Source: Chloroflexota bacterium (GTDB lineage: Bacteria; Chloroflexota; Dehalococcoidia; Lucifugimonadales; Australimonadaceae). From it: a DNA stretch of 38,356 nucleotides. Location of the stretch: contig JAPOOH010000387.1 in the NCBI GenBank assembly GCA_026713505.1, forward strand, positions 1 through 38,356, written 5' to 3'. Under the pieces are notes generated by a model. That model did not search any database and was not told the DNA's origin. It saw only the letters and a list, made by a program, of their open reading frames with translations. Shown here one piece after another: positions 1-38,356 of this stretch. How positions within the stretch are numbered: the stretch's first letter is position 1; every line of letters begins with the position of its first letter. The position numbers were made by a program, and so were the translations under genes.

Positions 1-2392
1 CCGGGCCCCGGCCCAGCCCGCCCCGTTTGCCCCGCACGACCCGCCACGTCTGCTCGCGCCCGTCCGGACTGGCGCCCGCCTGAATGAGCACGATGGGCGT
101 GTCTTGCGAACGCACACGGTCGCTCAGTGAACGATCAAGCAGGTCGGCCAGGAGCCCGCTGTCCCTTGTGCGTGTCAGTGCGCCGAGGATACGCACTTTC
201 TCCTCGTGCAGGTCTGCGGCGTCATGGAGATTCCAGAGTGCGTCGGCGACGTCACGTCCGGACTGCTGCGACGCCAGGCCGAAAGCGGCGGCGCGCATGT
301 CCGGCACGAGCGTCTCCTCGCCACTGGCGTGCTTGCGGAAGCGCGCCAGCGCCTCGGCGAGCGTCCTCTCGTCCCCATAGCCGCCAAACTGGTTGATGAC
401 GATGCTGCGCCGCAGCGACTCCAGGTGGCCGTCGCCGGACTGAGCGTCCCATCCCACTTGCGCCGCGATGCGGGCGAACAGGGAGCGTGCGTACACGCGG
501 AATGCGTCCAGGTGCGGCGTGGAGGAGAGCAGGCCCTCCAGCCCACGCAGGTTCGCAGCCAGGTCGCCCCACACGATGGCGTCCGTTTCGCCGACGAACG
601 ATTCGGCCAACTCAAGGAACACCGTCGCGGGAAGATGGCCGGACTTCACCAGCGCGTAGGCATCGTTCTGTAGGCCGAGCCGGTCAACGGGCGGCAATGC
701 GCCCGAGGATATCGCTTCGCCGAGCCTGCGCCACTCCCCCTCGGTATACGCGACGCGGAAGAATCCGGTCTGCCCGGCATTGAGCTTCACCCACTGGTCG
801 CCCGCGCCGGCGGCAAGAAGCGCGCGCTCACCGGCCAGAACGTGCTTGGAGGGAGCTCCGTTTCCGCCGTGCGCTATCGAGACGGGGATTGGCCAGAGCG
901 CCGGGTCCGCAGCCTCGCCCAGCAGACGGTCATAGAGGAACCGCGACTGCGTCACCGCTGCTTCCGCCTTCTCCACACTACGCGCTATCTCGGTCGTCAG
1001 CACCGGATAGCCGGTCTGCTTGATCCATGCCTCCATGAGCGGGACGACCGGCACGCCGAGGCCCAGGCCCTCTTCATCCGCAGCGGTGTTGATAGCCGCC
1101 CACAGGTGCTCTCCGCGCGCGTTGCCGTACGCGTGGCCGCTCAGGTAGGTGTGCAGGCCCTTGCGAAACGTCTCGGGCCCCACATAGTCCTCCAGCATGC
1201 GGAGCACGGACCCGCCCTTGCTGTAGCTGATGGCGTCGAACAACTCGCGTATCTCCGCGGGGTCGTCCACATTCGCCTCGATGGGGTGTGAGTTGCGCAA
1301 GCCGTCCAGCCCAAGCGCGGCGTTCGTGTCGTGGGAGACGAACTGGGTCCACATCTCCCACTCCGGGTAGAGGTGGTCAACCGTCTTGTCCCCCATCCAC
1401 GAGGCGAACGACTCGTTGAGCCAGAGGTCGTCCCACCATTCCATGGTGACGAGGTCGCCGAACCACATGTGCGCCATCTCGTGCGCGACTACCTCCAATA
1501 TCCGTTGCTTGGCCTGCGGAGCGGAGTTCTGCGGGTCGTACAGGAGCGCGGTCTCGCGGTAGGTGATTGCGCCCCAGTTCTCCATCGCACCCGCCGCAAA
1601 GTCAGGCACGGCGATGTGGTCCATCTTCGCGAGTGGGTACGGGATGCCAAAGTAGTCGTTCATGTAACGGAGCGCCGCGATGCTGTTCTCCAGCGCGAAT
1701 CGGCCCAACTCCTCCTTGCCCCGCGTCGCCCAGACACGCACGAGCGTGCCGTCCTCTGCGTTGCCCTGAACGCACGCCATGTCGCCAACGACGAACGCGA
1801 GGAGATAGGTGGACATCGCTGGTGTCGGGTCAAACGTGACGGCCTTGCGCCCTTCCGCCACAGGCTCCGTCGACGCGATGGCCATGTTGGAGATGGCCTC
1901 CAATTCCTCCGGCACCACGAGTGTGACGTCGAACGATGCCTTGACCGAGGGCTCATCCCAGCAGGGGAAAGCGCGGCGCGCGTCCGTCGCCTCGAACTGC
2001 GTCGTGGCTAGGCGGCGCTCGACTCCGTCGTTGTCCAGGTAGGTGCTGCGGTAGAAGCCGCGCAACTGGTCATTCAGCACACCTGTGAAGTCCAGGCTCA
2101 GCACGGCCTGTCCCGCGGGGAGCGGAGACGGGAAGCGCAGGGTCACTCGCTCCTGCTCCTCGTCGTACTCGATGGCTTCGGCTACCGACGTGCCAGCCGC
2201 CGTCTCCACAGAGGCGCGGGAGACATCAAGCTCAGACGCGTTCAGCGTCACCCAGGTGGTAGGCGTCTCAACCGCAACCTCGATCTCTTCGTGTCCAGCG
2301 AACGTGAACAAATCGAGGTCGGGTTCCAGCGACAGGCGATAGTGTAAGGGGTGGACGTTCCCAGGCAGGCGTGTGGACGGCGTTGTGGTCAT
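1..2392 (-). CDS. pepN: Aminopeptidase N (M1 zinc metallopeptidase); N-terminus complete, C-terminal end runs off the window start
   Basis: Absent from the ORF track because this minus frame has no stop inside the window. Hand translation from ATG 2392-2390 (GAGG about 10 nt upstream) gives MTTTPSTRLPGNVHPLHYRLSLEPD... It has the GAMENWG exopeptidase motif (nt 1571-1591) and HEMAHMWFGDLVTMEWWDDLWLNESFA, an HExxH-x18-E zinc site (nt 1403-1483). The frame stays open down to nt 2. Confidence 0.9.
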   Translation of the reverse strand, partial: MTTTPSTRLPGNVHPLHYRLSLEPDLDLFTFAGHEEIEVAVETPTTWVTLNASELDVSRASVETAAGTSVAEAIEYDEEQERVTLRFPSPLPAGQAVLSLDFTGVLNDQLRGFYRSTYLDNDGVERRLATTQFEATDARRAFPCWDEPSVKASFDVTLVVPEELEAISNMAIASTEPVAEGRKAVTFDPTPAMSTYLLAFVVGDMACVQGNAEDGTLVRVWATRGKEELGRFALENSIAALRYMNDYFGIPYPLAKMDHIAVPDFAAGAMENWGAITYRETALLYDPQNSAPQAKQRILEVVAHEMAHMWFGDLVTMEWWDDLWLNESFASWMGDKTVDHLYPEWEMWTQFVSHDTNAALGLDGLRNSHPIEANVDDPAEIRELFDAISYSKGGSVLRMLEDYVGPETFRKGLHTYLSGHAYGNARGEHLWAAINTAADEEGLGLGVPVVPLMEAWIKQTGYPVLTTEIARSVEKAEAAVTQSRFLYDRLLGEAADPALWPIPVSIAHGGNGAPSKHVLAGERALLAAGAGDQWVKLNAGQTGFFRVAYTEGEWRRLGEAISSGALPPVDRLGLQNDAYALVKSGHLPATVFLELAESFVGETDAIVWGDLAANLRGLEGLLSSTPHLDAFRVYARSLFARIAAQVGWDAQSGDGHLESLRRSIVINQFGGYGDERTLAEALARFRKHASGEETLVPDMRAAAFGLASQQSGRDVADALWNLHDAADLHEEKVRILGALTRTRDSGLLADLLDRSLSDRVRSQDTPIVLIQAGASPDGREQTWRVVRGKRGGLGRGP

Positions 2393-2585
2393 GGAAAGAA
2401 CCTCATGCCCGGCGAGGTGGAAATGGAAGGGTGCCCCCCGGGGAGACTTCATCGCTAACGATCCAACGGGAAGGGGCATTCTAATCCATTCCCAGTCGGT
2501 CGAACCAGCTAGCAGGGCATCGAGCACCGCCCTACCCGACCTTCTTAGAGCGGGATCCTCGCCCTACATCCAGGTGATACCACAT

Positions 2586-3560
2586 TCAGGAGCAGATAAC
2601 TTGCGCGGCCTCGACGATGCGTTGCGCCGTCGGGGTAACGTAGTCCTCCTCCGACTGGTGGTACGGTATGGGTACGTTGGGGATGGCTACCCGCTTGATC
2701 GGGGCCCTTAAGGAGTCGAAACCTTCTTCCGCGATAGTGGCCGCAATCTCGGATGCAACGCCACAACTCTTCTGGGTCTCGTCGGCGACGACCACGCGTC
2801 CCGTCTTGGCGACGGAGCGCAGGATCGCATCCTTGTCGAGTGGCACCAGGGTCCGCGGGTCCACGACTTCAGCGCTTACTCCCTGGTCCGCCAGTGATTC
2901 CGCAGCTTCCAACGCCCGATGCACCATGATGGAGGTCGCCACGATGGTGACATCCGAGCCCTCCCGCTTCACGTCAGCCACACCGAGAGGTATGTCCCCG
3001 CTCGACGTCTCGTCGACCTCGCCCATCAACGGGTGCAACCGCTCATGGTCGATGAATATGGTGGGGTTGTCGCTGCGGACAGCCGCCTTGATGAGGCCTC
3101 GCACGTCAGCCGGGCTCCCCGGAACACATATCTCCAATCCAGGGGTGTTCCAGTACATAGCCTGGGGCGCGGTAGAGTGCTGAAGCGCACCAGCCCCCCG
3201 GATGCCGGCGCGCATGTGGAAGACGACGGGGCACGTGACCTGCCCTCGCGAGCCGTAGTAGGCCTGAGGCGCCTCGTTGGCGATCTGTGGGAACGCCTCG
3301 AATGAGAATGACCCTGTGCCGATGGCCACGATAGGCCGTAGCCCGGTGAGCGCAGCGCCCACTGCGATGCCGCAGTAGCCGAGCTCAGCGATGGGCGGGT
3401 TGGTGATGCGGTCTCCGAACTTCTCTCTCAACTGCCCCCACACCGCCGGGTCGCCGTGCAGTCCACCGAACCCCGCCCCCATCAGGACGACGGTCTCGTC
3501 CTCGGCCAGCGCCTCGAGGATGCCGATGGCCATAGCTTCCGAATAGGTCATTTCCCTCAT
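2586..3560 (-). CDS. 2-oxoacid dehydrogenase E1 component, beta subunit (second, divergent copy)
   Basis: 324-aa ORF with a transketolase-like pyrimidine-binding and C-terminal domain pattern (ITNPPIAELGYCGIAVGAALTGLRPIV ... TIFIDHERL ... GSDVTIVA). It follows the alpha gene after 12 nt. About 30% identical by eye to the copy at 4619-5614. Confidence 0.85.
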   Translation of the reverse strand: MREMTYSEAMAIGILEALAEDETVVLMGAGFGGLHGDPAVWGQLREKFGDRITNPPIAELGYCGIAVGAALTGLRPIVAIGTGSFSFEAFPQIANEAPQAYYGSRGQVTCPVVFHMRAGIRGAGALQHSTAPQAMYWNTPGLEICVPGSPADVRGLIKAAVRSDNPTIFIDHERLHPLMGEVDETSSGDIPLGVADVKREGSDVTIVATSIMVHRALEAAESLADQGVSAEVVDPRTLVPLDKDAILRSVAKTGRVVVADETQKSCGVASEIAATIAEEGFDSLRAPIKRVAIPNVPIPYHQSEEDYVTPTAQRIVEAAQVICS

Positions 3561-3572
3561 GGTGGCTCCCTC

Positions 3573-4604
3573 CTAGGCGAAGATGTAGTCCATCGCGCTC
3601 TCAGGCGACGGGGTGGGGCTGGACAGGGCGAACTCGCGGGCTTCCTCGGCTTCCTTCCGGGTCGCGGCGTCGATCTCCTCGACCTCCTCTCTGGTCATGG
3701 CTCCTTCCTCGACGAGGCTCCTGCAGAGGAGCGAGACAGGATCCGAGTTGGTCAGCCAGTCCTGCAGGCGCGCGTCGGCCGTTCCGGGGTCCCAGGTCCA
3801 GTCCATCTGGTGCGGCCCGCCGATCAACTCCGGGAAGGAACCCCGGTTGCCCGGCCAACGAGTCATACGCGACTCGATGAAGAACGGCCCTTCCCCGGCG
3901 CGCGTTCGGTGGGCGAGTTCGGTCAGCAGCCCCGCTACCTCCCTGACGTCGCCGCCGTCGACCACGTGGGTCTCAACATTCATCGCTTTGGCAACGTCGG
4001 CCAACTGTGTTGCCGCAAACGAGGAAGACGGGTACTCGCCCTGACGGCGACCCTCTGGAAGCACGCTGTTGTTCTCGCACATCATGATGAGCGGCAGTTT
4101 CCACAGGGACGACATGTTGAGGGCCTCGTGGAACGCACCTTCTTCGAGCACGCCGTCGCCGAAGAACACCAGCGACACCTGGTCTGTCCCGCGCTTCTTG
4201 ATCGAGAACGCCGCACCGGCCGCCATCGGAACGCACCCCCCGACGATTGCGGACGTTTGGAGAACGCCCAGGTGTTTGGCGATGACGTGGAAGGTACCGC
4301 CGCGGCCTTTGTTGTAACCCGTCGTGCGGCCGATGATCTCGGCTATCACGGGGCTCGGCTCTCCTCCTCGAGCGATCACGTGACCATGGTTCCGGTGTGT
4401 TGTGAACATATAGTCGTCGGGGCCCAGGGCCATGCACGCCCCAACGCCTGAGGCCTCCTGCCCGATGTAAACGTGGTAGTGGCCTCTGATGAGGTCGTCA
4501 AAGCTCGTGGCCAGATCGATGACTTGCTCCTCGGCGCGCCGGATGAGCATCATGCGGTGCAACGCGCTCTTCAGGGTGTCAACTGACAGTTCCGAGCCGG
4601 CCAT
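3573..4604 (-). CDS. 2-oxoacid dehydrogenase E1 component, alpha subunit (second copy, ThDP-binding)
   Basis: 343-aa ORF with the ThDP motif FFGDGVLEEGAFHEALNMSSLWKLPLIMMCENN (GDG-x26-NN) plus THRNHGHVIARG. About 40% identical by eye to the copy at 5616-6587. Confidence 0.85.
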   Translation of the reverse strand: MAGSELSVDTLKSALHRMMLIRRAEEQVIDLATSFDDLIRGHYHVYIGQEASGVGACMALGPDDYMFTTHRNHGHVIARGGEPSPVIAEIIGRTTGYNKGRGGTFHVIAKHLGVLQTSAIVGGCVPMAAGAAFSIKKRGTDQVSLVFFGDGVLEEGAFHEALNMSSLWKLPLIMMCENNSVLPEGRRQGEYPSSSFAATQLADVAKAMNVETHVVDGGDVREVAGLLTELAHRTRAGEGPFFIESRMTRWPGNRGSFPELIGGPHQMDWTWDPGTADARLQDWLTNSDPVSLLCRSLVEEGAMTREEVEEIDAATRKEAEEAREFALSSPTPSPESAMDYIFA

Positions 4605-4618
4605 GTCCCACTCTCCTT

Positions 4619-5614
4619 TCAGGAGCCCTCTTCCTTACTGTAGCTGAGCATCCGGTGAAGCCGCGCTGCGATACCTGCCCGGTCCGGAACGAACGCTCGT
4701 TCCAACTTCGGACTCGCGGGCGGAGGGGTGTACGGCGCGCCGATACGAAGGACCGGCGCGTCAAGGTAGTCCATCGCCATCTCCTGCACGCGCGCTGCTA
4801 TCTCTGCCCCCAAGCCCCCTTGCACCACAGCCTCATGGGCCACCGCCAGCCGGTTGGTCTTGCGAACGGACTCGATGACCGTGTCGATGTCCAGTGGCAC
4901 GAGGCTGCGCAGGTCAATCACCTCTACAGAGATGCCCTTTCCGGCCAAGTCCTCGGCCGCCTCAAGGCATTCGGTCAGCATCCGTGAGTAGGATACCAAC
5001 GTGATGTCCGAACCCTCTCTCACGATGTGCGCCTTGCCCAATACGGATTCGCCCGGCTCAAGGCCATCGGGATCGTGGCGGAAGTAGAGCCCTCGATGCT
5101 CGATGAAAACGACCGGCGAATCGTCCCGGATGGATGCGCGGATCAGGCGGTTGGCGTCCGCCGCCGACCCGGGAGCCACAGCCTTGAGCCCTGGAACGTG
5201 GGCGAACCACGCTTCGAGACTCTGGGAGTGTTGCGACCCCCAACCTCCTTGAGCACCCTGCTGAACGCGGATCACCATCGGCACCGCGAGTTGCCCACCC
5301 GACATGAAGTGCACCTTCGCTGCATGGTTGACTAGCTGATTCATCGCCAGCGTTATGAAGTCCACAAACATGATTTCAACTATGGGCCGCTTGCCGGCCA
5401 CCGCGGCCCCCACGGCTATCCCCATGATCGTGTCTTCGCTGATGGGTGTATTGATGACGCGCCCGTGGCCAAACTCGTCCACGAGCCCCCGTGTGACGCC
5501 GAATGCCCCCCCCACCGCCACGTCCTCGCCGAGGATCATGACGCGAGGGTCGGCGCGCATCTCCTCAGCGATACCTTCACGAAGCGCGTCCACGAACCGC
5601 AGGTTCGCCATCAC
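4619..5614 (-). CDS. 2-oxoacid dehydrogenase E1 component, beta subunit (first copy)
   Basis: 331-aa ORF with canonical E1-beta motifs: ILGEDVAVGGAFGVTRGLVDEFGHGRVINTPISEDTIMGIAVGAAVAGKRPIVEIMF and VFIEHRGLY. The start is GTG-ATG, 1 nt after the alpha stop. Confidence 0.9.
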   Translation of the reverse strand: MMANLRFVDALREGIAEEMRADPRVMILGEDVAVGGAFGVTRGLVDEFGHGRVINTPISEDTIMGIAVGAAVAGKRPIVEIMFVDFITLAMNQLVNHAAKVHFMSGGQLAVPMVIRVQQGAQGGWGSQHSQSLEAWFAHVPGLKAVAPGSAADANRLIRASIRDDSPVVFIEHRGLYFRHDPDGLEPGESVLGKAHIVREGSDITLVSYSRMLTECLEAAEDLAGKGISVEVIDLRSLVPLDIDTVIESVRKTNRLAVAHEAVVQGGLGAEIAARVQEMAMDYLDAPVLRIGAPYTPPPASPKLERAFVPDRAGIAARLHRMLSYSKEEGS

Positions 5615-5615
5615 A

Positions 5616-6587
5616 CTACCCGAACACCCGCGCCGTCATGGCGTCCATCGAGAGGTACTCGCCCCCCAAGGCGAAGCGGACGGCGTCCTCGACCCGTTCA
5701 TCCGCCTCGCGCTTGACCGTGGAAGCGGCGTCCTCGTCGAGGGCCCTTTCCGACTTGAGCTGTTTCGTCAGTCTCTCGATTGGATCCTTCTCACGCCACT
5801 CCGCGACCTCGTTGGCTTGGCGATACTGGGCAGGGTCGCCGATGTAGTGTCCGCGGAGCCGGTAGGTGAGGCACTCGACCATCGTAGGCCCTTCCCCATT
5901 CCGTGCGTGTTCGACAGCCCTGGACATCGCTTCGAGAACCTCCAACAAGTCGTTACCGTCCACTGTTCGGGCGGGGATGCCATACGGCTTGCAGTGTTCC
6001 GAAACCCGCTCGACGACCGTGTGCTCTGACATCGGAGTGAACTCGGCGTAGCCATTGTTTTCGCAGACGAGGACCACTGGGAGCTTCCACAGGGCTGCGA
6101 TGTTCAGGCTCTCGTGGAACCCACCGGTATTCGCGGCGCCGTCGCCGAAGTACACGGCCACAACCAGCCCCGCGTCCCGGTGGGCCAGGGCGGTGCCCAG
6201 GGCCAGCGGGATCGTGCCGCCCACGATGCCCGTCGCGCCCATCGCTTTGACCTCAGCAGCCACCAGGTGCATCGAGCCGCCGAGTCCCTCGCAGTAGCCG
6301 TTCGCTCTGCCGGCGAGCTCCGCCATCATCTTGTTGATGTCGGCGCCGCGCGCGATGAAATGGCCGTGGGAGCGGTGCGTTCCGTAGAGGTAGTCCCCTT
6401 CCAAGAGGGAGGTCGCAACCGCCACAGCTACCGCCTCCTGGCCGATCCCCACGTGCACGAGTCCGGCGATGTCTCCCCTGTGATAGAGATCGATGACGCG
6501 CTCTTCGAACGCCCGTATCAGCACCATGCGGCGGAGCAGATCGAGCTTGTCTTCAGTCGTGATGTCCATGGTGGAACTCAATGACAT
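5616..6587 (-). CDS. 2-oxoacid dehydrogenase E1 component, alpha subunit (first copy, ThDP-binding)
   Basis: 323-aa ORF with YFGDGAANTGGFHESLNIAALWKLPVVLVCENN (GDG-x26-NN) and THRSHGHFIARG. A GGGAGGA sits immediately upstream of the ATG. Confidence 0.9.
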   Translation of the reverse strand: MSLSSTMDITTEDKLDLLRRMVLIRAFEERVIDLYHRGDIAGLVHVGIGQEAVAVAVATSLLEGDYLYGTHRSHGHFIARGADINKMMAELAGRANGYCEGLGGSMHLVAAEVKAMGATGIVGGTIPLALGTALAHRDAGLVVAVYFGDGAANTGGFHESLNIAALWKLPVVLVCENNGYAEFTPMSEHTVVERVSEHCKPYGIPARTVDGNDLLEVLEAMSRAVEHARNGEGPTMVECLTYRLRGHYIGDPAQYRQANEVAEWREKDPIERLTKQLKSERALDEDAASTVKREADERVEDAVRFALGGEYLSMDAMTARVFG

Positions 6588-6605
6588 TCCTCCCGTGCCG
6601 CTCTT

Positions 6606-7838
6606 TCATTCGAGCTCGGCCGGGTGCTCCAACACCCTCCTTATCTCAGCGGTGAACAGCGCTGCCTCGGCGCCGCTAACCGCGCGGTGGTCCGCCGACA
6701 GGGTTGCGCTCATCATCTTACGTATCTGAACCCCACCGTCGCGTGGCACCGCCGTGTCCTCCACCTCCCCGACGGCGAGCATCGCCACCTGCGGCGACAC
6801 GATGATGGCAGCGAACGCCGAGACGCCGAACATCCCGAGGTTGCTCACGGAGAATGTGCCCGTGTACTCCTCCTGGCGCAGCGACCCAGCTCTGGCACGC
6901 GCGGCGAGGTCTTTCGCAGCTGCGGCGATATCGGCCACGGACTTCCCCTCGCAAGAGGGTATCGCTGGCACTATCAGCCCCTCCTGCAAGGCGACAGCCA
7001 TACCCATGTTCACATGAGGATGCACACGGAGGTGGTCCCCCTCGAATGTTGCGTTAAACGCTGGGTGACGTTCCAGCGCGATCGAACACGCCTTCATCAG
7101 CAGGTCGTTCACGCTGACGCGCTGGTCGGCGGATAGCGGACTGTTCAGCGCGTCTCGCCAAGCCATGGCTTCTGTCATGTCCACGCGGACAGTCACATAG
7201 AAGTGCGGTGCCTCATTGAACGTGGACCGCGTCCTTCGAGCGACAGCCTGGCCCATCTTGCCGATGGGGATTCGACCATCCGGATCAGGCTGCCGGGGCG
7301 ACAGCCCTCCCTGCTCAGTCGGGGTGACAGTGGCAGCGCCAGGATCCGCTACGCGCCGTGTCTCGTCCTCTACGCCGCCGTCATGGAATGCAAGCACGTC
7401 GTCCCGGGTTACCCGGCCCAGGGGGCCCGTTCCTTCCACCAGCGACAAGTCCACCCCCAACTCCGAAGCGAGCCGACGTGCGAGGGGAGACACGAAACGC
7501 CGAGATACTGAGTCCCCGGCTGGAGATGTGGACGGTACCAACAGCCCAGGCCCGGGCGGCAACCTGGGTTCCGCTTCCGTGGCTTCCGGGACTGCCTCGC
7601 CAGGCTCGCCGATGTACGCGATGACCCCGCCTACGGGGACCGCCGTGCCTTCTACAACAAAGATGCGGAGAAGGGAACCGCTGGCAGGGGCCTCAAACTC
7701 AAAGACAGCCTTGTCCGCCTCGATCTCGGCGATCGCCTCGCCCTGGGCGACGCCATCACCCTCATGCTTCAGCCAGGAGACGACCGTCCCCTTTTCCATG
7801 TCGTACCCCATCCGGGGCATCGCGACTACTGTGGCCAT
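6606..7838 (-). CDS. Dihydrolipoamide acyltransferase (E2 core of a 2-oxoacid dehydrogenase complex)
   Basis: 410-aa ORF. It has a single N-terminal lipoyl domain (EIEADKAVFEFEAP, lipoyl-Lys K43 at nt 7710-7712), a Pro/Ala linker and a peripheral-subunit-binding domain (SPLARRLASELGVDLSLVEGTGPLGRVTRDDV). The catalytic domain carries GTFSVSNLGMFG and SADHRAVSGAEAA. Confidence 0.9.
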   Translation of the reverse strand: MATVVAMPRMGYDMEKGTVVSWLKHEGDGVAQGEAIAEIEADKAVFEFEAPASGSLLRIFVVEGTAVPVGGVIAYIGEPGEAVPEATEAEPRLPPGPGLLVPSTSPAGDSVSRRFVSPLARRLASELGVDLSLVEGTGPLGRVTRDDVLAFHDGGVEDETRRVADPGAATVTPTEQGGLSPRQPDPDGRIPIGKMGQAVARRTRSTFNEAPHFYVTVRVDMTEAMAWRDALNSPLSADQRVSVNDLLMKACSIALERHPAFNATFEGDHLRVHPHVNMGMAVALQEGLIVPAIPSCEGKSVADIAAAAKDLAARARAGSLRQEEYTGTFSVSNLGMFGVSAFAAIIVSPQVAMLAVGEVEDTAVPRDGGVQIRKMMSATLSADHRAVSGAEAALFTAEIRRVLEHPAELE

Positions 7839-8273
7839 CGGGAGTGCCTACCCGTACCGTAATCTCCAGCGATCGGACTGGGGCCTCAGCGCACGACAAC
7901 ACAGTCTGGAACGAACTCGGCTGCTGAGGACTCGACTCACTCCTTCACAGTGGGCGCGTGCGGGACTACGCACGTCCGACCGAATGGGCCTCGTGGAGGC
8001 TGACGGAGACTGCGGGCGGGACTTCAAGTGGCGTGATCGCCCGTATTCCGTGCATCCCGCCGGGCAGGGCCGACACCTTCCTCCAGCTCGGGCAGTCTCT
8101 ACTCCGGCTAACTCGTGCGTCAAGCGCAGTCGGTCAAAGGCAGAGGCCCCGCATACAGGTCCGCCTGCCCGCGCCCGGGGCTGAGGTGATGCACTGGCGG
8201 GATGCGTCATCATTCCAGGATCGTGCTCCCCTTCACTACGGTTGAGATGGCTCTCGGCACAAGCGAATGCGGT

Positions 8274-8302
8274 TTGACTCTCCTCCGACCTCAATATAGA
8301 TT
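8274..8302 (+). promoter_or_regulatory. Candidate sigma70-type promoter for the thiolase-like operon
   Basis: TTGACT (8274-8279), 17-nt spacer, TAGATT (8297-8302). It lies in the most AT-rich patch of the spacer, about 75-110 nt upstream of the possible starts at 8378 and 8414. Confidence 0.35.
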
Positions 8303-8377
8303 GCCGCCATCATCCCAAGTCTGATACTCCGGATGTCGTCGGGCTCTTTGTAGGAGTCGGACCTGGTTCCGGTATGT

Positions 8378-9607
8378 GTGCATCGGGCAGTGGAGCAAGC
8401 GAAGGTCTTTCCGATGGACAACAGTCTGCGCGGCGCGGCTGCGATAGTCGGAATAGGAGAGTTGAAACCGGAGCGTACCCGTCCCGGCAGGGATGCGATG
8501 AGCCTGCTGGCCGAAGCCGCGTACCTGGCTATCCAGGACGCCGGACTTACCAAGGCCGACATCGACGGAATGATCGTCGACCCGGAGTTGGCCGTAGGAA
8601 GTGGTGGGGGTTACGCGCCCCGGATGGCCGAGTACATGGGCATCTATCCCATCTGGGCGACAGGCTGCGACGCACAAGGCGCAGCAGGGGTTGCGATGGC
8701 GTTGCAGGCTGCCGCCTACGTCAACGCAGGCCTGGCCAGATACGTCCTGTGCGGTATGGGTGCGGCAGTAGACCCCGCGGTGCGCCGCAGGCCTGCAGCC
8801 GGGGGACGGACCGAAACCGCGACTACGGAGTTCCAGGTGCCCTTTGGTCCCACAGTCGGGGCGAATGGCTGGTACGCCATGATCGCCAAGCGGTACGAGG
8901 CGCTGTACGGGGCCACCGTGGAGAAGCGCGCGAAGGTATCCGTCGATTTCCGCTACAACGCCAACCACAACCCCATGGCGATCTTCCACGACGTACCCAT
9001 CACGATGGACGACGTGGTGAACTCCCGCATCGTCGCTGACCCGCTTCATCTGCTGGAGTGCGTGATGCCCTGCGCCGGGGGATGCGCCTTTGTGGTTACC
9101 AGTGCGGAGATCGCGCAGAGTCTGCCTCACGAACCGGCCTACATCCTCGGCGGCGGTCTTGGGATACTGCGGGGTAACCTGACGCATGTCGGGGAGATAA
9201 CGGTCAGCCCCGTTGGACGCGGAGCTAGAAAGGCATTCTCCATGGCAGGCTACGGGCCGTCCGATGTCCAGGTGATGGAAATATACGACTCGTTCACCAT
9301 CACCGTGATGTGCGAATTGGAGGAGTCCGGGTTCTGCAGGAAAGGCGAGGCCGCGGACTGGATACAGGGGCACGACCTCACCTTCAAGGGTGACAAGCCG
9401 ATGAACACGCATGGAGGCCAACTGTCCTACGGTCAGGCCTCGACGGCAGGAGGCTGCGCCCAGGTCACGGAGGCCGTAAGACAGATCAGGCGGGACGGCG
9501 GCGAGCATCAGGTGCCTGGGCCAACTGACCTGATTTACGTCACTGGTTCGGGCGGCGCGTTCTCCCAGCAGTCCGCGATGCTGCTCGGCAGCAAGGCAAC
9601 GCTGTAG
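8378..9607 (+). CDS. SCP2/SCPx-type thiolase-like protein with non-canonical catalytic fingerprints
   Basis: 409-aa ORF (GTG at 8378). The more likely start is ATG 8414 (MDNSLRGAAAIVGIGE, GAAGG 8 nt upstream). The C-terminal region aligns without gaps to the SCPx pattern [20 protein letters not shown]...QLR...QVPG as NTHGGQLSYGQASTAGGCAQ...QIR...QVPG. Confidence 0.85.
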   Translation: MHRAVEQAKVFPMDNSLRGAAAIVGIGELKPERTRPGRDAMSLLAEAAYLAIQDAGLTKADIDGMIVDPELAVGSGGGYAPRMAEYMGIYPIWATGCDAQGAAGVAMALQAAAYVNAGLARYVLCGMGAAVDPAVRRRPAAGGRTETATTEFQVPFGPTVGANGWYAMIAKRYEALYGATVEKRAKVSVDFRYNANHNPMAIFHDVPITMDDVVNSRIVADPLHLLECVMPCAGGCAFVVTSAEIAQSLPHEPAYILGGGLGILRGNLTHVGEITVSPVGRGARKAFSMAGYGPSDVQVMEIYDSFTITVMCELEESGFCRKGEAADWIQGHDLTFKGDKPMNTHGGQLSYGQASTAGGCAQVTEAVRQIRRDGGEHQVPGPTDLIYVTGSGGAFSQQSAMLLGSKATL

Positions 9608-9622
9608 CAGCGAGCGAAGCGA

Positions 9623-10057
9623 GTGCACATGACTACCGATGCCGAATACAAAAAGCCGTTGCCTACCCCCAGCGCCGTGAGCCAGCCCTTCTGGGATGCC
9701 GCCAGGGAGCACCGGCTCCTGTACCAACGCTGCCGGTTATGCGGCACACGGGTGTTCTACCCGCGCGACATCTGTCCGGGCCCACAGTGTTTCGGCGTCG
9801 GTACGTTGGAATGGGTGGAGTCTACCGGCAACGGGTGGGTGTACTCCTACACCGTCTCCTACCAGCCGGCGCACCCGGGGTTCGCTGACGACGTCCCCTA
9901 CGTGCTGGCCATCGTGGAACTGGACGAGGGATGGCGGATGAACACGAACATCGTCAACTCCGAGCACGACAGCATCGAGGTCGGAGCGCGAGTTGAAGTG
10001 GTCTGGGACGACGTTACGCCGGAGTTCACGCTGCCAAAGTTCCAACTCAAGGGCTGA
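9623..10057 (+). CDS. DUF35 protein (rubredoxin-like zinc ribbon plus OB-fold), partner of thiolase-like enzymes
   Basis: 144-aa ORF (GTG 9623; ATG at 9629). It has FWDAAREHRLLYQRCRLCGTRVFYPRDICPGPQC (CxxC...CxxxxC ribbon) followed by an OB-fold-like PYVLAIVELDEGWRMNTNIV...GARVEVVWDD...LPKF. It lies 16 nt downstream of the thiolase-like gene. Confidence 0.85.
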   Translation: MHMTTDAEYKKPLPTPSAVSQPFWDAAREHRLLYQRCRLCGTRVFYPRDICPGPQCFGVGTLEWVESTGNGWVYSYTVSYQPAHPGFADDVPYVLAIVELDEGWRMNTNIVNSEHDSIEVGARVEVVWDDVTPEFTLPKFQLKG

Positions 10058-10125
10058 CTACCGCCGGGCAGGCGTGCGACCAGTACTGGGCTTTCTCGTC
10101 GACAAGATACGGAAGGAGTTGACGT

Positions 10126-12498
10126 ATGGCGCAGGAGCAGACCGCTCTGGGGACATTCCGGATCCTCGACCTTGCACAGGGGCTGGGCCAGTACGCGACC
10201 AGGCTTCTCGCAGACCTCGGTGCTGAAGTGGTCCGCGTTGAGCCTCCGAACGGCGGAACTGCGCGGAGGGCATCACCCTTCGCGGGCGATCTGCCCGGGC
10301 CCAACCGAAGCCTCGCCTTCCTACATCTCAATGCCAACAAGCGGAGCGTCGTCCTCGACGTGGAAGACGAGGACGACCGCACCAGGCTGCTCCACCTCGC
10401 GTCTGGCGCGGACGCGTTGGTGGAAGACTTCTCACCCGGCTACCTGGAAGAGTTGGGGCTCGGCTACCCGCAGATCCAGGACGCGAACCCGGCGGTCGTC
10501 TACACCTCCGTCACGCCGTTCGGACAGGTGGGCCCCCATGCAAGGATGCAGGGCAGCGACCTGATCGCGCAGGCGATGTCCGACTGGTTGTGGAACGTTG
10601 GCGACGAGGGAGACCACCCCTGTGCGGCACCGGGCGACCCCGGCATGCACATCGGCGGCACCCACGGTGCGCTGGGCACGCTCCTGGCCCTGTACGCCCG
10701 ACGACGAACTGGCAGAGGGCAGCATGTGGACGTATCGGTCCAGGAGGCGATGACCGCATCGGCATCGTCATTCCCCATCGGACGCTTTTCGGCTGCTACC
10801 CAGATCATGCGCCGGATGGGTTCCGACACCAATGCCGCGGGGGTCAATTGCTATCCGTGCTCGGACGGGTATGCGCAGATGAACATCCACTTCGCGCAAC
10901 TGTGGCAGAAACTGGTTGAGTGGATAGACCATCCCGTGCTGAAGGACCCCTACTGGCTGAGCATAGAGGCCCGGAGCGAAAGCGCTGACGTGGCTGAAGA
11001 GATCATCAAGGAGTTCACCGCCTCAATGACCACCGAGGAATTCGTGAGCGGAGGGCGGAGCCGGGGGCTGCCCGTCGCTCCGGTGAACACGTTTTCCGAT
11101 GTGCGGCGCAGCCCGGTGCTCCTGGGACGCAACTGGTTCAAGGACGTCGTCCACCCGGAACTGCGAGAGATCAGTATGCCCGGGTTCCCATGGACGATGA
11201 GCGCGACGCCTCCTCGATACTTCCGGTCAGGCCCTCTCCTCGGTGAGCATACTGAAGACGTGTTGCAGGCGGCCGGGACCGACGCCCACCGACCAGTAGC
11301 AGGAGTCGAGCGACAGGAAGGCCCGCCGCTGAAGGGGGTTCGCGTCATCGACCTGACGCGGGCATGGGCCGGACCGTTCTGCACTCGATTGCTTGCCGAC
11401 TACGGTGCCGAGGTCATCAAGATCGAGTCTGGAAAGTTCGACACGCAGCGTGAGGGACGCGCCGGGACGTACACAGAGCTCAACCGCAACAAGGTGAGCA
11501 TCACTATCGACCTTCACCACCCGGAGGGGCAGGCACTCGTCAAACGTCTGGCAGAGCAGAGCGACGTCCTGGTGAACAACTACCGCCCGGGGACGCTGGA
11601 GCGGTTCAACCTCGGCTACGAGGACCTCCGCAAGGTCAACCCGAACATCATCGTCCTAAGCATGCCGGGCTACGGCAGCACCGGACCAGGGCGGCTGTTC
11701 GCATCTCACGGAGCGCAGCTCATGGCCGACTCTGGCATGTACTACATCTGGGGCCAACCGCACACACCCGTGGAACGACGTGGAAGGGCAGCCATCCCCG
11801 ACTTCCTTGGAGGCGCACAGGGCGCCCTGGCCGTGACGGCCGCCCTTCATGCCAGGGACACCATCGGGGCCGGGCAGGAGATCGAGATTGCCCAACTGGA
11901 AGCACTTGTCGCTGCGCTTGGCGTTGGGCTGCTGGATTCCTCCGTCAACAGCCGTGACTGGGAACCTTCCGGCAACAGGAAGACCGACGCCGCGCCCTAC
12001 GATGTCTACGCCTGCCGAGGGCGCGATGCCTACTGCGCCATCACGTGTGTTACCGATGACCAATGGGAAGCACTCTGCCGCGCCATGGGCGCCGCTCACC
12101 TGGCGAACGATGCGCGCTTCGGAAGCCTGGCGGACCGGACAGAGAACGCCGATGCGCTGGACGAGATCATCACGGCGTGGACCAGCGACCTCACTCCGAG
12201 GCAGGTGATGTATCTGCTGCAGAAAGAAGGCGCACCCGCCGCAGTGGTGCAGACGGGCGAGGACGTGTACTTCGACGTCCACCTCCGCGAACGCGGCTTC
12301 GTCGTCCCGGTTGACGACCCGGAATCAGGCCCCATGGCTGTCACCGGGCTTTCGATTCACCTTTCGGAGACCCCCGGACGGCGGGAGATGGCTGGAAGGC
12401 CGGTGTTCGGTGGCGCGAACGACTACGTGTTCGGCACCTTGCTCAAGCTGACTTCAGAGGAGCGGCGAAGGCTCGAAGAGGCCGAGGCCATAGCTTGA
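10126..12498 (+). CDS. Fused tandem family III (CaiB/BaiF) CoA-transferase, two complete domains in one 790-aa polypeptide
   Basis: Two N-terminal signature segments are present: FRILDLAQGLGQYATRLLADLGAEVVRVEPP (aa 11-41) and VRVIDLTRAWAGPFCTRLLADYGAEVIKIES (aa 405-435). Each is followed by a full-length CaiB-like domain, and a linker spans about aa 386-402. GGAAGGAG lies 8 nt upstream of the ATG. Confidence 0.85.
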   Translation: MAQEQTALGTFRILDLAQGLGQYATRLLADLGAEVVRVEPPNGGTARRASPFAGDLPGPNRSLAFLHLNANKRSVVLDVEDEDDRTRLLHLASGADALVEDFSPGYLEELGLGYPQIQDANPAVVYTSVTPFGQVGPHARMQGSDLIAQAMSDWLWNVGDEGDHPCAAPGDPGMHIGGTHGALGTLLALYARRRTGRGQHVDVSVQEAMTASASSFPIGRFSAATQIMRRMGSDTNAAGVNCYPCSDGYAQMNIHFAQLWQKLVEWIDHPVLKDPYWLSIEARSESADVAEEIIKEFTASMTTEEFVSGGRSRGLPVAPVNTFSDVRRSPVLLGRNWFKDVVHPELREISMPGFPWTMSATPPRYFRSGPLLGEHTEDVLQAAGTDAHRPVAGVERQEGPPLKGVRVIDLTRAWAGPFCTRLLADYGAEVIKIESGKFDTQREGRAGTYTELNRNKVSITIDLHHPEGQALVKRLAEQSDVLVNNYRPGTLERFNLGYEDLRKVNPNIIVLSMPGYGSTGPGRLFASHGAQLMADSGMYYIWGQPHTPVERRGRAAIPDFLGGAQGALAVTAALHARDTIGAGQEIEIAQLEALVAALGVGLLDSSVNSRDWEPSGNRKTDAAPYDVYACRGRDAYCAITCVTDDQWEALCRAMGAAHLANDARFGSLADRTENADALDEIITAWTSDLTPRQVMYLLQKEGAPAAVVQTGEDVYFDVHLRERGFVVPVDDPESGPMAVTGLSIHLSETPGRREMAGRPVFGGANDYVFGTLLKLTSEERRRLEEAEAIA

Positions 12499-12535
12499 TC
12501 TCCCGCGCGCAGGGCCAGGAGGGAACAGAACTCCC

Positions 12536-13636
12536 ATGAAGATCACCAGCGTCGAACCCATCCTTGTTGCACTGCCCTACGAGCACGGCGCCCCTAAGCC
12601 GGACATGGGTGGCACCGGCCAACGACGTGAGATGCAGGACGCCCTCTTCGTAAAGGTCGAAACGGACGAAGGGATCACAGGTTGGGGAGAAGCGTTCAGT
12701 TTCGCAACTGTGCCAGTGACGGTCCCAGCCATCGAGCGCGCGATAGGACCGCTTGCAGTGGGACAGGACCCTACCGACATCGAGGGTGTCAGCGAGGACA
12801 TCAAGCGGCGCTGTCAGAACATGATGCGCGGTGGACCAGCCCGATTTGCGCTCTCAGGGATAGAGATCGCCATGTGGGACATACTGGGCAAAGTGAACAA
12901 CAAGCCGGTCTGGCAGATGCTGGGAGGAACCCCCAAGGACACCGTTGAGGCATACGCCAGCCTGTTCCGCCTGCACGAGCCGGCAACCGTTTACCGCATC
13001 GTGTCGAGGGCCCATGAGCGCGGGTACAGGAAGGTGAAACTGCACGAACGAACGGTCGAAGCCGTAGCCGCCGCCCGCGATGCATTGGGGCCGGGTGTGC
13101 CGTTGATGGTGGACACGAACTGCGCGTGGTACCCCGACGAGGCCGTCGCGATGGCGAAGCGGATGCACCCCTACGACATCGCCTGGCTGGAGGAGCCGGT
13201 CTCGCCGCCCGACGACTACGATGGCCTCGCTCGCGTCCGCCGCGAGGGAGGAGTGCCCATCGCCAACGGCGAGAACATCGGAAACCCGTACGACGTGAGG
13301 TGGATGGCCGCACGCGAAGCCGTAGACATCGTCCAGCCGTCCGTGGTGAAACACGGAGGCATCGCCGACGTCATGCGCATGGTTGAGATTGCCGAGTCCG
13401 CGGGGATGCGAGCCGTGCCGCATTGCCCGTTCGTCGGGCCAGGGCTGCTGGCAACGATCCACATCGTCGCTGCCATGCAGAACGAGGTGCCATGCGAGCA
13501 CCGCTACTGTGACCTGCTGGCCAGTCCGATGGGCGATGCCGTCGTGGCGAAGGACGGCCGTCTGAGCGTGCCAACCGGTCCCGGTCTCGGCGTCGACCCT
13601 GACCCGGAGGTCCTCGAACGATATCGGGTGGCGTGA
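12536..13636 (+). CDS. Enolase-superfamily enzyme (mandelate racemase / muconate lactonizing enzyme family, MR-subgroup-like)
   Basis: 366-aa ORF with a KxK motif (YRKVKLH) and metal ligands in MVDTNCAW, WLEEP and ANGENI. A candidate His base lies in RAVPHCPF. Confidence 0.85.
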   Translation: MKITSVEPILVALPYEHGAPKPDMGGTGQRREMQDALFVKVETDEGITGWGEAFSFATVPVTVPAIERAIGPLAVGQDPTDIEGVSEDIKRRCQNMMRGGPARFALSGIEIAMWDILGKVNNKPVWQMLGGTPKDTVEAYASLFRLHEPATVYRIVSRAHERGYRKVKLHERTVEAVAAARDALGPGVPLMVDTNCAWYPDEAVAMAKRMHPYDIAWLEEPVSPPDDYDGLARVRREGGVPIANGENIGNPYDVRWMAAREAVDIVQPSVVKHGGIADVMRMVEIAESAGMRAVPHCPFVGPGLLATIHIVAAMQNEVPCEHRYCDLLASPMGDAVVAKDGRLSVPTGPGLGVDPDPEVLERYRVA

Positions 13637-13667
13637 AGCGCTCGATGCGCGCGCGACCTCGCTTCAC
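13633..13667. terminator. Inverted repeat at the convergent junction (possible bidirectional terminator)
   Basis: GTGAAGCG (13633-13640) and CGCTTCAC (13660-13667) form an 8-bp stem with a 19-nt GC-rich loop. The TGA of the enolase-family gene (13634-13636) and the stop of the cupin gene (13664-13666) lie inside the two arms. There is no U-tract. Confidence 0.3.
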
Positions 13668-14035
13668 TCCGCACTCTCTGCGCGGCTCGGTCCGACACGG
13701 ACATCCCCGGTGTTGGGGTCGCTCGCCCCGACGTGCAGGATCCGCAGCGGTTCCTCGCCTGAACTCGCGAACCAGTACCTGAACCCGTGTGGGATCAGGA
13801 TGCCTTCGTCCTTGCCCAGCTCCGCCAGGACAACGTCGCCCTCGCTGTAGAACCTCACCCTGCCCTCCAGGACCAGGAAGAAACCATCACTGGATGTATG
13901 GCTGTGCAGCCTGTTCTCTCCCCCCTCCTTCACCAGTTGCATGTCCGCCGCAAGGCGGTCAGTCCTGCAGAGCATGGTGAGGTTCTTTGACCGATCATTG
14001 GACGGCACCTCGTAGCGAAACACCTGTGGTTCCAA
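13664..14035 (-). CDS. Cupin domain protein
   Basis: 123-aa ORF with a TTG start and GAGGAGG 8 nt upstream. The cupin motifs are GENRLHSHTSSDGFFLVLEGRVRFY and ILIPHGFRYWF. Confidence 0.7.
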   Translation of the reverse strand: MEPQVFRYEVPSNDRSKNLTMLCRTDRLAADMQLVKEGGENRLHSHTSSDGFFLVLEGRVRFYSEGDVVLAELGKDEGILIPHGFRYWFASSGEEPLRILHVGASDPNTGDVRVGPSRAESAE

Positions 14036-14109
14036 GACGACTACCTCCTCAACAGGATGGGGCCAGGCACTCAGGTTGCCAGCCTATCGCACGCACTGAT
14101 GAGCGCGGG

Positions 14110-15027
14110 CTACGTCGCGTCAACCTCATCCAGGAAGGCCAGCACGGCCTCCTCGAACGCTATCGGGTTGTCGCCGGGAACGCGATGCCCCGCGTTCGCG
14201 ACTTCTACGAGCCGGCTGTTGCCGTTGCGCTCCAGCATCCGCTCTGCAACCTCGCTGCTCAGCACGTCGCTCTGCTGCCCACGAACGATGAGCGTGGGGC
14301 AGGCGATACGCTCCCAGAGCTCCCAGCGGGACGCGGAGTCCTCCCTCACACCCTGACGTTGAGCGCGACGGGCCGGGTCTCTGAGGACAGGGTCATACTT
14401 CCACGTCCATTTCCCATCGGGGCGCTGCATGAGGCTGTGCCGCAGGGAGCCTCTGATCTGCCACTCCGGGCGGAAGGGGCTGTACTCAATAACACGCTGG
14501 ACGAACTCCTCGTACGTGTCCAGGACGTCCTTCTGGACGACGAAGTTATTGACGGCTCGTTCGCCGCCCCGGGCAGGCTCCGGGCCTACGTCAACAACGA
14601 CCAACGCCTTGACCCTGTCCGGATGGGTGGCTGCATAGGCCACCGAGTTACTGCCACCCATCGACAGCCCGATAAGGACAAATCTCTCCATACCGAGGTG
14701 GTCTACGAAGCTCCCCACGTCCCCGACGTAGGACGTCCGGTCGTACTCCCCGTCTGGCGCCCACGCGCTGTCGCCGTGGCCGCGCTGATCGAGAGCGATG
14801 ACACGATAGCGAGTGCACAACGCCAGGGCGGTGAAGTCCCACATGTGAGCGTTCTGGGCGGCGCCATGCAGGCACAGGAGCCAGGGCTTGTCTTCGCTGC
14901 CCCAGTCCAGGTAGTGGAGTCGGATGCCGATGTCTGCGTAGCGGCTGACGGGCAACCTGTGGTCCGCGATCGTGACTCCCACGGTGGCTGCTGCTTCATG
15001 CAGTGACAATTCGTTGCGTGTCGTCAA
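14110..15027 (-). CDS. Alpha/beta-fold hydrolase
   Basis: 305-aa ORF with a TTG start and GGAGGA upstream. It has the oxyanion segment LCLHGAAQNAHMW, the nucleophile elbow LIGLSMGG (GxSxG) and a C-terminal AGHRVPGDNP (catalytic His). Confidence 0.8.
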   Translation of the reverse strand: MTTRNELSLHEAAATVGVTIADHRLPVSRYADIGIRLHYLDWGSEDKPWLLCLHGAAQNAHMWDFTALALCTRYRVIALDQRGHGDSAWAPDGEYDRTSYVGDVGSFVDHLGMERFVLIGLSMGGSNSVAYAATHPDRVKALVVVDVGPEPARGGERAVNNFVVQKDVLDTYEEFVQRVIEYSPFRPEWQIRGSLRHSLMQRPDGKWTWKYDPVLRDPARRAQRQGVREDSASRWELWERIACPTLIVRGQQSDVLSSEVAERMLERNGNSRLVEVANAGHRVPGDNPIAFEEAVLAFLDEVDAT

Positions 15028-15066
15028 TTTGTCCTCCGGCGGGGCCTCTCGTGGTCGGCTCCGGCC

Positions 15067-15843
15067 TCAGCGTCCCTTGAATTCAGGCTTTCGCTTCTCG
15101 GCAAACGCCTGCAGCCCTTCCTGGGCATCTTCGGTGCCGCGGCCTATGTGTCCCAGCAATTCCGACATGCGGATGGCGTCCCTGAAGGACATCTCACGCG
15201 ACCTGTAGACGATCTCCTTGACCGCTTTCACGGCAAGGGGAGGGCTGGCCGCGATACGGTTGGCGAGATCGAATGCGGCTTCCAGCAGTTCGTCCTGCGG
15301 CACGACTCGATTCACCAGGCCCCACTGAAGCGCCTGATCGGCCTTGACCCGGTCACCGGTGAGGAGCATCTCCAGCGCCGCGCCCAGCGGAATAAGACCG
15401 GGGAGGCGCTGGGGCGCACCCATGCCGGGAGGAAACCCATACTTAATCTCAGGGATGCCGAACTCCGCATTCTCTGAGGCGATGCGTATATCGCAGGCGA
15501 GCGCCAGCATGCAGCCGCCCCCGATGGCATAGCCGTTTACGGCGGCGATGATGGGTTTTCGCAGTTCCAAACCGTTGATGATGGTGAGGGGGCTCGGGTC
15601 CCAAACAGAACTCGGTCCTCCTACACGACCGGACCGGGCAGCGTTCTTGAGGTTCCCACCCGCAGAGAAGGCCCGCTCGCCAGCCCCCGTTATGATGGCG
15701 CAGCGGAGTTCGTCGTCTGCCGCGTAGTCAGCCAGGCGATCGTACAGCAGTTCCGTGGTCATCCCCAGGTTGAGGTCGTTGTCGCCCTCCATCGTGAGGA
15801 GTGCAACGTACCCGTGCTTCTCATAGTGGACCTCGGCCATCAC
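15067..15843 (-). CDS. Enoyl-CoA hydratase/isomerase (crotonase superfamily)
   Basis: 258-aa ORF (GTG 15843 or ATG 15840). It shows the crotonase pattern AIITGAGERAFSAGGNLK ... PIIAAVNGYAIGGGCMLALACDIRIASENAEFGIPEIKYGFPPGMG. Confidence 0.9.
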   Translation of the reverse strand: MMAEVHYEKHGYVALLTMEGDNDLNLGMTTELLYDRLADYAADDELRCAIITGAGERAFSAGGNLKNAARSGRVGGPSSVWDPSPLTIINGLELRKPIIAAVNGYAIGGGCMLALACDIRIASENAEFGIPEIKYGFPPGMGAPQRLPGLIPLGAALEMLLTGDRVKADQALQWGLVNRVVPQDELLEAAFDLANRIAASPPLAVKAVKEIVYRSREMSFRDAIRMSELLGHIGRGTEDAQEGLQAFAEKRKPEFKGR

Positions 15844-15885
15844 GGCACCTGCTTTCGTCGGTGGTCGGCGTACGCTGAGTTGGGG

Positions 15886-17046
15886 CTAGACCACGCCTGC
15901 GGTGCGCAGCCCTTCGACCTCTTCGGTTGAGTAACCCAGACCACTCAGCACCTGGTCCGTATGCTCACCCAGCAGAGGAGGCGGCCGGTGTTCCACAGGG
16001 TCAACCCCCGACATGGTGAATGGAGGAGCGAACGAGAGCACAGGCCCCATCTCGGGATGGTTGACCCTGACGAACATGTTGTTCTCCACCATCTGGGGTT
16101 CGTAGAAGACCTCCTCACGCTCGAGCACCGGAGCGACGGGGACATCCGCCTCATCGAGCAGCTTGAGCCACTCCTTCGAGGGCCTGGTTTCGAACACTGC
16201 CTCGATAACCGGGTATATCTCCTCGCGGAATTCCCTTGTGCTGTTGTTGGGAAGCTTCGCCCGGGGGTCTTCTGCTATGTGCGGCAGGTCGAGCACCATG
16301 CATAAGCGGTAGAACTGCGCCGGACGGAGGGCGGTCACGTTGACGTAGACATCATCAGCACACCGGTAGATGCCGTAGGCAGGCATCTCAAGTTCGCGTA
16401 CGGGCTTGTCCGAGTTTTCGAACTTGACCAGGTTGGTCATCTGCATAGCTATCGCAGCGTGCAGGAGCGATGTCTCAATCAATTGTCCGCGTCCGGTCTT
16501 CTCGCGCTGGAGGAGTGCCAGCGTGATGGCGTAGCCCAGCAGCATCGGTATCGACGGGTCCGAGAGGAAAATACCCGTGCTCACCGGCACACCGTTCTCC
16601 CAACGCCGGTACTGTGCGCCTGAGAATCCCTGGGTCAGCCGGTCGTAGCCGGGTTTGCCTGCGTACGGGCCTCTACTGCCGTACGCACTGATAGATGCGT
16701 AGACGAGCCGGGGGTTGATCGCCTGGACCGATTCGTAGTCCACTCCGAGTTTCTTCGCTGCGGGGAGACGCATGTTTCCGATCAGGATGTCGGATGATTC
16801 GGCAAGTTTCCTGAATACATCCTTGCCTTCGGGAGCGGCCAGGTTCAACGTGAGGCTCTGCTTGTTCCGGTTCTGCACGACGTAACCCGTGCCGCCGTCG
16901 GAGGCCGGGTCGGCAGAAGCGGACCGAGGCGGGGGTTCCACCCTGATGACCTCGGCGCCCTGGTCGGCCAGGTAGACCGCCGTGCCTGGGCCGGCTATGC
17001 CCGTCGTGAGGTCGATTACCCTTATTCCATCGAGTGCGTGAGGCAT
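15886..17046 (-). CDS. Family III (CaiB/BaiF) CoA-transferase, canonical
   Basis: 386-aa ORF with IRVIDLTTGIAGPGTAVYLADQGAEVIRVEPP and the canonical catalytic context GKPGYDRLTQGFSG (GYD Asp). GGGGAGGAG lies 4 nt upstream of the ATG. Confidence 0.9.
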   Translation of the reverse strand: MPHALDGIRVIDLTTGIAGPGTAVYLADQGAEVIRVEPPPRSASADPASDGGTGYVVQNRNKQSLTLNLAAPEGKDVFRKLAESSDILIGNMRLPAAKKLGVDYESVQAINPRLVYASISAYGSRGPYAGKPGYDRLTQGFSGAQYRRWENGVPVSTGIFLSDPSIPMLLGYAITLALLQREKTGRGQLIETSLLHAAIAMQMTNLVKFENSDKPVRELEMPAYGIYRCADDVYVNVTALRPAQFYRLCMVLDLPHIAEDPRAKLPNNSTREFREEIYPVIEAVFETRPSKEWLKLLDEADVPVAPVLEREEVFYEPQMVENNMFVRVNHPEMGPVLSFAPPFTMSGVDPVEHRPPPLLGEHTDQVLSGLGYSTEEVEGLRTAGVV

Positions 17047-17106
17047 GGTCTCCTCCCCATCTGCAGCGCGCTCGGCAGTAGTACCCCGCGATGTGCCGCC
17101 GGACCC

Positions 17107-18231
17107 CTACAAGCCGTAGAGACGCCTTGCGTTGTCGCAGAGGATCTTGTCGACAGCCTGCTGGGAGATTTCGCCTGCGTCCACACGCGTCTGGAGCGCC
17201 TCCTGGAAGTGCCGCTCCTGGGACTGGTCAGCGTGCGTGTAGTCCGAGCCCACTACTATGTTGTCCTCGCCTGCGAACTTGAGGATGTATGGCAAATCTT
17301 CGTCCACCAGACAGGTGACGAAGATGTTCAACTCCCGAAGCGTGTCGTGCAGGGTGTTGAACCCGTCCGGCAGATCTGCGTACGTGAGCGTCCTGGAGGA
17401 CGGCCCCAGGGAGCCCGGGTGGTCCATGCGCCGCCTTATCTGGTAGAGCTCGTGCGGTATCCAGCCCGCCGCGGCTTCGATGAACCCCCACCGGATGTTC
17501 GGGTACCGGTGAGGAAGCTTGCTGAGCACCAGCGATGTGAACGTCTCAGGCAGGTAGGCAAAGGGCACCCGTGGCCCACGGAAGTCGCCGTCTGTGCGAT
17601 TCTCGCGAGTGTTCGGAATGCCGCTGCCGATATGCATGCAGACCGGCATCTCCAACTCCTCGGCGGTCTCCCATAGCGGGTCGAAGTACTCATCGGTGAA
17701 GTTATGGTCGGCTTCCCGGTTGCCCTTCTTGAAGATGCCAACCGCCCCGTGGTCCTTGGCCCACCGTACCTCCTTGATCGCCTCGTCCATGTCCATCAGC
17801 GGCGGGAGGCACAACCAACCCAACCGACCGTCGGATTCTCCGCACCTGTCCCCCAACCACCGGTTGTAAGCACGCTTGAGCGCCACGTCTCCTTCGACCT
17901 TCGTGGTGGGTTGAACGAGGAAGAGCGTAGGGTAGATAACCTGGGCTTGAACGCTGAGTTCGTCCATGTCCCGCAGTCGCGCCCCCACGTCGAGTAGTTC
18001 ACGCGTTTCGACGGTGGTCATCGTCCTGGCGTCTTCCCGGTGCAGCCGCGGTTGGCGGTCACCGTCGATGACCCAGAATCGCTGAGTGGCCCTGCCTGGA
18101 GTGGGGTTGCTTGGGTAGCCGACGACGGGCTTGAACTGGACCTCGCTCGAGGCCATGTATTCCCATGTGTCCTCGGTCTCGTCGATGTGCGTATCTGCGT
18201 CTATCGTGGTGAGAGCTGTTGCGGTGGCCAT
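17107..18231 (-). CDS. Amidohydrolase_2 (ACMSD/LigW/LigI-like metal-dependent hydrolase, decarboxylase or hydratase family)
   Basis: The ORF track starts at 18321, but ATG 18231 (MATATALTTIDADTHIDETEDTW) has GAGGAGG 7 nt upstream and begins 14 nt after the upstream stop. It also has PVCMHIGSG and a C-terminal VVGSDYTHAD. The N-terminal metal motif reads D-x-D-x-H rather than the more usual D-x-H-x-H. Confidence 0.8.
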   Translation of the reverse strand: MATATALTTIDADTHIDETEDTWEYMASSEVQFKPVVGYPSNPTPGRATQRFWVIDGDRQPRLHREDARTMTTVETRELLDVGARLRDMDELSVQAQVIYPTLFLVQPTTKVEGDVALKRAYNRWLGDRCGESDGRLGWLCLPPLMDMDEAIKEVRWAKDHGAVGIFKKGNREADHNFTDEYFDPLWETAEELEMPVCMHIGSGIPNTRENRTDGDFRGPRVPFAYLPETFTSLVLSKLPHRYPNIRWGFIEAAAGWIPHELYQIRRRMDHPGSLGPSSRTLTYADLPDGFNTLHDTLRELNIFVTCLVDEDLPYILKFAGEDNIVVGSDYTHADQSQERHFQEALQTRVDAGEISQQAVDKILCDNARRLYGL

Positions 18232-18247
18232 GGGTATCCTCCTCACA

Positions 18248-19471
18248 TCAGGTCGTAGTGTCCGGTTCCCAGCGGTTGACGCGCACGACGCCGTCCGCCT
18301 CCAGCGTTTCGATGCTGGCATCGTCGTACCCGATCCCGTGAAGCACTTCCAGTGTGTTCTCTCCGAGCAGGGGGGCGAAGTTACGGAACTGCACGGGCGT
18401 GTCCGAGAGATGGAATGGTGTGGCGAGTTGCCTCACTGTCCCTTCCATGGGGTGGTCCAACTCCCACACCATCCCGCGCTCGCTAGCGTACTTGCCTTCC
18501 AACACCTCGTCCAACTCGAGGACCGGCACAACGGCGATCTCCTCCGGGATCAGGGCCATCCACTCGTCGCGGGTCTTCGTGAGCATGTGCTCGCGTACCT
18601 TTCGTATAGCGTCGGCGTCACGGTCGGGCCGGGTATCCCGCATCTCAGGAAGTCCAACGGCGTCGCAGAAGGGGGCCCAGAAGTGGTTCTGGTAGGCAGC
18701 CGCGTTGCTTATGTATTTGCCGTCCTTGCAGCGGATGTTCCCTATGCTCGGCCAACCGCGATGGCGGTACGACTGTTCGCGGAAATAACCGGGCGCGGTG
18801 CCGTTGAGGATAGTGGTCCCTCCCTCAACGAGCGCAATGTCTACCTGTTGCCCCTTGCCTGTCCGTTCTCGTGCCATGAGTGCTGCCTGGATCGATATCA
18901 CGGCGAGTGCGGCGGAGTAGCTGTCCACAGGCGTGAAGAGCATGTCTGCAGGCTCCGCGTCCTGTCCCGTGGTCATGGCAGTGAAGCCGGAATAACCCTG
19001 GGAGTTGCGCTCGTTACCCGGCCAGTTGGAGTAGCTGTTGCCGAACCCCCATCCACTCAGCGTAGCGTAGATGAGCCTGGGGTTGATCGCGCTCAGCGTC
19101 TCGTAGTCCGCGCCGAGGCGATTGTACACAGGCAGGCGGAAGGAGCCGAAGAATACGTCAACGTCCACAATCAGCTTATGGAGGATCGCCTGCCCTTCAG
19201 GCTTCTGAAGGTTGATGGCGATGCTCCGCTTATTACGATGTATGTGTTCCCAGGCGTTGCTTCTGAACTCTTCCTCAGCAACCTTTGGGTCTATTCCGAC
19301 TCGCTCACGCGACTCGCGCGCAGCGGCCTGGTTGCGGTAAGCATTGCGGTCTGCAACGTCTTCCACCTTCAGGATGTCCATGCCCAGATCGGCCAGCATC
19401 CATGTCGCCGTCGGCCCGGGCACCAGACGGGTCACGTCAATCATCCGGTACCCTTCTAGCGGCAATGTCAT
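18248..19471 (-). CDS. Family III (CaiB/BaiF) CoA-transferase paralogue with Glu at the catalytic Asp position
   Basis: The ORF track starts at 19642, but ATG 19471 (MTLPLEGYRMIDVTRLVPGPTATWMLADLGMDILKVEDV) has AAGGAGG 7-8 nt upstream. The catalytic context reads WPGNERNSQGYSG, which aligns without gaps to KPGYDRLTQGFSG of the 15886-17046 paralogue. Confidence 0.85.
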   Translation of the reverse strand: MTLPLEGYRMIDVTRLVPGPTATWMLADLGMDILKVEDVADRNAYRNQAAARESRERVGIDPKVAEEEFRSNAWEHIHRNKRSIAINLQKPEGQAILHKLIVDVDVFFGSFRLPVYNRLGADYETLSAINPRLIYATLSGWGFGNSYSNWPGNERNSQGYSGFTAMTTGQDAEPADMLFTPVDSYSAALAVISIQAALMARERTGKGQQVDIALVEGGTTILNGTAPGYFREQSYRHRGWPSIGNIRCKDGKYISNAAAYQNHFWAPFCDAVGLPEMRDTRPDRDADAIRKVREHMLTKTRDEWMALIPEEIAVVPVLELDEVLEGKYASERGMVWELDHPMEGTVRQLATPFHLSDTPVQFRNFAPLLGENTLEVLHGIGYDDASIETLEADGVVRVNRWEPDTTT

Positions 19472-19592
19472 CGATCCAGCCTCCTTTCGGACTATCGGAT
19501 TCTGCCATAGGGCTGCCGCGATGGGCTCTGCAGCCTCGCAGACCAACCGGTCCACATCGAGAGCGGTCCTGACCCCACCTCGCCCTGTTGCT

Positions 19593-20504
19593 CTACGTCC
19601 CGCGCATCCTGGGGTCCAGCACGTCCCGCAGCGCATCGCCAAATACGGCGAACGAGAAGGTGAGCAAGGCCAGGGCCACGCCGGGGAAGATGGAGAGCCA
19701 CGGTGCCAGCTCCATGTTCGTCTTGGCAGCCGACTGCAGCATGTTGCCCCATGAGGGTGTCGGCGGTTGTACTCCCAGCCCCAGGAAGCTGAGGCTCGCT
19801 ACGATAACGATCGCCGCCCCCAGCTGCTGCGTGGCAAGCACGAACACCGGGGCCAGGCAGTTGGGAATCATGTATCGCGTAAGGATCCTCCACGTCCTTG
19901 CGCCGATGGCGACAGCCGCCAGGACGTAGGGCTCTTCCTTAACGCTCAGGGCCGAGGAACGGGACAGGCGTATCACCTTGTCGAAATAGTTGAAGGCGAT
20001 CGCAAGGGTGACGTTCAGGAGCGACGGTCCCAGCGCAACGACCATGACCAGCACCACCACCAGTCCCGGGAAACCCATCATCGTGTCGATGAAGCGCTGC
20101 ACAACCAAATCGAACTTGCCGCCGACGTAGGCCGACGTCACCCCTATCACCACTCCGACCGTAGTCCCGATGATGACTGACGCAAAGCCGACGAATAGAG
20201 ACACCCTTGAACCGTAGATGATTCGGCTCAACTGGTCCCTGCCGAAGACGTCTGTGCCAGCGAGGTACTTCCAACTGGGCGGCTCGTAGCTCGCGCTGGG
20301 GTTATGCGTGTAGGGGTCTGCTGGCACGATCACCGGGGCCAGGACTGCTATCGTGATCATGAAGATGACGACGGCTCCACCGAAGGCGCCCAGAGGTTTC
20401 CTGCGCGCGAATCGCAGGATGCCTGACAGGATGGACAACGCCCTCCTGCGGTTCCGGGCGAAACCGGGGGACAGGATGTCGGCCGTTGGAGATATCGTGC
20501 TCAA
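19593..20504 (-). CDS. ABC transporter permease, peptide/opine/nickel (DppC/OppC-like) family
   Basis: 303-aa ORF with a TTG start. It is multi-TM with an N-terminal RRKPLGAFGGAVVIFMITIAVLAPVIVPADP and an EAA-like loop region (SALSVKEEPYVLAAVAIGART). Confidence 0.9.
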   Translation of the reverse strand: MSTISPTADILSPGFARNRRRALSILSGILRFARRKPLGAFGGAVVIFMITIAVLAPVIVPADPYTHNPSASYEPPSWKYLAGTDVFGRDQLSRIIYGSRVSLFVGFASVIIGTTVGVVIGVTSAYVGGKFDLVVQRFIDTMMGFPGLVVVLVMVVALGPSLLNVTLAIAFNYFDKVIRLSRSSALSVKEEPYVLAAVAIGARTWRILTRYMIPNCLAPVFVLATQQLGAAIVIVASLSFLGLGVQPPTPSWGNMLQSAAKTNMELAPWLSIFPGVALALLTFSFAVFGDALRDVLDPRMRGT

Positions 20505-20532
20505 ACTGTCGTCCCTTTCGTGCGCATCGAGA

Positions 20533-21495
20533 CTATTTCGCGAAGTCGATCCGGGGATCGATGATCTTGTACAAAAGGTCGACGATCAGATTGATGCCCA
20601 ACAGGAAGAATACGAGCAGAAGGGTCAGGCTCTGGATGACCGGATAGTCCCGCTCCCTGGCGCCCGCGATGATTCCCTGCCCTATTCCCGGGATGCTGAA
20701 GATGTTCTCCAGTATCAGGCTCCCGCTTAGCAGGAAGCTCAGATAGAAGCCTGCAACCGTGATAACGGGGATGAGCGCATTGCGGAGCACGTGCCTTCCC
20801 AGAACAACGATCTCATGCAGGCCCTTGCTGCGCGCCGTGCGTACGTAGTCTTGCCGCAGCACTTCCAGCACGTTAGACCGGGTTATCCGCGTCATGAACG
20901 CGGTATAACCCCAGGCCAGGATCAGCACAGGCCAGATGATCTTGAGAAAGTGCGCGGTGGGGTCATCCCAGACCGGTCTGTAGCGCAGGGGTGGGCTCCA
21001 CTGAAGCACGAGCACCATGAAGAGAAGCAGCATCAGGGCAAGCCAGAAATTGGGTATAGAATTGCCCGTAATGGTGAAGATGCGAATGACATAGTCAGGC
21101 CATCTATCCTGATAGATGGCGGCGAGGATGCCTAACGGGATCGAAACGATCATCGTGATGATGATGGTGTACAGGGCCAGCAGGGCAGTGACTCTGAGCC
21201 GCCGGGAGACCATCTCAGAGATCGGCTCCCTCGTAGCGAGAGACTCGCCACCGAACTGGCCGTTCATCATGCTCCATATCCAGGTCCCGTACTGAACGGC
21301 GAGAGGGTCGTTGAGCCCCAGGCTGGTCCTCAGCTGCTCGTACTGTTCCTGGGTGACGTAGGCCTGGTCCTCGTCCGAAAGGATCCGCGCAGCAACGTCC
21401 CCGGGAAGGACGCGCATGGCGCCGAAGATCAGGAGGGACGCGAAGAAGAGCGTGGGGACGAACAGCAGGATCCGCTTAGCAACGTAAGCCTTCAT
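20533..21495 (-). CDS. ABC transporter permease, peptide/opine/nickel (DppB/OppB-like) family
   Basis: 320-aa ORF with MKAYVAKRILLFVPTLFFASLLIFGAMRVLPGD and YVRTARSKGLHEIVVLGRHVLRNALIPVITV (EAA loop). Confidence 0.9.
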   Translation of the reverse strand: MKAYVAKRILLFVPTLFFASLLIFGAMRVLPGDVAARILSDEDQAYVTQEQYEQLRTSLGLNDPLAVQYGTWIWSMMNGQFGGESLATREPISEMVSRRLRVTALLALYTIIITMIVSIPLGILAAIYQDRWPDYVIRIFTITGNSIPNFWLALMLLLFMVLVLQWSPPLRYRPVWDDPTAHFLKIIWPVLILAWGYTAFMTRITRSNVLEVLRQDYVRTARSKGLHEIVVLGRHVLRNALIPVITVAGFYLSFLLSGSLILENIFSIPGIGQGIIAGARERDYPVIQSLTLLLVFFLLGINLIVDLLYKIIDPRIDFAK

Positions 21496-21532
21496 TCGCC
21501 CCTCCGCCCTTCTTCACATTCGTTCTTGGCCC

Positions 21533-23335
21533 CTACTTATCCAGCCAGGCGTACTGGTACGACGCATAGGTGGGCGGGTTCAGCACGAACGCGGTCTTTG
21601 CATTCTGGACGTAGCCCCGGGCGGGCACCAGGTTGAGACCCACCACCGAGTGCACCATCAGGACCTCGTCGCGATATATGTATTGCTCGATCTCGCGGAG
21701 TATCCGCAACCGGTCCTCGCTGTTCGTCACCGTACCGATCTCGGCTGCGAACTCATCGATCCTGGTGTCCTCATGCACGATGCTGGCGTAAGGACTCTCC
21801 GACTTCCTGCCGTACTGGAAGTTGATCGACGACGGCGTGCCGAGGTCCAGGGTTCCACCACCCCACGAGACTTCCCAGTCGGTGCCAGCCTTCGTCGAGT
21901 CGAATGCGGTAACGTCCATCACTTGGAGCTTGGGGTCGAGGCCCAGGCCATCCATCGCTCCGACCCACCACTCCATCTGTTGCACCTGGGTATCGGGCAG
22001 GATGATGGAGAACTCTAGCCCTTGAGCACCAGCCTCGGCCACGAGCTCTCGTGCCCTGGCCTGGTCGGCTGCCTTCGTGTCGGGGTTGAAACCCGGCCAC
22101 TCCATGAAGTCCGGATTGGACGAGCGCACGTCCGAGAACCCGGCCCGAACACGGCCGTTCCCCTGCAGCAGCGTAGCGACAGCGGTCTGCCGGTCTACAT
22201 ACAGCGAGATGGCCTGGCGGAGGCGCTTGTCAGCGAATGGTCCTTCGATGACGTTGAACCCCATGCCGGCGCCTCCACCACCCGCTATCTCCATGAAGTA
22301 GACGTCCTCACCCAGGCTCTGCTGGTACAGCGGCACCTCTTCCGGCGTGACGTAGTAGCGAGCTCCCCTGGCGCCGACGTCGAGCTGTCCCGTCCTGAAC
22401 GCCGCGTGGAACGCCGCCGGGTCAGACATGATGAAGTACTCGAGGCCGTCAAGGAACGGCAGTGCGTTCCCAGCGTCGTCTGTGCCGTAGAAGTCGTCGA
22501 ACCGTTCGAGGACGACGTCGACTCCACGTTCGTAACTCACGAACTTGAACGGCCCGGCGCCGATGTTGCCGAGTTCAAGTGGCGCGGCTTCGAGGTTTCC
22601 TCCCTGGAACGCAGGTTCGAAGACATGCTTGGCGTGGAATATCGGTATCCGGTGCATCCCGAGGCTTTCGAGGTAGAAGGCGTCGGGGGAGTTCAAGGTG
22701 ATGCGCACGCGGTTTCCGTCGATCGCCTCGACCGAAGCGATGTCGCCGAACTGACCCCTTGCGACGCCCGGCAGGCGCTCCTGGTCGCCTACCTTGTACC
22801 CGGAGATGAATAGCTCGAGCCACCACCGGAAGTCCTCGTTGTTCATCGGAGCGCCGTCGTGCCAGGTCAACCCGTCCCGGATCTTGAATGTCCATTCAGT
22901 GAAATTGTCGTTGACCTCCCAGCTCTCAGCGAAACCCGGGCAGATCGTTGTCTCGTCGTCGAAACAGGCCTGAACGAAGTTCCCCTCACCTGCGATGGCC
23001 GCGGTGATGGGCGTCAGGTTGTAGTTGGTGCTGCGCATGGTGTCCCATGCCGCTGGTGGGTCAGCCCGGTGTCCGATCCGGAGGATCCCTCCGTACTTCG
23101 GTTGGTCAACCGGGATCGGCGTGGCGGTCGGCGTTGCCGTGGGTTCCGCCGGCGCTACTGTGGGTGCAGGGTCCATGGACCCGCTCTCGGGGGGACTTGT
23201 CGGAGTCGGCTCCGGCGGAGGAGAAGTAGGAGTCGCGGTCGGCTCGTCAGACGAGCATGCGGCGATCACCGCAAGCAGTGTTGCCACTACCAGCGCCACA
23301 GTCAACGAAGTCAGAGAGCGCATCTTCCACCTCAT
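21533..23335 (-). CDS. ABC transporter substrate-binding lipoprotein, family 5 (DppA/OppA-like)
   Basis: The ORF is open to 23371. ATG 23335 and ATG 23323 have SD-like AGGA and GAGGTGG upstream, and both give a lipoprotein signal peptide (MRSLTSLTVALVVATLLAVIAAC, lipobox IAAC). A Pro/Thr-rich tether (PTATPTSPPPEPTPTSPPESG...EPTATPTATP) precedes a family-5 SBP body. Confidence 0.9.
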   Translation of the reverse strand: MRWKMRSLTSLTVALVVATLLAVIAACSSDEPTATPTSPPPEPTPTSPPESGSMDPAPTVAPAEPTATPTATPIPVDQPKYGGILRIGHRADPPAAWDTMRSTNYNLTPITAAIAGEGNFVQACFDDETTICPGFAESWEVNDNFTEWTFKIRDGLTWHDGAPMNNEDFRWWLELFISGYKVGDQERLPGVARGQFGDIASVEAIDGNRVRITLNSPDAFYLESLGMHRIPIFHAKHVFEPAFQGGNLEAAPLELGNIGAGPFKFVSYERGVDVVLERFDDFYGTDDAGNALPFLDGLEYFIMSDPAAFHAAFRTGQLDVGARGARYYVTPEEVPLYQQSLGEDVYFMEIAGGGGAGMGFNVIEGPFADKRLRQAISLYVDRQTAVATLLQGNGRVRAGFSDVRSSNPDFMEWPGFNPDTKAADQARARELVAEAGAQGLEFSIILPDTQVQQMEWWVGAMDGLGLDPKLQVMDVTAFDSTKAGTDWEVSWGGGTLDLGTPSSINFQYGRKSESPYASIVHEDTRIDEFAAEIGTVTNSEDRLRILREIEQYIYRDEVLMVHSVVGLNLVPARGYVQNAKTAFVLNPPTYASYQYAWLDK

Positions 23336-23464
23336 GGTTATTCCTGGAGTCGCTCCGTCCGGTGACGCCATGGGCTACGTTGGCAACCGGACGGAACAGG
23401 GAACACTGGACGACCTGAGCCTCAACTTCCCGAGAGCAGCTCAGACGCCTTCGGACACGCCGCC

Positions 23465-23493
23465 GTTTTACTCCAACCACCGAAGAGTGTCAA
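23465..23493 (-). promoter_or_regulatory. Candidate sigma70-type promoter for the SBP-to-cupin operon
   Basis: On the minus strand: TTGACA (23493-23488), 17-nt spacer, TAAAAC (23470-23465). It lies about 90-140 nt upstream of the SBP start candidates. Confidence 0.4.
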
Positions 23494-23539
23494 CAAAACG
23501 AAACCAGGAGGCCTCCAGCCCGGTATGGCCAACTCTCGA

Positions 23540-23568
23540 TTGCACCGCTTCTGGCTTCTCCCTACAAT
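23540..23568 (+). promoter_or_regulatory. Candidate sigma70-type promoter for the ABC-2/GldG-like operon
   Basis: TTGCAC (23540-23545), 17-nt spacer, TACAAT (23563-23568). It lies about 50 nt upstream of ATG 23619. Confidence 0.35.
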
Positions 23569-23618
23569 CCCGTCACTTGCAAGGGGCATGGGAGAGAGTT
23601 GGCATCGCGCCCGGACAA

Positions 23619-24605
23619 ATGTCTGTTGATACTGCACCCAACCTGTCGGACACGCAGCCGCTGATAGTGGCGGAGGCACTCTCAAAATTCTACCGGGGGT
23701 TCGCGGCCATAGAAGACATCAGCTTCACCATCTCTCAAGGTGAGGTCGTGGGCTTCCTGGGCCCTAATGGAGCTGGGAAGACCACCGCGATGCGGATCCT
23801 CTCTGGTTACATGCCTCCGTCCGCCGGCGCGGCGCGCATAGCGGGATTCGATACCGTTGAAGCGTCCCAGGAAGCCCGGCGGCGGGTTGGGTACCTTCCC
23901 GAGTCGGTGCCGCTCTACACCGACCTCACGATTCGAGGCTACCTCGGCTACATGGGGACCCTGCGCGGGATGACGGGACGGCGACTCAAACAGCGCATCG
24001 ACGAAGCCGTCGAGACTGTCCAAGCCACCGATTACATCGATACTGCCATAGGCAAGTTGTCGAAGGGCTACCGCCAGCGTGTGGGCATCGCACAAGCCAT
24101 CCTGCACGAACCTCCAGTGGTCATCCTGGACGAGCCAACGGTCGGCATAGATCCACTGCAAGTAGTCGAGACCAGACGCCTCATCCAGAGCCTCGGAACC
24201 GAGCACACGGTACTTCTGAGCACGCACATACTGCCCGAGGTGAGCATGGTGTGCGACCGGGTCATCATCATTCACGAGGGGCGCCTGGTAGCCGATGGCA
24301 ATCCGGCAGAGTTGGCGGACAGCCTCGCCGGCGCCGTCGTCATCGAATCCGAAATAAGGGGCCCTGCAGGGCCGATCTCAGCAGCCCTCGCCCGGATACC
24401 TGGTGTAGTGAGCGTCTCGAGCGATGTCGATGAAGACATCGGCACCTACCGCGTAGAGGCGCAGCCCGGTTCGCCTGTCCACGAATCGATCGCAGCGGTC
24501 GTTGTGGCAGCGGGTTGGGTCCTCCTGCGTCTGCAGCGAGCTCCGATGACGTTGGAGGACGTATTCGTGCAACTCACCGAGGAAGACCCTGTTGCCCATG
24601 CGTAG
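23619..24605 (+). CDS. ABC transporter ATP-binding protein (ABC-2 / GldA-like)
   Basis: The ORF-track start at 23025 overlaps the divergent SBP gene. The first in-frame ATG after that gene is 23619 (MSVDTAPNLSDTQPLIVAEALSKFY). It has Walker A GPNGAGKTT, signature LSKGYRQR and Walker B VVILDEPT, plus a C-terminal domain of about 100 aa. Confidence 0.9.
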   Translation: MSVDTAPNLSDTQPLIVAEALSKFYRGFAAIEDISFTISQGEVVGFLGPNGAGKTTAMRILSGYMPPSAGAARIAGFDTVEASQEARRRVGYLPESVPLYTDLTIRGYLGYMGTLRGMTGRRLKQRIDEAVETVQATDYIDTAIGKLSKGYRQRVGIAQAILHEPPVVILDEPTVGIDPLQVVETRRLIQSLGTEHTVLLSTHILPEVSMVCDRVIIIHEGRLVADGNPAELADSLAGAVVIESEIRGPAGPISAALARIPGVVSVSSDVDEDIGTYRVEAQPGSPVHESIAAVVVAAGWVLLRLQRAPMTLEDVFVQLTEEDPVAHA

Positions 24606-25314
24606 GGTACTGGCCATCACCTACCGCGAGACGCAGGCGAACTTCGTATCCCCGATCGCCTACGTCATCGCCCTGGTATTCGTATCGCTGACCGGTTACT
24701 TCTTCGTGGACGCTATGTCAGCTTCGGCGTTCCCCGAGGCAACCGTTGAACCGTACGTGGGCCGCGCCACATTCATCCTGGCACTACTCGGCCCGTTGCT
24801 GACGATGCGGCTGCTGGCAGAGGAACGGAAACTCGGCACGCTCGAATTGCTGATGACTTCCCCTGTCCGGGACTGGGAAGTTGTCATCGGCAAGTTTGCG
24901 GGAGCGTTTGTGGTCGTCATCTCAGCCATCGCGCTCACATCGGTCTACGTGGGCCTGCTGTTTCTCTACGGGAATCCTGATCCAGGCCCCATATTCACCG
25001 CCTACATAGGCCTTGCGCTCTTTGCCGGGGCAGCGCTGGCTGTAGGGCTGTTCACGTCATCGCTGACCAGCAACCAGATTATTGCGGCGGTGTTGTCATA
25101 CGGCATCCTTGCCCTGTTGTCGGTCATCCACCTCGCCGCGGACCACGTCGGCGGCGCACCCGCAACGCTCCTCCGTGAACTGTCTATGGTGGTCCACTTC
25201 GAAGACTTCCTACGAGGCGTGCTCGACCTGCGCCATGTCGCCTACTACATAAGCGTCGTGGTCGTCCTCTTGTACTTCACCACCCGGACGCTCGAACTCG
25301 GGCGCTGGCGATAG
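24598..25314 (+). CDS. ABC-2 type transporter permease (GldF-like)
   Basis: Hydrophobic six-TM-like protein. The ORF-track start at 24592 is TTG. ATG 24598 overlaps the ATPase stop as ATGCGTAG. Confidence 0.75.
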   Translation: MRRVLAITYRETQANFVSPIAYVIALVFVSLTGYFFVDAMSASAFPEATVEPYVGRATFILALLGPLLTMRLLAEERKLGTLELLMTSPVRDWEVVIGKFAGAFVVVISAIALTSVYVGLLFLYGNPDPGPIFTAYIGLALFAGAALAVGLFTSSLTSNQIIAAVLSYGILALLSVIHLAADHVGGAPATLLRELSMVVHFEDFLRGVLDLRHVAYYISVVVVLLYFTTRTLELGRWR

Positions 25315-25323
25315 GCGCGAAGC

Positions 25324-26997
25324 ATGAGTCTCCGTCCACGCCGACCCACCTCAGAAGACGACGCGGCACGCGGCACGCGGATGCCGCCGGGCATTCGGGG
25401 GCCACTCGCATACGTGGGCACCTTGCGAGGGGCTTTGGTGACCGTTGGCATCTTCGCGTCAGCGGTCGGTCTCGCGACTGCCGCCGTGTTGCCCGAGTTG
25501 AGAAGCCTTGGGCTGGGGATATTCGCAAGCGGCGCCGCTGCTTTGACTTTCCTTGCCATGGCCACATTGATGCGGCCATATCACAGGGTGGCGCGCCGTA
25601 CACAGCGGTACGAGCTCGCGTCGCTCGTGTCGGTGCTGGCGCTCACGGGAATAGTGGCGCTCTTCAACTACGTCATCGTGCAGAGCGACGTGGTCGCGGA
25701 CCTGACCGCAAGCGAACAGTACACCCTGGCCCCGCAAACACTGGACACCCTCACGGAACGGCTTGACGCTCCCGTAGAGGCGACCGCGTTCATCGTCGAC
25801 GACTCCAATGCGGTGACACCCCTCGAAGCGCTGATAGCTGAGAGAATGGTGGACTACCTGCGTGAGTTCGAACGAAGGTCGGGCGGGCGATTCTCCTACC
25901 AGGTCATAGACCCGGAACGATTCCCGGACATCGCGTACAGCAAGGAAGTCACGCAGTGGCCCTCGGTGGTGTTCGAAAATGCCAATGCAGGGACGCGCCA
26001 GAAGGTCGTGGCCACCTCCAACCCCGAGCAGGAATTCCTTACCGCTCTTCTGGTAGTCCTGGGGCTCAGCCAGAAGTCCATCTATGTATTGGACGGCTAC
26101 TCATCGTGGGACCTGACCGATCAGAACGACCCTGATGCCCCACAGACGTTGGGTTTCGCGCTCCGAGGTCTGGAAGGCGATAGCTACAACGTGGGGGTCC
26201 TGAACCTCATTGAGGACCCTCGCATCCCCGACGATGCATCGCTGATCATCGCCGCTGCGCCGGACCATGAATTGGGGATCGAAGACGGCACGGCGCTGAA
26301 CGCCTACCTGGAAGGAGGAGGCAGATTGCTCGCGCTTTTGCAACCGGATCTCCCTGGTTCATGGCGCGCGCTGATCGCACGATGGGGCATCGACGCCCTG
26401 GAGGGTTACGTCATTGACCCCGACAGCCACGTCGCCGGCTCCGAGTGGGTGCCGCTCGTGGGGAACGAGGGGTACGCGTCCACCGAGGTTACTTCTGAGG
26501 CGAGCACCACTTTCTTCCCCAGCCTCGCCCCACTCTGGGTGGTCCGCGCGCCGGAGGATATGCCCACTCTGGTGGACCTGAAACCCATAGCTCTCACCTC
26601 GGAGAACAGCTTCGCGTCCGACAGAATCGAGCGCGTACGGAGGCTGTCCACCGACCTCGGCGGCCCGTTCATGGTGGGAGTTATCGCCCGCGTGCGCGGG
26701 CCGGTGGACCGGCCTGTCCCTGCATCCGCGCCAGTCACCACCGTTGGCGTGTTCGGCGATGCTGACTTCGTCTCCAACCGCTACTTCTACGCTTTTTCCA
26801 ACAGCGACCTGTTCCTGAATACTGTCAACCACATAGCCGGAGATGACGCACTGGTCTCGATACGGCCCAAGCCAACGGTGTTTCGAGAGATGGCCATGAC
26901 TCCTCGCGAGTTGGAAATCGTTCGCTATATCGGCTGGTTCCTGCTCCCGCTTCTGGTCGCGCTCTTTGGTTCTGCCGTGTGGTGGGTGCGGCGCTAG
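25324..26997 (+). CDS. GldG-like ABC-transport auxiliary protein
   Basis: 557-aa ORF with N-terminal TM segments, a large soluble region carrying the GldG-type FGDADFVSNRYF motif, and a C-terminal TM anchor (YIGWFLLPLLVALFGSAVWWV). Confidence 0.75.
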   Translation: MSLRPRRPTSEDDAARGTRMPPGIRGPLAYVGTLRGALVTVGIFASAVGLATAAVLPELRSLGLGIFASGAAALTFLAMATLMRPYHRVARRTQRYELASLVSVLALTGIVALFNYVIVQSDVVADLTASEQYTLAPQTLDTLTERLDAPVEATAFIVDDSNAVTPLEALIAERMVDYLREFERRSGGRFSYQVIDPERFPDIAYSKEVTQWPSVVFENANAGTRQKVVATSNPEQEFLTALLVVLGLSQKSIYVLDGYSSWDLTDQNDPDAPQTLGFALRGLEGDSYNVGVLNLIEDPRIPDDASLIIAAAPDHELGIEDGTALNAYLEGGGRLLALLQPDLPGSWRALIARWGIDALEGYVIDPDSHVAGSEWVPLVGNEGYASTEVTSEASTTFFPSLAPLWVVRAPEDMPTLVDLKPIALTSENSFASDRIERVRRLSTDLGGPFMVGVIARVRGPVDRPVPASAPVTTVGVFGDADFVSNRYFYAFSNSDLFLNTVNHIAGDDALVSIRPKPTVFREMAMTPRELEIVRYIGWFLLPLLVALFGSAVWWVRR

Positions 26998-27001
26998 CGG
27001 C

Positions 27002-27532
27002 ATGGCCAGGAGCGCGATCTCACTGCTGATCGGACTGGCCGTAATAGGTGCGTACGTGCTCGCACAGGTGCTGAACGAGGACCCGCTACCGGTCCCCACA
27101 GAGACATTCATCTACTCCATCAATGAAAGAGACATCACCAGCGTGGAGATCACCCACAACGGGGATACGCGGCGATTCGAATGGGACGAGAGATCAGGTG
27201 AATGGGTGTTCGACGATGTAGAACGCTCGCCGGTGGCGCAGGACCGATGGGGTGGCATCCCGCTCCTGCTCTCCGGGCCTCGTGTGCAGCGCGTGCTCTC
27301 CGTAGACCAGGCGGACCTTTGGCGCTACGGGCTCGACGAACCTCTGACATCGATCAGGCTTGGCTTGTCGGACGGGCTGCGGCTCACAGTCCATGTCGGC
27401 ATACCCTCTCCTGACGGCGAGAACGATTACGTCGTGAGGGAAGGCTCACCGCAGATCGTCCTCGTCGATCGGAGCTGGCACGAGGTATTGGCCAGGCTCG
27501 TAACCGCCCCGCCGTTCGCGTCTAGACCTTGA
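27002..27532 (+). CDS. DUF4340-like membrane-anchored protein
   Basis: ATG 27002 ([24 protein letters not shown] anchor). The rest shows a DUF4340-like pattern ([27 protein letters not shown] ... [17 protein letters not shown] ... [15 protein letters not shown]). This is the usual position after gldG-like genes. Its 3' end overlaps the convergent ATPase gene by 11 nt. Confidence 0.6.
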
Positions 27533-28544
27533 TGCAAGCCGCCCAGTGCCCCGGAGTCACCTCTCGCAACCCCGGCATCGCGGCCCGGCATTCTTCCGTC
27601 ATCAGGGGACAACGAGGGTGGAAGACACAGCCGATGGGCGGGTTCAGCGGACTTGGAATCTCACCCTTGACGAGCATGCGTTTGCGCGTCGCTTCGATGC
27701 GCGGGTCGGGGATCGGCACTGCGGACAGCAGTGCTTGGGTATAGGGGTGCAAGGGATTCGCGTAGAGCTCTTCACTCGGCGCGATCTCGACGATGTGCCC
27801 TAGGTACATCACAGCGATGCGGTCTGCGATGTGCCGGACGACCGACAGGTCATGGGCGATGAAGAGGTAAGTGAGATTGAACTCTTCCTGAAGCTCCTCG
27901 AAGAGGTTGATGACCTGAGCCTGGATCGAGACGTCCAGGGCAGAAACAGGCTCGTCGCAGACGATGAAAGAGGGGTTGAGCGCCAGGGCACGAGCAATGC
28001 CGATCCGTTGCCGCTGGCCTCCGCTGAACTCATGCGGGAAGCGATTTCCCATGGAAGGGTTGAGCCCGACCACGTTGAACAATTCAGCGACACGCTCCTG
28101 CCTCTCCGCCTTACTGGCCACAGAGCGGTGCACGACCATAGGCTCGCCGATGATCTGGCCTGCAGTCATGCGCGGGTTGAGCGAGCTGTACGGGTCCTGG
28201 AAGACGATCTGCATGCGCTCCCGCATCTTTCGCATCTCTTCCGCGTGGATGGTCGTCAGGTCCCTGCCCTCGAAGACAACCTGACCACCGGTTGGCTTGA
28301 AGAACTGCAGGATGGCTCTGCCAGTTGTGGTCTTCCCGCAGCCGGATTCACCCACCAGCCCCAACGTCTCGCCGCGTTTGACAAAGAAGCTCACGTCGTC
28401 GATGGCCTTGATGTGCCCGACTGTCTTCGGAAACAACGCTCCCGCCGTGACGGGGAAATACATCTTGAGCCCGCGCACGTCCAGCAGGACATCCTCTCCG
28501 CCGTCTGCGCCTGCTCCACCCGTGCCCTCAGCCTGAGCCTGCAT
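27522..28544 (-). CDS. ABC transporter ATP-binding protein, OppF/DppF-like
   Basis: 340-aa ORF with Walker [10 protein letters not shown], signature FSGGQRQR and Walker [13 protein letters not shown]. It has the oligopeptide-type C-terminal extension ([12 protein letters not shown]...CVFHPRCP). GAGGAG lies 6 nt upstream. Confidence 0.9.
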
Positions 28545-28556
28545 GTTGTCTCCTCT

Positions 28557-29558
28557 TCAACAGCTGTGGGAAGACACCGGCGGCAGCTGATCGCTCACCC
28601 AACACGCTGAGGAGTGCCCGTCGCCGGCATCGACCAGGGGAGGAATGTCCGCGCTGCAACGTTCGATAGCGAACGGACAGCGCGGACGGAAGGAACATCC
28701 CCCAGGGAGGTTGCTCAGATCGGGGGGCTGTCCCTCTATCGGCTGCAGTTTGGCGGTGCGCGCCTGGTCAGGGCGCGGGACGGAGTTCATCAGCCCTCGC
28801 GTGTAGGGATGCCTGGGATCGATGTAGACCTGCTCCGCCGTTCCGCCTTCCACCACGCGTCCCGCATACATGATGTTCACAGAGTCCGCATATCGCGCAA
28901 CCACGCCCAGGTTGTGCGTGATGATGATGAGCGCCATACCGAACTCAAGGGTCAGGTTTTTCATGAGTTCGAGTATCTGGGCCTGTATCGTTACGTCCAG
29001 GGCCGTGGTGGGCTCATCAGCGATCACCACCTTCGGTTGGCAGGAGAGCGCGAGTGCAAGCATCACCCTCTGGCGCATTCCGCCACTGAGATGATGTGGG
29101 TATTGACTGAATCGCCGTTCCGCATCCGTGATCTCCACCAACTCCAACAGTTCGATCACCCTGGCCTTCGCCTGCCGCCCGTTCATGCCCATGTGCAATT
29201 CGAGGATCTCAGAGAGCTGCCGCCCCACCGTCAACAGTGGGTTGAGGGATGTCATGGGCTCTTGGAAGACCATGGATATCTGCTTGCCTCGGACCTGGCG
29301 CATCTCCGAGTTAGAAAGCTTAAGCAGGTTGGTTCCATTGAAGAGCACCTGGCCGCTGCGCACTCTGCCCGCCGACGATAGAAGGCCCATGATGGAAAGT
29401 GCGCTCACGCTCTTGCCACAGCCGGACTCGCCAACGATCGCAAGCGTTTCGCCCAGATCAACTCCGTAAGACACACCGTCTACAGCTCTCACGATGCCTG
29501 AATCGGTCGTGAACTCGACGTGTAGGTCGTCAACCTCCAGCAAGCGCACCATCGGCAT
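28557..29558 (-). CDS. ABC transporter ATP-binding protein, OppD/DppD-like
   Basis: The ORF is open to 29600. ATG 29558 (MPMVRLLEVDDLHVEF) has GGGAGAAAGGA immediately upstream. It has Walker A GESGCGKSV, signature LSGGMRQR, Walker B VVIADEPTTALD and a C-terminal HPYTRGLMNSVP...CSFRPRCP. Confidence 0.9.
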   Translation of the reverse strand: MPMVRLLEVDDLHVEFTTDSGIVRAVDGVSYGVDLGETLAIVGESGCGKSVSALSIMGLLSSAGRVRSGQVLFNGTNLLKLSNSEMRQVRGKQISMVFQEPMTSLNPLLTVGRQLSEILELHMGMNGRQAKARVIELLELVEITDAERRFSQYPHHLSGGMRQRVMLALALSCQPKVVIADEPTTALDVTIQAQILELMKNLTLEFGMALIIITHNLGVVARYADSVNIMYAGRVVEGGTAEQVYIDPRHPYTRGLMNSVPRPDQARTAKLQPIEGQPPDLSNLPGGCSFRPRCPFAIERCSADIPPLVDAGDGHSSACWVSDQLPPVSSHSC

Positions 29559-29602
29559 TCCTTTCTCCCTGGGTAGGCGGCAGCGAAAGGGCTCGAGCAA
29601 CT

Positions 29603-30730
29603 CTACTCGGTTGAGGCCGGTAGATTATCCCTCACATGGTCAACAACCCACCGGTAGTCCTCGGAGTCGAAACTGAGTTCCACGCTCTGCCGGTCCCATT
29701 CTTCGTCTATCCACGCCTGGAGTGCCCGACCCCTCAGTTGCTCGACCATCTTTTCGTTTTCGATCTCACGAACTGCCGGGCTGCTGATGATGCCGATCAG
29801 GTATGTGCCCGTCCGGAGGTAGACCGGGCCCAGCAATTCGCCCGGCCCGGCGCCCTCGTCGAAGAGGTATTGGTCGAGCCGGGGGAATGCACCACGAGGC
29901 ACCCATCCAACGTAACCGGGTCGACCAGGGCTTGTGAAGAACACGTCCGAGTTCAGCGAAGCGGCCACGCTCTCGAACGGCTCTCCGGCCTCGAGGAGAG
30001 CGAGTACACTCCCTACTTCCTCAAAGTCCGGAGGCAGGACGATCCAGGCAATCTCAACCTGTTCGGCCACCCTGGCAATGCGGTTCCCAAGTTCATTCCT
30101 CATCCCCTCGCGCAGTATCTGGACTCGCACGAGGTCGCGATACTCGTCGTCGCTTATCCGTCCCCTGGTCAGGAACCTGTTGTACTCCTCCTGGAACTCC
30201 TGCTCTATCCGCTCGTCGTTCGCATCAGCCGTGGTGTAGCCCGCCACGAATCTCCGACGAAGAGCGTCGTCCACGTCGTAATCGGAGATCCGGGTGCCGA
30301 ACCGCGCGGCAGCATGCCGTATCAGTTCGTCTTCCAACATGGTGCGAAGCACGTCCAGGGGATTGCCGCCAACCGTGGGTGTGCCTGTCTCCGCAAGATT
30401 GAGGCGGGCTACTGCCTGCATGCGGTCTGCCACGTCGCCGATCGTCAAGGCCGGCTCTCCGCCGATCCGTCCCACCCACACTTGCGTGGGTTGTATGTAG
30501 ACGCGGTAGTAGGAAACGGCTGGAACAACAACAATCGCAAGCAACAACGCCAGCACCAGCAGACCTACCCAATGGCGGCTGGGCGGGCGCGAGACGTCAG
30601 AGGATCCGAAGCGACGGCGCGCCGAGGCACGTCCTCCCGGTTGCCGCGGTAAGACGACCTCCTCCCGCGAAGCGCTCGAACCTACCGCCCGAGACACGTA
30701 ACGTCGGACCGCTGCTCCCAGGTGAATCAT
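29603..30730 (-). CDS. Membrane-anchored parvulin-type peptidyl-prolyl isomerase (PrsA/SurA-like)
   Basis: 375-aa ORF with an Arg-rich N-terminus, one TM segment (WVGLLVLALLLAIVVVPAV) and a SurA-N-like helical region. A PpiC-like domain follows (VEIAWIVLPPDFEEVGSVLALLEAGEPFESVAASLNSD...GYVGWVPRGAFP...LFD...GELLGPVYLRTGTYLIGIIS). Confidence 0.7.
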   Translation of the reverse strand: MIHLGAAVRRYVSRAVGSSASREEVVLPRQPGGRASARRRFGSSDVSRPPSRHWVGLLVLALLLAIVVVPAVSYYRVYIQPTQVWVGRIGGEPALTIGDVADRMQAVARLNLAETGTPTVGGNPLDVLRTMLEDELIRHAAARFGTRISDYDVDDALRRRFVAGYTTADANDERIEQEFQEEYNRFLTRGRISDDEYRDLVRVQILREGMRNELGNRIARVAEQVEIAWIVLPPDFEEVGSVLALLEAGEPFESVAASLNSDVFFTSPGRPGYVGWVPRGAFPRLDQYLFDEGAGPGELLGPVYLRTGTYLIGIISSPAVREIENEKMVEQLRGRALQAWIDEEWDRQSVELSFDSEDYRWVVDHVRDNLPASTE

Positions 30731-30840
30731 TCCCTCGCCCCAGGCCGATGGACGCGCAAGTTCGAGTCACGTGACGCGCTCCGTCTCAGTTGGCATCGTG
30801 GAGGTCGCCCTGCAACTGGGAGCGTGTGAATCGGTACACG

Positions 30841-30915
30841 TGGCACCCCCGGGGAGACTCGAACTCCCGCCACCGGCTCCGGAGGCCGGTGCTCTATCCA
30901 CTGAGCTACGGGGGC
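30841..30915 (-). tRNA. tRNA-Arg: tRNA-Arg (anticodon CCG), CCA encoded
   Basis: The reverse complement folds as a cloverleaf: GCCCCCG TA GCTC AGTGGATA GAGC A CCGGC CTCCGGA GCCGG TGGC GGGAG TTCGAGT CTCCC CGGGGGT G CCA. The acceptor stem is 7 bp (with a G1-U pair), T33 and G37 flank the anticodon CCG, and the T-loop is TTCGAGT. Confidence 0.95.
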
Positions 30916-30923
30916 ATGCGCTC

Positions 30924-30951
30924 AGTATAGCGTACATGGGGAACGTCTGAA
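30924..30951 (-). promoter_or_regulatory. Candidate promoter for tRNA-Arg
   Basis: On the minus strand: TTCAGA (30951-30946), 16-nt spacer, TATACT (30929-30924). The -10 element ends 8 nt before the mature tRNA 5' end. Confidence 0.35.
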
Positions 30952-31149
30952 CTCATCGGACGTCTACTCCAACGCTCGCCGAACTTCATCCAGTTTGAGG
31001 AGCCCTCCACCGTGCGTACACAAGGCATTGTCAGCAACGTTGGCGTATCGCTCGATGGGGCGTGATGGTGTATGCTTACACGGAGCGCTCCGAGAGAGCG
31101 CCGGAATCAGCCATGCACCGAAGCGGCTGTACAAGCGCGTCGAAAACTA

Positions 31150-31178
31150 TTGACCTGCGTTTGCCGCCTCACTATGAT
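31150..31178 (+). promoter_or_regulatory. Candidate sigma70-type promoter for the collagen-like lipoprotein gene
   Basis: TTGACC (31150-31155), 17-nt spacer, TATGAT (31173-31178). It lies about 100 nt upstream of ATG 31278. Confidence 0.45.
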
Positions 31179-31277
31179 TCATGGCGATTGTTCGTAAAGG
31201 ACTTGATGGTGGTGGGCTTCACAGGAGAGAAGCTGACCTCCAGATGGCCACCTCGTACGATTTGGAAAGGGGGTTCG

Positions 31278-31820
31278 ATGAACCGCTTCAGCCTCAAGAG
31301 CATGTCCCTGGTACTCCTCGTGGCAATCTTCGGTCTGGTGTTGGCCGCATGCACGGGTCCTGATGGCCCCGCTGGCCCCGCTGGCGCTGCTGGCGCTGCT
31401 GGCCCTGCTGGCCCACAAGGCCCTGCCGGTGCAGACGGTGCAGACGGTGCAGACGGTGCCGCTGGTGCGGATGGTAGCCCCGGTGCTCCCGGTGCTCCCG
31501 GTGCTCCCGGTATTCCCGGCGTCCCGGGCGTTGACGGCGACTCGTCCACTGCGGGCGTTGAGCTTATGCGCAACAACTTCTCGGCTGACCTGCCAGTCAG
31601 CACGACTGCCGTGCTAACCGGCTTCGAGCCCGGCGAGAACGTCGAAGTAACCCTTATGGCCGGCGACGGCAGTTCGACATCGCTTGGTTCAGCAACCGCG
31701 AATGACGGTGGAATAGCGGACGTCGATGTCAGGCACGACGGCTTGGCCGCAGGCACGTACGCGGTCGAGGCTGTCGGCGACGGCGGTGGCAAGGCCAGCG
31801 CCGCGATCTTCGTCAAGTAA
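31278..31820 (+). CDS. Collagen-like triple-helix-repeat lipoprotein
   Basis: The ORF-track start at 31062 is an implausible extension. ATG 31278 has GGAAAGGGGG upstream and gives MNRFSLKSMSLVLLVAIFGLVLAAC (signal peptide plus lipobox LAAC). Then come 21 uninterrupted G-X-Y triplets and a C-terminal domain of about 90 aa (VELMRNNFSADLPVSTTAVLTGFEPGENVEVTLMAGDG...YAVEAVGDGGGKASAAIFVK). Confidence 0.8.
   Translation: MNRFSLKSMSLVLLVAIFGLVLAACTGPDGPAGPAGAAGAAGPAGPQGPAGADGADGADGAAGADGSPGAPGAPGAPGIPGVPGVDGDSSTAGVELMRNNFSADLPVSTTAVLTGFEPGENVEVTLMAGDGSSTSLGSATANDGGIADVDVRHDGLAAGTYAVEAVGDGGGKASAAIFVK
31356..31544 (+). repeat. Coding tandem repeat (G-X-Y triplets; 9-bp DNA units)
   Basis: The protein reads GPD GPA GPA GAA GAA GPA GPQ GPA GAD GAD GAD GAA GAD GSP GAP GAP GAP GIP GVP GVD GDS. 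At the DNA level there are perfect 9-bp triplications: GGTGCAGAC x3 (31428-31454) and GGTGCTCCC x3 (31482-31508). Confidence 0.9.
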
Positions 31821-31838
31821 CCCCCCCAACCAGCAGGT

Positions 31839-31883
31839 ACAACAAGAAGAGGCCCGGATACGTCCGAGGCCTCTTCTTGTTGT
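31839..31883. terminator. Bidirectional intrinsic-terminator-like hairpin
   Basis: A perfect 16-bp stem, ACAACAAGAAGAGGCC (31839-31854) with GGCCTCTTCTTGTTGT (31868-31883), encloses a 13-nt loop. The 3' arm is T-rich on both strands. It lies 19 nt after the collagen-like gene stop and 125 nt after the crcB stop. Confidence 0.6.
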
Positions 31884-32007
31884 GCCCGGAACAGGCCACT
31901 CAGGAAGGCCAGTCTCTGGCGTTGCGGCGGGTGCCAGCGAAGCTCCGAAGCTATGACTGCTCCTGGAACGCTCCAGGAAGACGGCGGCGGCGATCCCCGG
32001 ACAAGTC

Positions 32008-32385
32008 CTACAAGACTCGAGCGGCTGCATAGCCGACTGCGACAGCGGCGAGGCCGAGAGCGACGGTGAGGAGGACGTTCGCGGCGGCGGAGAGGTACGC
32101 GGCGTTGCGCAGGAGGGTAAGGGTGTCGTTGGTTATAGCGGAGAAGGTGGTGAACCCGCCGAGCACGCCGACGAACAGGAAGAGCCGCGCACCCGGTCCG
32201 AAGAGCTGGCGCGTCTCCGCGAGTCCCGCGAGGACGCCGATGAGCAGCGAGCCAACCACGTTGACGGTAAGCACTCCCCAGGGGAAAGACGGCTGGCCGG
32301 CAAGGCGCGACACGCCGAGGATGACGCCGTAGCGTGTCGCAGCCCCGATGAAGCCGCCCATGCCGACGAGGAGAAGGTCAGTCAT
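32008..32385 (-). CDS. crcB: Fluoride ion channel CrcB/Fluc
   Basis: The ORF-track start at 32586 adds an Arg/Ser/Thr-rich non-protein-like extension. ATG 32385 gives a 125-aa protein, MTDLLLVGMGGFIGAATRYG ... GGFTTFSAI, with four TM segments. Confidence 0.9.
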   Translation of the reverse strand: MTDLLLVGMGGFIGAATRYGVILGVSRLAGQPSFPWGVLTVNVVGSLLIGVLAGLAETRQLFGPGARLFLFVGVLGGFTTFSAITNDTLTLLRNAAYLSAAANVLLTVALGLAAVAVGYAAARVL

Positions 32386-32860
32386 GGCCGCGGGGCTGGG
32401 TCCTGCGGAACGTGAGCGGATCGTGCTGCTCGCTGCCGTAGAAACGGAGCCAGAAGTCGCTCTTGCCGGGGAAGTCCATGTAGAGGCCGAGGTGCGCCCC
32501 CCCGAGGACGTGGAGGTGGCCGTGCGGCTGAGACTGCATCGCGTCAACACCGAAGTTGGAGACGATGCGGAATCCGCTGGGCGCATCGGACTCGCCGAGT
32601 TGCACGGCGAGTTGAGCCGCGCGGGGGAAGAGTGTCGAGTGCCAGAACTCGCGCTGGCTCATGTGCATGACGGGCGCGACGAGATACATGATCGGCGCCC
32701 AGTCCAATGCGTTTTCGAATGCGATGAGCTCGTCATCCTGGTAGCGGATGCGCCGGGGGAGTGCGCCCGAGGCGATGCCGCAGAAGGCACACTCGCCGGT
32801 TGTGTCGTTGGAGTACGCCGCGTCCGCGCGCGCGGCGCTGGCGTCGCCAGCCTCAGACAT
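32378..32860 (-). CDS. HIT-family (histidine triad, Hint-like) nucleotide hydrolase
   Basis: ATG 32860 gives a 160-aa protein with CAFCGI (CxxC) and the histidine triad PHGHLHVLGG. Its start overlaps the upstream stop as ATGTCTGA, and its stop overlaps the crcB start as ATGACTGA. Confidence 0.85.
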   Translation of the reverse strand: MSEAGDASAARADAAYSNDTTGECAFCGIASGALPRRIRYQDDELIAFENALDWAPIMYLVAPVMHMSQREFWHSTLFPRAAQLAVQLGESDAPSGFRIVSNFGVDAMQSQPHGHLHVLGGAHLGLYMDFPGKSDFWLRFYGSEQHDPLTFRRTQPRGHD

Positions 32861-34265
32861 CGCGGCGGCGTTCCTGCCGGACGCGTCCGGTCTGGCGGTA
32901 GTCCGGTGCTGTGATGGGCACCTCTGTGACCATCCGTGCGTCGTTGAGGCGCGAGGCGACGGGGTCAGACGGGCCGGACGGGAGGGCGCGCATGGTGATG
33001 ATGGTGGGAAGCCGGGCATTATGCCGGTGGACGATGATCTGGTAGAGCTTCTCGTCCGCCCATGCGGTGGAACTCTCGGAGCCGAGATCGTCCATGATGA
33101 GCAGAGGTGCCTGCTTGATGCGATCGAAGAGCTCGTCGTAGGTGACGCGGCTGTCCGGACTGAACGTGTAGCGGAGGTGGTCCAGCAGGTCGGGCACGAA
33201 GGCGAAAAAGACATCGCCTCCCTGTTCGATGTGCCGGTTGGCAACCGCGACGGCGAGGTGCGTCTTGCCGCAGCCGGGGCCTCCCACGAGAACGAGCCAG
33301 CCCTCCGGCCCCTGCGAGAAGGCGCGCGAGGCATGGAGCGCAGCAGCGAGCGTCTCCCTGTCCACCCTGGTGCGAGCGCGCCCTTCCGGTTGGAAGGAGT
33401 CGAATGTCATCTCCCGGAGCATCGCGTGGGGTATGCCTCCAAGACTCACGGTCCTTGCGGCGGAAGCGCCCCCCATGTCTATGACGAGCGCGTTGCGCGG
33501 GTCGGTCAGCTTGCTCTGTAGGCGTCCGTCCAGCCGTTCCAGCGGAACGGAGGATGTGAGGATGGTCGGAAGGCCATTCAGGTAGCGGTGATTGACAACC
33601 TGGAAGAGCTTCTCCTCAGCCCAGGGCGTGCCGTTGTGTGCGCCGATGTCGTCCAGGATGAGAACCGGGACGTTCTTGACCTGCTCGAACAGCTCATCGT
33701 GAGAGAGCTCAGCGTCGTCGGCATACCCGCCCCGGAGTTGGTCGAGGAGGTCCGGGACGAAAGTGAAGAGGACGGGGTGGCCCTGCAGCATGAGGCGATT
33801 GGCGGCGGCGGCGGCGAGGCAGGTCTTGCCGGTGCCGTGGCCGCCGGTGAGCAGCAGTGAGCCTATGGGCTGTTCGGCGAAGGACTGCGCCGCGCGGAAT
33901 GCGGCGTCGTAGCGGGCGTTCGCTTCGGGGCCAACGCCGGGACCGCTAGTGGCCAACGTCTCAAACGTGACGGCGTGCAGCACGCCGAGGTTGCTGTAGC
34001 GCTGGAGCCGCGTGAGGCGGTCGGTCTCGCTGCGGCGCACCTGGCAAAGGCACGGGAAGGCGCGCCCGAAGTCCGGGTGGCCGACTGGCACGTCGCGGCG
34101 CACCCAGCCCTGTCCCCCGCAGGTGGGGCACACGTCGACAACCGCGGACTCTGCGTCGAGCTGCTGCACCCAGTCAGGAACGGCGGCGACGTTCGAGAAG
34201 TTCCGCTGCTGTAAGCGCCTCAGTATGTCTCCCAGGCTTTCCACTCTGCCTCGTGCCCTTCCCAT
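32853..34265 (-). CDS. Helicase-loader-like protein with a 4-Cys element and two tandem DnaC/DnaI/IstB-type AAA+ modules
   Basis: The ORF is open to 34343, and the start is uncertain: ATG 34265 (GGAAG upstream), GTG 34244 or GTG 34169. It has CPTCGG-x20-FPCLC. Module 1 has Walker A GGHGTGKT (33822-33845) and Walker B VLILDDIG. Module 2 has Walker A GGPGCGKT (33261-33284) and Walker B LLIMDDLG. Confidence 0.8.
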   Translation of the reverse strand: MGRARGRVESLGDILRRLQQRNFSNVAAVPDWVQQLDAESAVVDVCPTCGGQGWVRRDVPVGHPDFGRAFPCLCQVRRSETDRLTRLQRYSNLGVLHAVTFETLATSGPGVGPEANARYDAAFRAAQSFAEQPIGSLLLTGGHGTGKTCLAAAAANRLMLQGHPVLFTFVPDLLDQLRGGYADDAELSHDELFEQVKNVPVLILDDIGAHNGTPWAEEKLFQVVNHRYLNGLPTILTSSVPLERLDGRLQSKLTDPRNALVIDMGGASAARTVSLGGIPHAMLREMTFDSFQPEGRARTRVDRETLAAALHASRAFSQGPEGWLVLVGGPGCGKTHLAVAVANRHIEQGGDVFFAFVPDLLDHLRYTFSPDSRVTYDELFDRIKQAPLLIMDDLGSESSTAWADEKLYQIIVHRHNARLPTIITMRALPSGPSDPVASRLNDARMVTEVPITAPDYRQTGRVRQERRRDV

Positions 34266-34827
34266 CTCGCTTCCAGCGCTCAAGCACTGCTCCGATGTAG
34301 CGCCAACTGCGAGCGTTGGCCGCAACCGCCTCGTGGACCGCATCCTCCACCCACCCGGAGGGGTACTCCTCCTCGGCGGCGCGGAGTTCGTCGGCGACCA
34401 ACGGAGTCAGCATACCAATGTTCTCTTCGTAGAGCCGAAAGACGTTCGGGCGTTCGGATGGACGTCCAACCGCCACGTGCCCCGGAGCGGAACCGAACCG
34501 CCCGGCGGCGCGTTCATTCTGAGGCGTGCGTAGCAACAGCCATCCTGCGGATTCGATGAGTGTACCTCGCTCCACGGCGAGCGCGATGCCGCGTTCGATC
34601 TCATCCGCTGAACCGATGGCATCGAGCAGGACGGCATCCGCCCGCAGTGTAGAGACGGGCACGCGTTTCGGTGCGCCGCTCTGCTGGGCCTCGTGCCAGA
34701 GAAAGCGCAGCGTGCACTTCAACTCGGCGCAGTCGGCTATGTCGACCAGGAGGGACGACAGCAGGGACGCAGGCACCGGCAAACGCTTCGCGTCGGCGTC
34801 GAACCCGGTGAATACTGAGGCGGTCAC
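34174..34827 (-). CDS. DnaD-domain (DnaB_2 / replisome-organizer-like) protein
   Basis: 217-aa ORF whose GTG start overlaps the dnaB stop (GTGA). The C-terminal half matches the DnaD-like pattern: NVFRLYEENIGMLTPLVADELRAAEEEYPSGWVEDAVHEAVAANARSWRYIGAVLERWKRDG. Confidence 0.7.
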   Translation of the reverse strand: MTASVFTGFDADAKRLPVPASLLSSLLVDIADCAELKCTLRFLWHEAQQSGAPKRVPVSTLRADAVLLDAIGSADEIERGIALAVERGTLIESAGWLLLRTPQNERAAGRFGSAPGHVAVGRPSERPNVFRLYEENIGMLTPLVADELRAAEEEYPSGWVEDAVHEAVAANARSWRYIGAVLERWKRDGKGTRQSGKPGRHTEALTAAELLERRRRS

Positions 34828-36188
34828 AGGACCGCCGTTTCGGTCGCGAGGTTGAGGAAGCGCGAGAACTTGCCGTCGAAGAAGAGATGGATGGTGCGGG
34901 TGGGACCGTGGCGGTTCTTTGCGATGACGAGCTGCGCGAGATTCTCCGGGTACGGGTCAGTTGGATGCCGCGACTCCCACTGCTCGGGCGACATGTACTT
35001 GTCGTCACGGTGGATGAAGGCCACAACGTCGGCGTCTTGTTCGATGCTGCCGGACTCGCGCAGGTCGGAAAGTTGGGGATGGTGGTCGGGGCGTTGTTCG
35101 ATTGCGCGGGAGAGCTGGGAGATGGCGATGACCGGGACGTTGAGGTCTCGGGCGATCGCCTTGAGCTGCCTTGTGATGTCGCTCAGCTCCTGAACGCGGT
35201 TCTCGCCACGGTTCTCGCGCCCGGAGATGAGCTGGAGGTAGTCGACTATGACGATGTCGATGCTCCTGCCGGTGTGGAGGCGACGGAGCTTGGAGCGCAT
35301 CTCCAGGACGGTCTGCGCGGGGGAGTCGTCCATGGAGATGGCGAGATCGGACAACTCACCGATGCCGTGTATGACACGGGCCTGGGCGGTATCGCCGAGG
35401 AGGCCGATGCGCAGGAGGTGGCTGTCCACTTCGGCCTCGGCGGAGAGCAGACGGAGTGCAAGTTGCTCGCGGCTCATCTCCAGGCTGACCACGGCGGCGA
35501 CTGCGCCTTGCCCCGCCGCGTTCCGGGCGATGTTCATGGCGAGAGTCGACTTGCCGAGCGCGGGACGCGCGGCGAGGATGAAGAGGTCGCCGCGCTGCAG
35601 GCGTCCCAGGGCGTTGTCGAGGTCGATGAAGCCGGTGGGGATGGGCGCAACGCCGTGGTCCAGCGGCGCCGTATCGGACGCCTCTTCGAGGTACTGGTCC
35701 AGCACCTCGCGAATCATCACGAAGTCGCGTGTAACGTGCGTGTTGCGGACGCGGAAGAGGATGTCCTCGGCCCGCTCGAGCGCCTGGTTCGTGTCGGGCG
35801 AGTCCTCGTAACCGATGGCGGCGATGTCGCCTGCGGCTTGGATAAGCCGGCGCATGGTAGCGGTACGATTGACGATTCGCGCGAAGTGCTCCGCGTGGAC
35901 CGAGGTGGGAACGGCGGCGATGACATGGCTGAGGTAACCGGGGCCCCCGACCTCTTCCAGCCGCTCCCTGAGCGAGAGCTCGCGGGCGACGCTGATCTGG
36001 TCAATGGGTTCGCCGCGGTGGTAGAGCGACTGGCAGGCCTCGTAGCACCAGCGGTTGCGCTCGCGATAGAAGTCGTCCACGTTCACGAGCGGGGCTATGC
36101 GGTTTATCACCTCCCCGTCTATAAGGAGTGAGCCGATGACCGCTTCTTCTGCGTCCGCATCATGGGGTGGAAGCTTCTCCGCATACAT
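34824..36188 (-). CDS. dnaB: Replicative DNA helicase DnaB
   Basis: 454-aa ORF with PPHDADAEEAVIGSLLIDG at the N-terminus, Walker A ARPALGKST, Walker B IVIVDYLQL and SQLSRAIEQR. No intein is present. GAGGAAGG lies directly upstream, 12 nt after the rplI stop. Confidence 0.95.
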   Translation of the reverse strand: MYAEKLPPHDADAEEAVIGSLLIDGEVINRIAPLVNVDDFYRERNRWCYEACQSLYHRGEPIDQISVARELSLRERLEEVGGPGYLSHVIAAVPTSVHAEHFARIVNRTATMRRLIQAAGDIAAIGYEDSPDTNQALERAEDILFRVRNTHVTRDFVMIREVLDQYLEEASDTAPLDHGVAPIPTGFIDLDNALGRLQRGDLFILAARPALGKSTLAMNIARNAAGQGAVAAVVSLEMSREQLALRLLSAEAEVDSHLLRIGLLGDTAQARVIHGIGELSDLAISMDDSPAQTVLEMRSKLRRLHTGRSIDIVIVDYLQLISGRENRGENRVQELSDITRQLKAIARDLNVPVIAISQLSRAIEQRPDHHPQLSDLRESGSIEQDADVVAFIHRDDKYMSPEQWESRHPTDPYPENLAQLVIAKNRHGPTRTIHLFFDGKFSRFLNLATETAVL

Positions 36189-36200
36189 CCTTCCTCGTTC

Positions 36201-36821
36201 CTACGGCTCCTCTTCCTCTCCGGTTATGCCGTCCCCGGGCTCGTCTTCGTCTTCTTCATAGTCGTCGTCGGGGGACTGGTCTTCTTCTTCGTAGTCGTCG
36301 TAGGCTGTCTCTTCCGCTTCCGCAGTGTCGCCGCCTTCTTCCGTGTCGGCGGCTTCGGTCCGGGCAGCCTCGTAGCCTTCCGGCACGACGGAAACGGTCA
36401 CCTCGGCGGTGACCTCGCGGTAGAGGCGAATGCTGACAGGGTAGTCGCCGGGCTCGTGGATCGCGCTGCCGAGCAGCACCTGGCGGTGGTCTATGGAGCG
36501 GCCTGTCGCGGCGGAGAGCCGGTCCGCGATGTGGCGTCCGGTGACGGAGCCGAAGAGGCGTCCGTTGGGACCCACACGCACCTCCACGGGCACCTGGGTG
36601 CCTTCGATCAGCGCGGCAACCTCTCCCCATTCCTCGGAGAACTGGAGACGCTTCTGCCGGGCCGCTGCTTCGATGGCGCGTATCCGCTGCAACTGCCCCG
36701 GAGTAGCCGGAGCGGCAAGCCCCTTGGGCAGCAGGTAGTTCCGGGCGAACCCGTTCTTCACTTCTTTGACCTCACCTGCATCAGCAGCTCCGGCCACGTC
36801 TTCGAGAAAGATGACTTTCAT
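36201..36821 (-). CDS. rplI: 50S ribosomal protein L9 with acidic C-terminal extension
   Basis: ATG 36821 gives MKVIFLEDVAGAADAGEVKEVKNGFARNYLLPKGLA (canonical L9 N-domain). The canonical length ends near aa 149 and is followed by a D/E-rich tail of about 57 aa. The conserved rplI-dnaB synteny is present. Confidence 0.9.
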   Translation of the reverse strand: MKVIFLEDVAGAADAGEVKEVKNGFARNYLLPKGLAAPATPGQLQRIRAIEAAARQKRLQFSEEWGEVAALIEGTQVPVEVRVGPNGRLFGSVTGRHIADRLSAATGRSIDHRQVLLGSAIHEPGDYPVSIRLYREVTAEVTVSVVPEGYEAARTEAADTEEGGDTAEAEETAYDDYEEEDQSPDDDYEEDEDEPGDGITGEEEEP

Positions 36822-37086
36822 CTCGCAATCCTCGCACTGGGTATGAGTCCGTGCGGACGCGCGGATCGCGCGTTCACACAGCAATGACCATACGGCCACT
36901 GGGCTGGCCGCACGTACGCTACATCATACCACCGGATGAGGTTCCTCCTCCGCGCCCTCGTTGCGCCAGGGCCCCTTGTCACAAACTGCGCCGCGGCGGA
37001 TTGTGGCACAGCGACCCTGTCGACCCACCGCAGCGGAGTCCGCGAATTCTGGCGACCCGCGCGCTTGCGTTTTGGGGACGCCGGTG

Positions 37087-38356
37087 CTATGCGCCCAGCG
37101 CGCGCTCCAGGCCGCCGAAGAAGGCGTCCGCAAGGTCCGCGAGCGGTTCATCCACGAAGCCCGGAATGGCGAACCGCGTTCCCCCCACAACGCCGAGCCG
37201 CGCACACGGCACACCGGCTGCCCGTGAAGCAACCTCGACACGTACAACGTCCGCCTCAGCGCAGCTGACAACGGCTCGCGACGGCGTCTCGCCGAATAGT
37301 GCGGCGTCCCAGCGGCCTCCCGGCCAATGGCCCGCTCCCGTGAAGCCGACGCCTCCGATGACGGCGCTCTCCGCCAGCGCGACACCGAGTCCGCCGTCCG
37401 AGCAGTCGTGGGCGGAGGACAGCAGACGCTCGTGCGCGAGAGTGACGAGGAGCCGCTGCAGACGAACCTCGGCGTCGAGGTCGAGGGTCGGCTTACCCGC
37501 GACCGTTTCGTGTCCCAGCGCGAGGTATTCGCTGCCAGCGAGCGCGCCGCTGTCCGAGGGCGACGCGCCGAGCAGGAGGACGGCGTCGCCCTCGCCGGCA
37601 AATGCGGCGCCTAGCGCGTTGCGGGCGTCGTCCAGTAGACCGACCGCCCCGACTATTGGAGTGGGGTAGATGGCCTCGCCCTGCGTCTCGTTGTAGAGCG
37701 ACACGTTGCCGCTTACGACGGGGACGCCGAGCGCGCGGCAGGCGTCGGCCATGCCTCGGATGCACTCCTCCAGCTGGTAGTAGACCTCCGGCTTCTGAGG
37801 GTTGCCGAAGTTGAGGCAGTCGGTGATGGCCAGCGGGGCTGCGCCCGAGGCGGCGACGTTGCGGCAAGCCTCGGCCACAGCCAACGCTCCGCCGGTGTAG
37901 GGGTCGAGCCAGGCAGTGCGCCCGTTGCCGTCCACGGCCAGGGCGAGCGCCTTGGGCATCTCGCGCAGACGGAGGACGGCGGCGTCACCCGCACCAGGCT
38001 TGACCATCGTGCGTGTCTGCACCTCGTGATCGTAGCGCCGGTAGACGACGCGCTTGCTCGCGACGTTGGATGATGCGATGAGATCACGGAGGATCCGGCC
38101 AGCCTGCGCCGGATCAGGGGCTGGGGGCATCGCAGCGGTGTGCAGGGCATCCAGGTACGCGGGGCGCGTCCCGCCGGGACGGTACTGTGGCGCCTCCACG
38201 AGCGTGGCTATGTTGACCTCGGCGGCGAGTTCGGGGCCGTCGTAGACCCTGGCAATGCCGTCGCCGGTGACGGTTCCGATGGCGGTGATCGGGACATCCC
38301 ACCGGTCGAAGATGCGGCGGACGCCGTCCTCGTTCTCCGGCCTGGCGATGAGGAGC
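37087..38356 (-). CDS. purL: Phosphoribosylformylglycinamidine synthase subunit PurL (C-terminal part; 5' end off window)
   Basis: The ORF-track start at 38199 is an internal GTG. The same frame stays open to the window end (LLIARPENEDGVRRIFDRWDVPITAIGTVTGDGIARVYDG...). PurL motifs are present: ASKRVVYRRYDHEVQTRT, ITDCLNFGNP, VVSGNVSLYNET, AHDCSDGGL. Confidence 0.9.
   Translation of the reverse strand, partial: LLIARPENEDGVRRIFDRWDVPITAIGTVTGDGIARVYDGPELAAEVNIATLVEAPQYRPGGTRPAYLDALHTAAMPPAPDPAQAGRILRDLIASSNVASKRVVYRRYDHEVQTRTMVKPGAGDAAVLRLREMPKALALAVDGNGRTAWLDPYTGGALAVAEACRNVAASGAAPLAITDCLNFGNPQKPEVYYQLEECIRGMADACRALGVPVVSGNVSLYNETQGEAIYPTPIVGAVGLLDDARNALGAAFAGEGDAVLLLGASPSDSGALAGSEYLALGHETVAGKPTLDLDAEVRLQRLLVTLAHERLLSSAHDCSDGGLGVALAESAVIGGVGFTGAGHWPGGRWDAALFGETPSRAVVSCAEADVVRVEVASRAAGVPCARLGVVGGTRFAIPGFVDEPLADLADAFFGGLERALGA

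Follow-up and report, generated by a model that had tools for sequence, protein, structure and literature searches.

A candidate catabolic module of six to nine genes, conserved among changing neighbours, in a Dehalococcoidia-class Chloroflexota bacterium

The window, that is the whole stretch of DNA analysed (38,356 nt of contig JAPOOH010000387.1), had been assigned to a Dehalococcoidia-class Chloroflexota host, and this assignment was borne out. In the original prediction, 18 of its genes were placed in three tightly packed, convergent and divergent transcription blocks. Pfam search recovered every family at its position, with E-values from 4e-9 (cupin) to 4e-191, and the coordinates agreed with the three blocks. 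The first (2586-7838, minus strand) encoded E1beta, E1alpha, E1beta, E1alpha, and E2; the second (8378/8414-13636, plus strand) a Thiolase_C_1 protein, a DUF35 protein, a 790-aa protein with two CoA_transf_3 domains, and an MR_MLE protein; and the third (13664-23371, minus strand) a cupin, an alpha/beta hydrolase, ECH_1, CoA_transf_3, Amidohydro_2, a further CoA_transf_3, two BPD_transp_1, and SBP_bac_5 proteins. Conservation was assessed by searching ±10 kb around one anchor gene at seven related loci whose fused CoA-transferases were at least 70% identical (70-89%); genes missing from that interval may be located in other parts of the respective genomes. The features are as follows, with the number of related loci carrying each.

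2586..7838, minus: E2 and two E1alpha/E1beta pairs, PDH/BCKDH-type 2-oxoacid dehydrogenase (Pfam); neighbour, 1/7
8272..8312, plus: conserved promoter-like element upstream of the thiolase-like gene, TTGACT, 17 nt, TAGATT, extended to ...TATAGATTGCCGCCATC
8414..9607 (longest ORF from 8378), plus: Cys-less thiolase-like protein, Sal/SLP-like putative retro-aldolase, 397 aa (Thiolase_C_1); core, 7/7
9629..10057, plus: stand-alone DUF35 protein, zinc ribbon CRLC..CPGPQC and OB fold (zf-ChsH2, OB_ChsH2_C); core, 7/7
10126..12498, plus: fused tandem family III CoA-transferase, 790 aa (two CoA_transf_3 domains); core, 7/7
12536..13636, plus: MR/MLE enolase-superfamily enzyme, acid-sugar-dehydratase-like (MR_MLE_N/C); accessory, 3/7, truncated in one
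13664..14035, minus: small cupin (Cupin_2); accessory, 2/7
14110..15027, minus: alpha/beta-fold serine hydrolase, GLSMGG nucleophile elbow (Abhydrolase_1/6); near-core, 5/7
15067..15840, minus: crotonase-fold enzyme, first catalytic Glu replaced by Met (ECH_1); core, 7/7
15886..17046, minus: family III CoA-transferase CaiB_b (CoA_transf_3); core, 7/7
17107..18231, minus: Amidohydro_2-fold protein with a dinuclear-oxygenase (ARO) ligand set (PF04909); core, 7/7
18248..19471, minus: family III CoA-transferase CaiB_a (Pfam), AAGGAGG site at start 19471; near-core, 5/7
19593..20504, minus: Opp/Dpp-type ABC permease, C type (BPD_transp_1, OppC_N); accessory, 2/7
20533..21495, minus: Opp/Dpp-type ABC permease, B type (BPD_transp_1); accessory, 2/7
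21533..23371, minus: family-5 solute-binding lipoprotein (SBP_bac_5); accessory, 2/7
27522..29600, minus: two Opp/Dpp-type ABC ATPase genes (ABC_tran, oligo_HPY)

Start codons were refined against the gene calls of relatives before gap lengths were computed. Longest-ORF starts were overlong for several genes, and the refined starts of Amidohydro_2 (18231) and CaiB_a (19471) each had a strong GGAGG site. Gaps within blocks were 10-74 nt, as expected from the claim that most fall below 75 nt, except for 121 nt between permease C and CaiB_a and about 28-91 nt between the two permeases. The predicted GGAGG-type ribosome-binding sites were also seen, with a GGAG, GAGG, or AGGA motif no more than about 20 nt upstream of approximately 12 of the 18 starts (at -7 to -15 in 10 of these). 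The ORFs scanned across the window (long ones of at least 100 aa, judged likely genes) included neither an AMP-binding ligase nor an HTH regulator, in agreement with the cluster having been described as lacking an acyl-CoA ligase and a regulator. An independent contig (L081) carried the identical 18-gene order, plus PepN, with proteins 80-98% identical (about 88%), and the arrangement is therefore not an assembly artefact. An M1 aminopeptidase gene lay downstream of the second E1beta gene on the same strand.

The proposal that all 18 genes form one unit did not survive comparison of the seven loci, since only six to nine genes travel together. The thiolase-like, DUF35, fused CoA-transferase, crotonase, CaiB_b, and Amidohydro_2 genes were found together in every locus; these six orthologues were 70-96% identical and adjacent despite inversions and reshuffling. 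In L084 the hydrolase, crotonase, CaiB, Amidohydro_2, CaiB, DUF35, and thiolase-like genes formed one same-strand run of seven with the fused CoA-transferase gene divergent, and in L085 a crotonase, CaiB, Amidohydro_2, DUF35, and thiolase-like series adjoined the fused gene. The triad of CaiB, Amidohydro_2, and alpha/beta hydrolase recurred in L003, L004, and L086, and distant Myxococcota and Actinomycetota loci again combined tandem CaiB, thiolase-like, DUF35, and crotonase genes. Lack of co-conservation, set beforehand as refuting a single unit, was found for the first block and largely for the importer, the MR enolase, and the cupin.

The E1/E2 operon lies outside the conserved module. It was missing from six of the seven loci, three of them as close as L081, and independent arrays of two to four E1 pairs were found with other neighbours and without the CoA module (three to four pairs in L087 and L088, two pairs in L092). 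Its E2 contained lipoyl, E3-binding, and catalytic domains by Pfam, no E3 was found in the window, and the first E1beta alone passed an NCBIfam cut-off, at the subfamily level. Because L081 kept the whole 18-gene layout, a functional tie to E1/E2 is possible in the lineage of the window and L081.

The claim that the cluster has its own importer stood for the solute-binding protein and the two permeases, but the cluster itself contains no ATPase gene. The sole candidate ATPase genes for driving transport, at 27522-29600, share the importer's strand and lie beyond an ABC-2 operon encoded on the plus strand. The solute-binding lipoprotein likely starts at 23335 or 23323, with a lipobox (..IAAC) followed by a Pro/Thr-rich linker, and had only distant PDB matches, to peptide or opine binders (E about 1e-20). 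The OppD-like gene and the next, hypothetical gene stood directly beside the module in L082 and L002, and MFS genes took the place of the importer at other loci.

The N and C halves of the fused CoA-transferase best matched 9fn0_A and 9fn0_B, respectively, at about 34% identity each; the protein resembles the A and B subunits of benzylsuccinate CoA-transferase joined, A first, in one polypeptide. The catalytic Asp was kept only in the C half, which matches the Asp-bearing subunit, and the sequence thus indicates a non-catalytic N half and a catalytic C half. Three of the four predicted CoA-transferase domains were accordingly catalytic in type, the fourth being this N half. CaiB_b had a conserved, canonically spaced catalytic Asp (LSDPSIP). 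CaiB_a had been described as carrying a catalytic Glu, but alignment to YfdW placed an Asp (TPVDSYS) at the position of Asp169. Since CaiB_a also matched alpha-methylacyl-CoA racemase in the PDB, with E-values only about five orders of magnitude behind those for formyl-CoA transferases, not every CaiB protein of the cluster need be a transferase.

The top PDB match of the thiolase-like protein was the bile-acid retro-aldolase CtSal (9myr; E 7e-92, 43.6% identity). Gly occupied the position of the nucleophilic Cys; identity as a thiolase was rejected on this ground, and thiolysis is impossible without that nucleophile. The role first assigned to the protein was thus probably wrong, a retro-aldolase being its nearest relative. 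Tyr302, Gln347, and Gln352 of CtSal were retained, and the YDSF and LSYGQ motifs were kept among orthologues. CtSal has YDCY where the window's protein has YDSF (Cys304 to Ser), and the C304S variant of CtSal is inactive, so the YDSF protein must use another acid or perform other chemistry. YDSF is a frequent variant within a broad, uncharacterised family. The DUF35 gene adjoined the thiolase-like gene in all seven loci, and its product is the presumed partner of the aldolase-like protein. Upstream of this pair, a promoter scan gave a match at 8274-8302, and the block GTTTGAC...TATAGATTGCCG(C/A)CATC was nearly invariant across the window, L081, L083, and L001. The upstream neighbour varied among these four loci (E2, FAA hydrolase, hpnH) and the remaining spacer was not conserved, which points to a promoter-like element of the second block's own, independent of its neighbour.

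The Amidohydro_2 protein had been given a hydrolase- or decarboxylase-type role, which is probably wrong. Its best PDB matches were PtmU3 (E 7e-16) and DitZ (E 1e-13), followed by decarboxylases (E 4e-6). The D-x-H, His, Glu, and D-x-x-H-x-D ligands were present, and D-T-H, HIGSG, IEAA, and D-Y-T-H-A-D were conserved down to 48% identity. The ARO motifs (PMC13154177) are not present in characterised PF04909 hydrolases or decarboxylases, and the protein probably is an amidohydrolase-related dinuclear oxygenase, although D-Y-T-H-A-D agrees imperfectly with the D-x-P-H-x-D/E of the signature. PtmU3 hydroxylates CoA-linked substrates (PMC7782822); the substrates of both PtmU3 and DitZ are polycyclic terpenoids. 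No Rieske ferredoxin or reductase partner was found near the gene. In the crotonase, alignment to Crt (5z7r) showed GGGCE changed to GGGCM with FGIPE retained, and the Met was conserved in orthologues down to 67% identity. Hydration by this enzyme is not assured, because one of the two hydratase glutamates is missing. The best PDB match of the alpha/beta hydrolase was 3bwx, of unknown function; that of the MR enolase was galactonate dehydratase 5olc, with all its NCBIfam matches below cut-off.

The gene set as a whole fitted no named pathway, as had been claimed, and none of the cluster's enzymes reached an NCBIfam equivalog cut-off. The original reading, in which all 18 genes convert an imported acid through CoA enzymes to 2-oxoacids and these through the doubled E1/E2 to acyl-CoAs, drew on the tight packing, the divergent and convergent operons, the identical layout of L081, and a plausible chemistry. 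In the itaconate and mesaconate pathways, lyases split citramalyl- or malyl-CoA-type intermediates to give 2-oxoacids. However, the distribution of E1/E2, the independent multi-E1 operons, the promoter element conserved irrespective of its upstream neighbour, the scarcity and replacement of the importer, and its missing ATPase gene make this reading unlikely. A chance pile-up of the paralogue-rich CaiB, Amidohydro_2, alpha/beta hydrolase, and crotonase families typical of these genomes is improbable: the families are highly expanded (at least five tandem-CaiB paralogues in one 1.96-Mb genome), tandem CaiB stood among otherwise unrelated neighbours in 65 of 80 loci, and accessory genes varied freely, yet six specific orthologues stayed adjacent in all seven loci and both the promoter element and the active-site peculiarities were conserved.

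Cleavage of steroid or bile-acid side chains, of the Sal/Shy or Ltp2/ChsH type, was suggested by the likeness to CtSal with a DUF35 partner, by EchA19 as the crotonase's best NCBIfam match (below cut-off), and by the terpenoid substrates of PtmU3 and DitZ. We regard it as very improbable, given the Ser in place of Cys304, the commonness of YDSF, a DUF35 protein without a fused MaoC hydratase, and the lack of acyl-CoA dehydrogenase, steroid CoA ligase, or ring-degrading genes in the window and related loci. The least probable reading was Bbs-type beta-oxidation of aryl- or alkyl-succinates from fumarate addition in anaerobic hydrocarbon degradation. Both halves of the fused transferase point that way, and the thiolase-like, DUF35, and crotonase proteins recall BbsB (7pxp, among the PDB matches), BbsA, and BbsH. 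Against it, the window contained no acyl-CoA dehydrogenase (BbsG), SDR (BbsCD), or glycyl-radical enzyme, thiolysis is impossible, and NCBIfam scores were 126 against a cut-off of 750 for BbsB and 29.5 against 250 for BbsA.

We favour, at a probability of about 0.6, a conserved, uncharacterised catabolic module of six to nine genes whose neighbours differ between genomes; E1/E2 would be an independent 2-oxoacid dehydrogenase operon of the multi-E1 kind, placed beside the module by chance in this lineage. By homology, the family III CoA-transferases would activate a carboxylic acid without ATP, most likely a substituted dicarboxylate since their nearest relatives act on benzylsuccinate, mesaconate, and glutarate; the fused enzyme may serve as a one-chain BbsEF-type heteromeric transferase with one catalytic half. 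The beta-carbon of the acyl-CoA would then be functionalised, again going by relatives, by the PtmU3/DitZ-like dinuclear oxygenase or by the variant crotonase acting on an enoyl-CoA, and an acyl-CoA dehydrogenase and SDR would not be required. Held in place by DUF35, the thiolase-like protein lacking the Cys is predicted from its homologues to carry out retro-aldol cleavage of the beta-hydroxyacyl-CoA, which would yield a carbonyl compound together with a short acyl-CoA. The released acyl-CoA could recharge the transferase, and the serine hydrolase might remove residual thioester, ester, or lactone. As to membership of SAR202 itself, proteins with that label were only about 42% identical. The predicted likeness of the family repertoire to that of SAR202 held, in that the CaiB expansion and ATP-free CoA activation agreed with those reported for this group (PMC5395668).

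The ORF listing and Pfam scans of the window recovered all 18 gene families named in the original prediction, each at its place. The Pfam assignments of the three groups, and the one RNA gene that the Rfam and tRNA scans detected in the window, were as follows:

2586-7838, minus strand: E1beta, E1alpha, E1beta, E1alpha and E2
8378/8414-13636, plus strand: Thiolase_C_1 protein, DUF35 protein (zf-ChsH2 and OB_ChsH2_C), 790-aa protein with two CoA_transf_3 domains, and MR/MLE enolase-superfamily enzyme (MR)
13664-23371, minus strand: cupin, alpha/beta hydrolase, crotonase, CoA_transf_3 (CaiB_b), Amidohydro_2, CoA_transf_3 (CaiB_a), two Opp-type permeases, and SBP_bac_5
30841-30915, minus strand: tRNA-Arg (CCG)

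The identical 18-gene order was present on an independent contig (L081) with proteins 80-98% identical, so the layout is real and not an assembly artefact. Start codons were refined by comparison with the gene calls of relatives; those of Amidohydro_2 and CaiB_a were placed at 18231 and 19471, respectively, instead of at the longest-ORF starts. The tight packing that had been described was retained, with internal gaps of 10-74 nt everywhere except at the permease junctions, and GGAGG-type ribosome-binding sites (RBS) were seen at roughly two-thirds of the starts. The absence of an acyl-CoA ligase and of a regulator was extended to the whole 38-kb window, in which neither an acyl-CoA ligase nor an HTH regulator was seen among the scanned ORFs of at least 100 aa. 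None of the 18 proteins reached an equivalog cut-off in the NCBIfam scan, and no protein names could therefore be derived from it; E1beta-1 was the sole protein above any NCBIfam model cut-off, that of a subfamily model. No riboswitch or other RNA was found inside the cluster by the Rfam and tRNA scans.

We then compared the gene neighbourhood in relatives. The fused tandem family III CoA-transferase (2xCaiB) served as the anchor, and 10 kb on either side was taken around 80 genomic and six metagenomic relatives. All window proteins were searched against the fetched loci, and the counts rest on the seven loci in which the anchor was 70-89% identical.

Window genes present in the seven related loci
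Thiolase-like, DUF35, 2xCaiB, crotonase, CaiB_b, Amidohydro_2: 7/7
Alpha/beta hydrolase: 5/7
CaiB_a: 5/7
MR: 3/7, truncated in one
Cupin: 2/7
Importer: 2/7
E1/E2 operon: 1/7 (within 10 kb of the module)

Only 6-9 genes travelled together among these seven loci, and the proposal that all 18 formed a single co-conserved unit was not upheld. E1/E2 was missing from all three loci (L083, L001, and L082) whose anchor, at 86-89% identity, was as close as that of L081. The arrangement of the remaining genes also varied. In L084 the core formed one seven-gene same-strand run with 2xCaiB divergent, and in L085 2xCaiB was faced by a five-gene string, close to genes for a PAS/GerE regulator and an MFS transporter. 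L082 additionally encoded an MFS transporter and a ligase of the AMP-dependent type, and neither a binding protein nor permeases. Promoter and terminator predictions in the window were at or below the counts expected from shuffled sequence; one promoter-like site (scan match 8274-8302) was singled out among the matches because it was conserved between loci. This 40-nt element upstream of the thiolase-like gene (TTGACT, 17 nt, TAGATT) was nearly invariant in the window, L081, L083, and L001, the remaining spacer having diverged, and the gene 5' of it differed between loci, being E2, FAA hydrolase, or hpnH. In the spacer between the permease gene permC and CaiB_a, conservation was limited to the RBS and start codon.

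The doubled 2-oxoacid dehydrogenase had been assigned to a step of the same pathway. Besides its presence near the module in only one of the seven loci, a reverse test, in which E1alpha-2 served as the anchor of a metagenome search, showed that the tandem E1 arrangement was conserved by itself at 55-74% identity in three multi-E1 loci: L087 (8016-18795, four pairs and one E2), L088 (5919-12082, three pairs), and L092 (1395-5371). Opp-type ABC genes adjoined these E1 arrays, and the CoA module was absent. Based on the locus counts, the reverse E1 test, and the conserved promoter-like element, the conserved entity is a module of 6-9 genes and operon 1 an independent neighbour; the dehydrogenase, and mostly the importer, are lineage-specific neighbours of the module. 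Among such multi-E1 paralogue arrays, in which one E2 appears to serve several E1 pairs, the window's doubled E1 stands at the small end. E1 and E2 were complete, and no E3 gene was present in the window. Immediately downstream of E1beta-2, in the same orientation, came a gene for an M1-family aminopeptidase (PepN-like; 2-2563, minus strand) that runs off the left end; L081 had the two side by side as well. This placement and the Opp-type genes beside E1 arrays in other loci hint at a role of operon 1 in peptide or amino-acid catabolism.

Further genes surrounded the core in two of the relatives. In the closest complete genome (L001; 3586-7960 and 16619-20577), hopanoid genes lay on one side of the core, encoding a squalene-hopene cyclase, a PNP_UDP_1 protein (HpnG-like), and a radical-SAM/DUF3463 protein (HpnH-like), and an FAA hydrolase and a phage-type integrase were encoded on the other. 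AlpA and transposase genes adjoined the module in L084. Judging from these flanks, the module may reside in mobile or variable regions.

The best PDB match of the N half of 2xCaiB was chain A of 9fn0 (E 5e-61, 33.8% identity), and that of the C half was chain B (E 8e-52, 33.9% identity). 9fn0 is the structure of benzylsuccinate CoA-transferase, which has two different chains, A and B. Both the C half and chain B had the catalytic Asp, whereas the N half and chain A had Met and Tyr at this position, respectively. The half-by-half matches and the Asp in the C half only suggest that 2xCaiB is a single-chain pseudo-heterodimer with one catalytic half. CaiB_a and CaiB_b, like the C half of 2xCaiB, carried the Asp (Asp169 of Frc/YfdW) at its canonical spacing; the earlier reading of CaiB_a as a Glu variant was rejected because its aligned catalytic residue is this Asp. 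CaiB_a additionally resembled alpha-methylacyl-CoA racemase, with an E-value about five orders of magnitude weaker. The best NCBIfam matches of the transferases were mesaconate- and glutarate-specific enzymes, below cut-off.

The thiolase-like protein was most similar to CtSal (9myr; E 7e-92, 43.6% identity), a bile-acid side-chain retro-aldolase, followed in the PDB by an uncharacterised Chloroflexi protein and then by TcLtp2 and BbsB. At the position of the nucleophilic Cys the alignment placed Gly (CDAQGAAG), the same residue as in CtSal, and with the nucleophile replaced, thiolysis by this protein is not possible. The Tyr of its YDSF motif aligned to the catalytic base Tyr302 of CtSal, and Gln347 and Gln352 were kept. 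LSYGQ near YDSF (LSFGQ in CtSal) was essentially invariant in the orthologues. The motif differed from YDCY of CtSal in having Ser at the position of the catalytic acid Cys304, and the C304S change inactivates CtSal. YDS[FY] was found in all seven thiolase-like orthologs, one locus having YDSY and the others YDSF. A search of 1.84 billion cluster representatives returned a modest family of 509 proteins (E <1e-30), the closest non-self representative being 58% identical, and among about 126 family members the third motif residue was Cys in 51, Ser in 22, and Ala in 22. Since this residue varies widely in the family, YDSF is a recurrent, uncharacterised variant. The adjoining gene encoded a free-standing DUF35 protein (zf-ChsH2 and OB_ChsH2_C) of 142 aa with a C4 rather than a C3H1 ribbon. 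The "thiolase" role should accordingly be reassigned to a putative retro-aldolase, retro-aldol cleavage being the most plausible chemistry.

The Amidohydro_2 protein had been regarded as a hydrolase or decarboxylase, whereas its ligand set and top PDB matches pointed to an oxygenase. Its best matches were PtmU3 (E 7e-16; 27.6% identity) and DitZ (E 1e-13), with decarboxylases following at E 4e-6. PtmU3 (6omp/6omq), DitZ (8uyr), AibH2, and SfbO are amidohydrolase-related dinuclear oxygenases (AROs) with the PF04909 TIM barrel, and the metal ligands were taken from the list for AibH2 (PMC7782822). For the N-terminal D-x-H, DADTH aligned with ADSH of PtmU3, and the His and Glu ligands in CMHIGSG and IEAAAGW aligned with PtmU3 and DitZ residues; both sets were kept down to 48% identity. 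The C-terminal D-Y-T-H-A-D aligned with D-Y-P-H-S-D of DitZ with all three ligands present. In this loop, itself kept down to 48% identity, Pro was replaced by Thr at a non-ligand position throughout the clade. D-x-H and D-x-P-H-x-D/E separate AROs from PF04909 hydrolases and decarboxylases (PMC13154177), and the protein falls outside this published motif filter because of the Thr. It is likely an ARO member with one motif deviation. Decarboxylase or lactonase was rejected as the first choice, in that matches of the LigW and gamma-resorcylate decarboxylase type were 10 orders of magnitude weaker than PtmU3 and DitZ and the ligand motifs differed. PtmU3 accepts CoA-linked substrates (PMC7782822), and homology thus suggests that the module contains an oxygenase-type metal enzyme related to an acyl-CoA-acting one. 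Pfam scans of the window revealed no Rieske ferredoxin or reductase gene.

The crotonase carried GGGCM instead of GGGCE, with Met at the first hydratase Glu and the second Glu kept, and this was conserved down to 67% identity. The alpha/beta hydrolase was a serine hydrolase, for which the PDB search gave no informative relatives. For the solute-binding protein (SBP) and MR, the PDB searches returned distant or generic relatives only and hence no clue to the substrate. Of the importer assigned to the cluster, the SBP and two permeases were encoded in the cluster but an ATPase was not. Two Opp/Dpp (oligo_HPY) ATPase genes were located 4.1 kb away at 27522-29600, on the same strand as the importer and behind a plus-strand ABC-2 operon.

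This ABC-2 system (23025-27532, plus strand), comprising an ATPase, ABC2_membrane, a GldG-like ABC_transp_aux/DUF7088 protein, and DUF4340, was wedged between the SBP gene and the window's only Opp-type ATPase genes. In L082 and a further related locus, L002, an OppD-like gene and the next hypothetical gene directly abutted the module. At the N-terminus of the SBP (21533-23371, minus strand), a lipoprotein signal (LAVIAAC) was separated from the SBP_bac_5 domain by about 70 residues of Pro/Thr-rich linker, as would suit a binding protein tethered to the membrane of a monoderm cell.

The module resembles the Bbs system, steroid side-chain aldolases, C5-dicarboxylate pathways, and the PtmU3 step of platensimycin biosynthesis, and is a member of none. 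With Bbs (BbsEF 9fn0, BbsH, and BbsAB 7pxp) it shared a two-unit family III transferase with the canonical Asp in one unit only, a crotonase, a thiolase-fold protein paired with a DUF35 zinc-ribbon/OB protein, and the lack of an ATP-dependent ligase. Unlike in Bbs, the transferase units were fused in one 790-aa chain, about 34% identical to each subunit, the thiolase-fold protein had no Cys nucleophile, and BbsG-type acyl-CoA dehydrogenase (ACAD) and BbsCD-type SDR domains were absent from the window ORFs of at least 100 aa that were scanned. The module had instead the oxygenase-like Amidohydro_2, two further CaiB proteins, and the serine hydrolase. NCBIfam models for BbsB and BbsA scored 126.5 and 29.5 against cut-offs of 750 and 250, respectively. 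The thiolase fold, the Gly at the nucleophile, the base Tyr of YDxx, and the DUF35 partner were common to CtSal-CtShy (9myr) and TcLtp2-ChsH2 (6ok1). However, the motif was YDSF rather than YDCY (Sal) or YDHF (Ltp2), with Ser for the essential Cys304, the DUF35 protein lacked the MaoC hydratase fusion, and the steroid gene context was absent.

DddD, the DMSP CoA-transferase/lyase, is the best-known tandem-CaiB protein. Like 2xCaiB, it combines a pair of CaiB domains in a single chain of some 800 aa. The best structural relatives of 2xCaiB were the Bbs transferase subunits, and its neighbour genes were unrelated to DMSP catabolism. C5-dicarboxylate routes include Ict-Ich-Ccl for itaconate, Mct-Mch-Mcl for mesaconate, and the SmtAB and Mct steps of the 3-hydroxypropionate bi-cycle. 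These share the logic proposed for the module, namely succinyl-CoA-dependent activation, hydration, and aldol-type cleavage that regenerates an acyl-CoA. The module differed in that its lyase was a thiolase fold with DUF35 and not of the HpcH/citrate-lyase-beta type, its hydratase was a crotonase without one Glu and not MaoC, and an oxygenase-like protein was added.

A tblastn search of plasmids for DddD or annotated context gave only generic "CoA transferase" annotations. The matches lay in a Rhodococcus cluster rich in ACAD genes and a Bosea 2xCaiB-MR-Opp cluster, both suggestive but not orthologous. In the latter (L168, Bosea sp. plasmid pNBC550, 8989-19004), a LacI regulator gene lay upstream of the gene for a tandem CaiB (34% identical), after which came a hypothetical gene, MR/MLE, and a full set of Opp-type ABC genes; the window's 2xCaiB-MR-Opp combination thus recurs in an alphaproteobacterium.

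By homology, the family III transferases of the module would activate acids with CoA free of ATP. The nearest transferase relatives act on benzylsuccinate, mesaconate, and glutarate, so the substrate acid is probably a substituted dicarboxylate. Once it is loaded onto CoA, either the ARO-like enzyme would hydroxylate its beta-carbon or the variant crotonase would hydrate it. Cleavage by the aldolase/DUF35 pair would then yield a carbonyl product and a short acyl-CoA, the latter recharging the transferase. Such a cycle would explain the lack of a ligase, an acyl-CoA dehydrogenase, and an SDR. The weak points of the scheme are the Ser at the Cys304 position, the imperfect ARO motif with no evident reductase partner, and the crotonase with one Glu. 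A more specific version reads the core as an O2-dependent bypass of beta-oxidation for alpha-blocked acids, combining PtmU3-like beta-hydroxylation, cleavage by the YDSF aldolase and DUF35, and single-chain BbsEF-type recycling. We consider this version unlikely, at a probability of roughly 0.15. The blocked alpha-carbon may be branched or quaternary, as in compounds of terpenoid origin or in carboxyl-rich alicyclic ones. If it were true, the whole cycle would run without ATP, flavin dehydrogenases, or NAD, and the YDSF aldolase would be a new class.

The original prediction of an undescribed CoA-centred catabolic pathway was partly sustained in that an uncharacterised module is present, but the module has 6-9 genes and not 18, and two enzyme roles were reassigned. 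The 21-kb cluster is thereby narrowed to a testable module, and three catalytic variants can be named: the YDSF aldolase, the D-x-T-H-x-D ARO-like protein, and the single-chain BbsEF-type transferase. Refractory dissolved organic matter is believed to be consumed by Dehalococcoidia and SAR202-type bacteria, in which the CaiB, amidohydrolase, and hydrolase families are hugely expanded without assigned reactions. Were the proposed chemistry true, it would provide a concrete ATP-free, dehydrogenase-free route to cleave branched carboxylic acids; were it false, the module would only add to the uncharacterised clusters that resemble beta-oxidation. In SAR202, Landry et al. (PMC5395668) already noted the expansion of CaiB, tandem proteins of "DddD-like" type, and activation free of ATP, and the general idea is thus not new. 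Neither a literature search for this gene combination nor one for the entry code 9FN0 turned up a description of the module.

Relatives of 2xCaiB with 85-90% identity were found in several metagenome assemblies. The named relatives were labelled "Dehalococcoidia bacterium" or "Chloroflexi bacterium", and a SAR202-labelled protein was only 42% identical; the labels of the closest relatives agreed with the class-level assignment (Dehalococcoidia, Chloroflexota). At least five tandem-CaiB paralogues (P0058, P0060, P0089, P0090, and P0118), 40-44% identical to the window 2xCaiB, were encoded on one 1,958,694-bp contig (Dehalococcoidia, ~2 Mb genome), a strong expansion of the fused architecture.

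To the right of the cluster, an ORF with collagen-like Gly-X-Y repeats (31062-31820, plus strand; Pfam Collagen, E 1e-9) may be a spurious frame, since the DNA there is 65% G+C. The window also contained dnaB (34824-36188) and rplI (36201-36899), both on the minus strand. Just downstream of dnaB, a 496-aa ORF (32853-34343, minus strand) with two IstB/DnaC-like AAA+ domains may encode a duplicated helicase-loader-like protein.

Follow-up and report, generated by a model that had tools for sequence, protein, structure and literature searches.

How would a replicative helicase loader work if a single polypeptide carried two ATPase modules? The question is raised by an open reading frame (ORF) in a stretch of 38,356 nucleotides from a Chloroflexota bacterium (contig JAPOOH010000387.1, hereafter the window), whose product is laid out as an N-terminal helix, a four-cysteine element and then two DnaC/DnaI-type AAA+ modules. 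To our knowledge, the systems from which helicase loading is known, namely E. coli DnaC, Bacillus DnaI, phage lambda P and DciA, have at most one loader module per chain. An earlier note on this DNA had likewise described known loaders as single-module proteins, and our literature search recovered no paper on a tandem two-module loader. The best explanation, which we consider probable, is that the gene encodes the chromosomal replicative-helicase loader of a Dehalococcoidia bacterium, a DnaC/DnaI-type protein that descends from phage, owes its second ATPase module to an ancient tandem duplication and would act by the mechanism proposed below.

The loader gene is embedded in the following block:

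36201..36821, minus strand, gene rplI for ribosomal protein L9, first of the block (Pfam L9_N and L9_C)
34824..36188, minus strand, gene for the replicative helicase DnaB (TIGR00665, 477 bits; cut-off 385)
34174..34827, minus strand, gene for a DnaD-domain protein (Pfam DnaB_2, 1e-7; TIGR01446, 3e-9; phrog_186 'DnaD-like helicase loader')
32853..34343, minus strand, loader ORF of 496 amino acids, ATG-started and open in the ORF list
32853..34244, minus strand, probable extent of the tandem-module helicase-loader gene, 463 amino acids from a GTG at 34244, identified by domain matches

The ORF had been noted as lying downstream of dnaB; it is two genes downstream, after the dnaD-like gene. The order rplI, dnaB, dnaD-like gene, loader defines a conserved chromosomal block that was recovered at 76 loci in several classes, with the dnaD-like gene immediately upstream of the loader in 72, dnaB upstream in 66 and rplI in 56 of them. 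The DnaD-domain protein is presumed to be a co-loader, and the 3' end of its gene overlaps the start of the loader by 71 nt. Other neighbors encode HIT and CrcB proteins. An Rfam scan near the loader gene revealed no riboswitch and no other RNA.

The true start of the loader is probably the GTG at 34244 and not the ATG at 34343, because a GAGG precedes the GTG by 5 nt and because the N-termini of homologues, which begin MESLGDILRRLQ (MESLGDIL), coincide with its position. Matches to the loader begin at query residue 1-2 in 55 of 80 genome loci. Two features make up this N-terminal unit:

34194..34244, minus strand, N-terminal amphipathic helix (V/M)ESLGDILRRLQQRNFS, conserved in homologues and predicted to be helical
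34044..34130, minus strand, four-cysteine element CPTC-x22-CLC, defined by cysteine conservation among 56 homologues

The helix is similar in sequence to the E. coli DnaC N-terminus, MKNVGDLMQRLQKM (ESLGDILRRLQ versus KNVGDLMQRLQ), and is presumed to be the segment that contacts DnaB. In the numbering of the 496-residue ORF, CPTCGG starts at residue 72 and FPCLC at 96; among the 56 homologues C72, C75 and C98 (C39, C42 and C65 of the 463-residue protein) are invariant, and C100 (C67) is conserved in at least 90%. We presume that the element is a zinc ribbon, and two short beta hairpins are predicted in this region. The zinc ligands of DnaI are Cys67, Cys70, His84 and Cys101 (PMC2673437), which differs from the CxxC-x22-CxC arrangement seen here. 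A DnaI-like zinc fold was considered for this domain and found to be unsupported, since a Foldseek search of the N-terminal domain model against the PDB returned no match, DnaI-N included.

The remainder of the protein consists of the two modules and their landmarks:

33474..33995, minus strand, AAA+ module 1, residues 117-290 of the 496-residue ORF
33822..33845, minus strand, Walker A of module 1, GGHGTGKT (residue 167; K173), Lys in 222 of 222 first modules
33648..33653, minus strand, Walker B of module 1, DD in ILDDIG (residue 229), D231 in 222 and D232 in 203 of 222 first modules
33549..33557, minus strand, sensor I position of module 1, TSS, with S265 in place of the Asn of canonical loaders
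33510..33524, minus strand, box VII of module 1, RLQSK, with R274 as Arg-coupler equivalent and K278 at the Arg-finger position
33411..33473, minus strand, inter-module linker GGASAARTVSLGGIPHAMLRE, without a DYR or sensor II of module 1
32883..33410, minus strand, AAA+ module 2, residues 312-487
33261..33284, minus strand, Walker A of module 2, GGPGCGKT (residue 354; K360), Lys in 233 of 233 second modules
33087..33092, minus strand, Walker B of module 2, DD in IMDDLG (residue 416), D418 and D419
32988..32996, minus strand, sensor I position of module 2, TMR, with R452 replacing Asn
32949..32963, minus strand, box VII of module 2, PVASR, with Pro461 at the coupler position and R465 as Arg finger
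32895..32903, minus strand, sensor II of module 2, DYR (residue 481; R483), equivalent of D234-Y236-R237 of E. coli DnaC

The earlier note had proposed two complete loader-type modules behind the four-cysteine element that align to each other without gaps over about 170 residues, and all the motifs that it quoted are present in the ORF. Paired motifs are separated by a constant offset of 187 residues, and the gapless alignment of residues 126-296 with 313-483 gives 66 identities in 171 positions (shuffled sequences averaged 11.5, with a maximum of 23 in 2000 trials). BLASTP of one module against the other yields E=8e-42 with 44% identity over 149 residues, in an alignment where two 5-residue gaps, which offset each other, fall in the variable region ahead of Walker A. 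At the DNA level the modules share 54% identity, and 39% at third codon positions; the repeat is therefore old and not the product of a collapsed or duplicated assembly. That the two-module ORF arose from assembly duplication, or from a sequencing error fusing adjacent genes, has nothing in its favor beyond the general possibility in metagenome assemblies and is a practically negligible alternative given modules only 54% identical in DNA and the same unbroken ORF in hundreds of independent assemblies, complete long-read chromosomes included.

Walker A (GxxGxGK[TS]) and Walker B are present in both modules, whose AAA+ fold is that of the initiator/loader group, and several lines of comparison bear out the earlier assignment of both halves to the loader type. 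Pfam IstB_IS21 (the best Pfam match), NCBIfam PRK08116 and the DnaI, IstB and DnaC models each match two stretches of the protein. A profile search of the PDB was headed by DnaI (2w58), E. coli DnaC (6qel), DnaI (4m4w) and Aquifex aeolicus DnaC (3ec2), and Foldseek searches with single modules retrieved 3ecc (TM 0.76), 2w58 and 8q3w, that is, A. aeolicus DnaC, DnaI and IstB. The strongest family-level match, phrog_50 'DnaC-like helicase loader' (4.7e-81), extends from the four-cysteine region into the AAA+ module. The protein nevertheless departs from the one AAA+ module per polypeptide of the DnaC/DnaI type, with two in one ORF, and scores below the cut-offs of the equivalogs for DnaI (NF006505, 134 bits versus 228) and DnaC (NF005931, 108 versus 357). 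PRK08116 exceeds its cut-off (226 bits versus 189) when summed over the two stretches, and that family is named 'hypothetical protein' and carries no functional definition.

The best Pfam match, together with the matches to the phage DnaC-like and DnaD-like loader families of PHROG, could be taken to mean that the gene serves transposition, as an IstB helper of the IS21 type, or the replication of a prophage, and is not the host loader. We regard this as highly improbable: the score for the IstB equivalog (NF038214) is 133 bits, below the cut-off of 200, the nearby genes (for L9, DnaB, HIT and CrcB) include none of a transposase or a phage, the block is kept in 76 genomes of several classes, and the best 80 viral relatives each have a single module and do not exceed 45% identity. 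Transposases were absent from the neighboring genes in the window and from related loci with listed gene calls, in line with the earlier note, which saw none here. An initiation regulator, Hda-like or antagonistic to DnaA, is also very unlikely; it is suggested by weak matches, below threshold, to the AAA+ models of DnaA and Hda and by one database entry that calls a relative 'DnaA', against which stand scores far under the cut-offs (Hda, 51 versus 195; DnaA, 61-66 versus 344-410), best matches that are loaders, linkage to dnaB and the DnaD-like gene, and a DnaC-like N-terminal helix.

The two-module loader is the standard loader across Chloroflexota and not a one-off. The survey called for in the earlier note revealed two modules in 244 of 267 relatives and exactly two in all 80 related species-representative Chloroflexota genomes examined, among them complete chromosomes of 2.4-4.0 Mb. 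It has already been deposited many times, and the family matters for annotation as well: in the databases, thousands of entries bear no fuller name than 'ATP-binding protein' or 'DnaC', and many have been given a truncated start. Brézellec et al. 2016 (PMC5109545) reported that Chloroflexi genomes have a single domesticated dna[CI] gene and lack dciA; our loader family is probably that dna[CI], and a duplicated ATPase module goes unmentioned in the available text of the paper and supplement. Because the best 80 viral relatives are single-module, the duplication is placed after domestication.

Relatives with one, three or four modules occur but are rare. Four-module loaders adjoin dnaB, one of them (P0024) with diverged modules and another (P0023) in two independent assemblies. 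In a neighbor-joining tree, first modules of Dehalococcoidia-type proteins group mostly together, and the additional modules of proteins with three or four are placed among them; this tree cannot separate one ancient duplication from several, since what draws the canonical modules together is the conservation that they have in common. UPGMA clustering of modules was dominated by outliers.

The register of box VII was taken from canonical relatives with a single module (LDERIASRMSD), which align without gaps with both modules. Against E. coli DnaC the register was ambiguous in automatic alignments and was settled by motif likeness to these relatives; phmmer alignments of single modules to the PDB end ahead of box VII and did not settle it. 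A register with K278 and R465 opposite R216, as given by a three-sequence MAFFT alignment and a HMMER profile, was rejected on the gap-free alignment of the single-module LDERIASRM...APDYR with both modules. The MAFFT alignment of all 489 modules was too gappy for reading columns, which were read instead after aligning the modules to a gapless seed with hmmalign. The motifs were interpreted by reference to the mutations mapped in E. coli DnaC (K112, E170, N203, R216, R220, R237 and the ssDNA-contact tetrad; PMC8213410), which is also the source for the sensor II role of R237 and for the finding that N203A abolishes ATPase activity.

The catalytic residues are partitioned between the modules, which are not equivalent, as had been claimed, and this non-equivalence is a conserved trait of the family. 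Module 1 has the R274 coupler (Arg at this position in 87% of first modules) and K278 at the finger position, and lacks sensor II and the sensor I Asn. Module 2 has the R465 finger (Arg in 94% of second modules, the remainder being alignment gaps) and the R483 sensor II, with Pro at the coupler position (Pro in 50%, Arg in 27% of second modules) and Arg at sensor I (Arg in 45%, Asn in 6%). The box VII arginine finger is thus present in module 2, and module 1 has Lys here. DYR is confined to module 2, and every Dehalococcoidia relative examined likewise keeps it in module 2 and lacks it in module 1. The earlier use of LQSKL as the mark of module 1 holds for this gene, in which LQSKL at residue 275 pairs with VASRL at 462, but its Lys is lineage-specific, with Arg in 79% and Lys in 19% of first modules. 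The equivalent of the sensor I Asn, N203 of E. coli DnaC, is missing from both modules (S265, next to TILTS at residue 260, and R452, next to TIITM at 447); it is retained in single-module relatives and in the first modules of Anaerolineae, where degeneration runs in the opposite direction and module 2 is degraded. Equivalents of the DnaC ssDNA-contact tetrad are found in both modules (R204/R391, Y207/F394, T239/T426 and W241/W428). Since single-module relatives with the same N-terminal unit keep the full canonical motif set, the partition is a derived state.

In our reading, the protein would be a domesticated helicase loader that acts as a covalent pseudo-dimer, one of its ATP sites being nearly complete and the other degenerate. 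The N-terminal unit would dock on DnaB, and the DnaD-like neighbor could serve as adaptor or co-loader, as in the DnaD/DnaB/DnaI system of Bacillus. The modules would lie side by side like neighboring DnaC protomers, forming an alternating array with two kinds of ATP site. At the near-complete and regulated site, ATP bound to module 2 would be read by R274 and K278 of a module 1; ATP bound to module 1 would be read by R465 of a module 2 only, with no sensor I, sensor II or coupler, and that site would serve mainly to keep the array assembled. With three chains, a DnaB hexamer would face six modules but only three helicase-binding units, and ATP turnover at the complete sites would free the loader after engagement of ssDNA. 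Even the 'complete' site may hydrolyze ATP poorly, given that neither module has the sensor I Asn and that module 1 has Lys at the finger position.

The geometry of this array bears on two alternatives. Stacking of the modules in two tiers, like D1/D2 of p97, NSF and ClpB, with six chains per DnaB hexamer, is quite unlikely: the top Foldseek matches of the whole chain are indeed p97/VCP and NSF, which have two AAA+ domains per chain, but these matches are topological only (rmsd 13-17 Å, TM at most 0.35), each module matches loaders best and belongs by sequence and fold to the initiator/loader group, and both modules retain the residues whose DnaC counterparts contact ssDNA along a single spiral. 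Membership in the type II double-ring AAA+ proteins is therefore not indicated. A closed intramolecular pair, in which the modules fold back on each other and the loader acts as a monomer or in few copies (for example clamping ssDNA or a single pair of DnaB subunits) and not as a six-module spiral, is unlikely, though it deserves more weight. It is consistent with the linker of about 20 residues (poorly conserved, pLDDT below 50 at residues 260-266 of the 463-residue model), with the single N-terminal unit per chain, and with the existence of one-, three- and four-module relatives, which shows that module count is not tied to six. However, a head-to-tail AAA+ contact leaves one finger face and one ATP face free, and the conservation of R465, R274 and both Walker sites suggests that both faces are used; moreover, the solved assemblies of DnaC, DnaI and IstB are open spirals or larger oligomers. 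An AlphaFold2 model of the whole protein was confident for the modules and not for their mutual arrangement (pTM 0.50). Note also that stable four-module relatives do not fit a trimer of dimers, the arrangement raised in the earlier note, in any simple way, as they do not divide evenly into a hexamer.

Taken jointly, the array reading is one that we offer tentatively: Chloroflexota may load their helicase with a covalently linked AAA+ array of three chains, six modules and three contacts per DnaB hexamer, in which structural and catalytic ATP sites strictly alternate, the degenerate module was chosen differently in Dehalococcoidia and Anaerolineae, and module number (1 to 4) is still evolving. 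If it is true, loading stoichiometry and division of labor would be unlike those of any studied bacterial loader, and nature would have provided a 'linked-subunit' construct for dissecting the use of DnaC-type ATP sites. In a phylum-wide loader with two fused and complementarily degenerate ATPase modules, the ATP sites come in a fixed order, and a two-module chain halves the helicase-binding units per ATPase module. This constitutes a natural experiment on which DnaC-type sites must hydrolyze ATP and which merely hold the spiral, a question that homo-oligomers make hard because any mutation affects all six sites. In evolutionary terms, modules were gained repeatedly (three and four modules) and degenerated oppositely in sister classes.

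Several known systems stand close to the loader. With E. coli DnaC (6QEL/6QEM) it has in common the initiator-clade AAA+ fold, Walker A and B, and equivalents of the ssDNA tetrad in both modules; the coupler/finger helix RVMDR of DnaC corresponds to RLQS[R/K] in module 1, and sensor II of DnaC lies in a C-terminal D-x-Y-R, as it does in module 2. DnaC differs in having one module per chain, whereas here there are two, with split catalytic residues and no sensor I Asn, and a four-cysteine element follows the N-terminal helix, unlike in DnaC. The DnaI of Bacillus and Geobacillus (2W58, 4M4W) is the best PDB sequence match and resembles the loader in its conserved hydrophobic N-terminal segment, its likely metal-binding N-terminal region and an adjoining DnaD-domain gene, but has a single AAA+ module. 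The pairing of DnaC-like (phrog_50) and DnaD-like (phrog_186) proteins is the same as in phages, here within a core chromosomal block. IstB of IS21/IS5376 (5BQ5, 8Q3W) shares the AAA+ fold, and the DPVASRL of module 2 is IstB-like in lacking the Arg-coupler (PMC8213410); the loader differs in having no IstA partner, a score below cut-off, and a chromosomal, dnaB-linked gene. Finally, ORC/Cdc6, RFC and the bacterial clamp loaders likewise place non-identical AAA+ modules next to each other, with the full catalytic set at some interfaces only. These are separate polypeptides of other AAA+ clades, so the resemblance is one of working and not of membership; in the Chloroflexota loader, unlike in these complexes, the asymmetry lies within a single chain by way of tandem duplication.

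The loader is encoded by an open, uninterrupted ORF of 496 aa that carries every motif quoted in the earlier note and provides the residue numbers used here. It lies among the following genes.

36201..36365 (-): 3' part of rplI, encoding L9, upstream of the loader
34824..36188 (-): DnaB gene, upstream of the loader
34174..34827 (-): DnaD-domain protein gene (dnaD-like), upstream of the loader
32853..34343 (-): loader, with two DnaC/DnaI-type AAA+ modules
32378..32860 (-): HIT-family gene, downstream, overlapping the loader stop codon by 8 nt
32008..32385 (-): crcB, putative fluoride channel, after the HIT-family gene
31062..31820 (+): ORF encoding a hydrophobic N-terminal segment and a run of collagen-like Gly-X-Y repeats (Pfam Collagen, 1e-9)
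30841..30915 (-): tRNA-Arg (CCG), the sole RNA gene detected in the window

No fluoride riboswitch reached the Rfam gathering score across the whole window. About 55 residues at the C-terminus of L9 form a strongly acidic extension (…DDYEEEDQSPDDDYEEDEDEPGDGITGEEEEP).

The paired motifs of the loader are all separated by exactly 187 residues, including Walker A (residues 167/354), Walker B (229/416), TILTS/TIITM (260/447) and LQSKL/VASRL (275/462). The gapless alignment of the modules described earlier was recovered between residues 126-296 and 313-483, with 66/171 identities, whereas 2000 shuffled trials gave 11.5 on average and never more than 23; BLASTP aligned the modules over 149 aa at 44% identity (E=8e-42). 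At the DNA level identity is 54%, falling to 39% at third codon positions. Such divergence marks the repeat as old and excludes a duplication created during assembly, and the internal duplication proposed in the earlier note is genuine.

Translation likely starts at the GTG at 34244, giving a protein of 463 aa; GAGG sits 5 nt before this codon, and homologues start there with MESLGDILRRLQ. The dnaD-like gene ends within the 5' part of the loader gene, with an out-of-frame overlap of 71 nt (34174..34244, -); this overlap is estimated at 62-89 nt (median 68) in the 19 related loci among L007-L086 in which both ends were matched. Public annotation often calls the loader from a downstream start (438 or 418 aa), with loss of the conserved N-terminal helix. 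The four cysteines that follow (CPTC-x22-CLC) are all invariant or close to it among homologues.

Profile searches place both modules in the DnaC/DnaI group. Pfam IstB_IS21 and the NCBIfam PRK08116, DnaI, IstB and DnaC models each matched the loader in two stretches, and the top PDB matches of the family profile were DnaI (2w58, 4m4w) and the DnaC proteins of E. coli (6qel) and A. aeolicus (3ec2), with IstB and DnaA ranking next. An AlphaFold2 model (pLDDT 83) shows two confident alpha/beta modules with a disordered linker between them; since its pTM is only 0.50, the orientation of the modules is undefined. Single modules matched 3ecc (TM 0.76), 2w58, 8q3w and 5he8 in Foldseek. Whole-chain matches to p97/NSF were rejected as topological likeness only (rmsd 13-17 Å). 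The N-terminal 93 residues are predicted to form two helices, two short Cys-bearing hairpins and a long helix; this model found no Foldseek match in the PDB, leaving a DnaI-N-like fold unsupported.

The block formed by rplI, dnaB, the dnaD-like gene and the loader recurs at 90% identity in one 2.9-Mb contig. Of the 76 related loci whose upstream sequence was long enough, 72 have the dnaD-like gene next to the loader, 66 have dnaB within 1.5 kb upstream (its match is further upstream in several others), and 56 have rplI upstream. The block is a core chromosomal replication operon. This setting rules out an IS21 origin, despite the IstB-type matches, and a prophage origin, as neither transposase nor phage genes were seen around the block. 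The loader matched the PHROG 'DnaC-like' family (4.7e-81), and the DnaD-domain protein matched the 'DnaD-like helicase loader' family. These matches agree with the proposal that phages were the source of the single dna[CI] gene in Chloroflexi, a group in which dciA was absent among the genomes surveyed (Brézellec et al. 2016, PMC5109545).

Some loci depart from this arrangement. The dnaB match lies at an unusual distance upstream from the dnaD-like gene in L015, L021, L040, L045, L050 and L055, which may reflect inteins or inserted genes; the only intein confirmed (Pfam Intein_splicing) is in the DnaB gene beside a four-module loader (L003, 5433-7259). In a 'Proteobacteria' MAG (L028), L9 and dnaB are directly upstream of the loader and no dnaD-like gene is detectable, while in an 'Acidimicrobiia' MAG (L071) dnaB and the dnaD-like gene are present and the contig ends before any L9. 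Mis-binned or mislabelled MAGs seem more likely here than a loader outside the phylum.

The two-module architecture, for which the earlier note had proposed a survey, proved widespread. A large protein database holds relatives in the thousands; of the top 120, nearly all are 380-490 aa long, and they come from MAGs of Chloroflexota or Dehalococcoidia and bear the names 'ATP-binding protein' or 'DnaC'. With module 2 alone as the query, an exhaustive search of representatives clustered at 50% identity gave 470 clusters below 1e-30, and most of the best 150 had two matched stretches. Among 267 combined proteins, 244 had two modules, 16 one, five three and two four. Exactly two were found in 80/80 of the best species-representative genomes, complete chromosomes among them, which cover Dehalococcoidia, Anaerolineae, Chloroflexia, Caldilineaceae, Ardenticatenaceae, Promineifilaceae and Tepidiformaceae. 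Since the best 80 viral relatives are all single-module (23-45% identity), the duplication seems, from these sequences, to have arisen in the cellular lineage.

Loaders with three and four modules likewise lie directly downstream of dnaB:

L003 8001-10484: P0024, four modules
L004 8001-10538 and L005 1644-4181: P0023, four modules, in two independent assemblies
L006 8001-10385: P0108, three modules

The extra modules of P0023 are copies of module 1, and the 82-85% identity of its modules 1-3 points to recent re-duplication. The four modules of P0024 are mutually 41-66% identical, indicating an older expansion. P0107 and P0108 carry two further C-terminal repeats of about 70 aa beyond the last DYR. 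Single-module relatives with the N-terminal helix and 4-Cys element are P0196, P0224, P0250, P0252, P0253, P0255, P0261, P0263 and P0266, the last three having a low-complexity insert of about 130-300 aa between helix and cysteines. P0356 (671 aa) has both a DnaD domain (PF07261) and loader domains in its precomputed Pfam list, through either a fusion of DnaD-like protein and loader or a frameshift where the two genes overlap.

We aligned all modules to a gapless seed and read them against the mutational map of E. coli DnaC, which comprises K112 (Walker A), E170 (Walker B), N203 (sensor I), R216 (Arg-coupler), R220 (finger), R237 (sensor II) and the ssDNA tetrad K143/F146/S177/Y179 (PMC8213410).

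Motif conservation in module 1; module 2
Walker A Lys: 100%; 100%
First Walker B Asp: 222/222; 230/233
ssDNA tetrad equivalents: R204, W241, 97-99%; R391, W428, 96-97%
ssDNA tetrad equivalents Y207/F394, T239/T426: F/Y and T/S kept, 92-95%
Sensor I position: Asn 33% (S265 here); Arg 45%, Asn 6% (R452 here)
Coupler Arg: 87% (R274); Pro 50%, Arg 27% (P461 here)
Finger: Arg 79%, Lys 19% (K278 here); Arg 94%, remainder gaps (R465)
Sensor II: none in any Dehalococcoidia-labelled locus examined; DYR, R483

The modules are therefore not equivalent, as had been suggested: DYR is confined to module 2 across the Dehalococcoidia-labelled loci examined, and box VII reads LQSKL (K278) in module 1 versus VASRL (R465) in module 2. 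Four single-module relatives that have the common N-terminal unit (P0250, P0252, P0253, P0255) retain the full canonical set TSN...DERIxSR...APDYR, which fixes the box VII register and indicates that the partition is derived. The polarity is reversed in Anaerolineae and allied classes (Anaerolineae, Caldilineaceae, Ardenticatenaceae and Promineifilaceae; loci L032, L039-L041, L045, L050, L053-L055, L062-L065, L075, L077, L080, L083, L086): here module 1 is fully canonical at the four catalytic positions (Asn/Arg/Arg/Arg, each in at least 94%) and sensor I has been lost from module 2, whereas in Dehalococcoidia it is module 1 that has lost sensor II.

In any alternating array of modules, the ATP on module 2 would be read in trans by the coupler and finger of module 1 and in cis by sensor II, making a near-complete site. 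The ATP on module 1 would meet neither sensor I, sensor II nor coupler, with R465 as its sole reader; the module 1 site is likely one of binding and assembly. Three chains per DnaB hexamer would supply six modules and three helicase-binding units. The four-module relatives show that not every member of the family can form a strict trimer of dimers.

A dna[CI]-type loader was already known in Chloroflexi (PMC5109545). Literature searches returned no description of a tandem or duplicated helicase loader, and it is the tandem two-module layout of the Chloroflexota protein that appears to be new. By analogy with Bacillus, the DnaD-like neighbour may act as an adaptor. The first helix of the loader (ESLGDILRRLQ) is similar to the N-terminal sequence of E. 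coli DnaC (KNVGDLMQRLQ), and it repeats the spacing of the hydrophobic residues conserved at positions 4, 8 and 11 of DnaI (PMC2673437).
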